Of a DNA stretch of 64,000 nucleotides, positions 1 to 64,000 are shown in pieces. The notes below the pieces were generated by a model. That model was not told where the DNA came from. It searched no databases and saw nothing but the letters and a program-made list of their open reading frames with translations. Positions within the stretch are counted from its first letter, which is position 1. Each line of letters opens with the position of its first letter. Source of the stretch: Candidatus Marinacidobacterales bacterium. GTDB lineage: Bacteria; Acidobacteriota; Vicinamibacteria; Marinacidobacterales; DATDRI01. The stretch spans positions 672,001 through 736,000 of the forward strand of contig OZ245365.1 of NCBI GenBank assembly GCA_965226495.1, written 5' to 3'. The position numbers and the translations under genes were made by a program.

Positions 1-1
1 C

Positions 2-1792
2 AAGGAGCTCCACGAAGCTCTGAGAGCCGTCCTCAACAAGCGAGCGATCCTGAACCTAGCGTGTGCCGACGACGCCCTGATCGTAAACGGCGCCAAGGTC
101 AATACCCACGACTACTCCGAACTCACCGAGAGCTTCCTCGCCTTCGTCGACGGGATGCAGCTCAACACTATCTCGTTCAGTGCCGAGCTATCCGAGCAAG
201 ATGTCGGGTCGTTCATCGATGCTCTTCGCCAGGTTAGTGCCCGTAGTGGCAGTGACAGCGCTTGGGATGAGCTCATCGACAAACACGAGCTGGCCCACGT
301 AAGCGTCAATCAGGCGAGCTACGAGCTCGCCTGGCGCCAAGCCGGCGATACCCAGGAGCCGGTCGCCGCGAGTGACGTCGTCGAGCTCGAAGAGAAGAAA
401 GCCCCGAACAAAATAGAGCATTCGATTGCGAATGCTCCTCACGAGCAGATCCAGAAAGATTTCCCGATCCTCGTTTGGAAGCTCCTGGAGGACCGCCAAT
501 CGGGCGCTTTTGCGCTTCTTATCAGTCGACTGCTTGAGGATTACGCGTCACGTCGCATCGAGCAAAGGGAGCTCACGATCAAGGCGGTCGCGAACGCGTT
601 CGAGCACGCGAATCTGGCAAATCGCAGCCACTTTGCACAAGCCGCTCTCCCTAGCCTGCTCGAGTGCCTGCGGTCGGAGCAAGACCCCAAGATCCTGCCG
701 AAGCTGGTTGCCGTCCTTAACCAGATGTCGATGGAGAGTGTCCAGCTCGGCGACTATCAGTTAGCCGGGTTGGTCGTGCAAGGGATTCGGGAGCGACGAA
801 AACGTCTGAGGGAGGAAGAGCCCGCGTTGGTCGGCGTTCTCGATAAACTGCTACACGTGGATGTCGATGTTCATGCCGGCTCGATCGTTCAGGAAGACCT
901 TTGTTCCGATGCGGTGAGCCGTCACCGACGGGCGGTGGAGTTTCTTGGGATTTTGGGTGAGCACGGCGTCCCAATCTCGATCGAGGCCATCAAGCAGGAG
1001 AAAAGCCTCCGGGTCCGCCAGTTAGCGGCACGAATGCTCGCGGACGTGGGGCCGGCCGGTGCGCGTGAACTGAAGCGAGCCCTTGCACTAGAGATCACAG
1101 TGGAGCAGAGGTTTCGCATTCTCGAGGTTATCGACCTCGTCACGCGGGATCTCAAGACGGAAATAACCTACAGCCTGGGAGACGCGAACCCCAAGATCCG
1201 TCGCGCCGCTTTTCGTCTCGCCGAGCGAATGAAGGACGACGAAATCATGGAAGTCGTAGCTCCGTTCGCTCATCGTGAGGACCTAGCGGTGGTCAAGGGT
1301 ACGATTCGCAGTTTGGCGCACATGGGATCGATCGCCGCTGCCAAGGCGGTCACAGCAATTCTCGATAAGACCGGGGATCCCGAGCTGGCGATTGTGTGTT
1401 GTCAGGCTCTCGGTCAAATCGGAGATCCCGCTTCGGTAAAGGCCCTGGTGAAGGCGCTTGGGCGGCGTCGCCGGCTGGGGCTGGCGCCATGGTGGCCACC
1501 GCAAGTGCGTGCGACCGCGGCATTGGCATTGGCACAGATACGTCATCCCTGGGCGAAGACTGCATTGACGAAGTTTGCGCGAGACCCGGAGGCTCAGGTG
1601 CGGCAGATAGCGACTTCGCAGCCGGCAGCTGCTGCGGCCGCGCCAGAATGGGGATCAGAACTGGAACGCTCCGCAGTCGCCCCGATGGAGTTGGAGCCAG
1701 AAGCTGCGGAGAGTAGCAAGGAAGAATTCGAAGAGGAGGGGGCGGAAGAAGCCCAACCTCAGGTGGTCACGAAGCTGCAAGCCGCTGATTAG
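2..1792 (+). CDS. HEAT/PBS-lyase repeat protein, 5'-truncated by the window edge
   Basis: Frame is open from position 2 (KELHEALRAVLNKRAILNL...) into the listed ORF 155..1792. Repeated HEAT-like helices (VRQLAARMLADVG, IRRAAFRLAERM, VRATAALALAQI, DPEAQVRQIA) and an acidic tail. Confidence 0.75.
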   Translation, partial: KELHEALRAVLNKRAILNLACADDALIVNGAKVNTHDYSELTESFLAFVDGMQLNTISFSAELSEQDVGSFIDALRQVSARSGSDSAWDELIDKHELAHVSVNQASYELAWRQAGDTQEPVAASDVVELEEKKAPNKIEHSIANAPHEQIQKDFPILVWKLLEDRQSGAFALLISRLLEDYASRRIEQRELTIKAVANAFEHANLANRSHFAQAALPSLLECLRSEQDPKILPKLVAVLNQMSMESVQLGDYQLAGLVVQGIRERRKRLREEEPALVGVLDKLLHVDVDVHAGSIVQEDLCSDAVSRHRRAVEFLGILGEHGVPISIEAIKQEKSLRVRQLAARMLADVGPAGARELKRALALEITVEQRFRILEVIDLVTRDLKTEITYSLGDANPKIRRAAFRLAERMKDDEIMEVVAPFAHREDLAVVKGTIRSLAHMGSIAAAKAVTAILDKTGDPELAIVCCQALGQIGDPASVKALVKALGRRRRLGLAPWWPPQVRATAALALAQIRHPWAKTALTKFARDPEAQVRQIATSQPAAAAAAPEWGSELERSAVAPMELEPEAAESSKEEFEEEGAEEAQPQVVTKLQAAD

Positions 1793-1798
1793 TGGCCT

Positions 1799-1826
1799 GT
1801 GAACAGTGAACAGAGAACCGAGAACC
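1799..1826. repeat. Short intergenic heptamer tandem repeat (GTGAACA x2, GAGAACC x2)
   Basis: Read directly between two convergent stop codons. Confidence 0.7.
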
Positions 1827-1828
1827 GA

Positions 1829-4744
1829 CTACTGACCGGGCCCGTCGTTTTCGGGCTCAGAGGACTCTTCGGAGAGCGTTTCTCTTCTCGCTATTCTCTC
1901 GTACCGGCTCCAGGTTTCCCGATCCAGCGGCTGATCGAGACTGAACTTGTAACGTTTGGGCTTACCCATTCCGAGAACGTCCGCTTCGTAGGTCTCGATA
2001 ATGACGTTCTTGGCATCCGTTCTCTCCATGACACGAATGGCAGAGAGTTCCCACTTCCATTCGTGGGCATCGGAGTTAAAACCGATCGAGCCGCCCTCCA
2101 GGCTCAGGGAGCCTATGCAGCTGCCAAAGCGGTGTCGGTGCCTCGCCTCGAAGGAAACGGGTAGCGTTTTTTTCCAAATCTCGTCGTCGACTTCGGTGAG
2201 CAATTCTGAGGCACCGGAGAACGTCGGGTTCCGTCGAAGTGCCTCTTCCAGCCTCGCCTTGCTCGTTTCGAAGTCTCCGCTTTCTCGTGCTAGCGTCGCT
2301 TCGTAGAAGAGCTGTGGCTCGCTGAGTGCGGCCGCCTCACGGCCAGTGCGTGGGGGAGCTTTCGTTTCGCCACGGGCTCGAGCGAGCAGCTCAGGAGCTC
2401 CGGCAAAGTTGGGGTTCCTGTCGAGCAGCTCCTCCAACTTGACCCTGCCGGTCTCGTTGTCTCCCCGCTCGAGCGCTTGTTTCGCCTCCCTATAGAGCTG
2501 TGCCTCGGTGCGGAAAACCGGGGGACTGGTCTCATCCGAGATTTCTACGTCCTCCCCGTGAACCATTTCGACCGTCTCTACTCCCCGCTCCGGGTCGCGT
2601 TCGGCCTTGGCCAGTAGGTCGGCGGCACCCGCAAACTCAGGGTCCCTTCGAAGCAGCTCCTCCAACTTGGCTTGGGCGTCCGCCGCGGCTCCGGATTCCA
2701 GGTCCTCGTTGGCCGCGAAGAAGAGCTCACTGTCATCCAGTTGCTCGTATGAAGTCGGCGCTTGGAGCTCCCCCTTCTGGACGGCGTCGTGAAGTTCGAT
2801 TTGCGATGCGGAGTCGCTAATTTGCGGCGGTGGCTCTTCGCCACGCATGCTCGAACGCGGAAGTACTAAGAAGGAGACGACGGCTGCCGCGATGACCGGT
2901 ACAGTTATCGCGGCGTAGAGAAGTCGCCTCGGCGTGGAGTTGGGCGCTTTGGGCTCGACCGGGGGCACGGCACTCTCGAGTGGTCGGGTACCTCCCGAAT
3001 CGTCCATCGCCGTCGCGTCGTAAAGGTCCATATCCGTGTGTACTCCACCGGCCGGACCCCGGGTCGGCGTTTGGGCAGTTTCCGCCGCCGCCCCGGTCCT
3101 CGCCAGGTTCGACATCGGGAGGCCCAACGCATGAGAGGCCAAAGCCTTTTTGACCTCTTCGGCACTGGCGAATCGATCCGCGGGATCCTTGGCTAGGCAG
3201 CGCAAGACGATCCCGCCGAGCGCGGGGGAAACGTTCGGATTGATGCTCTCTGGTGACGCCGGCTTCTCGGTGAGAATCGCTTGGGCGGCGGCGGCGAAAG
3301 AGTCACCGGTAAATGGGAGCTTGCGGGTAAGCAAACGGTAGATCACGACACCGAAGGCGAAGAGATCGGTCCGCTGATCGATGGTCCCTTTCGAAAGCTG
3401 TTCGGGTGCCATGTAATTCGGGCTTCCCAGACTGTGCTCGGTGGGCGTCAATTGAGTACCGACGACGTGGGCGATACCGAAATCCATGATTTTCGGGTGC
3501 AGGCCGGGGGTGACGAGGATGTTTGCTGGCTTGATGTCGCGATGAACGATTCCAAAGGAATGCGCGTAGCTCAGCGCATCGAGAATTTCGTGTGCAACCT
3601 GGACAGTTTCTTCTACCTCGAGCTCTCTTTCCTGCGTGAGGGCGGCGAGGGTGGGCCCCTCTGCATACTCCATGACGATGAACGGGCTTTCTTGGTCCGC
3701 GTGCCCCACATCGAAGACAGTCACGATGCCCGGGTGGATGAGCTTCCCGGCGGCTTTCGCTTCCCGGCGAAAACGGTTTCTGTATCGTTCCTGTTCCCGA
3801 GCGGTCAAGAATGTTGCCGCTTGGATCAGCTTGATGGCTACAACACGCTCGATCGCGGGATCCCTTGCCAGGAAAACCGCGCCCATGGAGCCACGTCCCA
3901 AAAGTTCCTGGACCTCGTACCTACCCAGCCGTTGAGGCAGATGGGTGGATGTGGCGGTTACGACGGCAGACTCGCTACCGTCTGCGGCTTCTTTGGCCGG
4001 CTCTGCGGTTGCTGGATTTTCGATGGCCAGTGCTCCCACCGAAACAAGGCTGCAAAGACAACGGAGAGTTTCGTCCGCATCCAAAGGAGAGATCCCGGCA
4101 AGGTCGAAAACGGTAGATGAGCCGTCCGCACGACTCTGTGCGAGATCGAGCACGACTCGCTCTTGAGCAGAGAGTGCATTCTCTTCAAGGGGAAGGGCCG
4201 CAACGTCCGGTTTGCTGATAACTCTCTTGAGATCACCGAGCAAGCTTTTGATCGTCTCCGGATCTTGAATACCCCTGGTGCCTTCCAGGATGACGTCGAC
4301 CGGGGAGAGGTTCATCGCCACGTCCTCAGCGACCGGATTCTCGAGCTCCTCGAAGCGGTACTTCCCGGATACCCAGCCGAATGACGAGTAGACAATGTGT
4401 TTCATGCGCCGGGCGCTCTGAGCCTCAATTTCTTGCGGCGACATGAACTCCATCTCAATGATGGTCTCCACGAGACTTTGCCCGGTCTTCTTCATGATCT
4501 GCCAGGCGAACTCGAGATCGCTACGTTTGATCTTTCCTTCGCGTACTAGAACCTCACCTAGGCGATCCTCATCATCGTCGGACCCGGCAAAGACGATTGA
4601 GCCTTTGTTGAAATAGATCCGCTTGGATACATTCTTGCTGGAAAGATAGAGAACGCCGCTTTTACCGCCAAGGTAGATGGCGCGGACGATTACCGATAAG
4701 GGGTCCTTGCCCAGGTTCCCGTAAAGAGAGAGGATTCGGCTCAT
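1829..4744 (-). CDS. Membrane Ser/Thr protein kinase: DUF4388-like N-terminal domain, Hanks kinase, TM helix, three TPR-like repeats, C-terminal PH-like beta domain
   Basis: Kinase motifs LGRGSMGAVF, VAIK, HRDIKPAN, DFG, YMAPE. N-terminus (KSGVLYL..KRIYFNKGSIVFA..SFGWVSGKYRF) is typical of DUF4388. TM LLYAAITVPVIAAAVVSFLVL. Start set to ATG 4744. Confidence 0.9.
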   Translation of the reverse strand: MSRILSLYGNLGKDPLSVIVRAIYLGGKSGVLYLSSKNVSKRIYFNKGSIVFAGSDDDEDRLGEVLVREGKIKRSDLEFAWQIMKKTGQSLVETIIEMEFMSPQEIEAQSARRMKHIVYSSFGWVSGKYRFEELENPVAEDVAMNLSPVDVILEGTRGIQDPETIKSLLGDLKRVISKPDVAALPLEENALSAQERVVLDLAQSRADGSSTVFDLAGISPLDADETLRCLCSLVSVGALAIENPATAEPAKEAADGSESAVVTATSTHLPQRLGRYEVQELLGRGSMGAVFLARDPAIERVVAIKLIQAATFLTAREQERYRNRFRREAKAAGKLIHPGIVTVFDVGHADQESPFIVMEYAEGPTLAALTQERELEVEETVQVAHEILDALSYAHSFGIVHRDIKPANILVTPGLHPKIMDFGIAHVVGTQLTPTEHSLGSPNYMAPEQLSKGTIDQRTDLFAFGVVIYRLLTRKLPFTGDSFAAAAQAILTEKPASPESINPNVSPALGGIVLRCLAKDPADRFASAEEVKKALASHALGLPMSNLARTGAAAETAQTPTRGPAGGVHTDMDLYDATAMDDSGGTRPLESAVPPVEPKAPNSTPRRLLYAAITVPVIAAAVVSFLVLPRSSMRGEEPPPQISDSASQIELHDAVQKGELQAPTSYEQLDDSELFFAANEDLESGAAADAQAKLEELLRRDPEFAGAADLLAKAERDPERGVETVEMVHGEDVEISDETSPPVFRTEAQLYREAKQALERGDNETGRVKLEELLDRNPNFAGAPELLARARGETKAPPRTGREAAALSEPQLFYEATLARESGDFETSKARLEEALRRNPTFSGASELLTEVDDEIWKKTLPVSFEARHRHRFGSCIGSLSLEGGSIGFNSDAHEWKWELSAIRVMERTDAKNVIIETYEADVLGMGKPKRYKFSLDQPLDRETWSRYERIARRETLSEESSEPENDGPGQ

Positions 4745-4771
4745 TCTATGGGGTGCCCACCAAGGCAAACT

Positions 4772-4978
4772 TCATAAGGTGACGACTTCTTTCCTCGACT
4801 TGTCTTTTTTGTTCTCGACCACGAGTTTGCCCCCGTCCTCCTGCGCGCGGACTACATAGTTGAGGAGATTCAGGGCTTTTCGCAAAACGTCGGCCTTCGA
4901 CTTGACGCCGAGGGCCTTGATCAGGCCTTGCAGGTCTCTCTCGGCTTCATCCGAAAAATCTATCGTAAATCTCGACAT
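4772..4978 (-). CDS. Ribbon-helix-helix (CopG-like) DNA-binding protein
   Basis: 68 aa with an N-terminal beta strand (RFTIDF) followed by two helices (SKADVLRKALNLL). AGGA RBS upstream. Confidence 0.7.
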   Translation of the reverse strand: MSRFTIDFSDEAERDLQGLIKALGVKSKADVLRKALNLLNYVVRAQEDGGKLVVENKKDKSRKEVVTL

Positions 4979-5074
4979 GTCCTACTCTTTGAGCTCCACT
5001 TCCGGCTGGACCTTGGATACCTCGATACAGGCTTTACATAAAAATGATGCTGGAACGACGCCATATCCATGCGT

Positions 5075-5090
5075 AGCAAACCCTGTGCCT
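5075..5090 (-). promoter_or_regulatory. sigma-54 (-24/-12) promoter for the RHH-kinase operon
   Basis: Minus strand reads AGGCAC-AGGGT-TTGCT, exact GG-N10-GC spacing, about 100 nt upstream of the RHH start. Confidence 0.65.
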
Positions 5091-5210
5091 AGATACGGGA
5101 CCGGGGGCGCCTGCGTAAGTCCAAACCGGGGAAAGACTTAATCGCGCTGGCGAGAGGGGAGACCCACGCGGTGTAGGGCAACCCCTACGAAGTCCCGAGA
5201 CCGGCGCCAC

Positions 5211-5258
5211 AAAAACAAAAAGGCTGCCGGAGCCCCTTGGTGGCGCCCCGACAGCCTT
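5211..5258 (-). terminator. Rho-independent terminator downstream of pilY1-like gene
   Basis: Minus-strand RNA AAGGCUGUCGGGGC-loop-GCUCCGGCAGCCUU followed by UUUGUUUUU. The G-U pairs only form on the minus strand. Confidence 0.8.
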
Positions 5259-5273
5259 GGACTTACCTGGTTC

Positions 5274-8200
5274 CTAGAACGGAGACAACCGGAATGCATC
5301 CACTAGAACTTGTATCGTTCCGGCAGAGACCATCGGCTGGGGAAATTCATCACTCCCGCGTACCTGGGTTTCCGACGCGCCGTTCAAACCTCCGCTCTTG
5401 CTCACGTAGAGATGCCCGTCGCGGTGGAATAGCCCGGTGATTTTTCCCTCACCGAGATCGGCACTGTCCTGCACGCCTGCCGTGCTGGGGTCGAGGTCGA
5501 AGGAACCTAACCCCGTCGAGACGCCGGCGGCGAACAACGTGCTGAAGAAGTTCGTCTCGCAGAGCACTGGATCCAGATCGGTACGGTGCGTGGCGAAGAA
5601 AACGACCCCGTTGGAAGGCGTATTCCTAGCCATCACCGGCGACACCGACATCCGTTCTTCGGCAGGTAGGTCGAAGAAGAACTCACCTCCGCTATCGAGG
5701 GGCGCCAGGGTGCCCTTGAAGGCCACGTCACTGGCTAAGATGGTGCCGGAGCTGTCGGTGTCTTCGATGCCCGCGATCTTGAAGCGTTCCGGGTCGACGA
5801 GATCCACTCGGCTGTCATCACCGGTTCCAACGAAGACGAGGATTCGGTCCGAGCCGGAGAGTTTCATGACCGCGGCTTGAGTGGCGATGGGCTGATTGTA
5901 GAAGCCTTGAGCCTCCGCTTGGTCGGCCTCGCTCGTTAACTCGAAGAAGACACCGAACTCCCAATTGTCCGGATCGGCGTCGGTGAGATCCAACTTGTGG
6001 ACCACGCCTTGTAAGTCGCCGATATAGGCGCGGGTCACGAAGTCCCTCCCGTCGGCGACTCCCGGGTCGTGCGGGTTGAGAAGAGCCGGTGTGGCGACCA
6101 GGGCATTTTGGTCGACCCCGGGTTCACCCGCACCGCCATCCACCTTGTCGGCGATCGGTCCCATCTTCTTGTAGATGGTTCCGTCCTCGAGCTTGAGAAC
6201 GTAGAAGTATCTCCCCTCGTCCGTTCCGTCGCAGCCGTAGCCGGAGCCTGCGAACATCACCCACTGACCCTCGGGGCTACCCGTGTTGACCCTTCCCAAC
6301 ATCGGGAGCGACCAAGTCTCGCCTAAGCCATCGTAGTTGTGGCCGGCGATGCCGGAGCCGTCGGGATCCGCGACTCCATCACGATTCCCTACTGTGAAGA
6401 GCAGGTCCGGCGCAGCGAATCCAGCAGGGATACTCGCTGGTCCCGGCGCCGGTGTCGTCCCATCCCAATCTCCGACATCCGTGATATCCAGGCCGGTCAG
6501 GAACTTGCCACCTATGCCGCGCCCGAAACCGAGCGTCGTGCGCCACTCCGGACTGCCGCTCGGAGCATCTTGGAGATAGGCGTCCTGGACGATCGCCGCG
6601 GATGCAATGAAGAACTCGTGGTTCAAGATGCCGTTCGCGCCCGCTACTAAGTTCTCGACCAGGTTCGGCAGCTTGGTGATGAGATCGTGAGGGACGTAGC
6701 CGTAGAGCTCATAGCCGTTGTCGGCCCGAAAGGCGTGCAGCATGCCCCCGTTGGCTCCCAGGTAAGCGACGGTCAGTCGATTGACTTGAGCGTCGTAGAA
6801 GGTCCCATATTCCACTGCCGGCTCCGGTGCGTCCGCGTCGGGCGACCGTGGCGGATTGAGCACCAGGGCGGCACCGGACCTCGTCGCATCGCGTAGCTTC
6901 CACGTTCGTGTAAAGCCATCGGTTTCGAACTGTGAGAAGTTCAGGGTGACTCCGTCTGACTTGTAGAATCCGTAGGTAACGTCTTGAACGAGACGCCAGC
7001 CCTGGATCACCTTCTCCACGATCTCGACCGCATCGTCGTCGGTCTTGGCTCCCACATTGATAGGGTCGTAGTTCTTCAGAAATCCGGCCGCGACGCCCAG
7101 ATCGCTCGCCGCCAGACTGATTGTTCCCATGACGGTACTCAACTGGCCGCGCGTTCCATTCGGGAGATCGTAGTAGATTCGCCTCGGGTCTGCGCCATCG
7201 CCGATATCGCGCGTCTGGAGCTCTTCGCCGGCGTCCCAGACCTCCGTGAAGTCGGGGATTCGGCTGTTGTCCGCTTGCACTTCGTAGATGTTGAAGGCTC
7301 GCAGATGCCCGTTGAATTCCGGGGTGTCGACCGACGTTGTGAGCAACACGTTGTTGCGGTGGACTGTTCTCAGGTTGCGCGCCTCGAGGTCGGCCCCGTT
7401 GGCGGCCACCAACTCGGAGGACGTTAGAGACGGGTTGGTGTGACTCGCTACGATTTCTTTTACCGTACCGACCACCGATCCTCCCGCGCTCACGGTGGCG
7501 CTGGGCACACCGATCTGGGCGAGCATGTTGGTCAAAGCGTCCACCAGCTTTTGCTCATCCGTCGCAAAGACCGCCGGTCGAGAGCAGCCGATCCCACCTT
7601 CGGGGCCGCACTCCGGCCGGCTCGTCCAACGGTCACCGGAGGCCTCCCAGGCCCAGTTGTTGGCGGCCTTCGTGGCCGTGTTGCTGTCGTCGAACACGTA
7701 GGCGATGAAGATATCTCCCTCGGAGCCGTCGAAATTAGGGTCGATCCGGGTCAGCGCATGCCGCGCCATGATGCCCGTGTTGTAGGTCTCTATGAAGCTG
7801 CCACCGAAGCTAGCCTTATTCTCGAAGACCGGGGCTCCCGGTGTGTCGTCCACTCTCAGCGTCTCAACATCCTCATCCGGCGACGCCACGTAACCGGGCT
7901 CACCGAGGGGCAGTTGAACGACGTTGTCCTCGCAAGCGCAATCTTCCGCACCGTCAGAAAGATAGATGATGATGTTCTTCTGTCCTGGCGGTCGCGAGGC
8001 TCCCATGTAGTTGTTGGCGATCATGTTGGCGATTTGGTCGAGCGAAGGCGCGTTCGCGGTGCCTCCGCCCTTTTTTATTCCACCTTGATTCTCCGGTCGG
8101 AGCATGTCCAGGATGTTCTGCATGTTGTCGTTGTTGCCGCAAGCTACGGGAAGGATCATATCGCCGAGCTCCAGACCTACACAGTTGTCTTGCCTGGAAC

Positions 8201-8633
8201 CCCCTGGCGGGTTCCCGAAGTCGAACGGGTTACCTTGGGCTGTTATCAGCGAGCCGTCGGGGTTGAACTGCTGCGGCACGGCGCACCCGGGGTCATCGTC
8301 CTCGACATCGCCGTCGTCTTGTTTAGCCGTATAGAAGAAGCCCCAGTTGACCCCCTCGCCCACTCCGTTGATCACGAGCTCCAAGGCGTCCTTGGCAACG
8401 TCCAAACGGCTTCTGCTGAACGGGTCTCCGTCGACCGTGTTGGACATCGAGCCCGAGTTGTCGATCCCGATGAAAACGTTGTGTTTGACCTCGATCTTGA
8501 GAATGTCGAGCGGATCGATGCCTCGTTCGATGAGGCATGATGCCGCGGTGGTCCGGCCGCTGTGGATCCAACTGAGCGATATCATGATCGCCAACACCAG
8601 CAACGCGACTCTCTTAAACGTTGTTTTCAGCAT
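5274..8633 (-). CDS. pilY1: PilY1/PilC-like type IV pilus tip adhesin (signal peptide, vWA domain, beta-propeller)
   Basis: MIDAS-like DNSGSM and YLSDG. PilC propeller motifs YLGANGGMLHAF, ELYGYVP, LGETWSLP, RAYIGDLQGVVHKLDL, VFVGTG. N-terminal signal peptide and RBS AAGGGGAAGG. Confidence 0.85.
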   Translation of the reverse strand: MLKTTFKRVALLVLAIMISLSWIHSGRTTAASCLIERGIDPLDILKIEVKHNVFIGIDNSGSMSNTVDGDPFSRSRLDVAKDALELVINGVGEGVNWGFFYTAKQDDGDVEDDDPGCAVPQQFNPDGSLITAQGNPFDFGNPPGGSRQDNCVGLELGDMILPVACGNNDNMQNILDMLRPENQGGIKKGGGTANAPSLDQIANMIANNYMGASRPPGQKNIIIYLSDGAEDCACEDNVVQLPLGEPGYVASPDEDVETLRVDDTPGAPVFENKASFGGSFIETYNTGIMARHALTRIDPNFDGSEGDIFIAYVFDDSNTATKAANNWAWEASGDRWTSRPECGPEGGIGCSRPAVFATDEQKLVDALTNMLAQIGVPSATVSAGGSVVGTVKEIVASHTNPSLTSSELVAANGADLEARNLRTVHRNNVLLTTSVDTPEFNGHLRAFNIYEVQADNSRIPDFTEVWDAGEELQTRDIGDGADPRRIYYDLPNGTRGQLSTVMGTISLAASDLGVAAGFLKNYDPINVGAKTDDDAVEIVEKVIQGWRLVQDVTYGFYKSDGVTLNFSQFETDGFTRTWKLRDATRSGAALVLNPPRSPDADAPEPAVEYGTFYDAQVNRLTVAYLGANGGMLHAFRADNGYELYGYVPHDLITKLPNLVENLVAGANGILNHEFFIASAAIVQDAYLQDAPSGSPEWRTTLGFGRGIGGKFLTGLDITDVGDWDGTTPAPGPASIPAGFAAPDLLFTVGNRDGVADPDGSGIAGHNYDGLGETWSLPMLGRVNTGSPEGQWVMFAGSGYGCDGTDEGRYFYVLKLEDGTIYKKMGPIADKVDGGAGEPGVDQNALVATPALLNPHDPGVADGRDFVTRAYIGDLQGVVHKLDLTDADPDNWEFGVFFELTSEADQAEAQGFYNQPIATQAAVMKLSGSDRILVFVGTGDDSRVDLVDPERFKIAGIEDTDSSGTILASDVAFKGTLAPLDSGGEFFFDLPAEERMSVSPVMARNTPSNGVVFFATHRTDLDPVLCETNFFSTLFAAGVSTGLGSFDLDPSTAGVQDSADLGEGKITGLFHRDGHLYVSKSGGLNGASETQVRGSDEFPQPMVSAGTIQVLVDAFRLSPF

Positions 8634-8716
8634 GACCTTCCCCTTCGGCGAATCGAAGACCCCCTCCGTAAACTGGAGGATCTTTAGTTTTTAGTTGTCG
8701 GGAACACCCCCAGTCA

Positions 8717-8734
8717 TTGCAAGCATCAAGCCAA
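8717..8734 (-). promoter_or_regulatory. sigma-54 (-24/-12) promoter for pilY1-like gene
   Basis: Minus strand TTGGCTTGATGCTTGCAA = GG-N10-GC, about 85 nt upstream of the ATG. An AT-rich IHF-like tract lies at ~8761-8786. Confidence 0.65.
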
Positions 8735-8961
8735 CGCTCGAGCAAGATGGAAAGATTGTCCAAGTAACTGAAAATAAAAGGGATATCTGGACCCAGTGCC
8801 GCCGGCGGGCGATCACACAGGGCGATCGAGTGTTACCGTCGGTAGCGCTTCAGAAGTGGTGTGAAACTGAGGTAATTTCCCTACATCTATAGGGCTCAAC
8901 GAGTTAGGGCAAGGAGGAGAATCGAGAGTAAGCTTATTAAGAGGTTGGAAGCCCTGGCGGG

Positions 8962-10827
8962 TTAGCGCCCGGAGGCTTCCTGACCGCGGCGGAAGCTTTG
9001 GCTCACGCGCCACCGCACGCGGACCCGAACCCCATCTTTTTCCGCCGGCTGGAAGCGCCACGTCCACAGAGCATCGAGAACCGCCCCATCCAGGACCGAG
9101 CCCGCCGATTCGATCACCTGGAGATCCACCGGATGGCCACCCTCGGTGATGATCATCTCGACGACGACGGTGCCTTCTTCTCCCTGCTGGATAGCGTTTT
9201 CTGGATAGGAAGCGAACTCCCCGCGGATTCGCCAGGGTGGGGTCATGTCGGGGCCGAGCTCGACGAGATCTCCCTTACGGGTCGTGGAAACGGGACGCAA
9301 GGATAAAGCGGTCAGGCGCGCTCGGAGGTGAAGGCTTTCACCGGCTTCCGCATCGATGTCGAAACTCCACGGGCGGAACCCTTCTCGCTCTACGACGACC
9401 TCGTGGGCTCCCGGATGGATAGGGAAGTCTTCGATGGGCGAGGCCCCGACGGATTCCCCGTCTATTCTGACCAGAGCTTCTTCCGGTTCGGCGCTCAGAA
9501 ACAGGCTCGTGCGAGCCGGTAGCATTTCAAAAAAAGTAGTGGAGGGTAGAATACCGGCCTGAACATCGAAGTTTTTCTCGACCGGCAAGAACCCTTTCTT
9601 GGCGACTCGAAGCTCTAGTTGGCCATCGGGAACCGGATTCAAGACGACGGGCGAAGTACCCACTTCGTTTCCGTTGAGCCAAACGGTGGCCCCGGAAGGC
9701 GTCGTCTCTACGCGAAGCCCTTCGACTGCGGCTGGCGCGACGGGTGTCGAGGCACCGGCACCTACGAAAACGGCGATAATCGCGGCCCCGGCTGCGGCGA
9801 GAAGAGATGATGTCGCGATGAAGGTTGCGCGCCGGAGGCGCAGTGTGAGGGCGACGGGGTGACTCCGTTTGCCGCCCGCGGTCCTTCTGGCTGGATCACG
9901 TGCGATGACGTATGGCGCCTTCTCGATGCCGGGCAGCCTGACGGTATCGCTTCCCACCGAAGACGAAAACAATTCTGGTCTCGGAGGTGGTTTGGCCCCG
10001 GACGTCGCGAGCTCTATTTTTTCGAGCTTGGTCAAAGACAACGTGCGTGCGAATTCGGCAGCGGTTGCGTAGCGATCAGCCGGCTTCTTGGCCAGGACGG
10101 AGCGGAAGATCTGGTCGTAACGAGCGGGCAGCGCACCGTTCCATTGTCGCGGTGATACAGGATCTTGATTGACGACTCGAAAGAGGATGGAGGGGATTTT
10201 GTCGCCCGAGAAGGGTCTCCTTCCGGTCAATATTTCATACGTCACGACGCCGAGCGAGAAGATATCCGCTTGTGCGGTCGGTTCTTGGCTAAGAACTTGT
10301 TCGGGTGACATATAAGGTGGCGAGCCCAGCGACTCGCCGTCCGTCGTCATGATGGTCGATTCCAAGTGCGCAACACCGAAGTCCATGATCTTGGGCTGGC
10401 CGTCGGGAAGGATCATAATGTTCGAAGGCTTCACGTCCCGATGGATGATGCCATGTTGGTGCGCGAAGTCGAGCGCCTCGGCGATCGGAGAGACGATGTC
10501 GAACACTTCGTCCGGTGGCAGCACGCCTCTTTGGGCAAGCAGGCTCAAGAGCGTCATGCCTTCCAGGTACTCCATCACGAAGTAGTCGTCGCTGACGTCG
10601 TAGATGGTCACAATGTTGGGATGGGATAGAGCACCGGCCGCCCGCGCCTCACGCTGGAAGCGCTGCATGTATTCTTTCGCGTGGGCTTGCCTCAGGTATT
10701 CGGGTCGTACGGTCTTGATGGCTACCACCCGGCGACAGAGTGGATCGTAGCCGCGGTATACCTTTCCCATGGCGCCGCGCGCGATTTCGGCCTGAAGCTG
10801 GTAGCGGCCAAGGGTGCGAGGGATCAT
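8962..10827 (-). CDS. Membrane Ser/Thr kinase with two PEGA domains and a C-terminal TonB_C domain
   Basis: IARGAMGKVY, HRDVKPSN, DFG, YMSPE. TM helix. PEGA-like VETTPSGATVWLNG..GTSP and AEPEEALVRIDG..GASP. TonB_C YPENAIQQGEEGTVVVEMII..LDGAVLDALWTWRFQPA. Confidence 0.9.
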   Translation of the reverse strand: MIPRTLGRYQLQAEIARGAMGKVYRGYDPLCRRVVAIKTVRPEYLRQAHAKEYMQRFQREARAAGALSHPNIVTIYDVSDDYFVMEYLEGMTLLSLLAQRGVLPPDEVFDIVSPIAEALDFAHQHGIIHRDVKPSNIMILPDGQPKIMDFGVAHLESTIMTTDGESLGSPPYMSPEQVLSQEPTAQADIFSLGVVTYEILTGRRPFSGDKIPSILFRVVNQDPVSPRQWNGALPARYDQIFRSVLAKKPADRYATAAEFARTLSLTKLEKIELATSGAKPPPRPELFSSSVGSDTVRLPGIEKAPYVIARDPARRTAGGKRSHPVALTLRLRRATFIATSSLLAAAGAAIIAVFVGAGASTPVAPAAVEGLRVETTPSGATVWLNGNEVGTSPVVLNPVPDGQLELRVAKKGFLPVEKNFDVQAGILPSTTFFEMLPARTSLFLSAEPEEALVRIDGESVGASPIEDFPIHPGAHEVVVEREGFRPWSFDIDAEAGESLHLRARLTALSLRPVSTTRKGDLVELGPDMTPPWRIRGEFASYPENAIQQGEEGTVVVEMIITEGGHPVDLQVIESAGSVLDGAVLDALWTWRFQPAEKDGVRVRVRWRVSQSFRRGQEASGR

Positions 10828-10857
10828 AGATTTAGGCTTGCGTTAGTCGAGCTGAAA

Positions 10858-10887
10858 ATTGTAACCCAGTGGAGCTCAACATGTAAA
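10858..10887 (-). promoter_or_regulatory. Putative sigma-70 promoter for the kinase-TonB gene
   Basis: Minus strand TTTACA-N18-TACAAT, 30 nt upstream of the ATG. Confidence 0.45.
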
Positions 10888-10917
10888 GATTCGCCGAAAC
10901 GCTTATTTTGTCAGGGA

Positions 10918-12072
10918 TTAGGCTCTTTCGAGCAACTCGCGAGCGATGACCAAGTGCTGGATCTCGGAAGTGCCTTCGTAAATCCGGAGGGCCCGGACCT
11001 CCCGATACAACCGCTCGACGACCGAGCCTTTGGTGATGCCCCGGCCGCCGTGGATTTGAACGGCTTGGTCAACGATCCGTTGGGCGGCTTCAGTGGAAAA
11101 AAGCTTGGCCATCGCCGACTCTAGTGTCGTGCGACCTTCTTGCGTGTCTCTGGCGTGCGCGGCACGGTAGACGAGGAGCCGCGAGGCGTCAAGCTCGGTC
11201 GCCATGTCGGCCAATTTGAACTGAATCGCCTGAAACTCTGCGATAGGGCTTCCGAATTGCCGTCGTTCCCGAGCGGTGCGCAACGATTCTTTCAAGGCAC
11301 GTCCCGCCAAGCCGCAGGCGGCAGCTCCAACGGTTGGCCGGAATTTGTCGAGAGTCGTCAACGCGATCTTGATTCCCTGTCCCTCCTCGCCGAGCCGTTG
11401 TGATTCCGCCACTTCGCAGTCTTTGAGCTCGATCGAGCCGTTGGGGTGCGGGGCTATCAATGCCGTTTTTTCCTTGAGCTTGAGTCCCGGTGAGGACCCC
11501 TCGACAACGAACGCGGAGAGCCCTTTGCTCCCGGCTCCCGGATCCGTAGAGGCGAAGACGATATAGGTTGCGGCGATCCCGGCGTTCGAGATGAAGCATT
11601 TTGTGCCATTAATAATGTAGCGGTCGGCTTTCTTCTGGGCTCGGGTCGTTATCGCGCCAACGTCACTTCCTGCCTCGGGCTCGGTGAGAGCGAATGCCGC
11701 CACCGCCTCGCCCTCCCCGACCGCAGGAAGATAGCGCTTTCTTTGTGCGTCCGTTCCGGCCAGGGTTATCGGAAAGCTACCGAGGCCTTGGAGTGCGAAC
11801 ATCGAATCGGCCAGAGACGAGCCACGAGCAAGCTCTTCGCGAATGACAGCCAGGGAGCGCGTTTCGACCGTTTTCTCAATGCCACCGAACTGCGCAGGGA
11901 CGACGTATGACGTCCAGCCTCCTTCGGTAACCTTCGCCAGCAGTCTCAGCCCCTCTTGGTCGATATCCTCGTCTTCTTTTCCCGGATCGGAGTAAATGTG
12001 CTGCTCGACCCACGATCGGGCCCGATGCGCAAGCTCGCGCTGAGCATCGGTAAGGAACACATCGACGCTCAT
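10918..12072 (-). CDS. Acyl-CoA dehydrogenase
   Basis: FALTEPEAGSDV, INGTKCFISN, RRQFG, QIHGGRG, IYEGTSEIQ. Confidence 0.95.
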   Translation of the reverse strand: MSVDVFLTDAQRELAHRARSWVEQHIYSDPGKEDEDIDQEGLRLLAKVTEGGWTSYVVPAQFGGIEKTVETRSLAVIREELARGSSLADSMFALQGLGSFPITLAGTDAQRKRYLPAVGEGEAVAAFALTEPEAGSDVGAITTRAQKKADRYIINGTKCFISNAGIAATYIVFASTDPGAGSKGLSAFVVEGSSPGLKLKEKTALIAPHPNGSIELKDCEVAESQRLGEEGQGIKIALTTLDKFRPTVGAAACGLAGRALKESLRTARERRQFGSPIAEFQAIQFKLADMATELDASRLLVYRAAHARDTQEGRTTLESAMAKLFSTEAAQRIVDQAVQIHGGRGITKGSVVERLYREVRALRIYEGTSEIQHLVIARELLERA

Positions 12073-12869
12073 GGGTCTAGCTTCTTGAAGTCAGGCGGGC
12101 GTTTTTCGATGAAGGCGTCGTAGCCCTCGCGAAACTCCGGCCTTTCCATGAGCGTAGCCTGAGCTCGCGCCTCGGCCTCTAGGGCGTCTTCGAACGACAT
12201 CGACGCCTCGCTGTTGATCAACTCTTTCGTAAGACCGATGGCGTGTACCGGTCCTTGGGCAAGCCTCTCGGCGAGCTTGTAGGTTTCCGGCATCAGCTCA
12301 TCGGCCGGTACCACGCGGTTGGCCAGCCCGATGCGGAGCGCCTCTGCCGCGTCTACCGAGCGTCCGGTAAAGAGAAGCTCGGAGGCGATTCCGGTGCCGA
12401 CGAGCCGCGGCAGCATCCAAGCTGCCCCCATGTCCGCCCCTGCGAGGCCGACTTTCACGAAGAGAAAGGCGAACTTGGCGCTCTCGGCGCACACGCGGAT
12501 GTCGCTCGCCAGCGCTAGCACCGCGCCTGCTCCGGCCGCGATGCCGTTCACAGCCGCGATGATCGGTTTTTGGAGTCGCCTCATGTTGCGGATGACGTTA
12601 CATGTCAGAGTAGTGAACTCGTACTTCCGATCAGCATCTTCTTCCAGAAGTTTCTCGATAATGTCCGTGACGCTGCCGCCGGAGCAAAAGCCGCGCCCTT
12701 CGCCGGTCAGCACCACGGCGCGGACGGCACTCTCGTGTTGGAGGTCGGTGAAGGCTCTATCCAGCTCCTCATAGACCTCGAAGGTGAGGGAGTTCAGTGT
12801 GTCCGGGCGGTTTAGCCGTATCGTGGCAATCGAGTCGTCCACCGAGTAGACGAAGCTCTGGTATGGCAT
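12069..12869 (-). CDS. Enoyl-CoA hydratase/isomerase (crotonase) family protein
   Basis: LNRPDTLNSL, FCSGG, KPIIAAVNGIAAGAG, AEALRIGLANRVV, AFIEKRPPDF. Confidence 0.93.
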   Translation of the reverse strand: MPYQSFVYSVDDSIATIRLNRPDTLNSLTFEVYEELDRAFTDLQHESAVRAVVLTGEGRGFCSGGSVTDIIEKLLEEDADRKYEFTTLTCNVIRNMRRLQKPIIAAVNGIAAGAGAVLALASDIRVCAESAKFAFLFVKVGLAGADMGAAWMLPRLVGTGIASELLFTGRSVDAAEALRIGLANRVVPADELMPETYKLAERLAQGPVHAIGLTKELINSEASMSFEDALEAEARAQATLMERPEFREGYDAFIEKRPPDFKKLDP

Positions 12870-12881
12870 GCGACTCCTCAG

Positions 12882-13658
12882 TTAGTAAAAGACGGCACCG
12901 CCATCGATGTTGATGGCCTGACCATTGATGCCGAGCGCCTCATCTGAAGCCAGCATGACCGCAACGCGGGCCACTTCTTCCGGCTCGATGAGTCGATCCT
13001 GTGGAGAGAGTTTCTCCAGTCGCGAGAGCGCGTCCGCCTCACTCATCCCGGTCTTCTGCGAAATCTTTGCGATCGACCGCTTCGTCATGTCCGTTGCCAC
13101 ATAGCCGGGACAGATCGCATTGACGGTCACGTGGTGCTGCACCATTTCGAGCGCTAGCGCACGGGTGAAGCCGAGAAGGCCGTGTTTGCTCGCGCAGTAC
13201 GCCGCCGTATAGGGAAACCCAACCTTACCCGCAGTCGAAGCGATATTGATGATCCGCCCCCAGTTCTTGTCGATCAGTCCTGGCAAAAACGCCCTGGTGA
13301 CGTGATAGGCGCCCGTGAGGTTCACGCGCAAGTGTTCATCCCAGAGCTCATCGTCCATGTCGACGGTTTTGGCGCTCTTGGCGATGCCGGCGTTATTGAC
13401 CAGGATGTCCGCCACGCCCAAGGAAGCGGTCGTCTCCTTCATCGCGGCTTCGATGGAGGCTTTGTCGGTGACGTCGAGGGGAACAGTTACCGCGCTGCCC
13501 CCGTGGGATTCGATGGTAGAAGCGAGCTGGCGGAGCTCTTCGAGCGAACGGGAGCAAAGGGCGACGGCCGCCCCCTCACCCGCTAAGGCGAGAGCGATCG
13601 CTCGACCGATGCCCCGACTCGCGCCAGTGACCACGGCGATCTTGCCTTGCAGAGACAT
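12882..13658 (-). CDS. Short-chain dehydrogenase/reductase (3-hydroxyacyl-CoA/3-hydroxybutyrate dehydrogenase-like)
   Basis: TGASRGIG, NNAG, YCASK, CPGYVATDM. Confidence 0.92.
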   Translation of the reverse strand: MSLQGKIAVVTGASRGIGRAIALALAGEGAAVALCSRSLEELRQLASTIESHGGSAVTVPLDVTDKASIEAAMKETTASLGVADILVNNAGIAKSAKTVDMDDELWDEHLRVNLTGAYHVTRAFLPGLIDKNWGRIINIASTAGKVGFPYTAAYCASKHGLLGFTRALALEMVQHHVTVNAICPGYVATDMTKRSIAKISQKTGMSEADALSRLEKLSPQDRLIEPEEVARVAVMLASDEALGINGQAINIDGGAVFY

Positions 13659-13665
13659 CGGCCGC

Positions 13666-14094
13666 TCACACCTTGCGCTTCTGGGCCAAATGGATGAGTA
13701 CTCCGAAAGCGTCTCGCGGATGGACGAAGGCTTCGTCCCAATGATAGCCCTCGAAGCTGACGTCGGGAGCGTACTGGTGTCGATATGCGATCTCTACGCC
13801 TCTCTTCTTGAGCTCGGCGATGGCGTGTTCGAGGTCGTCGACCTCGAACGAAATGTGATGGACCCCTTCACCGCGTTTCTTCAGAAAACGAGCGATGGGG
13901 CTATCGTCGTCATACGGTGAAAGAAGCTCCAGCTTTTTTCCGCCGAGGGTAAAGGGCCGGTAGCGGAACTTCATGTCCTTGACGTCTTCCGTGTCCTCGA
14001 ACTCGGCGTCGAATGCCTTCTCGAAAAACTCCTGTGCCCGATCGAGATCCTGCACCGCGATGGCAACCCGCTCGATGTTTTTTACGAAGCTCAC
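13666..14094 (-). CDS. VOC family protein (methylmalonyl-CoA epimerase-like)
   Basis: VAIAVQDLD, LELLSP, FLKKRGEGVHHISFEVDD, AFVHPRDAFGVLI. Confidence 0.8.
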   Translation of the reverse strand: MSFVKNIERVAIAVQDLDRAQEFFEKAFDAEFEDTEDVKDMKFRYRPFTLGGKKLELLSPYDDDSPIARFLKKRGEGVHHISFEVDDLEHAIAELKKRGVEIAYRHQYAPDVSFEGYHWDEAFVHPRDAFGVLIHLAQKRKV

Positions 14095-14113
14095 TCTCGG
14101 ATATCCTTTCTCG

Positions 14114-15463
14114 CTAGCTGAAGATCTTGCTGATCAGGCCTTGTAACGGACCCCACCATCCATACACGAGAATGACCACAATGACGCTCGGGATCACGTA
14201 GCGGATCCAGAAGATCCAAAAATCCCCGATCTTGATCGAGCTGCCTCGGTTCACCTCTTCGAGGGCCTTACCTCGCGTCACGAACCAACCCAGCGCGATC
14301 AGCGTGAGGGCGCTCCCTACGGGCTGCATGGTGGAGCCCCAGATGAGGTCGCTATACATGAGGTATTGGCTACTCCACATGGGGATCAGGGACAGGAACA
14401 CCTGGACACAAACCAGGCCTACCAGAGCGCGAGCCCGGCTCATCCCGAAGTACAAATGCAACCCATCCACGAGGACTTCAATGGCGGCGACTCCGGATAG
14501 GAAAGCGGCGAAGAAAAGGGCAGCGAAGAAGATGGTTCCCACGATAGTACCGCCGGGGATCTGTGCGAAGACTCCGGGGAGAGTAATAAAGATGAGCGAG
14601 GGGCCGCTACCGGGTTCGAGCCCAAGAGCGAAAACGGCGGGCAAGACGGCGAGGCCACCGAGCATCGCCGCTGTCAGGTCTCCGATCGCAGTCGCCACCG
14701 CCGTTTTTGGGATATCTTCGTCCGCGCGGAGGTAACTCCCGTAGAGAACGAAGAATGTGCCGCCCAGGGACATGCTGAAGAAGACCTGGCCGAGCGCGGC
14801 GAGCAGAGTCTGCGCCGTGATCTTCGAGAGGTCCGGAACCAGGAAGAAGCGTACACCCTCCCACGCACCGGGCAGAGTGACCGATCGGATGATCACCACG
14901 AGTAGAGAAACGAAAACAATGGGCATGACGATGCGAGACACGGACTCGATGCCCCGACGAACGCCGAAGTACAAAACGCCGGCGATGGCTACGAAGACGG
15001 CGAGGGTGCTCAAGATGTTCTCGACCGTAATGCCTTCGAGGTGTTGGCTGAAGAATTCAGCGGGGTCCTGGCCCAAGAAACTTCCCGCGAGCGTGGCCCC
15101 CGCGTAGAAGAGCACCTGTCCGATGATGAGCATGTAGTAGGAGCTGGCCATGAATACGGTGACAAAGAGCAGAATCCCGACGCCTTTTCCGCCTGGCATT
15201 CCCGTCGCCGTGAAGGCGCCAGCCGGTCCCTGTCGCGTGTGTCGACCCAATGTCCATTCCGCCATCATGGCGGGAATGCCGAGAAGGAATGCGAAGACCA
15301 AGTAGACGGCGACAAATGCGGCACCACCGTACGTGCCCGCCATGTAGGGGAAGCGCCAGACGTTGGCCAGGCCGACCGCGACTCCGATCAGTGCCATGGT
15401 CGAGCCGAAACGAGAGGTGAAGGTTTCGCGTGTGGCGCCGGGTGAAGGAGGGAGCTCAGGCAT
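14114..15463 (-). CDS. Sodium-dependent transporter, NSS (LeuT/TnaT/MhsT) family
   Basis: RETFTSRFG..GVAVGLANVWRFPY..GGAAF, ALGQVFFSMSLG, GPSLIFITLP. Start moved to ATG 15463, overlapping the cupin stop. Confidence 0.93.
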   Translation of the reverse strand: MPELPPSPGATRETFTSRFGSTMALIGVAVGLANVWRFPYMAGTYGGAAFVAVYLVFAFLLGIPAMMAEWTLGRHTRQGPAGAFTATGMPGGKGVGILLFVTVFMASSYYMLIIGQVLFYAGATLAGSFLGQDPAEFFSQHLEGITVENILSTLAVFVAIAGVLYFGVRRGIESVSRIVMPIVFVSLLVVIIRSVTLPGAWEGVRFFLVPDLSKITAQTLLAALGQVFFSMSLGGTFFVLYGSYLRADEDIPKTAVATAIGDLTAAMLGGLAVLPAVFALGLEPGSGPSLIFITLPGVFAQIPGGTIVGTIFFAALFFAAFLSGVAAIEVLVDGLHLYFGMSRARALVGLVCVQVFLSLIPMWSSQYLMYSDLIWGSTMQPVGSALTLIALGWFVTRGKALEEVNRGSSIKIGDFWIFWIRYVIPSVIVVILVYGWWGPLQGLISKIFS

Positions 15464-15782
15464 GGGAGGGCGGTGGGGATATGAAGACAAGAAGAATCAG
15501 ACGCTCCGCGTTTGGGTTACGGACACCGTGTGGCTCGCCGGCGGGTGCGAGCACCGCCTGACCGGGTCCGATCTCTTCGTTTTCCTCTCCGACTTGAATG
15601 GTTCCTCGACCTTCGAGAGCGACATAGACTTTGTCGGAGCCATCATGGATGTGAGTCTTCTGCGCTTGGTTGGGTTCCAGGCAATAGAGATCGCAGAAGA
15701 GCCGAGGCGTTTCGAAGATGCCGACCTTTTGCATCTTCTCGGATGAGAAACGGCGTGCTTTTACAAGAGTTCTGATGTCCAT
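15456..15782 (-). CDS. Cupin domain protein
   Basis: HIHDGSDKVYVALEGRG and APAGEPHGVRN cupin motifs. Confidence 0.85.
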   Translation of the reverse strand: MDIRTLVKARRFSSEKMQKVGIFETPRLFCDLYCLEPNQAQKTHIHDGSDKVYVALEGRGTIQVGEENEEIGPGQAVLAPAGEPHGVRNPNAERLILLVFISPPPSHA

Positions 15783-15795
15783 GGTTTCAGTGTTT

Positions 15796-16530
15796 TCACG
15801 CCGAGGCCGGCTTCAGATAGTCTCGGGCCTCGAAGGCTTGTCCGGTGACCGAAGACGACTCATCCGAGGCGAGGTAGACGAAAGCCTCGGCGATGTCCTC
15901 CGGAGTGGGAAGTGTCAAGGGGTCTTCGTCGGGGTAGGCGGCGCCCCGCATCGCGGTACGTGTCGCTCCGGGGTTCACGCTGTTGACGCGAATGCCGTTT
16001 GGGCGGAGCTCCTCCGCCAGTACCTGGGTGAACCCCTCCAAGCCGAACTTCGACACCGCATAGGGACCCCAGTTCGGTTTCCCTTTTCGACCCACGCTCG
16101 AGCTGACATTAATGACCGAGCCGCTCCCTCGACGAATGAGTGCCGGCAAGAGGGGACGGGTCACGTAGAAGAGGCTCGCGGTATTGATACGCAGGACCTC
16201 GTCCCAGGTGGCGATGTCGAGATCGACCAGAAGGGCCCTCCTGCCTAGGATGCTCGCGTTGTTGACCAAGATGCTGAGGTCTGGAAAAAGGGAGAGGGCG
16301 GACTCGACCAGACGCCGAGCTTGCTCGGGGTTGCCGACGTCCGCAGCCGCGAAACCGACCTCGGGTCCAATCTCTTGAAGATCACGGGCCGCATCCGCAA
16401 GGTCCTTTTCTCCACGCGCGCACAGGAAGACTCGGGCGCCTTCCTTCAGGAAGGCGGATGCGATCCCGCGTCCGATTCCCTTGCTGGCGCCCGTAACCAA
16501 CGCCGCTTTGCCCTCGAGTCTTTTACTCAC
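15796..16530 (-). CDS. Short-chain dehydrogenase/reductase (YciK-like)
   Basis: TGASKGIG, NNAS, SSSVGRKG..WGPYAVSK, NPGATRTAMR..YPDEDP. Confidence 0.9.
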   Translation of the reverse strand: MSKRLEGKAALVTGASKGIGRGIASAFLKEGARVFLCARGEKDLADAARDLQEIGPEVGFAAADVGNPEQARRLVESALSLFPDLSILVNNASILGRRALLVDLDIATWDEVLRINTASLFYVTRPLLPALIRRGSGSVINVSSSVGRKGKPNWGPYAVSKFGLEGFTQVLAEELRPNGIRVNSVNPGATRTAMRGAAYPDEDPLTLPTPEDIAEAFVYLASDESSSVTGQAFEARDYLKPASA

Positions 16531-16633
16531 GACCGGTGCATTCTATGAGCAGTGGTCCGAGGCATCAAGGCGGAACTGGGAGGAACTGGACGAATTGGCT
16601 ACGCCGGGACGGTCCAGGTTAAGCTTCTGACGC

Positions 16634-17551
16634 ATGGCGCCGAATCCCGACCTAAGTGTGGTGCTTCCCGTGTTCAATGAGGAGGCCAATATTGGGGAGC
16701 TTCACCAGCGTCTGGTCGGTGTCTTGACCCCCCTCGGGCTCGCGTTCGAGGTCATTTACGTCGATGACGGAAGCTCCGATCGATCCCGCGACCTTATCGC
16801 CAAGTTGGCGACGTCGGATTCGCGAGTGGGTCTCTTGGTTCTGAGTCGCAATTTCGGACACGAGGTCGCTTTGATGGCGGGACTCGATCACGCTAGCGGG
16901 GACGGCGTCGTCCTCATTGATTCCGACCTGCAGGATCCGCCGGAGCTCATCCCCGAGCTGGTGGTGCGCTGGCGGGAAGGCTTCGACGTCGTCTACGCTC
17001 AGCGAAAGGCCCGCCTAGGAGAATCCGGCTTCAAACGGGCGACCGCCTTCGCCTTCTACCGTGCGATTCGCCTCATCGCTCCCCTGGATCTACCACCCGA
17101 CACCGGCGACTTCCGATTGCTATCCCGCCGCGCCGCCGATGCACTCCGCAGTTTCCGCGAGCGGCAGCGATTCTTGCGGGGTTTGGTCGCCTGGACCGGT
17201 TTTCGCCAGACAAACGTTCTCTACGACCGACCGGCGCGAAAAGCGGGAGAGAGTACCTATCGACTCGGAGCGATGATACGGCTCGCGATGACGGCAACCC
17301 TATCCTTCAGTAACTTTCCCATCTCCCTCGTCGGTTTGGCGGGAGCGGCGGTCTGCGCCGCGTCGCTAGTCGGCTGGGGATGGGGGGCGTCGGCGGGTAC
17401 CGCGGCCTTGTTTTTCCTGGGCGGCGTCCAGTTGGTGGGGCTTTGGGTGTTGGGTCAGTATCTCGCCGGAATCGCCGAGGAGGTCAGGCGCCGGCCCCTC
17501 TATGTGGTTCAAGAATCTCTGAACGTGGCGGGCTCTCTCCGAACGAGTTAG
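16634..17551 (+). CDS. GT2 polyprenol-phosphate glycosyltransferase (GtrB/ArnC-like)
   Basis: VVLPVFNEE, VDDGSSD, LSRNFGH, DSDLQDPPE, DTGDFRLLSR, two C-terminal TM helices, RRPLYVV. Confidence 0.92.
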   Translation: MAPNPDLSVVLPVFNEEANIGELHQRLVGVLTPLGLAFEVIYVDDGSSDRSRDLIAKLATSDSRVGLLVLSRNFGHEVALMAGLDHASGDGVVLIDSDLQDPPELIPELVVRWREGFDVVYAQRKARLGESGFKRATAFAFYRAIRLIAPLDLPPDTGDFRLLSRRAADALRSFRERQRFLRGLVAWTGFRQTNVLYDRPARKAGESTYRLGAMIRLAMTATLSFSNFPISLVGLAGAAVCAASLVGWGWGASAGTAALFFLGGVQLVGLWVLGQYLAGIAEEVRRRPLYVVQESLNVAGSLRTS

Positions 17552-17556
17552 GCACC

Positions 17557-18048
17557 TCACCGCTCGGGGGGGACCAGGAGCCTTTCGACAGCTTGGACCA
17601 TCTCCTCCCGCGTCATGACCGAGAACGTCTTATTCGCCACTTCGCCATCAGCCGCGAAGAAAAAAGTGGCCGGAATCGCACCGGTCCATTCGGAATCGAT
17701 GACGCGGATGAATGCGTCGATGTTGTCGGTTTGCTTGAGGTAAACAGGAAAGCGCGGTCGATGTTTATCCAGAAAGGGAAGGAGCTTCGAATCAATGTCC
17801 TTAGGAAAATCGGCAGAAACTGAGACTACCACCAAACCGTGGTCGCGGTATGTTTTCTCGAGGGAGACGATCTCCGGAAACTCGACGATACACGGGGGGC
17901 ACCACGTGGCCCAAAAGTTTAGGAGCACGACCTGGCCACGATGCTGGCGAACGATTTCCAGGATGTCGGGAGCATCGACCTGACGCAGAGACTCGCGCGA
18001 CGGCGCTTGGGTCCATGCTAGGCTGGAGACAAGTGCGGCTGCAAGCAA
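17557..18048 (-). CDS. TlpA/ResA/CcmG-like periplasmic thiol-disulfide oxidoreductase
   Basis: LLNFWATWCPPC and GAIPATFF. Hydrophobic N-terminus. The real start may be ATA at 18069. Confidence 0.88.
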   Translation of the reverse strand: MLAAALVSSLAWTQAPSRESLRQVDAPDILEIVRQHRGQVVLLNFWATWCPPCIVEFPEIVSLEKTYRDHGLVVVSVSADFPKDIDSKLLPFLDKHRPRFPVYLKQTDNIDAFIRVIDSEWTGAIPATFFFAADGEVANKTFSVMTREEMVQAVERLLVPPER

Positions 18049-18065
18049 GAGGGAGATCGGCCGGC

Positions 18066-18200
18066 CTATTTCTTCTCCTCCAGAATTTTCTTCAGGGTCT
18101 CGATCTCGCGGTCGAGTCGCTGTTGTTTCTTAGATAGGCTCACTAAATAAAAGAAGAGTGCTGTCCAAATGACCATGTAAGCGGCGAACAAGTAGCTCAT
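18066..18200 (-). CDS. ccmD: CcmD-like heme exporter protein D (44 aa, below the ORF-track cut-off)
   Basis: Manual translation MSYLFAAYMVIWTALFFYLVSLSKKQQRLDREIETLKKILEEKK*: TM helix with AY plus a charged tail. ATGA overlap with the ccmC stop. Confidence 0.85.
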   Translation of the reverse strand: MSYLFAAYMVIWTALFFYLVSLSKKQQRLDREIETLKKILEEKK

Positions 18201-18877
18201 AGGACCTCGAGCCTTCGGTGAAGGTGCTCGATCTCCTGCTGCGCATGTTCGATTGAGAATCGCCTATCCAGGAGCCAGAGATACAAAAAGAAAAACGCCA
18301 CCAAGCTCATCATGAATGCCCGGAACATCAACGGATCGAGTCCCGAATCGGCACCTCCCATGACGACCGGCTGAGGATGTTGGGTGCGCCACCAGCGGAT
18401 CGAGAAGAAAACGATGGGAACATCGACGAAGCCGATGATTCCGGCCACCGCTGCCAGGTTGGCCCGTCTGGCTTCGTCGGGGACATAGCGCCGGAGCATC
18501 AAATAGGAGACATAAATGAGCCACAGGACTAGCGCCGTCGTTAGTCGCGCGTCCCACGTCCAATAGATTCCCCAGGCAGGTTTCGCCCAGAGCGGGCCGG
18601 TGAAAAGGCCCATGCTAGTGAAGACGACCCCAATTTCCGCAGAGGCCAGTGCCAAGGTATCGTATTGGCGGCGCCGGGTTGCCAAGTAGGCGACGCTTGC
18701 CAAGAAGACGACCGCAAAGGCGAGAAAAGCGATCCACCAGCTGGCGACATGGAAATAGAATATGCGCTGCAAGTCGCCCATCGTTTTTTCTCGCGGTGCG
18801 TAGAGGAACGCTCCATAGAGGGCCAAACCGACTGTGATGAAAGTTAGAATGGGGAGCGTCTTCTTAAGCGTGCGCAT
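18197..18877 (-). CDS. ccmC: Heme exporter/cytochrome c biogenesis protein CcmC
   Basis: RIFYFHV, WWD motif WAKPAWGIYWTWDARLT, WWRTQHP. Confidence 0.93.
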   Translation of the reverse strand: MRTLKKTLPILTFITVGLALYGAFLYAPREKTMGDLQRIFYFHVASWWIAFLAFAVVFLASVAYLATRRRQYDTLALASAEIGVVFTSMGLFTGPLWAKPAWGIYWTWDARLTTALVLWLIYVSYLMLRRYVPDEARRANLAAVAGIIGFVDVPIVFFSIRWWRTQHPQPVVMGGADSGLDPLMFRAFMMSLVAFFFLYLWLLDRRFSIEHAQQEIEHLHRRLEVL

Positions 18878-18964
18878 GTTGCGTATCTCTGCGTTTTCGA
18901 AGAGCATCATATCATCAGGCTGTGCTAAATTGGCAGCCCGATACTAGCGGGAGAGGTGAGAAAG

Positions 18965-19795
18965 ATGACGATCTGGACGAATCTTGCTGCGGCCAGTCTG
19001 TTGGTTGTGCTGCTGAGCCCCTTCGCCAGCGCCCAAGAGAATCTGCCGGTCGGCGCCGACGGAGCACACGACAGACTCAACAACTCACCGCGCCATGGCG
19101 AATGGGTGAAGGTGGAAACGGGCGGGGGCGATGTGGTCAACGCTTGGCTCGTCTATCCGGAGCGGGACGACAAGGCGCCGGTGGTGGTCGTCATCCATGA
19201 GATCTACGGCCTCACGGATTGGATCCGAGCGGTGGCCGACCAACTCGCCGCCGAGGGTTTCATCGCCATCGCCCCCGATCTCTTGAGCGGAAAGGGGCCC
19301 GACGGTGGAGGTTCGGACTCGGTCGATAACGACGGCGCACGGAGATTGGTTCGCGGGCTGGCTGACGAGGAAGTTGTGAACCGGCTGAACGGAGTCGCTG
19401 ACTACGCGATCGGCTTGCCCGCGGCGAGCGACGACTTCGCGGTCATCGGCTTCTGCTGGGGAGGACGAACCAGCTTCGCGTACGCCACCCAGCAGAAGAA
19501 CTTGAGCGCCGCCGTCGTCTACTACGGAACTGCTCCTTCGAAGGAGGCGCTTGATCACGTGCAAGCACCAGTCCTCGGCCTATACGGCGGTGAGGACAAT
19601 CGAGTGAACGCCACCATCGAGCTCACCGCGAACGAGATGCAACGCCTCGGCGGGCAGTACGAGTTCGAGATTTTCGGTGGCGCCGGCCATGGCTTCCTCC
19701 GAGCCCAGGACGGTCAGAACGGAGCTAACTTGAAGGCTACCGAGAAGGCCTGGCCCCGCACGGTGGCTTTCCTTAAGAAACACCTGGAATTTTAG
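18965..19795 (+). CDS. Dienelactone hydrolase family protein with signal peptide
   Basis: VVVIHEIYGL, GFCWGG nucleophile elbow, GEDNR, GAGHGF. Signal peptide ending ASA-Q. RBS GGAGAGG. Confidence 0.9.
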   Translation: MTIWTNLAAASLLVVLLSPFASAQENLPVGADGAHDRLNNSPRHGEWVKVETGGGDVVNAWLVYPERDDKAPVVVVIHEIYGLTDWIRAVADQLAAEGFIAIAPDLLSGKGPDGGGSDSVDNDGARRLVRGLADEEVVNRLNGVADYAIGLPAASDDFAVIGFCWGGRTSFAYATQQKNLSAAVVYYGTAPSKEALDHVQAPVLGLYGGEDNRVNATIELTANEMQRLGGQYEFEIFGGAGHGFLRAQDGQNGANLKATEKAWPRTVAFLKKHLEF

Positions 19796-19844
19796 GGGCC
19801 CAGACGCCGGGGCAGACCCCTGTATATTCATGTATAGATTCTAT

Positions 19845-20279
19845 TCACTTCCGGGGCGTTTCTCGGAGCTCGAAATCCTCCCAGCAGCACCAACATGGCC
19901 CCGGCGTGTGGGCGGTGATGTTGCAGACGTCACACCGATAAAAGATGTCGTAGAGCTTGCCGTCGTGGACAGAGTAGAGCTTGATGATCTCGAGCTCGTT
20001 CTCTTCGCGCAACCAACCCTCGATCTCTAACTCCTGGGAACGCACTCGTGGGTCGGTCAGCATCTCGACGCGTTTATCGGTCGGTGAAAAGCGGTAGAGC
20101 CTTTCGTCATGCGCTCGAAAGGCAAAGCCGTTTGCGAGGTCGCAGGACTCTTCGTCCGAAGGCTTGCCCGAGGAGTCGAGGCAAACCGTGCGCCCGCGAA
20201 CTGTGATCTCTTTCGGCTGCGGTGATGGAAAAAGTATGGTCGATAATGAGATCGCGGTGGCGGCGAGATGTCCTAACAC
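19845..20279 (-). CDS. Hypothetical exported protein with a C-terminal Cys-rich heavy-metal-binding-like motif
   Basis: Hydrophobic N-terminus, beta-rich core, C-terminal YRCDVCNITAHTPGPCWCCWEDFEL. Starts 3 nt after the ccmB stop. Confidence 0.65.
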   Translation of the reverse strand: MLGHLAATAISLSTILFPSPQPKEITVRGRTVCLDSSGKPSDEESCDLANGFAFRAHDERLYRFSPTDKRVEMLTDPRVRSQELEIEGWLREENELEIIKLYSVHDGKLYDIFYRCDVCNITAHTPGPCWCCWEDFELRETPRK

Positions 20280-20282
20280 GGG

Positions 20283-20975
20283 CTATTCTTCCAGAACGTA
20301 CTCGAAGGTTAGCCAGGATACCACGACGAAAACCATGGCAAAGACCGCCAGCAACCGGATCCAAGGCCAGGGGCTATTGAACAGGTCGGGTTGCAAGATG
20401 AGCCGCGTAGACTCGGCGGCGCCGATCACCACCGGCACCGCGACCGGGAAGAGCAACACCGGGAGCAGGACCTCGCGCATCGTCGTGTTCGCCGCGATGG
20501 CGGCTAGCGTGGTACCAACCGCCGCATAACCTAGGGTTCCGAGGCCTATCACGAGCAGAAAGGTCATGAACGCGACTGGCTCGAGCTCCGCGAATAGATT
20601 CAAGTTGAAAAAGACCATGAAGAGCGGCAAAAGAAAGACTTCCGCAACCAGCATGAAAATAACGTTGGATGCCAGTTTTCCGAAGTAAAGGGCGCTCCGA
20701 TCCACCGGCGCCAGCATCAGTCCATGGATGGAGCGATTTTCGCGCTCGGAAGCGAAACTGCGATTGAGTCCGAGCGACCCGGCGAACACGAACGCAACCC
20801 AAAGAATGCCCGGCGCCAGCGCGAGCGAGGTCTCTCCATCTAGAGAGAGTGTGAAGTTGAAGATCAATAGGACCAGCACCGAGAAGACGAACATCGATAA
20901 CACCATCTCCTTGGTGCGAAGCTCGGAGCGGATGTCTTTCTTGATGATTGCGACGACAGCAGATAGATAACTCAA
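20283..20975 (-). CDS. ccmB: Heme exporter permease CcmB
   Basis: KDIRSELR, APGILWV, RSFASERE..LMLAP, LLPVLLFPVAVPVVI. About 6 TM helices. Confidence 0.93.
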   Translation of the reverse strand: MSYLSAVVAIIKKDIRSELRTKEMVLSMFVFSVLVLLIFNFTLSLDGETSLALAPGILWVAFVFAGSLGLNRSFASERENRSIHGLMLAPVDRSALYFGKLASNVIFMLVAEVFLLPLFMVFFNLNLFAELEPVAFMTFLLVIGLGTLGYAAVGTTLAAIAANTTMREVLLPVLLFPVAVPVVIGAAESTRLILQPDLFNSPWPWIRLLAVFAMVFVVVSWLTFEYVLEE

Positions 20976-20981
20976 ACTGCC

Positions 20982-21692
20982 CTACCGTGTCTTTTGGGTA
21001 ACTTCGGTGAAGATCTTCCGAAATTCCTTTGGATCTTGCCTGCCCATTCCTTCGTGAACCACTCGTCCGGATTCCAGGATGGCGACGCGGTCGGCGGCTG
21101 CGAGTCCGCGCTCGAGATCGTGGGTCGTTAGAATGGCTGCGGTCCCTTGTTCTCGGAAGTCGGTAAGCAGACCCGACAGCCGGTCCGCCGACACGGGGTC
21201 GAGGCCGGTGTAAGGCTCGTCGAGTAGTAGCAGAGAGGGTCGGTGCAGTACTGCGCGGGCGATGGTGAGCCGTTGATGCATTCCGCGCGATAGGCTCCTC
21301 ACCGGAGAGTCGGCCCGGGCCGACAGGTCGGAGCGCCGTATTGCCTCATCGACCACAGAACCTGCATCTGAGAGCCCGTACAATTGAGCATAGAACGCGA
21401 GGTTTTCTCGCACGGTGAGATCCGGATAAAGAAAGCTAGCGTGAGAAACGAGCCCGATCCGGCGGCGGACTTCTTCGGCCACCGAGGATCCATCGTCATC
21501 GCCGTAGATAAGCCGTCCCTCGGTGGGCTTCATCAACGTCGCTGCTAAATGAAGGAAAGTTGTTTTTCCGGCGCCGTTTCTACCGAAGAGGGCCAGTACT
21601 TCTCCAGCTGCTACTCGCAGATTGAGATTGACTACCGCCGCGAAGCGTCCGAAGCGTTTGGTAACACCTCGAGCCTCGAGCGCAGTGCTCAG
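20982..21692 (-). CDS. ccmA: Heme ABC exporter ATP-binding protein CcmA
   Basis: Walker A GRNGAGKT, signature LSRGMHQR, LLLDEP, TTH. Start inferred at CTG 21692 (CTGA overlap, AAGGGGG RBS). The ORF-track extension to 21923 overlaps the upstream gene. Confidence 0.88.
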   Translation of the reverse strand: MSTALEARGVTKRFGRFAAVVNLNLRVAAGEVLALFGRNGAGKTTFLHLAATLMKPTEGRLIYGDDDGSSVAEEVRRRIGLVSHASFLYPDLTVRENLAFYAQLYGLSDAGSVVDEAIRRSDLSARADSPVRSLSRGMHQRLTIARAVLHRPSLLLLDEPYTGLDPVSADRLSGLLTDFREQGTAAILTTHDLERGLAAADRVAILESGRVVHEGMGRQDPKEFRKIFTEVTQKTR

Positions 21693-22903
21693 TGCTTCCC
21701 CCCCTTTGCCAGAAGAGCTTGGAGCTCCCGCTTTTCCTTCTTGTAACGCTTGGAAGAGATCTTTCCGGTTGCGTGCTGCTCTTCGAGTCGAGTTATCGAA
21801 TGCCTGAGAGTGTTGACTGGGTCGGTCTTGGTGGCGGCGACATCCCCGCTTGAGGGTGTCGGCACCAAAGCGGCGAGAAGGCCGTACGCCAGGGCTGCTG
21901 CCATCAGGGTAACGATGAGCCATTTTTGTGCGCTTGTGGAGTCGGGAAGGACGGTGATGCGTGGGCCGGAAGGTGGTTGCTCGCCGCCCCCTTCAGAGGA
22001 GGAGGGAATCAAATTGGCAGCGTGCTCACTCCCGCCCCAGAGATCCACCTCGAGCGGCGTTCCGGCTGCGACGTTTTCGCGATAAAGAACCAAGAAACGT
22101 CCGTCCGGATCGGGTCCCCTGTTCTCCCACCCTTCGGCGTCGACCTCAATGTCGGCGGGCGCCACGAGGATCATCGCCTCGGCCAGCGGAAAAAACGCCG
22201 TGTCCCGAAACTCACGTCCCTCCGTCTCCGAGTACTCAACGTCGTACGAGACCGTGAAGTCGGTCGAGCCCGGCTTGAACGCGGTCCGTGTGAAAAAGCC
22301 GGGGCCATCGGGCGCGGGCGAGGCCGGCTGCGGCACTGGCATTCCGCTGCTCGAGGTTGCAGAGACCGAGCGGAGCTCGACCACGTCGGCAGGAAGAGTA
22401 AAGCGAAACGTTCCCTCGGGATCGAAGAGGGTCCTTGGCGGGGAAGTCTTGTTCTCGACCACGAACAACTTGTCCACACGGAGCCGTTCGCCGTCGCGTC
22501 GTAGCAAGTAGCGCGCCGTTGTTATGGTGACGTCCTCCCACTCGTCGGTGGCATCGTAGACGGTGAAAGAAGCGTTGGCCTCGTAGCCTCGCCCGAAGCT
22601 CACCCTTTGGTTGTAGTTCACGCCCCCGAAAGTGACCTGGAGAAGGTAGGGAGCTTCCCCCGCGATCTCGATGTTCTCGAGCACGAACGTTCCGGAGACG
22701 TTCTCCGCCGTTTTGATCGGTTCCATCCCGGAGCTCAGCTTGAAGAGCGTCACCTTCTTGCCACTGCCGGGTCCTCCGGTGGTTCCGTTGACGATGGTCC
22801 CGCGCAGGACACCGCCACGAGGCTGAGCGGAGAGAAGAGAGGGCGCACCCCAGTACACCGTAAAGCCCAATACGATCGCCGTCGCGACAGTGAGGCCGGT
22901 CAT
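21689..22903 (-). CDS. Membrane-anchored ccm-associated protein (carboxypeptidase-regulatory-like/Ig-like beta domains, C-terminal TM plus CcmI-like helix)
   Basis: N-terminal TM, LRGTIVNGTTG beta-sandwich start, second TM WLIVTLMAAALAYGLLAAL, tail RLEEQHATGKISSKRYKKEK. Confidence 0.7.
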   Translation of the reverse strand: MTGLTVATAIVLGFTVYWGAPSLLSAQPRGGVLRGTIVNGTTGGPGSGKKVTLFKLSSGMEPIKTAENVSGTFVLENIEIAGEAPYLLQVTFGGVNYNQRVSFGRGYEANASFTVYDATDEWEDVTITTARYLLRRDGERLRVDKLFVVENKTSPPRTLFDPEGTFRFTLPADVVELRSVSATSSSGMPVPQPASPAPDGPGFFTRTAFKPGSTDFTVSYDVEYSETEGREFRDTAFFPLAEAMILVAPADIEVDAEGWENRGPDPDGRFLVLYRENVAAGTPLEVDLWGGSEHAANLIPSSSEGGGEQPPSGPRITVLPDSTSAQKWLIVTLMAAALAYGLLAALVPTPSSGDVAATKTDPVNTLRHSITRLEEQHATGKISSKRYKKEKRELQALLAKGGKH

Positions 22904-22908
22904 TGCTG

Positions 22909-23448
22909 TCAGGCTGGTATAGCTACGCCGCACGAGTTGCAAAAGCGGGCCTCCTCTTGGAGTTGGGCGTCACACTGAGGGCAGTTTGCGGGGCCTGTCA
23001 TCTTGTTCCCACAGTGCATGCAAAACTGTGCTCCGGCCGGGTTCGGCTGCTCGCAGGAGGGACACGACGTTCCGCTCACGATTTCGGTTGATTGCGGGGC
23101 TGATTGTCCGGATTGCCCGACCGCTACCGAGTCCTTTTCCTGTGAGGTCGGCGCAGACACCGCGTCGGCTGCAGAGATTTCATCGAGACGGGCGATGACC
23201 TCGGCGGCCTGAGCGAGAATGTCGGCTCGAATCGACTTGTAGTCAGCGTCCGACAGCTTCCCCGCTTGGTATTCGAAGTCGACGTCTTTGATCGCCTCGT
23301 AAAAACGCTCCTTCTTCTCGCCGAGGCTCTTTCGCTCTTGAGCGATTGCCGTCGGAGGCTGGCTGACTTCCGACGCGCGAGCAAAGATGGGAAAGAGTAC
23401 GAACAACACGACGCCACCCGCGAGCGCCGCCAAAAAGAGAAGGGTCAA
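22909..23448 (-). CDS. CcmI/CycH N-terminal-like protein fused to a double zinc ribbon
   Basis: TM, then KDVDFEYQAGKLSDADY (CcmI-type motif), then CPSC..FCMHCG and CPQC..FCNSCG. Start set at TTG 23448, just after the ccmH stop. Confidence 0.75.
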   Translation of the reverse strand: MTLLFLAALAGGVVLFVLFPIFARASEVSQPPTAIAQERKSLGEKKERFYEAIKDVDFEYQAGKLSDADYKSIRADILAQAAEVIARLDEISAADAVSAPTSQEKDSVAVGQSGQSAPQSTEIVSGTSCPSCEQPNPAGAQFCMHCGNKMTGPANCPQCDAQLQEEARFCNSCGVAIPA

Positions 23449-23452
23449 TATC

Positions 23453-23980
23453 CTAGAAGTCCTGAAGCTCTCGCTCGATGCGAGCTTGTTGCTCGGCGGT
23501 GACCTTCGTCTCCGAGCCTTCACTGCTGGTCTCGGCGGTTTGGCGTTTCCAAGAACCGAGGACACTCTTCGCAACCCATGCCCCGGCGATCAGAACCACG
23601 AAGGGCATGATCCAAGCGGCAAGGTGAAAACCGGAGGTCGGCGGCGCAGATAGAACGATCAGCCCGTAGCGATCGACGAAGCCGGCCAGAATGGCTTTCT
23701 TGCCCTCGCCCTGGGCCAGCTTTTCCTTGACCTCCGCACGCATCGGAGTTGCCGAGTGACAGCCTTGCATTTCACAGGTGCTGAGCATCTTGTGACAACC
23801 GCACTGGCAAATGAGGGAGTCCGCGACTTCCTTGAAGAGGGCCTCCTCGGCGGTGTATTGCTGTGTCGTGTGTGCCGGTGAGCCGAGTAGCAACATCAGC
23901 ATGACGCTCAAGAAGAGCGAGCTGACGAATGTCCTCGAGCTCTTCGACCTCATCAACCCTACCAGGCTCACCAACCTCAT
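23453..23980 (-). CDS. ccmH: Cytochrome c biogenesis protein CcmH/NrfF
   Basis: LICQCGC, A..MRAEVKEKLAQG..IL..FVDRYG..VLSAPP..WIMPF. Exact start uncertain (23980 or 23953). Confidence 0.85.
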   Translation of the reverse strand: MRLVSLVGLMRSKSSRTFVSSLFLSVMLMLLLGSPAHTTQQYTAEEALFKEVADSLICQCGCHKMLSTCEMQGCHSATPMRAEVKEKLAQGEGKKAILAGFVDRYGLIVLSAPPTSGFHLAAWIMPFVVLIAGAWVAKSVLGSWKRQTAETSSEGSETKVTAEQQARIERELQDF

Positions 23981-23990
23981 AGGCGGGGCA

Positions 23991-26039
23991 CTAGGCTACC
24001 TCGTGACGACGACCGACGTCGGCTTCGGTTTCGTCACGGGGCGCGGTCTCGGCTTTGTCCTTGCGGGCTAGCTTTAGCTCACGCTTGTTGGGAATCATGA
24101 TGACGATGGTACCCAGGAACATGACGATGCCGCCGACCCAGACCCAGCGGACCAGAGGATTCAAGTAGACCTGAACGGTGGCCTTGTCCTCTTCCGTCAC
24201 CCCACTGAACACCAAGTAGAGGTCTTCACGAAAAGTAGAGTACCTCCGCACCTCCGAAGTAGGTTGTTCGCTGGCGCGGTAGAAATGCTTCTGCGGGTCG
24301 TACTCTCCGATGAGCTCTCCGCTCTTGCTGACCGCGAGGACGGTCGACATCCAATCGTAGTTGGGCGTCGTTCCGTCTTCGAGACGAAGGAGCTCGACTG
24401 TATAGTCTCCGATGCTGATGGACTCGCCCGGCACGAGGTCGGCCTGGCGGTCTACGTTGAAAGCAGATCCTGCGATACCGATGAAGATCAGCACCATCCC
24501 CAAGTGCACGATGTATCCACCCCAACGGCGGGTATTGACCAGGGTCAGATCCACTATCGCCGAAGCATAACTGCCGCCGCGATGGCGTTGGCGCGCAACC
24601 GTCCCCTTGTGAAACTCCTGCACGACGGTGCCGATGACGAAAACCGACAAAATGTAACAAACGAGCGCGTAGAAGTGCCGCATTCCGAAGGCAAACAAGA
24701 TTGCGCCCGCCACGAGTCCCGCAATAGAGGGAGCTAGGAAGTTGCGCCTCAAGCCGTCGAGCGAGCTCTTGCGCCAGGCGAGCAACGGGCCGACCCCGGT
24801 CAAGAAAAGCAGAAGCAGCCCAATCGGCACGTTGATCTTGTTGAAGAACGGCGGTCCCACGCTCACCCTCTCGCCCTGGATCGCCTCCGAGAAGACCGGA
24901 AATAGCGTACCCCATAGCACCGCGAAGCAAGCTGCCAAGAAGAGAAGGTTGTTGAAGAGGAAACTCGACTCTCGCGAAACCAAAGAGTCCAGTTCGTTCT
25001 CGCTTTTGAGCAGGGGTAGTCGAGAAATAATGAGCCATATGCAGAAGACCGCTGCCACGATAATGAATATGAGGAAAATCTGGGCAAACTCAGACTCGGC
25101 GAACGCGTGCACCGAGGAAACGATGCCGCTTCGCGTCAAGTAGGTGCCCAAGATGCACAGCAGATAGGTCGTGAGCACGAGGGACACGTTCCAGACCTTG
25201 AGCATCCCTTTTCGTTCCTGGATCATCACCGAGTGCAGATATGCGGTGGCGGTTAGGTAGGGCATCAGTGACGCGTTTTCCACAGGATCCCACGCCCAGT
25301 ACCCGCCCCAGCCGAGCTCGACGTACGCCCAGCGTCCACCGAGAATGATCCCAGTGCCCAAGAAGAACCAGGAGAAAAGCGTCCACCGCCGGGTGGAGGT
25401 TATCCACGCCGACCCGAGCTGCCGGGAGAGAAGCGCCGCCACGCAGAACGCGAACGGTATGGCGAAGCTCACGTAGCCGATATAGAGAATCGGTGGGTGG
25501 ATCACCATGATGGGATGCTGCAGCAACGGGTTCAGTCCACGTCCGTCCGGCGGAGCAAAGACTTCCGTCGCGCCCGAGGCGGTCACGACCCCGAGCTGGT
25601 GGAAGGGATTTGTCACCCAGTAGTTCATGTAGGTGAAGAAGAGGATGATGACCCCGAGGGTCGCCACCACATAGGGCATCAACTCGCGATTCTTGCTGCG
25701 GTTGGTCCACACCGCGACGGCGCTGAAAACGATGAGCAACCAGCTCCAGAAGAGAAGCGAGCCATCGTTGCCGGCCCAAAGCGAAGCGACCTTATAAAAC
25801 ATCGGCAGTTCGCGGTTTGAGTAGTTGGCGACGTACTCGAATCTAAAATCGCTATTGAAGAGCAGGGTAACGAGCGCAAAGACCGAAGCCGTGGACAGTC
25901 CGGCACAAGCGAGAAGGGAACGCTCGGCGCTTGCCACGAGTCCCGGGCGGCCCTTGCGGGCTCCGAGCAGCGACGCCACGATGGCGTATACGGCCAACAC
26001 GAAGATGGCCATCAAGGAAAAGTTTCCTAAGTGTTGCAT
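23991..26039 (-). CDS. ccmF: Heme lyase CcmF
   Basis: WAGNDGSLLFW, GLNPLLQHP..HPP, ELGWGGYWAWDPVENASL, TRSGIVSSVHAF, NPLVRWVWVGG. Confidence 0.97.
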   Translation of the reverse strand: MQHLGNFSLMAIFVLAVYAIVASLLGARKGRPGLVASAERSLLACAGLSTASVFALVTLLFNSDFRFEYVANYSNRELPMFYKVASLWAGNDGSLLFWSWLLIVFSAVAVWTNRSKNRELMPYVVATLGVIILFFTYMNYWVTNPFHQLGVVTASGATEVFAPPDGRGLNPLLQHPIMVIHPPILYIGYVSFAIPFAFCVAALLSRQLGSAWITSTRRWTLFSWFFLGTGIILGGRWAYVELGWGGYWAWDPVENASLMPYLTATAYLHSVMIQERKGMLKVWNVSLVLTTYLLCILGTYLTRSGIVSSVHAFAESEFAQIFLIFIIVAAVFCIWLIISRLPLLKSENELDSLVSRESSFLFNNLLFLAACFAVLWGTLFPVFSEAIQGERVSVGPPFFNKINVPIGLLLLFLTGVGPLLAWRKSSLDGLRRNFLAPSIAGLVAGAILFAFGMRHFYALVCYILSVFVIGTVVQEFHKGTVARQRHRGGSYASAIVDLTLVNTRRWGGYIVHLGMVLIFIGIAGSAFNVDRQADLVPGESISIGDYTVELLRLEDGTTPNYDWMSTVLAVSKSGELIGEYDPQKHFYRASEQPTSEVRRYSTFREDLYLVFSGVTEEDKATVQVYLNPLVRWVWVGGIVMFLGTIVIMIPNKRELKLARKDKAETAPRDETEADVGRRHEVA

Positions 26040-26060
26040 GGGTTTCCGGACGCGCCGCGG

Positions 26061-26486
26061 TTAGTAACTTTCCGGGCTGCCTTCTTGGGTGCTCTCACCG
26101 TACGCCGCCTCATACTTGGACGCGCACTTCGCTTGAATCATCGAGGCCTCGAAGGAGCCGTTCCGGTAGTGCCCCTCGGCCAGTGCTTGAGCGCGATCGA
26201 CGAGGGTGTCAGGCAGAGGATCCTTGCCGACGTAGCGGACGGTGAGCACGTCATCGTCCTGACTGATCTGAAACTCGACGCCCCCATCACGTCTCACGAT
26301 GGAACCTGGTACCACGTTGCCCCCGACCCGCATCCTGACGCCGTCCGCGCTCGAGCCCATCTCCTTCAGTTCGGAAACCGTTTGGTAATAGGCCTTTCCT
26401 TCCTCGAAACCGGAGATCGCCAGCCAAAGAATGCCTCCGAGAATCAAGAGGATGCCCGCCGCAAACTTGGTTTTCTTGGGTGCCAT
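26061..26486 (-). CDS. ccmE: Heme chaperone CcmE, CxxxY variant
   Basis: N-terminal TM, YYQTVSE, RVGGNVVPGSI, Y.G..PD, IQAKCASKY. RBS GAGGAG before ATG 26486. Confidence 0.92.
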   Translation of the reverse strand: MAPKKTKFAAGILLILGGILWLAISGFEEGKAYYQTVSELKEMGSSADGVRMRVGGNVVPGSIVRRDGGVEFQISQDDDVLTVRYVGKDPLPDTLVDRAQALAEGHYRNGSFEASMIQAKCASKYEAAYGESTQEGSPESY

Positions 26487-26526
26487 CGATTCACTCCTCA
26501 ATCTGTGCGCGCTGGACGTCACGCGG

Positions 26527-26535
26527 ATTATACCA
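26527..26535 (-). promoter_or_regulatory. Extended -10 element (TGGTATAAT) upstream of ccmE
   Basis: TGnTATAAT on the minus strand, 40 nt upstream of the ccmE start. Confidence 0.5.
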
Positions 26536-26593
26536 GTAGACGAGCTTCTCCGCTGGAGGGAGTTAATCCCTTTTGTATCAGATGGTTAACTGG

Positions 26594-27340
26594 CTATTTC
26601 GCCCCGGTCACGAAACGCCAAAGCATTCGTATGGGGTCGTAGCGCCTGTCCGCTACCCGTTCCTTCAGAGGAATGATCGCGTTGTCGGTGATGGTGATCG
26701 ATTCGGGGCAGACTTCGGTGCAGCATTTCGTGATGTTGCAATAGCCGATGCCCCCCTCTTCTCGAAGGTACGACGAGCGGTCTGCAGTATCGAGCGGGTG
26801 CATTTCGTAAACCGCGGCTCGAACCAGGAAGGCGGGGCCGATGAACTCCTGTTCCTTCTCGTGGGTACGGAGCACATGACACACGTCCTGGCAGAGGAAG
26901 CACTCGATGCACTTCCTGAACTCCTGGGGCCTTTCGACCTCGTACTGGTACATACGCCAGGAGCCGTCGGGGAAATCCGGCTTTCGTGGTTGGAAGTAGG
27001 GCAGGCGGCGATTGATTTCATAGCCGCGGGAAACGTTGGTGACGAGGTCCTTGATGACCGGAAACGCTCGCATGGGCGTAATCGTGATCGGTTCATCTTC
27101 GGGATAGTCCGACATGCGAGTCATGCACATGAGCCTGGGATGGCCGTTGACCTCTGCACTGCAACTCCCGCACTTCCCGGCCTTGCAGTTCCACCGGCAG
27201 GCGAGGTCTGGCGCGTGCTCGGCCTGAATGCGAAGGACGACGTCGAGTACGACCATGCCTTCCTCGGCGTTCACCGCAAACTGTTGGATTTCGCCATTCT
27301 CACGCGTCCCGCGGAACACCCCGATCGAACGCACCGCCAT
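26594..27340 (-). CDS. sdhB: Succinate dehydrogenase/fumarate reductase iron-sulfur subunit
   Basis: CKAGKCGSC..C, CIECFLCQDVC and CNITKCCTEVCP cluster motifs. Confidence 0.95.
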   Translation of the reverse strand: MAVRSIGVFRGTRENGEIQQFAVNAEEGMVVLDVVLRIQAEHAPDLACRWNCKAGKCGSCSAEVNGHPRLMCMTRMSDYPEDEPITITPMRAFPVIKDLVTNVSRGYEINRRLPYFQPRKPDFPDGSWRMYQYEVERPQEFRKCIECFLCQDVCHVLRTHEKEQEFIGPAFLVRAAVYEMHPLDTADRSSYLREEGGIGYCNITKCCTEVCPESITITDNAIIPLKERVADRRYDPIRMLWRFVTGAK

Positions 27341-27341
27341 C

Positions 27342-29141
27342 TTAAGCTCCTTCCTCGATGATCTTCTTGAGTTCGTCTGGCAATTCCGGTTGCTCTCGGC
27401 TCATTATGGCCATCTCGTTTCCTTCTTGTTTGATCGCGAGCTCGATCCGCTCCTGCTTGGGATCGCTGGCCTGATAATCCAAACGCGAGTGAGCGCCCCG
27501 GCTCTCCGTTCGCTCGAGCCCGGCTCGCGCCACCGCTTCGGATACGATCATCAGCGACTTCAAATCGATCGCGGTGTTCCACCCCGGGTTGTACTCACGG
27601 TTGCCGGTGACACCAACTTTGGCCACTCGTTCCTTGATCTTTCCGAGATCATCGATCGCTCGCTTCAAGGTCGACGCCTCACGGATGATGCCGGCTTCGT
27701 TTTGCATGACTTTCTGGAGCGCGGCTTGTACCTGGAAGGGATTCTCTTCGGAGTCGCGATCGAAAGGAGCCAGGGCTTGGGCGATGCCGCGGTCGATCTC
27801 CGCTTCGGGGACCTCGGGTGCGGTCCCGTTCTTCTTGGCGAAATCTGCCGCGCCGGCCCCGGCCCGCCGCCCAAACACCAAGAGATCGCTCAAAGAGTTG
27901 CCTCCCAGACGGTTGGCGCCGTGCATTCCTCCCGTGACCTCGCCCGCAGCAAAAAGACCAGGGACGGTGGACTCTTGTGTCTCTGCATCCACCTTGATGC
28001 CACCCATGACGTAGTGGGTCGTGGGCCCAACTTCCATTGGCTCTTTCGTAATGTCCACGCCCGCCAGCTCTCTGAACTGGTGGTACATGCTGGGAAGTTT
28101 CTTCTTGATGTACTCCGCATTCTGCTTCGACGCGATGTCCAGGAAGGCGCCGCCGCGTGGACTTCCTCTTCCCGCTTCCACCTCGGCGAGGATCGCGCGC
28201 GCCACCACGTCGCGGGTCAGGAGCTCCGGTGGTCTGCGATTGTTCACCCGATCGCCGGCGACCCACCCATCGGCTTCGGCCTCGGTCTCGGCGTAGTCTC
28301 CCTTGAACATGTCCGGAACGTTGTCGAACATAAACCGCCTGCCCTCGGAGTTCCTGAGGACGCCTCCTTCTCCGCGGACACCCTCGGTCACCAAGATTCC
28401 CTTCACGCTCGGGGGCGAGACCATTCCGGTGGGATGGAACTGAACGAACTCCATATCGATGAGCTCGGCTCCCGCTTCGTAAGCAAGAGCGTGCCCATCA
28501 CCCGTGTACTCCCAGGAGTTCGAGGTGATCTGCCACGCCTTGCCGATACCGCCGGTCGCGAGCACCACCGCTTTCGCGCTGAAGAAAACAAAGCGGCCGG
28601 TCTCCCGCCAATAGGCGATGGCTCCCGCCACGCGGCCCCCAACGGTTGAGAGCGCCGTGACGGCGCACTCCATGGAGACGTCGATCCCGCTGTGGACGCC
28701 CTTGTCTTGGAGCACCCGGATCATCTCGAGTCCGGTTCGGTCACCAACGTGAGCGAGCCGCGAGTAAGTATGCCCACCGAACGGCCGTTGGTTGATGCGT
28801 CCGTCGTCGGTGCGGTCGAAGAGCGCTCCCCACGACTCCAGCTCGCGGACCCGGTCTGGAGATTCCTGCGCGTGGATTTGTGCCATGCGCCAGTTATTGT
28901 GCATCTTGCCGCCGCGCATCGTGTCGCGGAAGTGAACCTTCCAGTTGTCTTCGGAACGCACGTTGGCAAGGGCCGCCGCCGCACCGCCTTCCGCCATCAC
29001 CGTGTGAGCCTTGCCGAGCAGCGACTTACAGATCAGGCCGACCTTCGCGCCTTTCGCGCTTGCTTCGATGGCGGCGCGTAATCCCGCCCCGCCCGCTCCT
29101 ATCACGATGACGTCGAAATCTCGGCGTTGTATGTCAGCCAT
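27342..29141 (-). CDS. sdhA: Succinate dehydrogenase/fumarate reductase flavoprotein subunit
   Basis: GAGGAG, KAHTVMAEGG (covalent FAD His), QFHPTG, HYVMGG, HGANRLGGNSL, ESRGAH. Start ATG 29141 (TAATG overlap). Confidence 0.96.
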   Translation of the reverse strand: MADIQRRDFDVIVIGAGGAGLRAAIEASAKGAKVGLICKSLLGKAHTVMAEGGAAAALANVRSEDNWKVHFRDTMRGGKMHNNWRMAQIHAQESPDRVRELESWGALFDRTDDGRINQRPFGGHTYSRLAHVGDRTGLEMIRVLQDKGVHSGIDVSMECAVTALSTVGGRVAGAIAYWRETGRFVFFSAKAVVLATGGIGKAWQITSNSWEYTGDGHALAYEAGAELIDMEFVQFHPTGMVSPPSVKGILVTEGVRGEGGVLRNSEGRRFMFDNVPDMFKGDYAETEAEADGWVAGDRVNNRRPPELLTRDVVARAILAEVEAGRGSPRGGAFLDIASKQNAEYIKKKLPSMYHQFRELAGVDITKEPMEVGPTTHYVMGGIKVDAETQESTVPGLFAAGEVTGGMHGANRLGGNSLSDLLVFGRRAGAGAADFAKKNGTAPEVPEAEIDRGIAQALAPFDRDSEENPFQVQAALQKVMQNEAGIIREASTLKRAIDDLGKIKERVAKVGVTGNREYNPGWNTAIDLKSLMIVSEAVARAGLERTESRGAHSRLDYQASDPKQERIELAIKQEGNEMAIMSREQPELPDELKKIIEEGA

Positions 29142-29932
29142 TAGAAAAGCCTCGGGTCGTTGATGATGCCCATCGCGCAGAGTCGGATGTAGACGTCGGT
29201 CAGCGCGACCCAGATCAGCGAGCACCACGCCCATACCATGTGATTCCGATTCAGAAAGCTCACTACGCTCCAGGCCTTGAAACGCGCCTTGCCGAACGAC
29301 GTGCAGGAAAAGCAATCTACGTTTCCGCCCACCAAATGACGAAACGAGTGGCACCCGAACGTGTACCCTCCGAGGAGAATGACGTTGAGGGTCATGACCA
29401 GTGTGCCGACGCCGACCCCGAACTCGTGCGCGCCGGCGAGCATTTCGCCGTTCGCACCAACTCCGTTTACCGGCCAGCTCATGGCCAGAAAGGCGTCGTA
29501 GCCCAGGATGAAGATGAAAAGGATGGCCAAGTACATGAAGAAGCGGTGGAGGTTCTGGAAAAGAAAGAGTTTCGTCTCCCCGCTATAGCTGTGCCGGGCC
29601 TCTCCAACCGCGCAAGCCACCGGGTCGAGGAAGAAGGCCCGATAGTACGCCTTGCGGTAGTAGTAGCACGTGGCTCGGAAACCCAGCGGCGCGCCTAGAA
29701 TCAAAAACGCAGGTGAGAGTGGCCACCAGTCGAACTGCAAGAGTGGTGAGTAGAACGGTGAGAGGTAGGGGCCCCACTCGAAATACTCGCCGATCCAGGC
29801 GGCCCAGGTCGAGTAGATCCCGAACGAACCCAAGACCATCGCGGTTACGAGCGGCTGAACCCACCAGGCATCTCGCCGAACGGTCGCGCCGAGCCTTCGC
29901 TCGGCCAGATCTTGCGCAGTTATTGTACTCAT
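29141..29932 (-). CDS. sdhC: Succinate dehydrogenase membrane anchor, mycobacterial Sdh1 (type F)-like
   Basis: YLSPFYSP, FRATCYYYRKAYYR, FQNLHRFF, FGCHSFRHLVGG..CFSC, HMVWAWCSL..DVYIRL. First gene of the sdh operon. Confidence 0.85.
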   Translation of the reverse strand: MSTITAQDLAERRLGATVRRDAWWVQPLVTAMVLGSFGIYSTWAAWIGEYFEWGPYLSPFYSPLLQFDWWPLSPAFLILGAPLGFRATCYYYRKAYYRAFFLDPVACAVGEARHSYSGETKLFLFQNLHRFFMYLAILFIFILGYDAFLAMSWPVNGVGANGEMLAGAHEFGVGVGTLVMTLNVILLGGYTFGCHSFRHLVGGNVDCFSCTSFGKARFKAWSVVSFLNRNHMVWAWCSLIWVALTDVYIRLCAMGIINDPRLF

Positions 29933-30028
29933 TGTTGCTCCCGGATGGTTCTTTCTCGAACAGACGGGCGAACGGTCGAGAGATTGTATTGTCGGGAAGG
30001 TCGGGCTGTCAATGAGTCGTGCGCATCA

Positions 30029-31944
30029 TCACAAGAACACGTAGCGTTCGTAGAAACGCGGTGCCATCTCGGAGAACGCGAGGAGCCCTCCGATAACGAC
30101 CGCCAGTAAGAGGGCGATCGCTGCAAGGAGTCCGACTCGGCCCTTCTTCCGAAAACCTGCCACCCCCGCCATCATGACGCCGGCGCCGACAGCCAACATC
30201 GCGCCCACCCAGTAGAGCTCCTTCTGAAAGTGAAAGAGTTGTAACCAGTAGTAACGGAGCGCGTAGGCGACGGCCCCGGACAAAGCCCAAGCGGCAACAA
30301 TTAATCGGAGTGGCGCCGAGCTCGCTCGCTTAAGGGCATAGGCCACTCCGGCGGTCCCGAGCACGATGACCGAGCCCCCGAGGAACTCGATGGCGCGCGC
30401 CATCGCTGAGGTCAATCGTGACCCCAGAGGGAGCTCGGTCGCGTTCGGGACTTCCACGCCCGCCGGAAGAATCGCCGCGAAGACATTCGACACCGTTTCG
30501 GGATGGTAGGTCATGAGTCCAAGGGCGGCCCCGGTCAGCCCGGCCCCGGCCAACCGAAGCGCTCCTGCTCGACCGAGCCCACCGAGGAGAGGCGCGAGAA
30601 TCAGCAAGGATCCGACGAAGAGGCCTTGATGAATGAATCCGGACGTGTAGACGGCCAGGCTTGCCGCGATGAGCACCATCGTCGTGACGATACGGCGAGC
30701 CGGGAAGAGCGAAAGCGAAATACGAGCCAGGTAGGCGATGACGATCAAATCCAATAGATGACCCAGCAGCGCCGATAGCTCCAAGAGGAGGAGACTGCGA
30801 GTGTAGGCGGGAGTGAAGAGATAGATAACTCCGGCGAACAAGTCGGCCTGCGGCGCGCCGCTGAGCCGCCTGGCAAGATACCCCACCGGCAGCAGTGCGA
30901 GTGCGCTGAGGACGGCGCCGCCGAGCTTCAACCAAAGGACGGGGGCGTGATAGAACGAGTTTCCGAGATGAGCGAGTAGATAGAAAGCTACCGGGTAAGG
31001 GAACGCTTGGTACACACCTCCTACCGGGGCAACTCCAAGGTTGTGATGCATTTGGTACTCGGGGAGTCGATTCCAAAAATCGAGAACGCCCCGGTGGTAG
31101 ACCAACTCCAAAAGAGTCTGGTGAATGGAAACGTCTGTGAAGAAGAAGCTCGGATGAAAGACCAGGAAGCCTTTGAGGAGGAGTGCCACGTAAAGCAAAG
31201 CCAAGAACCAGGGGCTCAGCCGTGGGGCAAGCAGTCTCGCTACTCCGATCACGGGAAGCCCCAGCATCGCCAACGCCGCCCCACGCCGCACGAGATGAAC
31301 GGTGGCAAACGGATCCTGAAAGCTAAGGGCCCAGAGGATCGTCGCGAGAACCAGCGATGCGATGAGAGACGCGGAAATGGAGAGCCCGCCCAAGCCGAGA
31401 ACGAGGAAGGAAAGCACGAGAAGAATCGCGCCTTGCTGTGCGAGTCGCGCCTGAGGCCTCGCCCTGTGCCCTTTCCATTCGACCCTATCGATTCTCAGTG
31501 TGCCGGGCGAGCCGTCTTGCGTCTCCGACCTGAGGCGAATGCTCGCCCTCGCGCGGGTCTCGGGGAGCTCGACGACGATCTCTCGAAAATCCGAGAAAGG
31601 CGGGATCGTCATCTGGCGGGTCGTCCCGTCGTCCAATTCGATCTTGAGAACGACCGCTTCAGAAGCGGGTTGTGTGACGGCGAGCACGACGCTTCCCGGT
31701 CCCTGAACCGTGACCGGAAGTTGAAGCCGAGCGCGCCTTCCCATCTGCCGCCAGGTGCGCTCGCGTCATAGCGCCAGTAGTCGGAAAGACCCTGGACGTA
31801 GTCGGCATCTCCCGGACCAATGTCCATGTTTAGCCGCTCGTGTCGAAGACTGCCAAGGAGAAGGACGTAGGAGGCGAGACAGACAAGCAACGCGGCGAAC
31901 GCCCAGCGAAGCGCGGTGAAGCGGTGGTTTACCTGGGGGCTCAT
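30029..31944 (-). CDS. Polytopic membrane protein, putative GT-C glycosyltransferase, split by a single-base frameshift near 31764
   Basis: ORFs 31609..31944 and 30029..31744 join as ...DYWRYD(G)ERTWRQMGRRARLQ if one base is restored. Periplasmic beta domain, then about 12 TM helices with FFFTDVSIH and PYPVAFY. Confidence 0.65.
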
Positions 31945-31945
31945 T

Positions 31946-32656
31946 TCATGGTGTGTCCGCCCGCCGCTCTTCGTGAACGAGACGGCGGAGCCGCGACATG
32001 CGATAGAGGGTGGTTAGGAAGGCCCACCCGAACGGTATGAGGCGGGCGTGGGAGCGTCCGCTCTTGCGGGGCTGGTAGTTGAAGGGAGTTTCGGAGATGT
32101 TACAACCCTTCGCGTAGAGGAGAACCAGGATCTCGGGAAGTACATCGAATTTCTCGGAGCGGAACTCGATCCCCTGGAGCGCCGCCCGACGGTAGAGACG
32201 AAAGCCGGTTGAAAGGTCTCGATAAGGAAGGTCCAGCACCAGTCCGTAAACGGTATTGAGGACGCGGCTCAACAGTAGACGGAATTGCGACATGTCCGCG
32301 GTACCGCCCTCGACGTAGCGAGAGGCGATGAGAAGGTCGGAAGTCTCTCTCTTGTGGAAAAGATCGGCCACGAAAGACGGTGGGTGAGAATAGTCGGCGT
32401 CCATCGTCAGGATGTGCTTCCCCTGGGCCGCCGAGAACCCGGCATGAAGCGCTCCACCGTAGCCGGGTCGTTCTTGTGTGATGACGGAGACGCCATGCTG
32501 TCTGGCGACGTCCTGGCTGCCGTCGGAAGAACCGCCATCGACGACTAGGATCTCGTAAGTCACTTGCAAAGCATCGGCGACCCGTTTGAGCTCAGGGAGC
32601 AGGAGGGAAAGATTTTTCGCTTCGTTCCAAACCGGTAGAACGATTGTGAGCTTCAC
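31946..32656 (-). CDS. GT2 polyprenol-phosphate-sugar synthase (DPM1/Ppm1-like)
   Basis: IVLPVWNE, VDGGSSDG, GYGGAL, MDADYSHPP, ASRYVEGG, DLSTGFRLYR. Confidence 0.9.
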   Translation of the reverse strand: MKLTIVLPVWNEAKNLSLLLPELKRVADALQVTYEILVVDGGSSDGSQDVARQHGVSVITQERPGYGGALHAGFSAAQGKHILTMDADYSHPPSFVADLFHKRETSDLLIASRYVEGGTADMSQFRLLLSRVLNTVYGLVLDLPYRDLSTGFRLYRRAALQGIEFRSEKFDVLPEILVLLYAKGCNISETPFNYQPRKSGRSHARLIPFGWAFLTTLYRMSRLRRLVHEERRADTP

Positions 32657-32724
32657 GAGAGGGTTATCCTATCGTAATTCGATCCATGCGCACCCGGGGG
32701 TGGTCGGGAGCGGGCTGGTGGGCA

Positions 32725-34515
32725 CTAGTTTTCCGTGGCGGGTTCTGGCGGTACGCGCAGGATGCGCAGGGTCGGGCCAACCAGCTTTCCGTCTTCTGGT
32801 TTGAACTCGGCGACTTGAGGACAGATGTTAAAGAGCTTTTGATAGTTTTGCGTTTGGCGGTGGTCGGGACCATACCTTTGGTACTGAATGGAAGAGACGA
32901 TCAGGTACTCGACGCCATCGGCGCGGTAGTCGCGCACCGCCCGATTGATAATGCGGGCTTCGTTGGTGATTTGATAACGATCGTCGTCCAGCACCACCGT
33001 GCTCCGTTCCACTGCGAAGCGTGTCCCAGGTGGAAACTCTTCTTCGATCCATCGGGCAGCATGTGTTCCTGTGTCGAGCATGTTGACGGCACGGTTGTGC
33101 TGGAGAGACATGTCGATTGGGAACCAGAACGTTGCAACAAGGAGGCCGGTGAGCAGGATTGGTTGAGCAGACAGTTTGATCTTGTCTTGGAGAAGGTTGT
33201 CCGAGGCCGAAGCCAGCTGGTGGATGGCGTATGCGGCCAGTATGGCTATAAATGGATAGACCGGAATGAGGTTGCCAGGGAAAATGACTTTCTGGGAGGA
33301 AAAAAAGGAGTAATAGAGAATGGGGAAGGTCAAGAAAACCGCGGTCGCCCGTTCGAGTCGATAAAGAGCCATTCCCAGCCCACCCAAACCCGCCAACAAA
33401 GCAAGGATGCCCGTACCATAGAGGGCTGCGTAGCGCGCATGCGTGTACCAGTTGTCGACGCCCTCCGCGCCGAGGCGACCGCCGAATCCGTAAGTAAACA
33501 TGGGCTCCGAAATGTTGTTGAGAAACCGAGGGAGATCGGTCATGAAGTAGGGACAGCCCATGAAGAATCCAGCGACCGAGCCCGCTGCGCCGAGATAGAG
33601 GTCGGGGGTAGTGAGGAATCTAGGGCCGCGCCGAAAAACGACCGCCAGCACGAAGGGTAAAAGAACCACCGCCCCGTTGTACTTCGCAGCCACGGTCAGA
33701 CCGATGGCTACCCCGCAAGAAAACGCGAGGACTCTTCCACCTTTGTCCAGATAACTCAGGCCGAGGAGCACGCTGACCGCGGTCATCAGGGTTAGCAAGG
33801 CGTCTGGCTTGTTGTACTGTGAAACTTCGACCGTTCCAGGAAACACCGCGAGCAAAGCCGCAGCGGTCAATCCCACTCCGATGCCGAAGAGCCTTCGGCC
33901 CATGAAGAAGCTGACCAGCACGACAGCCGTGCCCGGAATGACCCCGGCGGCAAATCGCCCCCAGTACAACATGTCCTCGACTGTGAGTTGGTGAACACTC
34001 GACCAGATTCCCTTCGGCACACTTAGCAGGTATACGACGATATAGGTGACGACATTGACGTACGACTTCAAGCTGGGATGGAACCACCAGTGTGGGTTGA
34101 GATCGCCGCGCTTGAGCATCTGGAGGTAGGCGTGGACGAAGTCGTACTCGTCTGGGATGTAACTTTGAGGCAGCCCATAGCTGATACCACTGAGGCGGAG
34201 GGCAAAAGCGATGGCTACGATGAGCGACAGAAGGATGGCAGTTGAGTAGCGGCGGAGGAGACGCGTGATTTGCGCGAGCGAGCGCGGCGCACCGTAGCGG
34301 CGGATCAACATCCACAGCCCGGTAACCGCGACTGCGCTCCATGCCAAGAGCTGCCTGGAGACAGCGTCTTCAGCGAATCGCAAGAAGTAGGCGTTGGTGA
34401 GAATCGTGAACGTCGAAAAGAGCAACAGGAGCCATTCGATGCGATGGCCCCGAGGCTCGTGAGGAAACCATGGGCGATCCGAATCTTCGCTCGGAATGGC
34501 TATTTTTTTCGTCAA
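32725..34515 (-). CDS. ArnT/PMT-like GT-C glycosyltransferase
   Basis: LRLSGISYGLP..PDE, NPHWWFHPS, SQYNKPD, GLTVAAKYNG. Multiple TM helices and a periplasmic C-terminal domain (DTGTHAARWI). Confidence 0.85.
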   Translation of the reverse strand: MTKKIAIPSEDSDRPWFPHEPRGHRIEWLLLLFSTFTILTNAYFLRFAEDAVSRQLLAWSAVAVTGLWMLIRRYGAPRSLAQITRLLRRYSTAILLSLIVAIAFALRLSGISYGLPQSYIPDEYDFVHAYLQMLKRGDLNPHWWFHPSLKSYVNVVTYIVVYLLSVPKGIWSSVHQLTVEDMLYWGRFAAGVIPGTAVVLVSFFMGRRLFGIGVGLTAAALLAVFPGTVEVSQYNKPDALLTLMTAVSVLLGLSYLDKGGRVLAFSCGVAIGLTVAAKYNGAVVLLPFVLAVVFRRGPRFLTTPDLYLGAAGSVAGFFMGCPYFMTDLPRFLNNISEPMFTYGFGGRLGAEGVDNWYTHARYAALYGTGILALLAGLGGLGMALYRLERATAVFLTFPILYYSFFSSQKVIFPGNLIPVYPFIAILAAYAIHQLASASDNLLQDKIKLSAQPILLTGLLVATFWFPIDMSLQHNRAVNMLDTGTHAARWIEEEFPPGTRFAVERSTVVLDDDRYQITNEARIINRAVRDYRADGVEYLIVSSIQYQRYGPDHRQTQNYQKLFNICPQVAEFKPEDGKLVGPTLRILRVPPEPATEN

Positions 34516-34623
34516 ACGGTCGGGCTCCTACACCCGCAGTGCGCGATCGTAACAATCGTGATGTCCGCCCGTCAATTTACTCGGCTTGCCGAATGCGCAG
34601 AAACGACCGCTCAAGAACCTCGA

Positions 34624-35883
34624 TCAAGAAAGATGCCGGGGCAGTTCGATCGACGGCGACGGGAATCCCTCAACTTCCTCCAGACATCGGGCGTAATCCT
34701 CGAACATTACGTTAGGACTATGCTCCGCCTCGATATACTCTCTCGCCTTTCTCTCTAGCCGTCTTCGGCGATCCGGGGCTCTGACAAGATCGAGCACATC
34801 GCAGAAAAGACCGTCTTCATCGCCGTCCAGGCTCGCTCGTGCCAGGACGTCGTCGGGGAAATCGAGTGCCTGCACCTGATCCGTCACCACCACTGCTCTC
34901 CCGGCCGCTAAGAGACGAAGAAGCGTGGCGGAAGTCTCTCCCGCGGTCGGGTAACGCAGATTCAAACAAAGATCCGCTGCTGCCGCGTAGAGCCAGAATC
35001 TCTGCTCTTCGACTCTTTCGGTCAGCTCCACGTGCTCGGCGACGCCCAGCTGCTCGGCTTCCTCGCGAACGTCGTAGTGGGGCACGGTGCCCCCGACGAG
35101 GATGTACTGCGCGTCGATGCCCTCGTTCAACAAGCGCCGGAGCGAGCGAAGAGCAATGGAGATGCGTTTTTCCGGAGTGACTAAGCCGAAGGACGCTAGG
35201 ATGATCTTCTTTCCGAGTCCGAGACGCTGGCGCGCCTCCTCGCGCGAGACCCCCTCCGGGGCCGCGATGCCCATGCGAACGACCCGTACATTGCTTCCCG
35301 GACAACTTTCGAGGAGCTTATCGCGCGCCGCACCGCTATGAACGAGAACCATTTTGCTCGCGTTGACGAGGAGCTCATGGAGCGGGTACTCGTAGAGAAG
35401 TCTTCCGCCTCCCATCCGTATGGCGATCTCGGCAACCTCGGTGCCTTCAAGGGGGTACGAGGCTTCTACTTCCGAGGTGTACTCGGATAGTTTATCGAAC
35501 GCCCGGTCGCGTTTCGCGGTATTGCCCATGTCGGCTCGGTACTCGACGACCTCGGGGCTTTTCATGTACATGGCGAGACGTGAGTGGTGGAGCACGAGGT
35601 CGTGGAGGACTACCACGCCGGGGTGACGGAATGCGATCGAGTAGATGAAGTCGTGGTGAAGGCTGTTGCCTATCTGGTAGACAGGGATCGCTTTCGGTTC
35701 GACGGTTTGGCGCTGCTCGAATGTTTTCCAGGGATAGCATGGAACGTCGAGCGTTGAGTCGATGGCACCGTTGGTGTAGGCCTCGACGGGAAACTTTGCC
35801 GCGAGTCCTTCGAGAAGGAGGCGACTGTAGTCTGCGACACCTGTGGGTGAAGGTGGCAAAGGCGAGAACAGGGCGACCCTCAT
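34624..35883 (-). CDS. Glycosyltransferase family 4
   Basis: FSPLPPSPTGVADYS, YQIGNS..H, FGLVTPEKR, LRYPTAGETSATLLRLLAAG. Confidence 0.88.
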   Translation of the reverse strand: MRVALFSPLPPSPTGVADYSRLLLEGLAAKFPVEAYTNGAIDSTLDVPCYPWKTFEQRQTVEPKAIPVYQIGNSLHHDFIYSIAFRHPGVVVLHDLVLHHSRLAMYMKSPEVVEYRADMGNTAKRDRAFDKLSEYTSEVEASYPLEGTEVAEIAIRMGGGRLLYEYPLHELLVNASKMVLVHSGAARDKLLESCPGSNVRVVRMGIAAPEGVSREEARQRLGLGKKIILASFGLVTPEKRISIALRSLRRLLNEGIDAQYILVGGTVPHYDVREEAEQLGVAEHVELTERVEEQRFWLYAAAADLCLNLRYPTAGETSATLLRLLAAGRAVVVTDQVQALDFPDDVLARASLDGDEDGLFCDVLDLVRAPDRRRRLERKAREYIEAEHSPNVMFEDYARCLEEVEGFPSPSIELPRHLS

Positions 35884-35887
35884 GCTT

Positions 35888-36985
35888 CTACGTCGAAAAG
35901 AAGTTTTTCACTTCGTCCGCCACCCGGTGCGCATCTTCCTCGCCGAGCTCCGGATAGATCGGGAGGCATAGCACCTCGGCGGCCGCTCTCTCGGCAATCG
36001 GGAAACTTCCCGTCTTCAATCCCAAGTGTTGGTATACGGGTTGGAGATGAATCGGGTGGGGGTAATGAATGGCCGATGCGACTCCTCTTTCCTCGAGATG
36101 AAGGCGGAGTGCGTCCCGCCGCGTCGAGCGCACAGTGTACTGGTGATACACCGCTCGACAGCCGGGTGCTTCCTTTGGAAGGCGCAGATCGGCGATCCCA
36201 TGTAGCTCCTGCGAGTAGATCGTCGCGAGGTGTCGCCGTTTTTCGTTCCATCCCTCCAAATGGCGTAGTTTCACGCGGAGGAGGGCGGCCTGAAGATTAT
36301 CGAGACGACTGCTGACTCCCTCGAGGGCGTGCTCGTATTTGGCGTGCTTGCCATGGTTGCTGAGAAGTCGAACACGCTCGATGAGGTTGGTGTCGTTCGA
36401 AACGAGCATTCCCGCATCTCCGGCAGCGCCGAGATTCTTGGTGGGGTAGAAGCTGAAGCACCCGATGGCACCGACGGCGCCGGCTCGCTTGCCCTCGAAC
36501 TCGGCTCCGTGGGCCTGCGCCGCATCTTCGACGATCGTCAACTGGCGAGATACGCGTGCCAAGCCGTTCATGTCGGCCGGATGACCGTAAAGGTGAACGG
36601 GAATGACGGCCTTGGTTTTCTCGCTGAGATGCGATTCCACCGCCTTCGGATCGAGATTCATAGTTTCTTCTTCGATGTCGGCGAAGACCACACGCGCCCC
36701 GTTACGCGATATGGCCTCGGCGGTAGCTATGAAGCTGAAAGGTGTCGTGACCACTTCGTCGCCCGGTCCGAGCCCGAGTGCCTTGAGAGCAAGAAAGAGG
36801 GCGTCGCTGCCGTTGGCCACACCACAGGCCGCGGAGGTCCCGCAAAACGCGGCGAACTCCTTCTCGAACGAGCGGCAGGCCTCGCCTTGGACGAAGGCAC
36901 CTTCTCGCAGGACCTCTTCAACGGCGACGTCGATCTCTTTCTTGAGGCTTCGGTATTGCGCGCTGAGATTGGCGACCGGGATCAT
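35888..36985 (-). CDS. DegT/DnrJ/EryC1/StrS PLP-dependent sugar aminotransferase
   Basis: PVHLYGHPADM, EDAAQAHG, FSFYPTKNLGAAGDAG, SRLDNLQAA. Confidence 0.95.
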   Translation of the reverse strand: MIPVANLSAQYRSLKKEIDVAVEEVLREGAFVQGEACRSFEKEFAAFCGTSAACGVANGSDALFLALKALGLGPGDEVVTTPFSFIATAEAISRNGARVVFADIEEETMNLDPKAVESHLSEKTKAVIPVHLYGHPADMNGLARVSRQLTIVEDAAQAHGAEFEGKRAGAVGAIGCFSFYPTKNLGAAGDAGMLVSNDTNLIERVRLLSNHGKHAKYEHALEGVSSRLDNLQAALLRVKLRHLEGWNEKRRHLATIYSQELHGIADLRLPKEAPGCRAVYHQYTVRSTRRDALRLHLEERGVASAIHYPHPIHLQPVYQHLGLKTGSFPIAERAAAEVLCLPIYPELGEEDAHRVADEVKNFFST

Positions 36986-38724
36986 GACGGGTCCTCTACG
37001 CTGCTTTCCTGCAACAGTTCATAGACGACGTCCTCACCGAAACGAGCTCGAATGGGCATACGATCGCGATAACGATTCATATCATGCTTCAACTTCTCCC
37101 TTCTGCGCTCGGGGAGCTTATCGTAATGGATGACGATCAACCGAACCGGGACATCTCGCTGGATGAAGCGAAGGATTCCCGAGGTGGGGAAGTATCGCAT
37201 GCGGTCCACCAGAACCCAATAGTCATTGGGCCACCAACCGCTGAAACCGTTGGCGAGCCGTTTCCAGTGAATGGTGGAGTAGTACATGTACATGGACTCG
37301 CGCGTGATGTCTTCGCCCTCGTGAATGGGAAGCTCTAGCACGCCGAAATCCCCCGACTGTGTGGCGAGCCATTGGTACACCGGCGGGATCGATGGCGCCG
37401 GAGGTAGGAACCGGGCAAGGGAATAGCTCTGGTACTCGAAGACCAGCAGGAGGACAAAGGCGGCCCCTAGTCCATGCTGCCAACCGCTCTTCCATCGGCT
37501 CGTCTTCGCCAGCAACCACGCAGCTCCCCAGCCGGCCAAAACGGCAAGCCCTAGCAGGAACAACACCGTGATACGGGCCGGTACCCTCAGACCCTGAAAG
37601 CCGGGGACGCTCCGGTAGAGGACACGGTAGGGGAGAAAGATGGTAGTTTCTCCGATCTCGAGACGAGGACCGAGTGACAGAACGAATCCCGAGATCATGA
37701 GGATCAGGAAAAAGGCCCGCATTACGCGGTGCAACCGTTCCTCGTCGCCTTGTTCTGCGGTCTTCCTACGGCGACTTCCGAAGTAGCCCACGCCTCCCAA
37801 GACGATGGCAAGTATTCCCGGAAAGAGAGCTTTCTCGGAGCGAAGTTGACGAGGAAGATAGTCGACGTAGAAGACCTTGTTCGCGGCGCTGGGTCGGAGG
37901 TAGTCCATCGGCTCGGCGGAGAATTGCAAGACGTCTTCGTAGCGTCGGTAATAACCCTGCTCCACACGATTCCTCTCGTAGGGGAGGAAGAAGGGGAGCG
38001 CGGCGAGAGCAACCCCTGCCACTCCGACACCCATTAGCACCAGCTTCCGACGATCGAAGAGTGGGCGGGTGCTCTTCAGCATGATGAGCAACACCATCCC
38101 AAATAAAGCGAGCGCGAGAGCGAGGTACATCGCGTAGTAGTTGCAGGAGAGGATCTGGAGGATGGCAAAAATGGCTGCGAGAACTATTTGACGCGGCCGG
38201 CCGTCGCGCAGGAAACGGAAAAGGTACAGGAAGACGAAAGGAAACCACTGGTAGCTCAGAAGCTGCACGTGGAAGAGTTGGAGAAAACGGAAGGGAACGG
38301 CTGCGTAGATCACGCCGGACGCGATGGCCGCCCATCGGTTTCCTGTTAACTCATGGACGAGGAGGTACATGCCGATTCCGGAAAGAAAAAACGAGACAAA
38401 GATGGCGAAGTTATAGGTGAAGATGATGTTGCCGCTCACGAGGTAGGCCGGTGCGGCGATGAGCGCCACGCCGAAGAGATGCTCCGAGTACGCGAGCGTG
38501 TCGTGGCGAGGGAAGAAGATGTTCGCGTCGAAGTACGATAACGGGTCGCTCGGCAGGATGTGATAGTTCCAGGCGAGCGCCCACAGATTCAGGAGGGAGT
38601 CCGGGTTCGGGCTGATGCCGTCTCCCATGCGAACCGCGAGTGGCCAGGTCAGGTAGACGGTCAGAACTATGAAGAAAGCTACGATCGCAGACGGCAGCAG
38701 AAATCGGGAGATGCTCGCTTTCAT
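36982..38724 (-). CDS. Polytopic membrane protein, putative GT-C (YfhO-related) glycosyltransferase
   Basis: TWPL..D..LNLWALAW..FDANIFFP..TLAYSEHL, LSLGP, PGFQGLRVPAR, periplasmic tail VYQWL..NGFSGWWP. ATG 38724. Confidence 0.75.
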   Translation of the reverse strand: MKASISRFLLPSAIVAFFIVLTVYLTWPLAVRMGDGISPNPDSLLNLWALAWNYHILPSDPLSYFDANIFFPRHDTLAYSEHLFGVALIAAPAYLVSGNIIFTYNFAIFVSFFLSGIGMYLLVHELTGNRWAAIASGVIYAAVPFRFLQLFHVQLLSYQWFPFVFLYLFRFLRDGRPRQIVLAAIFAILQILSCNYYAMYLALALALFGMVLLIMLKSTRPLFDRRKLVLMGVGVAGVALAALPFFLPYERNRVEQGYYRRYEDVLQFSAEPMDYLRPSAANKVFYVDYLPRQLRSEKALFPGILAIVLGGVGYFGSRRRKTAEQGDEERLHRVMRAFFLILMISGFVLSLGPRLEIGETTIFLPYRVLYRSVPGFQGLRVPARITVLFLLGLAVLAGWGAAWLLAKTSRWKSGWQHGLGAAFVLLLVFEYQSYSLARFLPPAPSIPPVYQWLATQSGDFGVLELPIHEGEDITRESMYMYYSTIHWKRLANGFSGWWPNDYWVLVDRMRYFPTSGILRFIQRDVPVRLIVIHYDKLPERRREKLKHDMNRYRDRMPIRARFGEDVVYELLQESSVEDPS

Positions 38725-40445
38725 TTCAGTTGCACTTGCAATTCGTGAGCGGCCCAATCCGTCACGAGCTCGACGTATCGATCCTCGCCGATCGTTTCCA
38801 TGGAGAAACTACGTGCTTCCTCGTCGACCAACAGCGTGCTTACCTTCTTGCCTCTTGGTAACAAAACGCTCAAATCCCCTTCGCCTGCGAGGTTGGACTC
38901 ATAGAACAAACGGATCTGCTGTTTCTCCTCATCGTAGCGGTAGCGATAGCGGATGAACGTCTCGGTGGCGGGCTGGTTCAACTGGATTTGCGCCGGCTGA
39001 TCTCCCAAGCGTACCTTGAGCTCCAGCTCGCCTCCGTGGAGGTAGACTCCGAACAACCCTCGGAAGGATGCGGCACCCAAGGCGCCGGCACTTCCCGCGT
39101 AGTTTCGACTACCCCGACCCTGGCCGTTTTTGGTCTGCCACTCGTACAGGCCGCCCGCGGAAGTCACCTTGCGAGCGATTTCCGAGAGATGCCGTCGCGC
39201 TCGCTCCGAGAAACCATTCTCGAACTCCGCGAGGACGAACCTCCCGCCGAACCAATCCCACTGTCCCCCATTCTGGTAGGCGTAGGGCTCCTTCAGCATC
39301 GGATGCGCAAAGAAACCCAGCGGGAAAGCGGGCAGAAGCGACCCCGAGATGGTGGACATGCCTACTTGGGACCTGCGCTCCGCGGCTCGTTCAAAAATGC
39401 TCTTGGCCTGATTCTGATCGGCGACCCCATGAAGAACCGCCAGCGCATTACCACCCATGGCGAAGATGTCCGTGTCGTCTTGCCAGCCGCCGGTTAGAGC
39501 CGGGGTGAGGACGGTGTGCATGCGATAAAAGCCCCTGTCTTCCTGCCACAGATGCCGGTTGATGCTCTCCTTGGTCTGTTCTGCGGTGCGACTCCAAAAC
39601 TCCGCTTGGGAGTCTTCCTCGAGAAGTGCGTACAGTTCGGACAGCTTCGATGCTGCGAAGTAGAACAGGCTGTTCGTATAAAGCCCAATCACTCGTGGAG
39701 TCTCATCGTCTAGATAGATGGCCTTCGGGTCGGGATGGATAGGACTGACGTCTCCCCAGTCGGCGCTGAACCCGCTAACGATCAACCCCGATTCCTGGTC
39801 GCGGCGATCGCTCAGTAGGTATCGAAGTCCTGCGTCGAGACGTTCGATCAAGGCTCGACCTTCAATTTCCTTCCTCAGCCAGTCTTCGTCCCCTGTGACG
39901 CTGTAGATTCGAGCCGCGGCGACCACGGCGCTGCTCTCTTGGTCGGCCTCGACGGTATTCTTGTCGGCCGACAAGACGTCGTCCCCTGATCCATAGATCT
40001 CCTTGGTTTTCGGGGCGTAAGGGATGAAGTGAGACGCCGGGCCGGCCGCGATCCAACCGAATAAGCGACCGTTGCGATCTTGGTGCGCTAAGTGTTCCTC
40101 GAGCCAAGTGGTGAGGTACGCGATCGGGAAGTAGAATCGGGAAACCGGGAGCAGAGTGGCGCTGTCTCTCAACCAGATCTGAGGGTAAACATCACCGGCT
40201 CCGAAGCCCTTGACCGGTCCCAACCGCCCCGCAAAACCTTTTCGGTTGGCCTCGAGCGTCGATTGAAACATGGTCTGCATGCGATAGAGGTACTGGTTTT
40301 CGATGCGGAACCCGCTCGTGGCGTCCGGTGCAGAAAAAGGCCTGTCGACCGTCGAGACGGATGGAGATAGTGACGTCACCCAGAGCGCGCCGGCAATACA
40401 GACGCCGATCGCCGCCAAACGTCCCAAGACTATCTTTCTCGACAA
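38721..40445 (-). CDS. Membrane-anchored (alpha/alpha)6-barrel glycoside hydrolase-like protein
   Basis: YPQIWLRDS, DWGD, LYTNSL..A..L, INRHLW..GFY, GNALAVL, YQNGGQWDW, GLYEW are typical of six-hairpin glycosidases. N-terminal TM. Confidence 0.7.
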   Translation of the reverse strand: MSRKIVLGRLAAIGVCIAGALWVTSLSPSVSTVDRPFSAPDATSGFRIENQYLYRMQTMFQSTLEANRKGFAGRLGPVKGFGAGDVYPQIWLRDSATLLPVSRFYFPIAYLTTWLEEHLAHQDRNGRLFGWIAAGPASHFIPYAPKTKEIYGSGDDVLSADKNTVEADQESSAVVAAARIYSVTGDEDWLRKEIEGRALIERLDAGLRYLLSDRRDQESGLIVSGFSADWGDVSPIHPDPKAIYLDDETPRVIGLYTNSLFYFAASKLSELYALLEEDSQAEFWSRTAEQTKESINRHLWQEDRGFYRMHTVLTPALTGGWQDDTDIFAMGGNALAVLHGVADQNQAKSIFERAAERRSQVGMSTISGSLLPAFPLGFFAHPMLKEPYAYQNGGQWDWFGGRFVLAEFENGFSERARRHLSEIARKVTSAGGLYEWQTKNGQGRGSRNYAGSAGALGAASFRGLFGVYLHGGELELKVRLGDQPAQIQLNQPATETFIRYRYRYDEEKQQIRLFYESNLAGEGDLSVLLPRGKKVSTLLVDEEARSFSMETIGEDRYVELVTDWAAHELQVQLK

Positions 40446-40459
40446 ATCGATCCTATGTT

Positions 40460-41611
40460 TTACGGCACCGCTTCGCCCTGTGGACTGAGCTCGCGTCGGG
40501 TGGTCGAGATTTCCGGAATCGTCGCCAGCGCCTCGTGGAGCAGACCGGCAATGTACTGGTTTCCCTCGACCGAGTAGTGCCCGCCGGCGAACTCATGGAC
40601 GCCCGATCCTTTTTGAATGAACAGTTCGGCTAGCTTTCGGGGTGGCAGACTCTGGATCCCCGCGATCAGATCCAAGAAGACAATCTCCCTCTCCGCCAGC
40701 TCTCGTTCAAGAAATCGTCTGAGGGGATGCGATGGGTCCGGGGCGGCGTCGGCCTCGGTCGGCAACAGCACGACCACCAGAAGACTCCTCTGTGAGCGAT
40801 TGAGCTCGCTCAACTGTTCGATAACCCTTAGGAGAATCCTTCTTTGTTCCCTTGGGTTTGGCAAATCCCGTTCTGCCAACGCCGGTAGCACGCCACGCAA
40901 CAACTGCACGGTCCTCAGGTGCTCGAAGGACCGGATGTTTTGCGCGACCCAAGGCGCGTAGAACGCCGCGCGGGGGACCGGAACGTTTTCGACGACCAGC
41001 TCGCCGTCACGGAGTGTCAGGAGCGGTTTCCCATAGCCGTGGAATGAACGCTGCCGCATGCGCCAGAAGTCTGCGGTGATAAAAGTGAAGAGATGAACGC
41101 CAGGCTGAAGGGGGAGCCCGTCGCGCTCGTACCACAAGTACGCCTGATCGATCCCATAACCCCCTTGTCCCATGTTGATGGTCTGAAGACGATCATCGAG
41201 GGTGGTCAGGAGCTGGCACCACGTGTGGTCATTGTCGACCCCGTAGCCGAGGGTGAAGGAATCTCCCGAACAGATGATCCGTAGCTTTCCGTCCGGTGGT
41301 GTCACGTCGTAGTCCTGATTGGCGCGAAACCCCTGGGAGTTCGTTCTGAGGGAGAGCCCCTCGCCGTAAAGGTCTTCGATCTCGATGTTCTCTACGTTCG
41401 CCCAACCGAGAAGCTCGTCGTAGCGGGTATGCTTCCTTTCCGCCAGCGGTCCGCGCGAAGCCCGTGCGATGTCCCGCAAGAAGAGCACCGTGCTCGAGAT
41501 ACCCTCCAGAAGCACCAGCCCCAACAGGATCAAGACGAGGCCCAGCGCCAGGTTCAACGCGCGGGCGCCGAACCGGACTCGAGGTTTTTGCGTCGTTGCC
41601 GAACTTTTCAC
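40460..41611 (-). CDS. Membrane-anchored SGNH/GDSL hydrolase-fold protein (possible O-acyltransferase)
   Basis: TNSQGFR, GDSFTLGYGV (block I), NMGQGGYG (block II), GGHYSVEGN (block V). N-terminal TM. Confidence 0.85.
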   Translation of the reverse strand: MKSSATTQKPRVRFGARALNLALGLVLILLGLVLLEGISSTVLFLRDIARASRGPLAERKHTRYDELLGWANVENIEIEDLYGEGLSLRTNSQGFRANQDYDVTPPDGKLRIICSGDSFTLGYGVDNDHTWCQLLTTLDDRLQTINMGQGGYGIDQAYLWYERDGLPLQPGVHLFTFITADFWRMRQRSFHGYGKPLLTLRDGELVVENVPVPRAAFYAPWVAQNIRSFEHLRTVQLLRGVLPALAERDLPNPREQRRILLRVIEQLSELNRSQRSLLVVVLLPTEADAAPDPSHPLRRFLERELAEREIVFLDLIAGIQSLPPRKLAELFIQKGSGVHEFAGGHYSVEGNQYIAGLLHEALATIPEISTTRRELSPQGEAVP

Positions 41612-41817
41612 TCATGTACTCCAGACCACGGAAAAAGGATAATCTTCCCGCAAAGGCTGATGGTCTGCTACCAGGGTAGGGTGTCCCGCCTTGGCGAGCC
41701 AACTGGATCTTCGCCGCCGTGAACTTCGCAGTCAAACGACCTTGGAAGATGCTCTACCTTGCGTGGGCAATAGGACGGCTTGTGTTGTTCCCCGGATTGA
41801 AGTAACCAGATAGTCTC

Positions 41818-43777
41818 ATGAAACGGTTCGTCGACGCAGCGCTTGGCCTGCTTGCCCTCGATCTGATTCTCATCTTGCTGAGCGGTGGCTTCTCGGTCCT
41901 CGGCTCGGTGGGGGCTTCCGGGTTCTTGCTTCGGATAGCGGCCTCCCTCTTGCTCCTCGTCCTGAGGTATCGCCTGACAGGACTGACGGGTAGCGTGGCG
42001 AACGCTCGCTGGTATGGCTACCTGGCCATCTTGCTCGTCGCTCTGTCCCTCGTGCATCTCCGTGGCTATCGGCTGCGGGGAGACGGCATGTGGTACTACG
42101 CGTATGCACGCTCGCTGGCCTTCGATCGAGACCTCGACTTCACGAACGAGTACCGTCGCTTGGGCGTGGATCATTTTCGCGGTTCGCAGCCTGTTCGTGA
42201 GACCGGGCTTCCACGCAACACGTTTCCGATTGGCGCCGGACTCCTATGGATGCCGTTTTTCATCCTCGGACACATCGGAGCGGGACTCCGCAACGTCTAC
42301 GGCCAACCCACCGCCTATGACGGTTTTTCCGATCCCTATCTCCACGCGGTCGCTTTCGGCGGTCTGCTCATCGGATGGTTGGGACTCCTAGTTTTGGACC
42401 GCCTCTTGCGAAGGTGGTTCTCTCCCGGCGTCGCCTTCGCTGCCTCGGTCGGCACGATGCTCGGAAGTTTCATGTTCTGGTATATCGGATACCAACCGAT
42501 CTACACACATGCACCCAGCTTTCTCCTGGCGACTGTGATCATCGAGCGCTGGGTGAGTGGACCGAAAAGCACGAGGGATTTCGCCGTGCTTGGCCTACTG
42601 GTCGGCGCCGCGGCGTGCGTCAGATGGCAGAACGCCATCTTCGTTTTTCTTCCTTTGTGGTCCATCGTCGGGACCTCGCTCGAACGGCCACGCCTAGGGT
42701 TACGCAACATCGGTGTGTTAGCCGGAACCTTTCTCGTTGGCTTGGCTCCACAGCTTCTAGCTTGGAAAGTGATCTTCGGCCGGCTCTACCTGGGTGTCCC
42801 TGTGGGCGCAGACTACATGCGGTGGTCGCAGCCATTTATCACTGAAATGTTGTTCTCCTCGCGTCACGGGCTATTCTCTTGGAGCCCCGGTCTTGATCTT
42901 CGCAGCAATCGGATTCCTTTTCTTCCTTCGTCGCGAGCCGCGCGTAGGCATTCCTCTCGCGTTACTTCTCGCCGCTCTCACCTACGTCAACAGCAGCGTC
43001 GCCGACTGGTGGGCGGGGGGATCGTTCGGCGCCCGGCGTTTCGACTCCGCGATCCCCATCTTCGCCATCGGGCTAGCTACCACCACGAATGCGCTCGTCG
43101 CTATAGTCCGGCGTCGCCCCGCGATAGTCGTGGGTTGCCTTCTCTTGGGTTTCATTTTTATGAACCTGCTGCTCATGGAGCAGTACCGCAAGGGACGCGT
43201 ACCTGTCGACGACACGATTTCGTGGGAGGTGGCATCCGCCGGGATGCTAGAAGACTTCTTCGATGGCGTCGGCTATCCCTTCTCTTTTCCAGCCAACTGG
43301 GCGTTCGCGCTTCGGTACGGGCGACCCAAGACGCAGTACGATATTTTGATCGGAAAGTATCTGTTTCATTGGCACAACAACCTCGCTGGGGTCATCGATT
43401 TTGGAGAGAAGGACCCGCCGTTTCTGGGCAACGGTTGGAGCTCATTGACCGATTGGGAAGGAAGACCGCGCGGTGTGCGCCTCGCGATCTCCGCCCCAGC
43501 AGGAGTCTTCGTACCCACCGACCGCGCCGAGACGCTACGCATTTTTGTGGAGTGTGCGACGCCTGCTGGCTCGGACCCGCAGTGGATCGAGGTTTGGTTG
43601 AACGGTGACCGGCTAGGAGGATTCCGCCCTGGGAACGAGATGAAAGAGCACGAGCTGCTCGTGCCAGAGCGTTGGTGGCGGCGACTCAATTTGCTGGAGT
43701 TCCGACCCGGGGAGGAGGTTTCCAGCGCGCCGTTCCTCGCGGTGGACCGCATTCGGTTCGAACGCGGCGCGAACTAG
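41818..43777 (+). CDS. GT-C membrane glycosyltransferase, split by an extra C in CCCC at 42885-42888
   Basis: GDGMWYYAYARSLAFDRDLDFTNE, LFSSRHGLFSWSP joins VLIFAAIG..DWWAGGSFGARRF in ORF 42794..43777. C-terminal beta-sandwich. Confidence 0.8.
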
Positions 43778-44946
43778 ACTTGAACGGGTTCGAAGACGGC
43801 CTCTTTGGGTCTCGGTGCGCGAGCGTCGGTGAGCTCGACTTTACAACATCGCCGGCAAACCGGGAAGATCCCGTGCTCCAGAAGCTTCTTCCTTAGTCCG
43901 ACGAATTTCGGGCCGTTCCAAATCTCTTCCAGGCTTTGTTTCCTCACATCACCCATCTCGACCCGGATGAACGGGCAGAAGTGGACCTTGCCGTCGTAGG
44001 TGATGCGCCCTCCGAAGTACGGATAAAAGCATTGGCCTTTGAGTGGCTCGTCCGGCGTGTAGTACTTCTCCAAGTGCTCGTAGGATTGCGCAGGCCTCCA
44101 GTTGATCGTAATGCCCTTGCTCTCGGCGTAGTCGACGGCTTTCCTCAGGACCGGCGCCACGTCTCGGGGATCGATTCCGGGATCGTCGGTCACGTACGTG
44201 GTGATGAGGGAAGGATCGGTCTCGCCAATGATCTGAAGCGTCTGCTCGACTTCCTTGTGCGTTGCGAACATGAGCTGATTCAGACCGATGAGCTCCACTT
44301 CGAGCTCCGATGCCGCGTCCACGATCTCCGAGAGCAAGTGTAGATTGCCGGAGGTGAGCGTTGTGTTGATAGAAAGCGGCAAGCTGAGCCCGCGCGCCGC
44401 GAAGACCTTGCGAAGGAGACGGATGTTGCTCGAAGATTTATCGAACGCTCCCTTCTGTCCGCGAATCTCGTCGTGGAAACGCTTCGGCCCATCGATGGAC
44501 ACGCTGATGTGACGCAAGAATCCCGTGGCCGCTAGTTCCGCTAGAGCATTGGCCTTGTCCTCCCCGATCACCGTTCCGTTGGTCGTGATGTACTTGCAAT
44601 GCATGCCATTGTTTTGGAGGCGATGGAACACGTCAATCAGATTCTTGCGAACGAAAGGCTCTCCACCGGTGATGTTGACGGATTTCACGCCCCCCTTAAC
44701 GAAGATCTGGTCGAGCTCCTCGAGACTGAGCTCCTTGGAACGCCAGTCCTCCGGGTTCAGGATATCGGCGACATAGCAGAAGCTGCAGTGCAGGTTGCAG
44801 AGCAGGGTGGGTTCATAGACCACGAAATGCGGGACGCTCGGGGCGACCCCATCACCCCGCTTTGTGAACTGCTGGGTGTGGAGCCGACGAACGGTGCCCG
44901 ATACGCGATTCTTGAGCTTCTTGAGGTTTTGTCTGAGCAAAAGCAC
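43774..44946 (-). CDS. Radical SAM protein with a SPASM/Twitch C-terminal domain
   Basis: CNLHCSFC, TGGEPF, TTNG, VSIDG..HDEIRG. C-terminal C..P..ITYDGKVHFCP..MGDVRKQSLEEIWNG..CRRCC. Confidence 0.92.
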   Translation of the reverse strand: MLLLRQNLKKLKNRVSGTVRRLHTQQFTKRGDGVAPSVPHFVVYEPTLLCNLHCSFCYVADILNPEDWRSKELSLEELDQIFVKGGVKSVNITGGEPFVRKNLIDVFHRLQNNGMHCKYITTNGTVIGEDKANALAELAATGFLRHISVSIDGPKRFHDEIRGQKGAFDKSSSNIRLLRKVFAARGLSLPLSINTTLTSGNLHLLSEIVDAASELEVELIGLNQLMFATHKEVEQTLQIIGETDPSLITTYVTDDPGIDPRDVAPVLRKAVDYAESKGITINWRPAQSYEHLEKYYTPDEPLKGQCFYPYFGGRITYDGKVHFCPFIRVEMGDVRKQSLEEIWNGPKFVGLRKKLLEHGIFPVCRRCCKVELTDARAPRPKEAVFEPVQV

Positions 44947-45115
44947 TCCTTGACACTGCCAGGTCGACTGAAATTATAGCCCAAAGGGCTTTGAGTCGCC
45001 AAGGATAGACCGGCCAAGCTCGCACTCGTCGAGCTTTCATTCGACCGGGGCGAATATGCTAACCTGAGGGGGTTCTAGTGCAAGTCTCGTCGAGAAGAAC
45101 AAAACCCGGAGGTGA

Positions 45116-45574
45116 ATGATGATCGAGGGCGCGCGGACCAAGAGCCTCAAGCTGGTTCCAGATGAGCGGGGGTGGCTCATGGAGATGCTGCGCAGTGACG
45201 ACCAGCTGTTCACCAAGTTCGGACAGATCTACGCCACCGCGACCTATCCGGGCGTGGTCAAGGGTTGGCATTTCCATCGGGAGCAGGTGGATAATTTCAC
45301 GTGTGTCGCCGGAATGGTAAAGCTCGTATTGTTCGACCCCCGAGAGGAATCTCCAACCCGCAACGAGGTCAATGAGTTTTTCATTGGCAGTCGGAATCCT
45401 TTGCTGGTCCAAGTGCCGGCGGGGGTCTATCACGGTTGGAAATGCATCTCCCCGGAAACCGCCGTGGTCATCAATTGCCCGACCGAGCTATACAATTACG
45501 AAAAACCTGACGAAGTGCGCCTGGATGCCCACACCGACGAAATCCCCTACGATTGGACGAGGAAGGATCGCTAG
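45116..45574 (+). CDS. rmlC: dTDP-4-dehydrorhamnose 3,5-epimerase family protein
   Basis: DERGWLMEM, PGVVKGWHFH, VPAGVYHGW, IPYDW. Confidence 0.85.
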   Translation: MMIEGARTKSLKLVPDERGWLMEMLRSDDQLFTKFGQIYATATYPGVVKGWHFHREQVDNFTCVAGMVKLVLFDPREESPTRNEVNEFFIGSRNPLLVQVPAGVYHGWKCISPETAVVINCPTELYNYEKPDEVRLDAHTDEIPYDWTRKDR

Positions 45575-45599
45575 GCACTAGGCACCGCCAACGGATCCG

Positions 45600-46523
45600 A
45601 TGAAGGTTTTGGTGACGGGTGCCGGCGGCTTGCTAGGCAGGGCCTCGGTGAGCCTCGCCTCCCAAGAACATGATTGTATCGGCTTGCCTCGGAAGGAACT
45701 CGATGTGACGGACCGGTCCTCGGTTCGGGAAGTTATCCATCGCTTTGAACCGGATGCGGTCATTCACTGCGCTGCCTATACCGACGTGGATGAGTCGGAG
45801 CGGAATCCGGATCAGGCCTTCGCCGTCAATGTGCAAGGCACCGAGTGGGTCGCGCGCGCGGCGCGGGAAGCCGACGCACAGATGGTCTACGTCAGTACGG
45901 ATTACGTCTTCGATGGTGAAAAGAAGACACCCTATACCGAAGGAGAAGCCGTGAACCCGCTATCCCAGTACGGCCGTTCTAAACTCGAAGGGGAGGCCAA
46001 AGTGCGGGAGGTCTGCGCCGATAATCACACCATTGTGCGAAGCGCGTGGCTTTACGGTCCAGGCAAGGGTTTCGTTGACTGGATGCTGGGGCGGCTCGAG
46101 ACGCCTGATGCGCCTGATGGGGCTGATGTGCCTGATGCGTCTGACGCTAGCAAAACGCTGCGTGTAGTCGACGATCACATCGGCAGCCCAACATGGATCT
46201 CAGATCTTGCCAAGGCGATCCTGCTGCTAGCGGAGGAACGATTGACCGGCACCTTCCACTACGTGAACAAGGGCGAGACCCATTGGCTAGGAGCGGCTTG
46301 GGTGATCGCGGATTACCTCGGCGTGGAGCGGTCACGGCTTTCAGGCACGGCGATGGCCGAGCTGAGTCGGCCAGCCCCGAGGCCGCACTATTCCGCCCTC
46401 GACGTTGACAAGTTCGAAAAAGCAACGGGCAGTCGCGTTTCCCGGTGGGATGAAGCTCTCAAAAATTATCTAGTCACCGCCCGCCCGCGAAAATTGAAGT
46501 TGAACTCCGAGCGTTTGTCCTAA
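45600..46523 (+). CDS. rmlD: dTDP-4-dehydrorhamnose reductase
   Basis: TGAGGLLG, CAAYTDVD, STDYVFDG, YGRSKLEGE, PAPRP. Confidence 0.93.
   Translation: MKVLVTGAGGLLGRASVSLASQEHDCIGLPRKELDVTDRSSVREVIHRFEPDAVIHCAAYTDVDESERNPDQAFAVNVQGTEWVARAAREADAQMVYVSTDYVFDGEKKTPYTEGEAVNPLSQYGRSKLEGEAKVREVCADNHTIVRSAWLYGPGKGFVDWMLGRLETPDAPDGADVPDASDASKTLRVVDDHIGSPTWISDLAKAILLLAEERLTGTFHYVNKGETHWLGAAWVIADYLGVERSRLSGTAMAELSRPAPRPHYSALDVDKFEKATGSRVSRWDEALKNYLVTARPRKLKLNSERLS
46104..46148 (+). repeat. Degenerate in-frame 9-nt tandem repeat x5 inside rmlD (PDA-PDG-ADV-PDA-SDA)
   Basis: cctgatgcg cctgatggg gctgatgtg cctgatgcg tctgacgct. Confidence 0.8.
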
Positions 46524-47710
46524 TCGACCACACTCGTCAGGAGCTCGCTGAGCTTACGGCCTCTTTCCTCCCACGAATAACCCTTGGCGTCTTCCGTCGC
46601 CTTCGCGGCGAGCCGGTGCGCCATTTCCGGATCGCCGGCCAACCTTTGTATGGCGGCGGCGAGGGCATCGGGGTCTCCGGGTGGAACGAGAAGCGCGTTC
46701 TCATCGTTCGTCAGAACCTCTCGCAACGATGGAAGGTCCGATGCCACGATGGCTCGACCGGATGCCATGGCTTCGAAGAGTTTGAGGGGCGATGTGAAAA
46801 CGCGGGCCGTCATCGAATCGAGCAACGGGATCACGAACACGTCGGCGCTCGTTCTCTCTTTGGCTACCTCGGGAGGTGGAAGAAAACCTCGAAATCGCAC
46901 GCGGTCGGTGAGGCCGAGTCGTTCCGCGAGGCGACGGACTCGATCGAGGTCGGGTTCCGGTGGAAGTCCACCGATCACCACCAACTCGACTCCAAGTATG
47001 TTTTTCATCGATTCGATGAGAATATCGACGCCCTTCCACGGGTAGAGCTGTCCGACGTAGTACACCTGAAGGGGTTTGTCGGCGGATCGTTCTCGGGGTG
47101 GTTGCGGTTTCGTCGGAACCTCGGTGCCATCCGGGATAACTCGCGCCGGAGCAAGCGGTGCATGGAGCTCGGAAAGAGACTTTAGAAGGCCATGGGTAAT
47201 TGCGACCACCGCAGCCGCTCCTTGGCAGACGCGGTGCTCACGTCGGCTGAGCCTCTTCAACTTGCGAGCACTCGGGGGGCGAGAGTCCGGACCTTGGTAG
47301 AGACGACGGGTTTCCTCTGAAAAGAGCGCGGCCGCAGTGTGGGCCTCGTAGATCACCAGACGTCGGTGGTACCACTTTGTGCGCAAGGCAAGATCGGCCA
47401 GGACGAGGTCTCGCGTGTACACCGCGTCGTACCGGCCGTTCGCCAAGAAAGGGATGGCTCTCGCCGCAAAGGTCAATTGTCCCCAAACCGACCCGGGAGC
47501 CGCGGTGGAAAGACGCCGCAGCTCGAGATTGGGATGCGGGGTGAGCCCGAAGAATTCCAGGCAGGCTTCATCGGATCGGGAATCACTCCGGCGCACCACG
47601 AGATCTACCTGCACCCCTTGTCGAGCCAGCGCGTGGCACGTTTGCACGGTCTGGATACCGTTGGCCCGCTCCATCGGAAAACGGATGTCGGCGAGGTAGA
47701 GCAGTCTCAT
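46520..47710 (-). CDS. Glycosyltransferase family 4
   Basis: RFPMERANGIQ, YVGQLYPWKGVD, TSPLKLFEAMASG..SDLPS. ATG 47710 overlaps the upstream stop (ATGA). Confidence 0.92.
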   Translation of the reverse strand: MRLLYLADIRFPMERANGIQTVQTCHALARQGVQVDLVVRRSDSRSDEACLEFFGLTPHPNLELRRLSTAAPGSVWGQLTFAARAIPFLANGRYDAVYTRDLVLADLALRTKWYHRRLVIYEAHTAAALFSEETRRLYQGPDSRPPSARKLKRLSRREHRVCQGAAAVVAITHGLLKSLSELHAPLAPARVIPDGTEVPTKPQPPRERSADKPLQVYYVGQLYPWKGVDILIESMKNILGVELVVIGGLPPEPDLDRVRRLAERLGLTDRVRFRGFLPPPEVAKERTSADVFVIPLLDSMTARVFTSPLKLFEAMASGRAIVASDLPSLREVLTNDENALLVPPGDPDALAAAIQRLAGDPEMAHRLAAKATEDAKGYSWEERGRKLSELLTSVVD

Positions 47711-49860
47711 TGGATGTAGCCTAATGCCCGGAGTGTGTCTTGCATCTCTCGATCCAGCTCCACTTGATTGCGAGCCGACCCCAACGGGAGGTGCCACACC
47801 CGAGCCAGCTCATCCTCCCGGTGAAGGAGGTCGTCTATCTCAGAAAGAGAAACCTGGAGCTCTTTCGGGTTTGCGTCGAAGGGGAACGCGATTGTCTCAA
47901 CACGCTCCGAGCCCAATCTCGCTCTCACCGTTTCGACCGTATGGCCGTCGCGCACAAGGGCGAAGCGAACCGGCGAACCTCCGGTCCTCGTCTGGATGAC
48001 GAGGTGTCGTCTTCTATCGTCGGCGGTGAAGGTGAGCGTCAATTTCTTGCGCTTCGAATCCACGTCGAAGAGGTCCCCGGTAACGATGGGAAACCGGAAC
48101 GCGTTTATGATTTCGACTTCCGACTCAGCATGAACCACAACGCGGGTGCCCGCTTTGTCGCCTCGAATAGAAAAGTGGAGGCCGTGCTGTCCGAGCTGGA
48201 CGAAACGCTCGAGCTCAGCAACGAGCTCGCGCGCCTGGGGCGGAACCGAAGGCAGTAGGTTCTTCCGCTCGGCGCGGTCCTTCTTGACGTCGAACAGATA
48301 CTCTTTTGGCGTCGGGACGAGCTCCCGGATATATTTGTGATCTTCATCGTAAACGGCGTAGCTCACGAACTTCGGGGCCACCAGCTCGGCAAGGAGCCGC
48401 CTTTCGCTCGTCTCGCCCCCTTCGAGTAACGGCGCGATGCTGCGGCCCTGAAAGACCGAGGGAACCGGCAACCCAGCTAGCTCCAGCAGGCTGGGAGCCA
48501 AGTCGATGTTCCCGACCAGCGAGGGTATCCGCCTGCCCGCCTTCTCGGAATGCGGCAATTTCAGAATACCGGGAATATGCAACGCTTCGCGGAAGAGAGT
48601 CTTGCCGTGCCGCGTGAAGTCATGTTCGCCAAATTCTTCGCCGTGATCGGCGGTCACGAGCAGTAGGGTCTCATCGTACAGCTCGAGTGCCTTCAAGGCC
48701 TCGACCAGCCTCCCGATCTCGCGGTCATTGTAGGCGAGCTCGTTGTCGTAGAGCTCCCGGTCCCGAGTTAGTCCCTCTTCAGCAGTCTTCACAAAAATTT
48801 CATCGAAGGGAGGTCGAGGTCGATAGCCGAAGTGGAGATCGAGGGAGTGCAGATACAAGAAGAAGCTCCGGCCACGATTTTCCTCGAGCCACGGGAGGAC
48901 CCCGTTGGTAATGTCGGCCGCGTCACTCTCGAGGGCATTGATGTGTTGCCCTGCGGAGCGCGCCTTGAAAGTCCGAAGATCCACCCACCGGTCGAATCCC
49001 TGGTTGAAAAAGAAAACGCGGGGCTTGATGACCGGATTGGCTACCCAGGCCGCGGTCGTATATCCGGACGCCCGGAATGCTTCGGCGAGGGTCAAGCGTT
49101 CGTAGGGCAGTGCGTCGTCGATGGTGCGCGCTTGGTGGTACATCGGAAGTAGTGAAGTGAACAGGCAGCCGGTGGACGGCTTGGTCCAAGGGGCACACGA
49201 CATGAGCTCCTCGAGGACGACGCCGTCCTCGGCTAGCGCGTCGAGTGTTGGAGTTGCGGGGAGCGGGTAGCCGTAGGCGCCGACGTGGTCGGCTCGAAGA
49301 CAGTCGACCACGTAGACGAGAACGTTGGGTCTTTTCGCCTCCGCCCGCGACGCGACGCCCACGACCTCGGGGTTGCCTAGAATCACCATCGCTTGTGGAC
49401 CGTCAACCGAGAGCTCGAGCTCGAGACTCCGTCCGGCGAAGCGGCTGAGGTCGATGCGACGCTCGACCCAATCTCTCTCTTCTTGCCACACTTCTTGCCA
49501 AATCTCTTGATTGACGACTTCGCCATCCACGACCGTGAGACGGATCTCGACCGGGACCTCCGGCTTCCGCACCGCGAGCCCGAAGCGAAGCTCGCCGCCA
49601 CGAGGAACGTCGCTTCGAAAAAACAACTTCGACGGACTCTCGAGAACCAATGACGGTCGGCGATCGCCATGGATCTCCGCATCGTGTACCTCAAAGGGTG
49701 AGTTGCTGCGCACGACGGCGTTTCGGAGCGAGCCCGGGCGCTGTTCGTCCATCTCGCTCACATCCAGCAGCCGTTGGTACGTCACGAGCCTCTCCGGTGC
49801 TCGCGCGCAATTCGAGACCAAGATGGCAGCAAGGATTGCAAGGAGTCGGCTGAGGGTCAT
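47707..49860 (-). CDS. Sulfatase-fold (alkaline phosphatase superfamily) lipoprotein with an N-terminal beta-sandwich
   Basis: Lipobox LVSN-C, RPNVLVYVVDCLRADH, APWTKPS, TADHGEEF.EH, tail TLRALGYIQ. ATG 49860. Confidence 0.88.
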   Translation of the reverse strand: MTLSRLLAILAAILVSNCARAPERLVTYQRLLDVSEMDEQRPGSLRNAVVRSNSPFEVHDAEIHGDRRPSLVLESPSKLFFRSDVPRGGELRFGLAVRKPEVPVEIRLTVVDGEVVNQEIWQEVWQEERDWVERRIDLSRFAGRSLELELSVDGPQAMVILGNPEVVGVASRAEAKRPNVLVYVVDCLRADHVGAYGYPLPATPTLDALAEDGVVLEELMSCAPWTKPSTGCLFTSLLPMYHQARTIDDALPYERLTLAEAFRASGYTTAAWVANPVIKPRVFFFNQGFDRWVDLRTFKARSAGQHINALESDAADITNGVLPWLEENRGRSFFLYLHSLDLHFGYRPRPPFDEIFVKTAEEGLTRDRELYDNELAYNDREIGRLVEALKALELYDETLLLVTADHGEEFGEHDFTRHGKTLFREALHIPGILKLPHSEKAGRRIPSLVGNIDLAPSLLELAGLPVPSVFQGRSIAPLLEGGETSERRLLAELVAPKFVSYAVYDEDHKYIRELVPTPKEYLFDVKKDRAERKNLLPSVPPQARELVAELERFVQLGQHGLHFSIRGDKAGTRVVVHAESEVEIINAFRFPIVTGDLFDVDSKRKKLTLTFTADDRRRHLVIQTRTGGSPVRFALVRDGHTVETVRARLGSERVETIAFPFDANPKELQVSLSEIDDLLHREDELARVWHLPLGSARNQVELDREMQDTLRALGYIQ

Positions 49861-52800
49861 GAACCGTTCTCGCGATGCTCGCAAGTCTCGACCAGGACGT
49901 GGTCTTCGAGATCGAGTCGCTTCAGCTCTCGCTCCAGCAGAGTTCGTTGACGCTGGACGAAATCGCTCTCCGCGGGGTCGAGGACTAGAAAGGTACCTCT
50001 TCGGTAGAGTGTTCGTGCCAGCGACAGCATTCTCGCGCTGAAGTCCTGCCGGTCTGAGGCAAAGTGGATCTCGTCGTAACCGTCTTCGATGGCCGCGGTT
50101 CTCATGGTGAGCAGAATCATCAAGCGGTCGTCGGCACCTCCCGACAGTAAGCCTGTCAGGTCGGACGTCCTCTCCGGCATGACGAAGCATACCTTGCTCG
50201 GTTGCCGAGCTCGCGGTTCGAAGACCAAGGGGTTCCCCCAGGATACGGTGCCATGAGTTCCCGGCTTCACCTGCAGAAGGAGCTTCTTCGCTTCCGCGGG
50301 CACCGGCGCTTCCAACGCCGACCACCGCTTGCTGCGTCGGGCTGATCTCAGATCGGCGAGGGGAATTGGGTCGGTACCCATGCCGTCGATGGCGACACGA
50401 GCCTCCACCACGCTAGATCGTGCGGTAGCGAAGGCTCGCACGATCCGGTTGGAGGAACTATCGATGGGCCAGGCTGCCTCCGAGTCTGGCGTCACGTCGA
50501 CCGCCTCGACGGCGAGGGGACCCATCCGAAGAGAGCCGGCACTGGTGTGAGGAACGAAACGCTCCGCAACTCGCAGCTGACCGCAACCCTCGGGGTCTAT
50601 GACTTCTCTTGCGCTCCGCCAACCGAGTAGTCCAATCAGTGGCGCTCCCACGCTCGCCGCTACGAGGACGGCGGTGAGCGATCGTTCGGAGAGCTGGGTC
50701 CGTGAAAGCCAGATGACTAAGACGACAACTAACAGCGCGAGTCCGAAGATTCGCCATCCCCAGGTGTAAGACGCCGGTAGGTAGAAGAGCTCGACCCGGT
50801 GTGATCCGGCGGGCAAAGGGACCGCCCGGAAGTAGAGATTGGCCTCGAGGATGGTCGCCGCCTTGCCGTCGACCCGCGCGTGCCAGCCAGGGTCGAAGCT
50901 TTCCGACATCACGAGGTAAGAAGGCTTCGCCGATCGCGTTTCGACGACGATGTGCTCTGCGCGATATTCGACGATTTCCGCGAGGGGTGACGCGTCGATG
51001 TCAGCAGGCTCGGCGCGCATCCCTGCCGGTTCCGGGAAGTAGCAGGCCGGTTCAGTGCTCAGTAGAACGGTACGCTCCGGGCGCAGCTTGGGATCGAGGA
51101 GCCTCGCGTTGATACCTCGTTCCCCCGGAAGGACCATCGCTCGTTCTGCTAACCAGGCACGCGGCATTCGCGATTGATAAAGGAAGAGACGTACTTCGTC
51201 GTCGTAGACGAGCTCGAGGTGCACCGGGTCTGGGTTCGGCCATCCTGCGGGCAGGGCGAAGTATTTGATGTTCCAGTTGCGCAACAGGTGCGTGGGGCGA
51301 AAGGAAGAGAGCCATGCCCAGTTACCCGAAGCGTCTTTGACTTCCAGCAACGACTCGCCGGTGGAGCCGCGCGCGTACCGGCGTATGCGATCGACGTAGC
51401 TCCCTAGGTTCTTTGGCAGCAAGGAGTGGTAGGCACCCACATCCTGCACCTGGTAGGCGCCGAGGGTATTGGGCCAAAAGGGAGTGTGGTAGTTCCCGAG
51501 TAAAGTGGCGACACGAAACGTGTCGGGATCATTCCGGAGAAACTCGATCGCCGGAAACTCCGGAAAAGGTGGGTAGATGTCGGTATCGACCCGAGGGTTG
51601 AAAGCGCGAGCGTAGGAAAAGAGATCGACGAGGATGACGGCGCCCACCATGGCGGCGAATGTCGTCGCCGCAATTTTCTGTCGAACCTTGAGCTCCATCG
51701 CGAGCAGCGCAAAGCCGAGGAGCGCCAAGCCGAAGGGCAGACGGAAGACAGTGAGAACGTCATCCCGGCCGGAAAACCAGCCGGTAGCCGCCGCCGCCAC
51801 GCCCAACCCAAGCAAGAGAAGTGCGAGCACACGCTCCCACCGCATACGACTTTCCAAACTTACCGAAAATCCGATGCCCGCGAGGAGCGCCAGGCCGAAC
51901 GACGCCAGGGCAACGTGCGTCTGTAGGTAGCGCAGCCGCTCGACACCCGGAACGAGCGAGTGCAGCAGTGTGAACAGCGGACTGCCGGTCGCCAGCCCGA
52001 TTCCTACGACGACGGTTGCAAGAAGCGCGATGGAAGGACCTCGTGGAATACGGCGAAAGGCGGCGGGGACGAAGATGAGAGGCAGCAGACCGATGTAAAG
52101 TTGGCTCCTTTGCAGCTCCGGCGAAAAAGCGGTGAGAAAAACTTGAGAGCCCAGCCCCGTTGCGGCGAGCTCGGTTGCGCTCAGCACGGCACGGTTCGCG
52201 CGGCTCAGGAACTCCAAGGAAGGAAATAGGAACGGGGCGGCCAAAGAGGCTCCGAGCACGACCGCCCCCGCAGCGAGAGAGGCACGGCGAAGTGATGTCG
52301 CGAAGTTCGATAGAGAAATGAGACGAGTGATCCCGTAGATCGTGGCTCCGAGAAAATTGATAAAGATGTCCGGATAGTGACCGGCGAGTAATTGAAACGC
52401 CACCGCAACGGCAAGACCGACGTACGCGCGAGGCCGGCCGGTGGTCACCAGGTCTTCGACGAACGTCAGAAGAAGAGGGAACCAAACGAGGGAGGGCAAG
52501 ATGAACGAAATCTCGGCGCGGTGCGTGATGCTGGGGGTGAAACCGTAAACGATGGCGCCCAGGATCGAACCGGTGAGGCTCAACCCGAGCCGGCGCAGGA
52601 AGATAAAAGCGAAAAGCTGTGCCAGGAAAAGATGGAGCAGGATTTCAATGTTGTGGGCAAGCTCGGTATCGAGGACGGCGTAAATCCAAAACGGCGGATA
52701 GAGCATGCGGCTGAAACCGGCAGCTAGATGGGGAACCCCTCCTCCCGCGTAGGGGTTCCAAAGGGCAATGCGGCCTTCCTTCGCGGCGCGGGCCGAAACG

Positions 52801-53006
52801 ACGTCGAGCGCGTAGCCGTCGAGGATCGCGTCCTTGATGCGTGAGTTCACGACCGGATGGTCGGGGGTGAGTTGTCGCCATGGTTCGAGATCTTGGTGGA
52901 GCCAATCGGTGGGTAAGAGGAGATCGCCCCGCAACACCTCCCAAAAACAAAGCCAGGGCAGGGCGGCGAGGAGAGCCACCCCGAGGATCGTTTTTCGGTT
53001 CCCCAT
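49857..53006 (-). CDS. YfhO-family GT-C membrane protein with a C-terminal extension
   Basis: IALWNPYAGGGVP..LYPP, LAGHY, YIGLLPL, PRAWL, SESFDPGWHARVDG..ANLYFRAVPLPAGSHRVELFYLP. Confidence 0.88.
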   Translation of the reverse strand: MGNRKTILGVALLAALPWLCFWEVLRGDLLLPTDWLHQDLEPWRQLTPDHPVVNSRIKDAILDGYALDVVSARAAKEGRIALWNPYAGGGVPHLAAGFSRMLYPPFWIYAVLDTELAHNIEILLHLFLAQLFAFIFLRRLGLSLTGSILGAIVYGFTPSITHRAEISFILPSLVWFPLLLTFVEDLVTTGRPRAYVGLAVAVAFQLLAGHYPDIFINFLGATIYGITRLISLSNFATSLRRASLAAGAVVLGASLAAPFLFPSLEFLSRANRAVLSATELAATGLGSQVFLTAFSPELQRSQLYIGLLPLIFVPAAFRRIPRGPSIALLATVVVGIGLATGSPLFTLLHSLVPGVERLRYLQTHVALASFGLALLAGIGFSVSLESRMRWERVLALLLLGLGVAAAATGWFSGRDDVLTVFRLPFGLALLGFALLAMELKVRQKIAATTFAAMVGAVILVDLFSYARAFNPRVDTDIYPPFPEFPAIEFLRNDPDTFRVATLLGNYHTPFWPNTLGAYQVQDVGAYHSLLPKNLGSYVDRIRRYARGSTGESLLEVKDASGNWAWLSSFRPTHLLRNWNIKYFALPAGWPNPDPVHLELVYDDEVRLFLYQSRMPRAWLAERAMVLPGERGINARLLDPKLRPERTVLLSTEPACYFPEPAGMRAEPADIDASPLAEIVEYRAEHIVVETRSAKPSYLVMSESFDPGWHARVDGKAATILEANLYFRAVPLPAGSHRVELFYLPASYTWGWRIFGLALLVVVLVIWLSRTQLSERSLTAVLVAASVGAPLIGLLGWRSAREVIDPEGCGQLRVAERFVPHTSAGSLRMGPLAVEAVDVTPDSEAAWPIDSSSNRIVRAFATARSSVVEARVAIDGMGTDPIPLADLRSARRSKRWSALEAPVPAEAKKLLLQVKPGTHGTVSWGNPLVFEPRARQPSKVCFVMPERTSDLTGLLSGGADDRLMILLTMRTAAIEDGYDEIHFASDRQDFSARMLSLARTLYRRGTFLVLDPAESDFVQRQRTLLERELKRLDLEDHVLVETCEHRENGS

Positions 53007-53099
53007 GTGGAGTCTACGCTAATGAAATGGCTGATTGAGGTCAACAGTTCGACAGGAGTGGTTGCCTTTGAATCAAGGAGACTTTATCCTGCCGGATTG

Positions 53100-54344
53100 A
53101 TGCTTTCGCCGCACTCACGCCGAGCGAGGTCGAGTCATTCCGTTAATCGATTCGCTATTTCGTGCATGCTCGCCAGCTCCATCATGTCGTGTATCGCAGA
53201 GAGGGAGCCCGACCCGACGGCCGAGGACGTTGCTGAGAACTTACAGTCCCTCTCCTACACCGCCTGGAGCCCGCTCGAGCACGCAGGTAGAGCCGGTGTC
53301 GTAGGCCATGACCGGAGCCGGGCTTATCCAGCTCTCAACCTTTTCAATTCTCTCCCCCGGGCCAGAGCGACACTCATGGACATGGAGGGGAAGACGCTGC
53401 ATGAGTGGTCCCTTGACGCCGCAAAAGAATGGGCACACGTCATGCTGCGGCCAAACGGTGATCTCCTGGTGCTTAGTGAAATCCCCCGGAAGCTCCTTCG
53501 ACTGGATTGGGAGTCCAACGTCATCTGGGAAGAGGAGATCGAGGCCCACCACGACATCGACATCGCCGACAACGGTGACCTTTATGTGTTGACCGGGAAG
53601 GATGAGCGGGTCGATCACGATGGAGTCGAAATCCCGATTAGAAACGAGTTCATCTTGATCCTGACGCCGGATGGGCGAAAGAAGCGTCGCCTTTCATTCT
53701 TACCTATTTTCCGACATCTCCTCGACTTCGACCAGATAAAAAGGTTCGTAGAAACGAACGGCGAGGTGGGCGAGGGGATGCGTTTCGAAGGGGATGCGGT
53801 CGACATTTTTCATGTCAATACTCTCTCCATCATCGACCGGACACACAACGATTTTCTCCGGAAGGGCTTCGTATTGGTAGCCGCCCGGAGCCTCAACCGG
53901 GTCGCGGTCATAGATCTGGAGGCAGAAGAGCTCGTTTGGAGCTGGGGAGAGAACGATCTCGACTGGCCTCACCAGCCCGTGCTCCTAGGGAACGGGAACC
54001 TACTCATCTTCGACAACGGGACCCACCGCAAATACTCCCGGGTGATCGAGCTCGATCCGACGACGGCCGAGATCGTCTGGGAGTACAAGGGCGATCCGCC
54101 GAAGTCTTTTTACACCGCGTTGAGGGGAGGCATCCAGAAGTTAACCAACGGAAACATCCTGGTCACTGAATCACGTCGGGGTCGTGCTTTCGAAATCACG
54201 CACGAGGGAATGATCGTTTGGGATTTCTACAACCCGGATATCTATGAAAGGCCGAAAAGGCGGAGCAAGAGAGCTACTATCTATTGCATGACCAGAATCG
54301 CGCCCGATTTTCTGAACCCCCGTTTGTGGGCCCAGGTTCAGTGA
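53100..54344 (+). CDS. Arylsulfotransferase (ASST)-family beta-propeller lipoprotein
   Basis: Lipobox IMS-C, HHDID, FHVN, WPHQP, IFDNG..SRVIELDP..IVWEY, Q.L.NGNILVTES..GRAFEIT.EG.IVWDFYNP. Start uncertain. Confidence 0.82.
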   Translation: MLSPHSRRARSSHSVNRFAISCMLASSIMSCIAEREPDPTAEDVAENLQSLSYTAWSPLEHAGRAGVVGHDRSRAYPALNLFNSLPRARATLMDMEGKTLHEWSLDAAKEWAHVMLRPNGDLLVLSEIPRKLLRLDWESNVIWEEEIEAHHDIDIADNGDLYVLTGKDERVDHDGVEIPIRNEFILILTPDGRKKRRLSFLPIFRHLLDFDQIKRFVETNGEVGEGMRFEGDAVDIFHVNTLSIIDRTHNDFLRKGFVLVAARSLNRVAVIDLEAEELVWSWGENDLDWPHQPVLLGNGNLLIFDNGTHRKYSRVIELDPTTAEIVWEYKGDPPKSFYTALRGGIQKLTNGNILVTESRRGRAFEITHEGMIVWDFYNPDIYERPKRRSKRATIYCMTRIAPDFLNPRLWAQVQ

Positions 54345-54346
54345 GC

Positions 54347-55717
54347 ATGAACGTCCGGTTCCGCTGGGTTCTCTTGATGGCTCAAGTGTTCCTAGGATGC
54401 GCCGGGCATCCTCCGGAAGCCCTAGAGGCTCCAAACGCTCCCGATGGCGTTCTGTTGATTGTGGTCGATGCCTTGCGTCCCGATCACCTCGGTGTGTACG
54501 GGTACGAGCGTGCGACCTCACCCCATCTAGACAAGTGGGCGGAGCAAGCGGCGGTGTTCGAGCGGGCCTTTACGACGTCACCTTGGACGCTACCCTCGTT
54601 CGGATCGATGTTGACCGGAGAATTGCCAGCTCGACATGCTGCCGGTAGCCGGGTGCGGGAGTCCAACTGGACTGTCTCCACCCGTTTGAACGACGCGCTC
54701 CCCACGCTACCTGAGACTCTCGCCGCGTCGGGGTTCGTTACTGGCGCGATCATCAACAATCCTTGGCTTCCTCGCGGTGTCGGATTGGAAAGAGGGTTCG
54801 ATACATACGACTACCAAAGTCCGGATGAACAGAATCATCGGCGCGCCGCAGAGGTCGTAGATCTCTCCTTGAAATGGATTGCGGAGAGCTCAGAGAGTCC
54901 ATTCTTTTTCATGATGCACATCTTGGATCCTCACATGACCTACGATGCGCCCGCACCCGTCCGTGGGCGTTTCACGTCTGGTATGCCCGGTGGGTTCGAG
55001 CTACCCGTGATCGAGCCGCGAAAGATTCGGAAGCGGGCGCAATCCATTGCAGACGGTGAACGCCAGTTCATCACCGCTGCCTATGACGAGGAAATTGCCT
55101 ACGTGGACCAAGAGCTCGGGCGTTTGTTCACGGCGCTCGAAGAAGTGGGTCTCTTCGAACGTTTGGTGATCGTTTTGACTTCCGACCACGGCGAAGAGCT
55201 TTTCGATCATGGAGACTTCGAGCATGGGCACGGAATGTATCAAGAGCTCCTGCGGATCCCGCTTCTGGTCTGGGGACCCGATGTGCTGCCCGGCCGGCAC
55301 ACCGCACCAGTCTCCTTGGTCGATCTGTACGACACGATCCTTGAGTCGGTCGGGGCGACTCCCACGGGGGGGACCGCGGGGCAGTCTCTCTGGCCGGCGG
55401 TCACGAAGGGCGATGCGATCCCCGAGCGGCCGATCCTGGCCGAAGCGACGCTCTACGGGCCGGAGCGCCGCGCCATCATCCGATGGCCGTTGAAGTTGAC
55501 ACTCGAGACGGGTGTCGGCCGCCGCCGGCTCTACAACCTCGAAACCGATCCCGGAGAGCAAGCCGATTTGGCGCCCGAGGAAGAGCGTGCGGTCGAGTAT
55601 TTGTCGAATGAGCTCCGTAGCACGATGCAGGCGGCACGACAGGGAGTTGAGGCGGAGGCACTGCCCTTGGACGAGGAGATGTTGAGGGAGCTGCGCTCAC
55701 TGGGCTATGTCAACTGA
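54347..55717 (+). CDS. Sulfatase-fold lipoprotein
   Basis: Lipobox FLG-C, VVDALRPDH, SPWTLPS, DPHMTY, TSDHGEELFDHGDFEHG, tail ELRSLGYVN. Confidence 0.9.
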   Translation: MNVRFRWVLLMAQVFLGCAGHPPEALEAPNAPDGVLLIVVDALRPDHLGVYGYERATSPHLDKWAEQAAVFERAFTTSPWTLPSFGSMLTGELPARHAAGSRVRESNWTVSTRLNDALPTLPETLAASGFVTGAIINNPWLPRGVGLERGFDTYDYQSPDEQNHRRAAEVVDLSLKWIAESSESPFFFMMHILDPHMTYDAPAPVRGRFTSGMPGGFELPVIEPRKIRKRAQSIADGERQFITAAYDEEIAYVDQELGRLFTALEEVGLFERLVIVLTSDHGEELFDHGDFEHGHGMYQELLRIPLLVWGPDVLPGRHTAPVSLVDLYDTILESVGATPTGGTAGQSLWPAVTKGDAIPERPILAEATLYGPERRAIIRWPLKLTLETGVGRRRLYNLETDPGEQADLAPEEERAVEYLSNELRSTMQAARQGVEAEALPLDEEMLRELRSLGYVN

Positions 55718-55727
55718 CACCCTCGAG

Positions 55728-56924
55728 TTATTCATGCTCGGGAAGCAGACCCGGCTGAGAAAAATCCGCAGCTATTCTCGTCATGCGGTAGATCGAGGCC
55801 CTCTTGTCCCGAACTTCGTTCACGTCAGGGTTGTAGAATTCCCAAGCAACCTCTCCCTCGCGCGTGATCTCAAAAGCGTGGCCTTTCGTCGATTCGGTAA
55901 TCAAGATATTACCGTTCGGTAGCTCCTGAACTCCCCCCATCATTACCGAGAAGAAAGATTCGGGAGGCTCGGCCGTGTACTGCCAAACGATCTTGCCGGC
56001 CGATGGATTCAGTTCAATAACGCGAGAATACTGGCGGTGCGTGCCGTTGTCGAAAATCAAGATGTTCCCGTTCTCTAGAAGGACTGGTTGGTGGGGCCAA
56101 TCGAGGTCTCCCTCACCCCAAGTCCAAATGAGTTTTTCTCTTTCGACATCGAGCACGCCGATGAGATTCAGGCTTCGGGCTGCAAAGAGTACGAAGCCTT
56201 CTTGGAAGAATTCATTGACCGTACGGTCGATAATGGAAAGTGTGTTGATGTGAAAAACGTCGACGAAATCTCCTTCGAAACGGAACCCGTAGTCTATCTC
56301 GCCACCGGTTGCAATGAACTTTTGAAGTTTGTCCATGTCGAGGAGGTGGCTCAGCAGAGGGAGAAAGGAAATCGTGTGGGTGATTTGCCCTTCCGGCGAA
56401 AGAACGAGAATGCTGTGGTTCCGAACTGGAATATCTAGACCATTGTAGTTCGTATACTCCTCCGACGCGGACAGCACGTAGATCTCGCCTTCGTTGGAGA
56501 TGTCCATGTCGTGGTGAACGTAAACTTCCTGGGTCCACAACATGCTGGAATTCCAATCCAATCGAATTAGTTTGCGGGGCAGTTCGTTTAGCACCAGAAG
56601 GTCACCGTTCGGAAGCGGTTTCACGTGCTCCCACTTCTTGCCCGTGTCCAGCGACCAAGAATGCAGCTCCTTTCCGTCCATATCAATTAGGGCCGCTCGG
56701 GTCGCAACGAGAGAGTTGAACAGGTTGAGCCCAGGGTACGCGCGCTGGGGACGATGGACGACGACACCCTCCTTTTCCTTGTGCTCAATCGGACTCCACG
56801 ACGTGTAGGGAAGTGCCCTGAGCTTCCTTGCGCTCTCCTCGGGAGTCTCATCCTTGACCTTGGTCTCGATGCTGCAGGCGGCGTTCAGGCAGGCGACGCT
56901 CAAAAGGAGCAGAATCCGTTTCAT
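55728..56924 (-). CDS. Arylsulfotransferase (ASST)-family lipoprotein, paralog of 53100..54344
   Basis: Lipobox NAA-C, HHDMD, FHIN, WPHQP, IFDNG, QELPNGNILITES. ATG 56924. Confidence 0.82.
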   Translation of the reverse strand: MKRILLLLSVACLNAACSIETKVKDETPEESARKLRALPYTSWSPIEHKEKEGVVVHRPQRAYPGLNLFNSLVATRAALIDMDGKELHSWSLDTGKKWEHVKPLPNGDLLVLNELPRKLIRLDWNSSMLWTQEVYVHHDMDISNEGEIYVLSASEEYTNYNGLDIPVRNHSILVLSPEGQITHTISFLPLLSHLLDMDKLQKFIATGGEIDYGFRFEGDFVDVFHINTLSIIDRTVNEFFQEGFVLFAARSLNLIGVLDVEREKLIWTWGEGDLDWPHQPVLLENGNILIFDNGTHRQYSRVIELNPSAGKIVWQYTAEPPESFFSVMMGGVQELPNGNILITESTKGHAFEITREGEVAWEFYNPDVNEVRDKRASIYRMTRIAADFSQPGLLPEHE

Positions 56925-56938
56925 CGTTAAGCTGGCCT

Positions 56939-58405
56939 CTATTGGATGTAGCCCAGGGAGCGCAGCTCTTCCCGGACGCGCGGCGGAAGGTCGACGCTTT
57001 CTGCTCCTTCCGGCGTGGCGCGGACCGAAAATGCTTTCGATTCTCGTTGGAGCAAGGCCGACCTGAGTTCGTCGAACTTTTGGCGCGCTCCCGGGCTCAA
57101 AGTTCGTTCGTCTTTCCACTGGAGCGGCCTATGCTCACCGGGGTCGTTACCTAGATCGAACAAGAGCTCGGTCTCTGCGTCACGGTTCACGATGTACTTG
57201 AAGTGAGGGGTGCGCAGCGAGGTCCAGTCACCGCTCCGTCGCAAGCTCGAGATCGCCCCGGCGCGCTGGAGAGAAGCTTTACCCTTGAGGGTGTCTCCCA
57301 AGTTTCTGCCCCCGACGCCGTTCAACGGGTCGCCCGGTTCTTCGATGCCTGCGAAGGCAAGTAGAGTCGGCAGGATGTCGAGATGGCTCACCTGCTCCGA
57401 AATGCGGACTCCTGCTTGTACTTCTCCCGGTAGCCTTACGATCATCGGGATCTGGATAACTTCATCGAAAAGCGTGCGGTAGTGACCCTTGTCGCCATGC
57501 TCGAAGAACTCCACACCGTGGTCAGAAGTCACCACGATCAGCGTGTTCTCACGCAAGCCGTTGCGGTCCAGCGCGTCGATCAAATAGCCGATTTCGCGAT
57601 CGGTATAGAGGATCTCAGCATCGTACAGGGCGACTAAGTGGTCTAGGTCTCTCGGATCCATGTTGGCGTTGATTGCTTCGTTCTCTTGAAAGTACTCACC
57701 GGTCATCGTTCCCTGATAGTCAGCGTCGAATTTGCGCCAAAGCTCTTCGGGGGCCATGTAGTCGAAATGCACATCGAAGTAATGCAGGAAGAGAAAGAAA
57801 CGCTGATCGGACACTGTACCTAGAAACTCGATCGCCTTTTCGGTGATGAGGTGGCTGGTGACGATGCGGTGCGACATGAAATTCGTCTTCTTGACTTTGC
57901 TGTCGGTTCCTGGAATGGTGGGATCGAAATCCACCTCGTCGTAGACCGTCTTGCCCATCGCGCTCTCGTAGCTATCGAACCCGCGGCCGAAGCCGAAGAT
58001 GGGATGCAGGTAAGGCCCGCTGAACACACCGTAGGTGCGATAGCCTCGCTCGCTCAGGATTTGAGCAAGGGTCGAGTAGTCGGCGCTGAGCGTCGAGCCC
58101 GAGAAGTACTCGACACCGTGGGTCTGGGCTGGCAACCCGGTAAGCATCGTCATGTGCGTCGGCAAGGTCCAGGAGCTTTCCGCAATCACATTCTCGAAGA
58201 GCGTTCCTTCCTGAGCCAGGCGATCCAATGTGGGCGTCGTTTCTCTCGGATAGTCATAGGAGTGGACGTGATCGGCTCGCAATGAGTCGATCGAGATGAG
58301 AAGAATGTTGACCGGCTGTTGCTCCGGGCGCCCGGCGCAAGACACGGTGAGCCCGGTGAACGTGATGAGCCCGATCGCTAGAAAGCTTCTAGGAAATATC
58401 GTCAC
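56939..58405 (-). CDS. Sulfatase-fold lipoprotein
   Basis: Lipobox TVS-C, ISIDSLRADH, SSWTLPTH, FDVHFDY, TSDHGVEFFEHGDKGH, tail ELRSLGYIQ. Confidence 0.9.
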   Translation of the reverse strand: MTIFPRSFLAIGLITFTGLTVSCAGRPEQQPVNILLISIDSLRADHVHSYDYPRETTPTLDRLAQEGTLFENVIAESSWTLPTHMTMLTGLPAQTHGVEYFSGSTLSADYSTLAQILSERGYRTYGVFSGPYLHPIFGFGRGFDSYESAMGKTVYDEVDFDPTIPGTDSKVKKTNFMSHRIVTSHLITEKAIEFLGTVSDQRFFLFLHYFDVHFDYMAPEELWRKFDADYQGTMTGEYFQENEAINANMDPRDLDHLVALYDAEILYTDREIGYLIDALDRNGLRENTLIVVTSDHGVEFFEHGDKGHYRTLFDEVIQIPMIVRLPGEVQAGVRISEQVSHLDILPTLLAFAGIEEPGDPLNGVGGRNLGDTLKGKASLQRAGAISSLRRSGDWTSLRTPHFKYIVNRDAETELLFDLGNDPGEHRPLQWKDERTLSPGARQKFDELRSALLQRESKAFSVRATPEGAESVDLPPRVREELRSLGYIQ

Positions 58406-59820
58406 TGCACATAACCAAGGGATTCGAGGCGTTCGATCTCCTCTGGAGAGAGGACGATGTTCGGGCCACTGACGGATTGTCGTTCAGAGAAACGTTCGAG
58501 CGCTTCCTGAAGCCTGGCGACTTCTACCGAGCGTTTCTGGCCATCCCAGAGATTCTCTCGTTCTTCGGGATCGTTTTCCAAGTTGTACAGCTCATATCGG
58601 CCGGTATCGAGGTTGTAGATGAGCTTGCGCTGCTCCCACTCCACCATGATCTTGCGATCCTTCGTCCCCCAGGCGAAGCTGCCCTCACTGAAGATCGGTC
58701 GCCCGCTACTGCCTTTCGCGGCGAGTACCAGCAGGTCCTCCCCTTGGAACGGGTTGGTGTCGACCTGGGCCAGTCGGGCAAAGGTGTGGGCCAGGCTGGC
58801 GGGCTCTACCGCCTCCGAGTAACGCCGTCCCTGGAGCTCACGATCGATGTCTCCCCATATGATCAGCGGGACGTGAACGAGCTCGTCATAGACGTCTCTC
58901 CCGTGGCCGAAACGGCCTCGCTCCATGAAGTACTCGCCGTGATCGGCGGTCAAGGCAGCGATCGTCGGTCGCCGCAACGGTAAGTTTCCAATAGCTCGGA
59001 AGAGGCGGCCGATGGACTCGTCTGTAAACGCGATCTCCTCGTCATACACCGCGGTGACCGTTGTCAGCGAGAAAGGATCGGGGACGGTGTCGTCCCCCAA
59101 GGCTTCGGCGGCTCTTCGGAGCTCGCCGGCGCGGAGGCGATCGGGTACCTGCTTCGGCGGGCCATGGGCGAAGCGAAACTCCGGATGACGCACATAGGTT
59201 AGATGGGGATCGAAATAGTGTACCCATAGGAAGAAGGGCTCTTTCGCTTTCCTGCGGAGATACTTCATCGCCGTCCTCGTCACCTCGGGCGAAGTGACCG
59301 CCTCGTGGCCCTGGACCAGTGTGTCGTCGAAGGTGGCGAAGCCTTGATCGAAGTTGTAGCGCCGACTGACGAAGGTGTGCGTTACCACGGCGGTGGTGTC
59401 GTAGCCAACGTCCTGGAGTGACTCCGCGAGGGTCGTCAACTCGTTTCTTAGAGGGAGCTGGGCGCCGGTTGCCCCGTGCTCTCGGGGATAAAGAGAGGTG
59501 TGGATCGACGCGATACTGGGAAGGGTCCATGGAGCCGACGAGATCGCGCGCTCGAAAAGGACTCCCGATGCCGCGAGGCGATCGATGCGGGGCGAGGACG
59601 GACGATAGTGACCGTAGCAGCTAAGATGATCGGCTCGCAGCGTATCGACGGTGACGAGAACGAGATTGGGTTGCGGCCTGGGCACGTCGTCGGGGCCACC
59701 GCGACCATCGGTACAGGCACCGGCAGCAGAGAGGAAGCCCGAAAGTGCTGCAACGAGCTGCAAGAGTTCCCGCCGGGAGAGGGAAGCTGAAAATGGAGGC
59801 TCGGGGTCGGGTGCGATCAT
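58402..59820 (-). CDS. Sulfatase-fold lipoprotein with a twin-arginine signal
   Basis: SRRELLQ..AAGA-C, VTVDTLRADH, APWTLPS, FDPHLTY, TADHGEYF, tail RLESLGYVQ. ATG 59820. Confidence 0.9.
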   Translation of the reverse strand: MIAPDPEPPFSASLSRRELLQLVAALSGFLSAAGACTDGRGGPDDVPRPQPNLVLVTVDTLRADHLSCYGHYRPSSPRIDRLAASGVLFERAISSAPWTLPSIASIHTSLYPREHGATGAQLPLRNELTTLAESLQDVGYDTTAVVTHTFVSRRYNFDQGFATFDDTLVQGHEAVTSPEVTRTAMKYLRRKAKEPFFLWVHYFDPHLTYVRHPEFRFAHGPPKQVPDRLRAGELRRAAEALGDDTVPDPFSLTTVTAVYDEEIAFTDESIGRLFRAIGNLPLRRPTIAALTADHGEYFMERGRFGHGRDVYDELVHVPLIIWGDIDRELQGRRYSEAVEPASLAHTFARLAQVDTNPFQGEDLLVLAAKGSSGRPIFSEGSFAWGTKDRKIMVEWEQRKLIYNLDTGRYELYNLENDPEERENLWDGQKRSVEVARLQEALERFSERQSVSGPNIVLSPEEIERLESLGYVQ

Positions 59821-59912
59821 GCTTCTTCGGTGTGATGTCGGTTTCTTGCGTCGTCTCCTACCGAGGAACCAGAATAGTCCGGGCCAGGATTGAAACGCAA
59901 GCCTTGCGGTCT

Positions 59913-62033
59913 TTACGGGTTCGGGCCGGTTTCCCTTCCACTTCTGGCGAGGAGCCGCTCCACGTGTTCTTTTTCTTCGCGAGCGCGTTCCATTTGTTCC
60001 CAGAAGATGGCTCGACGTTCGGGGCCGAGACGCTCGAGCCACTTCTGATTGGTGGCCTTGTCCCGATTGATCATTTCCGCGATTCGGCCCCAATGAGCCC
60101 AATCCTCGATGATGCGTTGATCAGTGGGGGCCATTCGGGCGGCCGAGAGAAGAACAAGCGCGACCGAGAGCCATGCACCGGGGCGCGTCCACTGGCGAGA
60201 GAGGAAAGCGAAGAGCGCCGCCGCTGCCATGCCGCAGGCTACCGCCGGAAGATAACCCAAACGGATGTAGTCGGGGTAACGGATGTTGAACAGAGGAATG
60301 ACGGTGACGATGAGCCAGAACGTCGCGAAAACGAAAAGCGATCTCTCTCGGGCCCGACCGCGGATTAATAGCATGAGCCCAACCGTCAAGAAAAATGCAC
60401 TGCCAGCGTACAAATACAGTAGAGACTCGGCGCCTAGAAACTCGAAATCATAGGACGGGTAATAGGTCGGGATGAACGCAAAGCTCAGCAGTCGCAGCAG
60501 AGAATGCCAAAACTGCATCAAGGACCCCTCGGAAGCGACGGTCTTGATGGTGACCGCACTCAGTTTCTCGTGGAAGAGCGCGACCCAACAGACGGCATAG
60601 ATGACACTCACCCCGACGAGGAGCACCAGCATCCGGAGACTCTTGCGAGTCAGGCGCCGACGGCAAGCGGCAAAACCGAGAGCCACCGCGGGAAACGTGA
60701 TGGCAACCTCCTTGGATGCGAGCGCTCCGGCGTAGCCAACTCCAATCGGGACGAGCCCCGATGTGCTGCCCGGACGCAAGTAGCGCGCCACCGCCATAAG
60801 GGCCAGGAGGAAGAACGTGGTGGCCAGGACGTCGGTGCGCTCGCTGATCCAAGCCAAACCCGTAGCGGCCATGGGATGAAGGGCGAAGAATGTCGCTCCG
60901 GCGAGCGCCCATTTCCATCGCACCCAGCGGGCTAGGAACCACGCAACCAAAGTGGAGTTCAGAATGTGGAGAAGGATGTTGGTCAGGTGGAAGCCTGGCG
61001 GGCGCAAGCCGTAGAGATGATAGTCGACCTGAAAGAGCGTCACGATGAGCGGGCGGTAATAGTCGTTCCCGATGCCGGTCCAATTCCAAGTGCCGTAAAA
61101 GGTGAAGAGCCACTCACCGAGCGTAATGGGGCGAGCAAAATCGAAATCGTCCCAGAAAAAACCGCTTTGCAGGGCCGGTGCATAGACGGTGAAGATACTT
61201 CCGGCCAGCGTCGTGGCGACCGCCCATCTCGGGAGCCTGCGTCCGCGCGCCGAAAGGCGAGAGGTCAGCAAGGGTGGCGCCACGATCAACCCGAGCACGA
61301 AAACACGGAGGAACGGGACACTCCATGCGGGGAGGGCGTCGAAAACGTAGGGCCTCGCCGAGTGGAGACCGATCCACATCGCTGCGGTCATGGCGGCAAG
61401 AGACCAGCAAAAACGGATCGGCGCCACGACGCGGGCCAAGCCGAGGATGAACCAACACACTCCGGCGACGGCCACCGCCAGCCCTATCCAGAGTAAGCGA
61501 TGAGTGGGGACCTCGAGCCGCACCGTTCTCAGCTGCAAGCCCAAGACCCTCCGATCGCCCGATGCTGCGTCGTGCGCCGACGGCTGAAAAGGTTCGCTGT
61601 CGAGAAGCAAATCTAGATGAGCGCCTTCTTCCGGTCCGGTCCCGATCTTTACCGTTTGCCAATCCGCCTCCATGTCTCGATTCCAAATCTCTCGCTCATC
61701 GGTCTCGATGACCAAGCGAGGGGGCGGGAAATTGGGCGGGCGCCATCCTCTGACATCGAGCTCTAGCCGCACGCCGCGAGAGCGATCGATGCCGCGAAAA
61801 TGGACGACGGCGCGGGGCCGACTCCATCGAAACCCGACCGTCCCATTCGTCTCTGAGGGGTAGAAGCCCTCATGACCCCAGAGGTCGTTCGGATGGAGGG
61901 TGACACTCGGTGTACCCGCCATCGTCCCGATCACTACGGCGGCGACCAGGAGAAAAGAGGCAGGAAGAGGGGATGTGACCAGTCGTGGCAAACGAAGCTT
62001 CCTCAGCGGCCTCTTAGCGTGCCCTTCCGGCAA
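59913..62033 (-). CDS. GT-C membrane glycosyltransferase (PMT/TMTC-like) with a periplasmic beta-sandwich
   Basis: [40 protein letters not shown]-terminal GFYPSE..FRWS module. Confidence 0.8.
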
Positions 62034-62098
62034 AGCGAAGTCAACAGTTGTTCAGAACTGCTAGGCCGTCGAGGCCGTGCGCTATACTCGCCCGTCGC

Positions 62099-62862
62099 AT
62101 GATGAAAGAGCTGGTCGCCATCCGATGGCTTGCTTGCGCCGCCGCCCTGGCGCTCTTTTTCGAGAGCGGCTGTGGGGAGGGTGAGCCTCCGAGCTCTTCG
62201 CGGTACTTTTTCGTGGACCACGCGGAAGAAGTAGGACGTGAGTTGCCGCTGCGTAAGGGGTTGCAGCTAGCGACGTCGATTACTATGGCGGACGAGACGC
62301 GCCGGAGCTTGGTGCCTCCGATCCCTTCCCGCCTCGCGTTCGATGTCGAGGTCCCGAACGATCCGGTGCTGCGATTCGGAATCGGCGTGTTCACGTTCGA
62401 CGCGCCCGGCCTGGGGGCAGCGGTGGAGTTCCATCTGTATCTCGACGCGGGTGGCAACCCGGAGGAAGTTTTCGCAGGCGTTGTGGGGCGAGCCCGGCCC
62501 AATCTTTGGTTCGACCAGGAAGTGGATCTATCGACATGGCAAGGCTCGAGCGTACGTTTGATCCTCGAAACGAAGCAAAGGGGATCGGGTGAGGCTTCGG
62601 GAGAGCGTCCAGCGCTTGCGCTTTGGGGCAATCCGGTTCTTTCGAGTCGGAGCGAACGTTCCGAGCGTCCGAACGTCATCCTGATATCCATCGACTGTCT
62701 GCGCTCCGATCATCTCGGGAGCTACGGTTACTCCCGGAACACGACCCCGAGTATCGATGCCTTGGCCGGGGACGGCGTTCTGTTCGAGACGGCGGTGAGC
62801 ACGTCGTCGTGGACGAGCTTTTGCGGGAGAGGTTGGAGGCACTCGGATACCTCGACAACTGA
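62099..62862 (+). pseudogene. Sulfatase-fold lipoprotein with most of the catalytic domain deleted
   Basis: Lipobox ESG-C, beta-sandwich, [20 protein letters not shown], then an out-of-frame jump directly to the family C-terminus [16 protein letters not shown] (stop 62860-62862). Confidence 0.8.
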
Positions 62863-62890
62863 GTGTCGAGGGGTTCGCCTCCAGGTTGGC

Positions 62891-63706
62891 CTAGCCGGCG
62901 TAGGTCTCCTTCAGGTAGGTCAAGACGCGCCGCAGCTCGGCCGCAGTCTCCGCGTTCGGGTCGTGCCTCATCTCGACGGAGACGCATTCGGAGTACTCGA
63001 TTTGGCTCAGGAGAGATGCCAGGGTCTCATGATCGACGCCACCCTTGCCGAGCGCACCGAGGTTCGGTTCGCTGGCGTGGAAGTGACAAATCGATCCCGC
63101 GGCGCTCGTGAAGGCGGGCTCCAGCGACTCGCCACTAAGGGTCATGGCGGCGGCGTCGAGGTGGAGCCCGAAACCCGCACTATTTACCCTTCGCACCAGC
63201 TCTAGACCCTCCGCCGAAGTGGTTACGAAGTCGCAACCGTATTCCCGTGGGTTAGGCTCGATGCACAAGATCATGCCTTCCGCTCGCGCCGCGTCGCCCG
63301 CAGCCCCGAAGAAGGACACTGCGATGTCTTCCACCTCCTGCGGGGGGCGGCCGTTTACACGACGGTTCTTGGGAGAGCCGAAAACGAGGACTCGTGCTCC
63401 GAGCTTGCTTCCCAAACGCACGATACCCCGCAGGTAGTCGAGCGTCTCGGCGCGAGCCTCTGGGCTTCCGAAAACGGTGAGGTCGGGCCGCCCGAACAGT
63501 AGGGCTTGCAAAGCGACGATCTCGATCCCTCGCTGACTCCAAAACTCGCGATACCGCTCGAGATCGTCCGCGGTAGCGCGAAGGGGCTCGGCCCAAATCT
63601 TTGTGGGAGCGACTTCCACGCGGGTAAGGCTGGACTCGCGGACAATCTCTGCCGCCATCGGCTCGTCTTCGCTCGCCCAGGCGATGTTGGAAATGCAGAG
63701 GTTCAT
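62891..63706 (-). CDS. Sugar phosphate isomerase/epimerase (AP endonuclease 2 / xylose isomerase-like TIM barrel)
   Basis: [46 protein letters not shown] 63706. Confidence 0.85.
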
Positions 63707-63713
63707 CTCGCGT

Positions 63714-64000
63714 TCATCTCGCGCCGGGCCCGCGGTTCGAAACGAACTCGCCAAGAGCCGCCAGGATCTCTTGTCGGTCGTACAAATACGGCCCCGATTT
63801 GCCGAACAGGTTGGCGTATTTGGTTTTCATGTCGTATCGCGCGGCATTCTCAACGTCGGGACTCTCGAGCTCGAAGCCGAATATTTCCTGGGCGATCTCT
63901 CCTACGCTAGTGGGCTCGGTCGCGAAGTTGATGAGGGGGAGTCGGTTCCTTCGCACCACGTCGATGTCTTGCCAAGCCCGGACGAGGGGATAGAACTGGA
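63714..64000 (-). CDS. C-terminal part of a probable NAD-dependent epimerase/dehydratase, truncated by the window edge
   Basis: Frame open to the window end: FQFYPLVRAWQDI..INFATEPTSVGEI..YDMKTKY. Family assignment is from memory of similar gene pairs. Confidence 0.55.
   Translation of the reverse strand, partial: QFYPLVRAWQDIDVVRRNRLPLINFATEPTSVGEIAQEIFGFELESPDVENAARYDMKTKYANLFGKSGPYLYDRQEILAALGEFVSNRGPGAR

Follow-up and report, generated by a model that had tools for sequence, protein, structure and literature searches.

Proteins that are otherwise unrelated can be recruited to one receptor by a short amphipathic or terminal peptide, as with LxxLL boxes and the terminal peptides bound by TPR domains. 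The catalytic histidine of the E. coli ASST is His436, which acts together with sulfuryl-binding His, His, Asn and Arg residues. PAPS-independent aryl sulfotransferases are described, in the available part of one source, as sulfating tyrosine-containing peptides, with older work pointing to a Tyr-sulfate enzyme intermediate (PMC13426309). In DltX and PatA an invariant C-terminal tyrosine serves as an acyl shuttle; the DltX type is recognised by the hexapeptide FxYxxF, located at the outer C-terminus of an MBOAT or a membrane microprotein (PMC12148441). The C-terminal extension of choline-O-sulfatase joins the active site of the adjacent subunit and is required for oligomerisation, according to an excerpt of PMC9063841. 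SHOCT (PF09851) is presented in the available section of PMC3581485 as a short, mostly C-terminal and widespread add-on to many unrelated domains, with its function left unresolved there. Here we describe another widespread add-on peptide, the LGY module, which is undescribed: searches of the literature, Pfam and NCBIfam turned up neither a paper nor a model for it. It follows the pattern (L/I/V)-(P/D/S)-x-E-x-x-E-x-L-(R/K)-(S/A)-L-G-Y-(I/V/L)-x over about 16-20 residues. Our analysis showed that this module is genuine and under strong selection, that it depends on neither fold nor position, and that it lies outside the conserved catalytic fold.

The window analysed comprised 64,000 nucleotides, and its tail-bearing genes were members of a sugar-polymer gene cluster. 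Four intact sulfatase-fold genes ended in L-x-x-L-G-Y-(I/V)-(Q/N)-stop. Sulfatase-like lipoprotein 1 (47707..49860, minus strand) combined an N-terminal beta-rich domain, PF00884 and an extra C-terminal domain, with the nucleophile site CAPWTKPS and the terminal tail LDREMQDTLRALGYIQ (47710-47757, minus strand). Lipoprotein 2 (54347..55717, plus strand; PF00884; site SPWTLPS) terminated in LDEEMLRELRSLGYVN (55667-55714, plus strand), and lipoprotein 3 (56939..58405, minus strand; 488 aa; site SSWTLPT), which was modelled, in LPPRVREELRSLGYIQ (56942-56989, minus strand). Sulfatase-like protein 4 (58402..59820, minus strand; site APWTLPS) terminated in LSPEEIERLESLGYVQ (58405-58452, minus strand), and its stop overlapped the start of lipoprotein 3 by 4 nt. 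A YfhO-type GT-C membrane protein (49857..53006, minus strand) was encoded between tail-bearing genes, and the gene context further included a PMT_2-like GT-C membrane protein (59913..62033, minus strand; weak Pfam match, 23.9 bits against a cut-off of 26.1). The original prediction had counted five sulfatase-fold tails; four were exactly as claimed (47707, 55717, 56939 and 58402), but the fifth (62862) sits on no intact fold. This fifth sulfatase-like gene (62048..62862, plus strand) is dead, an out-of-frame internal-deletion remnant consisting of a lipoprotein N-terminus, a beta domain and the first ~50 PF00884 residues. Its PF00884 piece, on the ORF from 62048, stops at ...STSSWT (62666-62815), the tail follows at 62809-62862 in a reading frame different from that of the upstream piece, and between the two pieces G151 and G152, two genomes of the same genus, have about 1.07-1.14 kb of extra DNA; the deletion is ~1.1 kb in size.

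The tail-bearing enzymes of the window matched PF00884 at E 1e-40 to 1e-51, with an alkaline-phosphatase-type alpha/beta fold and its C-terminal subdomain present, and VIA-align of the modelled sulfatase-like protein to 6hr5 gave a Z of 42.5 with an rmsd of 2.1 over 351 residues. The formylglycine motif C/S-x-P-x-R was absent from all window copies, which read (S/A)-(S/P)-W-T-(L/K)-P-(S/T). Judged by these sequences, the enzymes are Thr-nucleophile members of the AP superfamily and "sulfatases" by Pfam name only; they do not qualify as true sulfatases because they have a Thr nucleophile and no C-x-P-x-R. None of the Thr-type enzymes matched an NCBIfam model at its cut-off. Formylglycine-dependent sulfatases rely on a dedicated maturase (anSME or FGE); for the radical SAM/SPASM gene at 43774-44946, none of the 25 best matches listed attained the cut-off of an NCBIfam equivalog. 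Genome-wide, 22 Thr-type ORFs terminated in the tail, whereas none of the 11 Cys-type sulfatases did, and among the terminal carriers with an assigned family in this genome the tail was limited to Thr-nucleophile "sulfatase-like" and NPP-like enzymes.

A proteome-wide census, as proposed earlier, revealed that the tail is not local: about 26 ORFs of the genome end in the motif, far above chance. LGY occupied positions -5 to -3 in 25 of 11,703 ORFs (at least 150 aa) against ~2.2 expected from the overall LGY frequency, and 29 ORFs terminated in L..L[GSPA]Y.{0,4}. The 26 terminal carriers comprised 22 proteins with PF00884, three with PF01663 only and one without an assigned family (L012), which looks like a small motif-only lipoprotein based on a lipobox-like regex and a hydrophobic stretch. 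The tail profile matched 95 of 151 genomes in a sample of the phylum, and a motif-only profile search retrieved 345 proteins at E<=1e-3 among 1.84 billion representatives. In 120 homologues, with identities down to ~40%, the tail was present in 108-109, and L, L, G and Y were unvarying in all 109 motif-bearing tails; about six full-length homologues were without it, so the tail is not indispensable. A 70-sequence alignment showed L481, L484, G485 and Y486 to be invariant, as are the catalytic residues W79, T80, D295 and H296. The tyrosine, usually the third residue from the C-terminus, was never replaced by Phe (Y in 111 of 113 pattern-matching tails among the 120 homologues, and in 58 of 59 sequences of an ASST-like alignment). 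Like SHOCT, the LGY module is a short, mostly C-terminal and widespread add-on found with many unrelated domains (compare the available section of PMC3581485), but it has another consensus, no Pfam match, and a concentration on exported AP-superfamily enzymes. When 25 tails (32 aa, E<=10) were scanned against Pfam, no family was matched by more than two of them and SHOCT was not among the matches.

In the AlphaFold model of sulfatase-like lipoprotein 3 (mean pLDDT 90), the linker at residues 466-470 fell below 50 and the tail helix at 475-483 had block means of 70 and 68, while solved sulfatases superposed mainly on residues 30-466. The model thus shows the tail as a probable tethered short helix outside the catalytic fold. 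Such a helix might fold back on the active-site entrance of its own domain or of a neighbour in a homo-oligomer, with the invariant tyrosine lining or gating the substrate pocket, a reading that we regard as rather unlikely. The choline-O-sulfatase extension would be a precedent (PMC9063841, as excerpted), and the tail residues are invariant to the same degree as the catalytic ones. The distance from the DPxE motif to the tyrosine was narrow (48-76 residues in 100 of 105 cases, median 60), and each AP domain had its own motif in the AP-motif-AP-motif fusions found among the best global matches (P0326, P0421 and P0333); both features suit a cis-acting element at least as well as they suit a free docking tag. 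Against such a lid, the placement of the tail in the monomer model was only moderately confident, and in lipoprotein 1 an extra domain of ~190 residues separates the tail from the catalytic fold. Choline-O-sulfatase and the phosphonate monoester hydrolases (6fny, 7ptj, 2vqr) share the fold of the window enzymes (VIA Z 34-35) and have a C-terminal appendage past the sulfatase fold, for which the excerpt describes subunit contacts and reach to the active site (PMC9063841). Their tails, however, show no sequence likeness to L-x-x-L-G-Y and are confined to one enzyme family, whereas the LGY module is common to NPP-like, ASST-like and non-enzyme proteins.

The N-terminal peptides predicted on both ASST-like ORFs were present as claimed, each 12-20 residues past the lipobox Cys. 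ASST-like beta-propeller lipoprotein 1 (53166..54344, plus strand) carries the motif PTAEDVAENLQSLSYTAW (53214-53267) and D-x-x-H-x-N at 53802-53822; lipoprotein 2 (55728..56924, minus strand; 398 aa; modelled), whose start codon lies 14 nt past the stop of sulfatase-like lipoprotein 3, carries TPEESARKLRALPYTSW (56796-56846) and D-x-x-H-x-N at 56241-56261. Both propellers read L-x-x-L-(S/P)-Y-T-x-W just past the lipid anchor, with S or P in place of the G of the tail, and did not score against the tail HMM; their likeness to the tail rests on family-level evidence. Among 120 ASST-like homologues, 97 had L..L.Y..W at the N-terminal site (78 with P, 17 with G and 2 with S); a true LGY is often found there in ASST-like relatives. 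The tail HMM picked up just 21 of these homologues (best E 0.005), in each case at this site. In the AlphaFold model of ASST-like lipoprotein 2 the motif formed a short helix (28-37, pLDDT ~56) ahead of the first strand, and in long ASST-like forms it directly followed a 4-TM domain or a PMT_2 membrane domain. In a second clade (L023-type), 10 of 22 ORF stretches had a loop insertion of ~35 residues bearing L-(R/K)-x-L-G-Y, the remaining ones being without it. This insertion places the motif ~17 residues ahead of the conserved D-x-x-H-x-N, which would suit a lid, although one sequence would then need to suit two or three unrelated active sites.

Similarity to PAPS-independent ASSTs (E. coli 3elq/3ets; Streptomyces Cpz4 9kf4/9kf6) lay in the propeller fold and in matches above cut-off to PF05935 (45-53 bits, cut-off 24.2) and PF14269 (48-52 bits, cut-off 27). 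Foldseek matched the ASST-like model to Cpz4 (9kf6) at E 1e-17 with a TM of 0.63 and to ASST (3ets) at E 1e-11. Residues H88, H138, N227, H278 and R301 were invariant and H225 nearly so in the 59-sequence alignment. The window propellers, as putative sulfotransferases, share only 12-18% identity with the known enzymes; they are lipoproteins and lack the N-terminal domain found in E. coli ASST.

The original prediction of a portable module held, and the range of carriers went beyond its two folds. The motif was found at the end of PF00884 and PF01663 enzymes, at the N-terminal border of ASST-like propellers and within the inserted loop of the second ASST-like clade, and further at sulfatase-like/TPR junctions (two carriers in this genome are such fusions) and in tandem arrays. 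Among the best global matches, such arrays comprised seven copies on a Peptidase_M56 protein, five on a VWA/YfbK_C protein and two on a DUF4349 protein. The same motif thus recurs across unrelated folds, sites and tandem arrays, which makes it a portable module, and strings of copies with low-complexity spacers fit an autonomous binding unit. This distribution on non-enzymes in tandem arrays, on the motif-only-looking lipoprotein ORF and ahead of TPR domains also speaks against a lid. An export or sorting tag read at the C-terminus, one alternative suggested earlier, is very improbable because the motif also works internally and N-terminally, including ahead of TPR domains. Of the 150 best global matches, 141 did carry the motif at their very C-terminus, and lipobox-like patterns or hydrophobic stretches near the N-terminus, picked out by a simple heuristic of regex and hydropathy, make the carriers look exported. 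However, the carriers already have signal peptides or lipoboxes, the module has no TM segment or other feature of known C-terminal sorting signals, and none of the NCBIfam sorting-signal models was matched. We also consider it unlikely that the module is a structural leftover, that is a domain-boundary cap derived from the first helix of a lost TPR array or from a UBA- or POTRA-like helix-Gly-aromatic turn, with a role in folding or stability and none in interaction. The motif always lies at a domain border and runs into TPR domains in fusions. In a sequence comparison with the PDB no match was significant; the best were to TamA (a POTRA helix, E 0.05) and to RAD23 (first helix of its UBA domains, E 0.6-0.8). 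Nevertheless, the invariance across phyla, the independent propeller-loop insertion, the spaced tandem arrays and the motif-only-looking lipoprotein call for a function of its own, and AlphaFold did not pack the helix confidently on the domain.

A covalent role of the tyrosine, as originally envisaged, is improbable. In this reading, the ASST-like His or the AP-like Thr would pass a sulfuryl- or phospho-linked group to the tyrosine hydroxyl, and the flexible tail would swing this group to another site. The strict conservation of a tyrosine that is never Phe, its position near the end of a flexible tether, and the insertion just ahead of D-x-x-H-x-N agree with this, as does an ASST-sulfatase-like fusion (P0247) that terminates in the tail. 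Precedents are the peptide-Tyr sulfation and Tyr-sulfate intermediate of PAPS-independent aryl sulfotransferases and the DltX/PatA shuttle, as far as the available parts of PMC13426309 and PMC12148441 describe them. The idea is weakened because 72 of the 95 tail-bearing genomes in the phylum sample had no match to the ASST-like profile A2 (E<=1e-10). Moreover, in loci of other genomes ASST-like genes seldom adjoined AP-like genes (2 of 14), the tail-bearing enzymes are not true sulfatases, and a simple arm would not need a long conserved amphipathic helix. The likeness to DltX/MBOAT proteins comprises an invariant tyrosine near the extracytoplasmic C-terminus and a pathway of cell-envelope polymer modification (PMC12148441, same part). 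In contrast to them, the window enzymes carry L-x-x-L-G-Y-(I/V/L)-x and not FxYxxF, and the LGY motif follows a long amphipathic helix and sits on soluble-domain lipoproteins, not on membrane microproteins or MBOATs; a Pfam scan of the 46 window ORFs found no MBOAT or SGNH partner genes. An extended version, equally improbable, would have the tethered helix dock in turn on Thr-type AP-fold and ASST-like His enzymes and carry the group as a Tyr ester across a polymer-decorating assembly, with tandem arrays and motif-only mini-proteins as free carriers. If true, this would be the sulfate or phosphate counterpart of the DltX/MBOAT Tyr acyl shuttle.

We tentatively favour the reading of the LGY module as a portable peptide acting as a non-covalent docking or association helix; of the earlier suggestions, a docking tag was the better supported. 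The module forms one amphipathic helix that ends at a Gly, replaced by Pro or Ser in most ASST-like proteins, with the invariant tyrosine next to it. In the lipid-anchored AP-superfamily enzymes of the window it follows the catalytic fold, attached through a short flexible linker; in the ASST-like proteins it sits between lipid anchor and propeller. The Leu stripe and the tyrosine might fit into a groove of a common partner, or one copy of the motif might associate with another; either contact might keep the enzymes that act in an envelope sugar-polymer pathway assembled at the membrane. So strict a tyrosine is not what a purely hydrophobic contact usually requires, and a reaction at the hydroxyl would explain it too; in a docking helix the hydroxyl could make a specific hydrogen bond. 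Candidate partners would be TPR domains or the periplasmic face of GT-C glycosyltransferases. Gene neighbourhood spoke modestly for a GT-C partner: of ~20 independent tail loci, about 6 lay within 15 kb of one of 17 GT-C paralogues, as judged by eye from coordinates with no control computed. As in helix-type docking motifs, a short peptide is common to unrelated proteins, and the TPR fusions hint at a receptor that recruits them. Unlike TPR-recognised C-terminal peptides, which need a free carboxylate, the LGY motif needs none, since internal copies (TPR fusions, L023-type insertion) and N-terminal copies (ASST-like proteins) exist.

This Thr-nucleophile group takes in thousands of genes from Acidobacteriota, Planctomycetota and other phyla whose annotation reads "sulfatase" or "phosphodiesterase", and outside the active site the tail is its most conserved feature. 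For annotation, the tail is useful in this genome as a marker of AP-fold enzymes that are not sulfatases: 22 Thr-type ORFs end in it, but none of the 11 true, Cys-type sulfatases. Should the tyrosine turn out to take part in chemistry, sulfate and phosphate groups would have a new protein-borne carrier outside the cytoplasm. A helix-Gly-Tyr peptide common to ASST-like propellers, TPR fusions and sensor/VWA proteins gives a handle for finding assembly partners, and these in turn point to the envelope polymer that is decorated.

The window's 47.7-62.9 kb segment contains four intact genes with the PF00884 "sulfatase" fold. Two more genes encode ASST-like beta-propellers, and another two encode membrane proteins of GT-C type, one YfhO and one a weak match to PMT_2. 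The four intact sulfatase-like enzymes terminate in ...L-x-x-L-G-Y-(I/V)-(Q/N)-stop, in full agreement with the original prediction. A fifth tail-bearing sulfatase-fold gene had also been claimed, and this had to be revised: the copy at 62048-62862 is not intact and keeps only the first ~50 PF00884 residues. Its ORF retains the lipoprotein N-terminus and a beta domain; past ...STSSWT the tail follows in another frame. In the same-genus genomes G151 and G152, ~1.07 and 1.14 kb lie between the two pieces of this gene, and the BLAST pieces overlap by 24 query bases, a short repeat at the junction. Judging from these comparisons, the fifth gene is the remnant of an internal, out-of-frame deletion.

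Sulfatase-like protein 1 (47707-49860) carries an extra beta-rich domain of ~190 residues between catalytic fold and tail and a second one at its N-terminus, neither of which matched a Pfam family. The stop of sulfatase-like protein 4 (58402..59820) overlaps the start of protein 3 (56939..58405) by 4 nt (58402-58405), and the stop of protein 3 is 14 nt from the start codon of ASST-like 2 (56924-56939); this tight packing suggests co-translation. Upstream of the tail-bearing genes, a sugar-polymer locus at 30-47 kb encodes GT2, PMT_2 and GT4 proteins, a DegT aminotransferase, a PTPS_related membrane protein, a glycoside hydrolase and a radical SAM/SPASM protein, as well as two ORFs assigned as RmlC/RmlD-like by eye without a family scan. 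The radical SAM/SPASM gene (43774-44946) adjoins the "sulfatases" and reached no NCBIfam equivalog cut-off among the best 25 matches listed. The enzymes next to it lack the Cys/Ser motif on which an anSME would act.

A motif census of the proteome, as the original prediction had proposed, showed that the tail occurs beyond chance and is not local to the window. The genome spans 6.34 Mb, and 29 of its ORFs of at least 150 aa terminate in L..L[GSPA]Y followed by no more than four residues. LGY occupied positions -5 to -3 in 25 of 11,703 ORFs vs ~2.2 expected, and was among the three commonest tripeptides there. The 26 clear terminal carriers comprised 22 proteins with PF00884, three with PF01663 only (NPP type), and one without family. 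This last one, L012 (G000:C1:1684928-1685464), is a small protein with a low-complexity body, predicted to be a lipoprotein solely from a lipobox-like pattern (LSGC) and a hydrophobic stretch; it matched no Pfam or NCBIfam family and offers only the tail ...ELLRSLGYVAPE, and from its sequence it may be a motif-only adaptor. Six further copies were internal: two at the sulfatase-like/TPR junctions of the fusions at G000 2258077-2260242 and 3053171-3055453, three before a short extension, and one inside the third ASST-like protein. Most carriers showed a lipobox-like pattern or a hydrophobic N-terminal stretch, as judged by a simple regex and hydropathy heuristic rather than a dedicated signal-peptide predictor. 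Sulfate-activation genes of this genome were one PAPS_reduct-family gene and one ATP sulfurylase-APS kinase fusion (G000:C1:1509795-1511783), with the C-terminus ...IMLHLERQGYIGVTS. The end of this fusion, LERQGYIGVTS, was rejected as an LGY tail, being a helix-Gly-Tyr of similar shape with the second Leu missing.

Among the sulfatase-like ORFs of the genome, the LGY tail is strictly restricted to Thr-type enzymes. It was found on none of the 11 Cys-type ORFs among a total of 46, and in the Thr-type ORFs it was terminal in 22 and internal in five; four Thr-type ORFs had no tail, three of which were pieces of broken genes. Two further Thr-type genes (G000:C1:1943286-1945587 and 6111527-6113811) are apparently broken into two ORFs, one N-terminal and the other C-terminal with the tail, and may be frameshifts or pseudogenes. 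The window copies read (S/A)-(S/P)-W-T-(L/K)-P-(S/T) at the site of the sulfatase motif C/S-x-P-x-R, and W79, T80, D295 and H296 were invariant across 70 aligned homologues of protein 3. By this signature the window carriers are not true sulfatases. NCBIfam gave sub-threshold matches only, to arylsulfatase, PehA and phosphoethanolamine transferases.

Among 120 homologues of protein 3 (488 aa), 108 kept the tail, at identities down to ~40% and in sources named as Planctomycetota, Acidobacteriota and a gammaproteobacterium. The L, L, G and Y positions showed no variation in 109 anchored tails, nor did L481, L484, G485 and Y486 across the whole alignment. Of 151 genomes taken from across the phylum, 95 matched a profile of the 25 tails of this genome, a count that includes G024 and G049, which are flagged unpublished. 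Seven of the 120 homologues lacked the pattern; among the 113 tails that matched it, the residue after Gly was Tyr in 111 and Phe in none, and an alignment of ASST-like proteins had Tyr in 58 of 59 at the same position. This apparent exclusion of Phe is striking, and might favour a Tyr that acts as a covalent carrier. Such a role is chemically conceivable: aryl sulfotransferases can transfer sulfate to Tyr peptides, with a Tyr-sulfate intermediate reported in older work (PMC13426309), and in DltX and PatA the C-terminal Tyr is described as an acyl shuttle (PMC12148441). On balance, we regard a carrier function as very improbable.

Both ASST-like genes of the window (53166..54344 and 55728..56924) encode lipoproteins with L-Q-S-L-S-Y-T-A-W or L-R-A-L-P-Y-T-S-W 12-20 residues past the lipobox Cys, as had been described. 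The original prediction regarded these as the same motif as the tail. For the window copies alone this kinship could not be demonstrated: they have S or P in place of Gly, and were absent among the best 80 of 279 tail-HMM matches to all ORFs of the genome. At the family level the link holds. L..L.Y..W was present at the propeller's N-terminal border in 97 of 120 ASST-like homologues (78 with P, 17 with G, two with S), with L35, L38, Y40 and W43 at least 90% conserved. An HMM built from sulfatase-like tails only matched 21 of these 120, each at the N-terminal site, two of them with E ~0.005 at genome-size scaling and with the upstream L-D-P-E-x-x-E-Q part reproduced too. Fourteen orthologous ASST-like loci in other Acidobacteriota genomes had the motif in ten cases, eight with Gly. 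In longer relatives such as P0254 it comes immediately after a four-TM segment or a PMT_2 (GT-C) membrane domain, and in P0247 an ASST-like domain is fused to a sulfatase-like domain ending in the tail. An N-terminal, membrane-proximal copy is conserved on ASST-like propellers; the model places a short helix at 28-37 (pLDDT ~56), then the first strand. The third ASST-like type of the genome, L023, has F-P-A-E-E-L-E-R-L-K-A-L-G-Y ~17 residues before D-Y-L-H-T-N. Thirty loci yielded 22 distinct ORF stretches of the L023 type. Ten of them, in eight genomes, contained an insertion of ~35 residues at this site that includes L-(R/K)-x-L-G-Y, and 12 had no insertion.

A general carrier role of the tail Tyr that depends on ASST-like proteins would agree with the 23 of 24 genomes with a match to the ASST-like profile A2 at E<=1e-10 that also have tails (overlap counted from two lists). 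However, 72 of the 95 tail-bearing genomes had no such match at this threshold, and scanning the window ORFs against Pfam revealed no MBOAT or SGNH genes. Also, ASST-like and AP-like genes were neighbours in just two of 14 loci elsewhere in the phylum sample, and a conserved gene pair was rejected on this count.

An AlphaFold2 model of protein 3, built on the 70-sequence alignment, had a mean pLDDT of 90.1 and a fold that closes with a helix at 438-463. Residues 466-470 fell below pLDDT 50, and were followed by the tail helix (475-483) and an irregular L-G-Y-I-Q (block means 70 and 68). Alignments with solved sulfatases chiefly cover residues 30-466 (best Z of 42.5), which puts the tail outside the shared fold. 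Read by eye from column composition, the hydrophobic positions -13, -9, -5, -2 and +1 relative to Tyr form one helix face. Packing of the motif was seen in no solved structure by PDB sequence search: the 20-column tail profile had no significant match, the best being TamA POTRA1 (E 0.05) and RAD23 UBA helix 1 (E 0.6-0.8). A complex prediction of ASST-like 19-398 with protein 3 24-488, each partner with its own alignment, gave scores of 0.01 and 0.00 and a mark of 0.32, which speaks neither for nor against binding. The tail might act as a lid in cis or within a dimer, for which choline-O-sulfatase is a precedent (PMC9063841). In favour of a lid, the distance from the conserved DPxE motif to Tyr is narrow: its median is 60 residues, and 100 of 105 homologues fall within 48-76, the other five being outliers because the pattern chose an earlier site. 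Every AP domain in fusions likewise retains its own motif copy, and in one ASST-like clade the motif adjoins the conserved His/Asn motif. Such a lid is the main rival explanation, and we consider it unlikely.

When 1.84 billion representatives were searched with a profile of the motif alone, 345 proteins were retrieved at E<=1e-3. Of the best 150, many of them contig-end fragments, 141 terminate in L..LGY with up to five residues after it. Pfam was run on 42 of the best matches: 22 had PF00884, eight PF01663 only, and seven no family, and PMT_2-sulfatase-motif and AP-motif-AP-motif fusions were seen. Others were a DUF4349 protein with two copies, one DUF4332 protein, and a BRCA2-repeat protein that was a clear false positive. 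Tandem arrays occurred in P0297 (seven copies with a 27-29-residue period, past the BlaR1-type M56 membrane domain of a Peptidase_M56 and beta-helix protein), in P0380 (five copies preceding a VWA/YfbK_C domain) and in P0368, a 117-aa fragment with a two-helix repeat of 29 residues (R-I-H-E-A-T-P-E-F-I-R-E-L-K-A-L-G-Y...). Pfam and NCBIfam searches with the 25 tails at E<=10 found no shared family and no model covering the motif, and a literature search within a limited library found no work on it.

The LGY module is under selection, independent of fold and position, held on a flexible tether, and able to form arrays. An autonomous binding peptide behaves in this way, and we therefore tentatively favour a non-covalent docking or association helix, at somewhat less than even chances. 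The fusions make TPR domains and GT-C proteins candidate receptors. As a docking helix, the module would gather lipid-anchored enzymes of an envelope polymer pathway, via a shared receptor or by pairing of motif with motif.

Follow-up and report, generated by a model that had tools for sequence, protein, structure and literature searches.

Arylsulfotransferases (ASSTs) are able to sulfate tyrosyl peptides. According to the accessible part of a review, no natural substrate is known for most ASSTs; Streptomyces Cpz4 sulfates a sugar hydroxyl, and its acceptor is the only physiological ASST acceptor named there (PMC13426309). In the accessible part of the SulfAtlas paper, Thr-bearing PF00884 proteins are described as uncharacterised and as inflating sulfatase counts, Thr is stated to be unable to yield formylglycine, and the S1 motif is given as C/S-x-P-x-R (PMC5066984). 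The available sections of a study of Halobacterium salinarum describe two alkaline-phosphatase-superfamily proteins, Agl30 and Agl31 (VNG1056C and VNG1057C), that are required for glycan sulfation; Agl30 is membrane-bound, and for Agl31, a soluble protein, a cytosolic location is described (PMC11980604). The cloning primers in Table 1 of that study, when decoded, give the C-termini HLEDLGYL and LEELGYT.

We analysed a 64,000-nt window (contig OZ245365.1, 672,001 to 736,000, forward strand), to which all coordinates below refer, with a cluster of genes for ASSTs (labelled A1 and A2) and Thr-type sulfatase-fold proteins (labelled S1–S5). We consider it somewhat likely (a probability of roughly 55 per cent) that this cluster carries out extracytoplasmic tailoring of an envelope glycan, in which the ASSTs would add sulfate and the Thr-type enzymes would add sulfate or phospho-groups. 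If the block does carry out extracytoplasmic sulfation of a bacterial envelope glycan, the gaps concerning ASST substrates and Thr-bearing PF00884 proteins would be joined in one assayable pathway, and Agl30/Agl31 chemistry would extend from haloarchaea to bacteria, with PAPS-free glycan sulfotransferases.

The tailoring block would lie inside a glycan-biosynthesis region of approximately 100 kb in an Acidobacteriota-type genome; the flanking genes encode GT2, GT4, and GT-C proteins, a Wzx-like flippase, and sugar-nucleotide enzymes. On the minus strand, a GT4 glycosyltransferase gene (46520..47710; PF00534/PF13692 above cut-off), found at the same position in the relative L084, is followed by S1 (47707..49860), a predicted lipoprotein with an NPCBM-like N-domain and a Thr-type sulfatase-fold domain, and by a YfhO-family GT-C membrane protein (49857..53006) with approximately 11 hydrophobic segments and a PF09586 score of 78.9 bits (cut-off 28.5). 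No homologous N-domain was detected in the C-terminal part of YfhO. The plus-strand genes A1 (53100..54344, start uncertain) and S2 (54347..55717) come next, then A2 (55728..56924), S3 (56939..58405), S4 (58402..59820), and a PMT_2-like GT-C membrane protein (59913..62033, start uncertain), all on the minus strand, and finally S5 (62099..62862, plus strand). The PMT-like protein has an N-terminal soluble domain and approximately 8 hydrophobic segments and may resemble TMTC-type mannosyltransferases in its motifs; its PF13231 (PMT_2) score of 23.9 bits falls under the cut-off of 26.1. Judged by their families, YfhO and the PMT-like protein would add sugars from lipid-linked donors at the outer face of the inner membrane. 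The tight spacing described earlier is real, with 4-base overlaps (GT4/S1, S1/YfhO, and S3/S4) and remaining intergenic gaps of 2–93 bases, but the genes form several short units on both strands and not one operon. An Rfam search of positions 44000–64000 gave no match. Putative lipoboxes, found by eye and by regular expression, occur in S1 (VSNC), S2 (FLGC), S3 (TVSC), S4 (AGAC, preceded by an RR motif in a twin-arginine-like signal), S5 (ESGC), and A2 (NAAC, ending a clear hydrophobic signal); the claim that all these proteins have lipoboxes is plausible for them and weaker for A1, which has a weak signal and a weak lipobox (IMSC, with VVSC as its counterpart in L084).

A1 and A2 are 57 per cent identical, and A1 matches PF05935/PF14269 above cut-off. 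The AlphaFold model of A2 (pLDDT 87) has as its top Foldseek matches Cpz4 (9kf6/9kf4; E 1e-16, TMq 0.65) and AssT (3ets; TMq 0.63); the fold tested on this model is a beta-propeller like that of AssT and Cpz4, to which A1 is tied through its identity to A2. In an hhalign comparison with AssT of Escherichia coli CFT073 (probability 93.6), residues H279/H383/N385/R401/H463 of the AssT precursor align to residues of the window ASSTs, and both proteins retain the full AssT catalytic set (H138/H225/N227/R250/H278 in A2; HHD, HxN, R, and PHQ in A1), which bears out the two ASST genes reported earlier. Judged by these residues, A1 and A2 look catalytically intact. In the clade alignment, the catalytic His and Asn positions are present in 70–71 of 71 sequences and the Arg in 52 of 71. 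The beta-propeller and the His/His-Asn/Arg/His site are shared with Cpz4 (9kf4/9kf6) and AssT (3elq/3ets), but proteins of the A1/A2 clade are only 13–19 per cent identical to these enzymes, are smaller (approximately 400 aa) and membrane-tethered, and carry an N-terminal LxxL(G/P)Y helix (LQSLSY in A1; LRALPY, with Y40, in A2). Their genes lie among envelope-glycan genes, whereas those of Cpz4 and AssT lie among antibiotic or dsbL/dsbI genes. A hydrophobic segment precedes the propeller in 126 of the 144 top ASST representatives. Lipid-anchored A1 and A2, whose catalytic residues are in place, would move sulfate from an aryl-sulfate donor to His and then to a hydroxyl of a glycan or glycoconjugate, like Cpz4.

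The Thr-type proteins match PF00884 above cut-off, and their sulfatase fold is borne out by a structural alignment to 6hr5 (Z 38.5, rmsd 2.7, 357 aligned). The whole fold is nearer to S1 hydrolases (Z 34–38) than to EptA/LtaS (Z 26–28), and the best whole-domain matches are SulfAtlas S1 sulfatases and phosphonate monoester hydrolases (Z up to 38.5). S1–S4 differ from S1 enzymes in having Thr for Cys/Ser and no signature Arg: their nucleophile motifs are WTKPS, WTLPS (T81), WTLPT (T80), and WTLPS (T99), respectively, and do not fit C/S-x-P-x-R. Furthermore, S1 enzymes carry a Lys after the DN/DH metal motif, and this position (D+13) is His in 22 of 22 Thr-type sequences. The active-site residues of S1 are D186, T226 (in WTKPS), H338/H343, and D405/H406/H418. 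An hhalign alignment with EptA (probability 97.2) pairs EptA E244, H380/H385, and D455/H456/H468 with D, H-x4-H, and DH-x11-H, positions that are conserved in 19–22 of 22 Thr-type sequences; in it, the Thr fell one position away from EptA T282, and the Thr register was then set by motif spacing. S1–S4 are therefore like EptA/MCR, LtaS/LtaP, and YejM/PbgA in these two motifs, in a Thr adjacent to the EptA Thr, in an extracytoplasmic catalytic domain, and in structure (Z 26–34). They are unlike them in that a lipid anchor replaces the N-terminal multi-TM domain (each has one signal segment and no multi-pass domain), Asp and not Glu is the first metal ligand, the C-terminal subdomain is of the sulfatase type with an LGY tail, and NCBIfam scores are far under cut-off (at most 44 bits against 400–660 for EptA models; 23 against 970 for LtaS). 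Given this EptA-like His/Asp site on an S1-sulfatase fold, the four proteins are not formylglycine sulfatases. As suggested by fold and residues, they would be metal-binding enzymes that pass through a covalent Thr intermediate and place an anionic group on a glycan of the kind proposed for the ASSTs. Within the tailoring reading, that group would be a phospho-substituent, as for EptA/LtaS, at slightly better than even odds, and sulfate, as for Agl30/Agl31, at slightly worse; by analogy, the haloarchaeal precedent strengthens the case for sulfate (PMC11980604, available sections).

Sulfate-ester scavenging or detoxification, with ASSTs shuttling sulfate between phenols and Thr enzymes hydrolysing esters by a formylglycine-free route, would fit a fold nearest to S1 sulfatases, the fusion of ASSTs to canonical Cys sulfatases in two (P0005 and P0016) of the 16 best long ASST relatives, and an ASST near a Cys sulfatase in L133. 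We regard this explanation as highly unlikely, as other residues stand in for the C/S-x-P-x-R motif and the catalytic Lys, Thr is stated to be unable to yield formylglycine (PMC5066984, accessible part), the flanks are of the glycan-biosynthetic kind listed above, and the source genome has 15 separate Cys-type ORFs besides its 32 Thr-type ORFs. The preliminary description had likewise rejected a sulfate-scavenging locus, and the ASST catalytic residues, the EptA-type Thr site, the conserved cluster, and the GT-C-like fusions of both families uphold it. Its statement that the island has no TonB receptors also held: none was found at 690–800 kb of the source genome, the nearest of 20 matches being at 946 kb.

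S1–S4 resemble Agl30/Agl31 in being sulfatase-like proteins of a glycosylation cluster and in their LxxLGY C-terminus (LRALGY in S1, LRSLGY in S2 and S3, LESLGY in S4), but are predicted to be exported lipoproteins paired with ASSTs, whereas Agl30/Agl31 are archaeal and act on a dolichol-linked glycan (PMC11980604, available sections). The C-terminal LxxLGY is proposed here, and is not a published marker, as a mark of Agl-type proteins. Thr/Ser-type proteins encoded in haloarchaeal GT clusters are placed among bacterial Thr-type sequences and outside the Cys clade (support of 0.97). Exact scans of metagenome contigs with the Agl30/Agl31 primers gave 0 matches.

The LxxL(G/P)Y helix is common to two folds, those of the ASSTs and the Thr-type proteins. 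All 71 aligned ASSTs carry its Tyr, and 68 of 77 ASST ORFs have the motif upstream of the core, as opposed to 4 per cent of shuffles; it also occurs in 130 of 144 ASST representatives, which were picked with a profile containing the motif. In the source genome, 29 of 32 Thr-type paralogs have the motif compared to 1 of 15 Cys-type paralogs (the LGY tail of S1–S4 is absent from the other 14). Its position in ASST proteins shifts between N-terminus, internal loop, and C-terminus, and the ASST–Thr-type fusion P0011 carries it twice. In a literature search that covered few subscription journals, no paper connected ASSTs to Thr-type sulfatase-fold proteins, and none mentioned the LGY helix. At a minimum, this helix is a conserved element that serves as a lid or in docking. 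Quite unlikely, in our view, is a sulfo-relay in which it would act as a tethered phenol: the ASST would load the Tyr, on its own arm or that of a Thr-type partner, to sulfotyrosine, whose aryl sulfate would then supply the Thr enzyme with activated sulfate for modifying the envelope glycan on the extracytoplasmic side, with no need to export PAPS. Such a relay leaves the primary sulfate donor unexplained, the models place the helix at low confidence (pLDDT 37–64), and the helix could simply be a helix-cap or lid of the usual kind. If the relay is true, a large share of a very large family mislabelled 'sulfatase' would act as sulfotransferases, Agl30/Agl31 would be accounted for, and membrane-tethered ASSTs would have a natural substrate; the shared Tyr offers a one-residue test of the mechanism. 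In favour of tailoring, the source genome has an APS kinase and a PAPS-dependent sulfotransferase 23 kb beyond the window.

In raw counts, a Thr-type gene is present in 11 of 79 ASST loci, a GT-C-like gene in 18, and any GT in 30 (10, 13, and 21, respectively, of the 42 loci of at least 14 kb). In a class sample, 6 of 14 close-clade and 0 of 6 distant ASSTs have a Thr-type gene in the locus, compared with 8 per cent of random positions in the source genome. Of the 23 Thr-type paralogs outside the island, 7 have a GT/GT-C gene within 10 kb (as do 20 per cent of random positions). Neighbour clustering across the 79 loci yielded mostly shadow ORFs, GT2, ABC/Wzt, radical SAM, and kinases. The ASST/Thr-type linkage is loose: the enzymes would make up a toolkit whose parts are combined in various ways, not an obligate operon, and the tightly co-occurring system proposed earlier is not supported in that form. 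This looseness counts against tailoring, as do the nearness of the fold to S1 hydrolases, an S3 orthologue in L150 (57 per cent identity) with no ASST or GT match within 10 kb, and the cytosolic location described for Agl31 (PMC11980604, available sections). In sulfatase mutants, moreover, Ser or Thr sulfate adducts turn over poorly. The Thr-type lipoproteins could instead be phosphodiesterases or phospho-group transferases independent of the ASSTs, which would sulfate small phenols or another metabolite in a region that collects exported modifying enzymes. Such independence, which we consider doubtful, agrees with the EptA-matching active site, the 68 ASST loci that have no Thr-type gene, the 0 of 17 PAPS-dependent sulfotransferase loci with a Thr-type neighbour, the same LxxLGY tail on NPP-like paralogs (5 of 9 NPP-model matches are strong, 4 of those 5 with the tail), and the single physiological acceptor, that of Cpz4, named in the accessible part of the review (PMC13426309). 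It is at odds with the ASST–Thr-type fusions P0009 and P0011, the ASSTs directly adjoining S2 or S3 in L032, L033, and L084, a near-invariant Tyr in two unrelated folds, and sulfate transfer by the same-tailed Agl30/Agl31 (PMC11980604, available sections).

Those two fusions belong to the 16 best long ASST relatives, of which 6 have an N-terminal domain of 7–10 hydrophobic segments (PMT_2 above cut-off in P0007 and below it in P0015) and 4 are fused to PhoD; ASST fusions are not specific to GT-C-like or Thr-type domains. Among the top 150 ASST representatives, GT-C models gave 1 match and the Thr model 0; matches to P0003, P0006, P0007, P0015, and P0053 were left uncounted because the GT-C models were seeded with these five and counting them would be circular. 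Multi-TM fusions of Thr-type domains exist among S3 relatives: PMT_2 occurs in 6 of the 58 long relatives listed, and an ASST domain in 0 of 58. S3 groups with GT-C-fused proteins (support of 0.95), which we do not count as evidence because those sequences were retrieved with S3 as query. The window is not a split form of the P0053 fusion, as its PMT-like gene (E 0.096 to the P0053 GT-C domain) is not an orthologue.

Gene order is kept in L084, where S1–S4 each have an orthologue in the same order (86 per cent for S2) and YfhO (72–79 per cent) and the PMT-like gene (83 per cent) have orthologues too, and partly in L032 and L033 (S2 67 per cent in the latter). A2 is missing from the corresponding position in L084, and of 7 other genomes in the family, only 3 have an S3 orthologue and only 3 an ASST orthologue. 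This patchiness, the 32 Thr-type ORFs, the 14–58 model matches in five relatives (counts that include Cys-type and split matches), and the S5 deletion would suit a recent, partly decaying pile-up of paralogs from a heavily expanded family in a glycan island, and no system. However, S1–S4 are only approximately 30 per cent identical to each other and placed in different tree branches and are therefore not recent duplicates, and with the conserved order in L084 and independent GT-C-like fusions, we find a mere pile-up quite improbable.

Of the five sulfatase-fold genes initially counted, S1–S4 are intact and S5 is a pseudogene of a Thr-type lipoprotein. Its family match ends directly past the nucleophile Thr (WT|SFCG), where approximately 1.09 kb of the intact L084 orthologue is absent, between short similar sequences (GTCGTC.TGGACG), putting the last approximately 20 codons, with the LEALGY tail, out of frame. 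An inversion that moved the 3' part elsewhere was rejected, as blastn gives only paralogs at 73–77 per cent. The junction is spanned by contigs in all 4 of the runs, which come from 4 studies and one of which may be the source; the deletion is therefore real and not an assembly artefact. S5 is dispensable in the source lineage, a further point against tailoring.

The interval 46520–62033 of the window contains nine intact genes, identified by ORF listing and Pfam searches, in the order GT4, S1, YfhO, A1, S2, A2, S3, S4, and a PMT_2-like GT-C, the last with a Pfam score under the cut-off. S1–S4 are sulfatase-fold genes with Thr at the nucleophile site (Thr-type), and A1 and A2 are ASST genes. 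The preliminary description counted five sulfatase-fold genes: S1–S4 are indeed intact, but the fifth, S5, is a pseudogene. It lacks approximately 1.09 kb that is present in the intact orthologue at L084 (a locus of a related genome), and the gap begins directly after the nucleophile Thr. The deletion junction is flanked by two short similar sequences, the former tail is now out of frame, and contigs span the junction in 4/4 runs from four studies (the assembly may itself derive from one of these runs). Lipoboxes, previously assigned to all of the sulfatase-fold and ASST proteins, can be plausibly placed in six of them, but A1 has only a weak one; these enzymes are probably exported and lipid-anchored. 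The GC content of the block (0.55–0.62) matches the remainder of the window. The reported absence of TonB receptors holds, with the closest match located only at 946 kb of the host genome (G000).

The block lies in a glycan region that spans from approximately 30 kb of the window to G000 790 kb and also contains more GT2, GT4, and membrane proteins, a Wzx-like flippase, methyltransferases, five additional Thr-type genes, and a PAPS-dependent sulfotransferase (G000 759097–759750). Upstream of the block, window positions 38721–46523 encode an MGH1-like six-hairpin glycosidase, an SGNH/GDSL-like protein, a radical SAM/SPASM protein, and RmlC- and RmlD-like genes. A multi-TM GT-C-like gene with no Pfam hit (window 41818–43777, plus strand) is broken across two frames near 42.8 kb, possibly by a sequencing error. 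Parts of the window were also found in seawater and marine-sediment runs.

The block is a real, conserved yet modular unit, probably for glycan tailoring. At L084, the order GT4-S1-YfhO-ASST-S2-S3-S4-PMT-S5 is kept at 55–92 per cent identity by segment, with a single ASST, while the orders S4-S3-ASST and YfhO-S2-ASST are kept at the related loci L032 and L033, respectively. Orthologues of S3 occur in 3/7 other genomes of the family, as do ASST orthologues (3/7), and the ASST profile was matched in 22 of the 151 genomes of the class. Among 20 ASST loci from other genomes of the class (four weak ones were excluded), a Thr-type gene is present at 6/14 close loci versus 0/6 distant ones.

Beyond these relatives, the neighbourhood counts do not support the earlier proposal of a system if that means tight co-occurrence of Thr-type, ASST, and GT-C genes. 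At 79 ASST loci across phyla, raw counts are 11 loci with Thr-type, 2 with Cys-type, 18 with GT-C-like, and 30 with any GT genes, in a sample that contains many short loci, relies on home-made models, and overlaps with the class sample. In favour of a link, a GT or GT-C gene lies within 10 kb of 15/32 Thr-type versus 3/15 Cys-type genes in this genome, compared to 20 per cent of random positions; against it, the Thr-type count outside the island is 7/23 beside the same 20 per cent. No Thr-type neighbour was found at 17 PAPS-dependent sulfotransferase loci, and no ASST or GT hits were found beside the S3 orthologue in L150. Domain fusions point both ways. In favour of a link, a large membrane domain is present in 6 and a Thr-type domain in 2 of the 16 long ASST relatives that match best, and the 58 long S3 relatives include 6 for which PMT_2 is listed and 22 with TPRs. 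Against it, 4 of the same 16 are fused to PhoD and 2 to a Cys-sulfatase, and the top 150 ASST representatives yield few fusions (GT-C-like, one; Thr-type, none). Because neighbours are sparse, fusions are rare or unspecific, and an S3 orthologue stands alone, the ASST-Thr-GT association is recurrent but not a fixed system. The ASST-PhoD fusions (P0010 and P0012–P0014, Bacteroidota-labelled and unlabelled proteins) lack the LGY helix.

The structural model of S3 (pLDDT 72) is nearest to S1 sulfatases (the sulfatase group, not gene S1; Z 34–38.5), followed by PbgA/YejM (Z 33.6, rmsd 2.5) and, further away, LtaP (Z 28) and EptA/MCR (Z 26–27). As judged from sequence, the active site of the Thr-type proteins differs from that of S1 sulfatases in having Thr for Cys/Ser and in missing the signature Arg. 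The D, H-x4-H, and DH-x11-H residues align to E. coli EptA E244, H380/H385, and D455/H456/H468, with the nucleophile Thr one residue away from EptA T282. According to the available text of the SulfAtlas paper, formylglycine is not obtainable from Thr, and the label 'sulfatase' is unwarranted for such proteins without data (PMC5066984). We consider S1–S4 to be transferases rather than hydrolases, with a probability of about 0.6; sulfate and phospho-groups are roughly equally probable as the group that they would transfer, with the odds of sulfate raised by the association with ASSTs and by the tail shared with the Agl proteins described below. Language-model look-alikes of the N-domain of S1 and S5 include NPCBM/GH98-type carbohydrate-binding modules (PF08305 on 22 per cent of one cluster), which offers a lead to a carbohydrate-binding nature. 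This domain also occurs on non-sulfatase proteins (G000 864736, 5383468, and 6269112), including one 4-TM protein and two that we take to be CotH-like lipoproteins. By HMM score, the genome encodes 32 Thr-type and 15 Cys-type ORFs, some of which are halves of split genes. Four tandem Thr-type paralogs with an NPCBM-like N-domain (L002, G000 780219–788541) adjoin a 1637-aa F5/8-Fn3 surface protein.

A precedent for sulfatase-fold glycan sulfotransferases is provided by Agl30 and Agl31 of Halobacterium, alkaline-phosphatase-superfamily proteins annotated as sulfatase-like, for which gene deletion and heterologous expression demonstrate sulfation of an N-glycan (PMC11980604). The reverse cloning primers in that paper decode to HLEDLGYL and LEELGYT; the Agl30/Agl31 tails, known from these primers only, thus match the tail of S1–S4. 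The word 'PAPS' is absent from the main text, and its accessible parts contain no remark on an LxxLGY tail (PMC11980604). Full-length plasmid matches to S3 are mostly haloarchaeal 'sulfatases'. In four haloarchaeal proteins translated from GT clusters, the nucleophile is Thr or Ser, and three of them end in LxxLGY. A FastTree phylogeny (57/59 domains, rooted with EptA; weak backbone support) places all four among the Thr-type sequences and not in the Cys clade.

The solved structures that best match the A2 model (pLDDT 87) are those of Cpz4, a Streptomyces ASST, and E. coli AssT. In a profile alignment, H279, H383, N385, R401, and H463 of the CFT073 AssT precursor fall on conserved window residues; assuming a 27-residue signal, H463 is the sulfo-His436 of AssT (available portions of PMC13426309; bioRxiv 10.64898/2026.10.08.757636). 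A1 and A2 very probably act as ASSTs. The block's enzymes resemble known kinds, namely Cpz4-like ASSTs and Agl30/31-like and EptA-like enzymes. As far as the source was available, ASST acceptors include tyrosyl peptides, the target of Cpz4 is a hydroxyl group on a sugar, and for most ASSTs the natural acceptor is not known (PMC13426309). For A1 and A2, we slightly favour an envelope glycoconjugate as the acceptor. The ASST clade comprises 4,047 clusters at 50 per cent identity that attain E 1e-30, possibly including more distant ASSTs, and a hydrophobic segment precedes the propeller in 126 of the 144 top representatives whose N-terminus could be scored. Because the genome encodes an APS kinase and a PAPS-dependent sulfotransferase, the aryl sulfate could possibly be made through a cytoplasmic PAPS route and then exported as donor, for which the Cpz8-to-Cpz4 relay is a model. 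An APS-kinase domain lies in a 662-codon frame (G000 1509795–1513094) that, by motif, is presumably a Sat-CysC fusion, followed by a presumably CysQ-like gene. Tandem arrays of 3–4 ASST genes and double-ASST proteins were also seen (L062, L091, L096, and L126; P0001, P0106, and P0107) in records from Altiarchaeota, Gemmatimonadota, Caldithrix, and others.

Thr-type proteins and ASSTs share a short LxxL(G/P)Y helix. It follows an acidic stretch at the C-termini of S1–S4 (as LxxLGY) and is N-terminal in A1 (LQSLSY) and A2 (LRALPY), and its Tyr is among the 13 invariant columns of an alignment of 71 ASSTs. The motif lies upstream of the core in 68/77 ASST ORFs versus 4 per cent of shuffles, and PY is still seen in 7/9 ASST ORFs that miss it. 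A stricter pattern yields 36 hits among 24,889 genome ORFs, nearly all in Thr-type, NPP-like, or ASST proteins. Its position varies: it is C-terminal in four ASST fusions, close to the end in 3/17 PAPS-dependent sulfotransferases, and, in an ASST of another clade (L003, G000 821488–823074), present as ELERLKALGY inside a loop just ahead of the HxN motif. On a bold reading, the Tyr would be a tethered sulfate carrier, and such a relay, if true, would be categorically new; the shared motif could also be a generic helix cap. A second ASST gene at L003 is convergent to the first. Four NPP-like membrane-anchored proteins (G000 539020, 1578698, 3801047, and 6159646) also finish in LxxL/IGY; they carry the Ser-type motif S-x-V/I-x-W-T-S/T-I-A-T-G, and PF01663 was confirmed for three of them.
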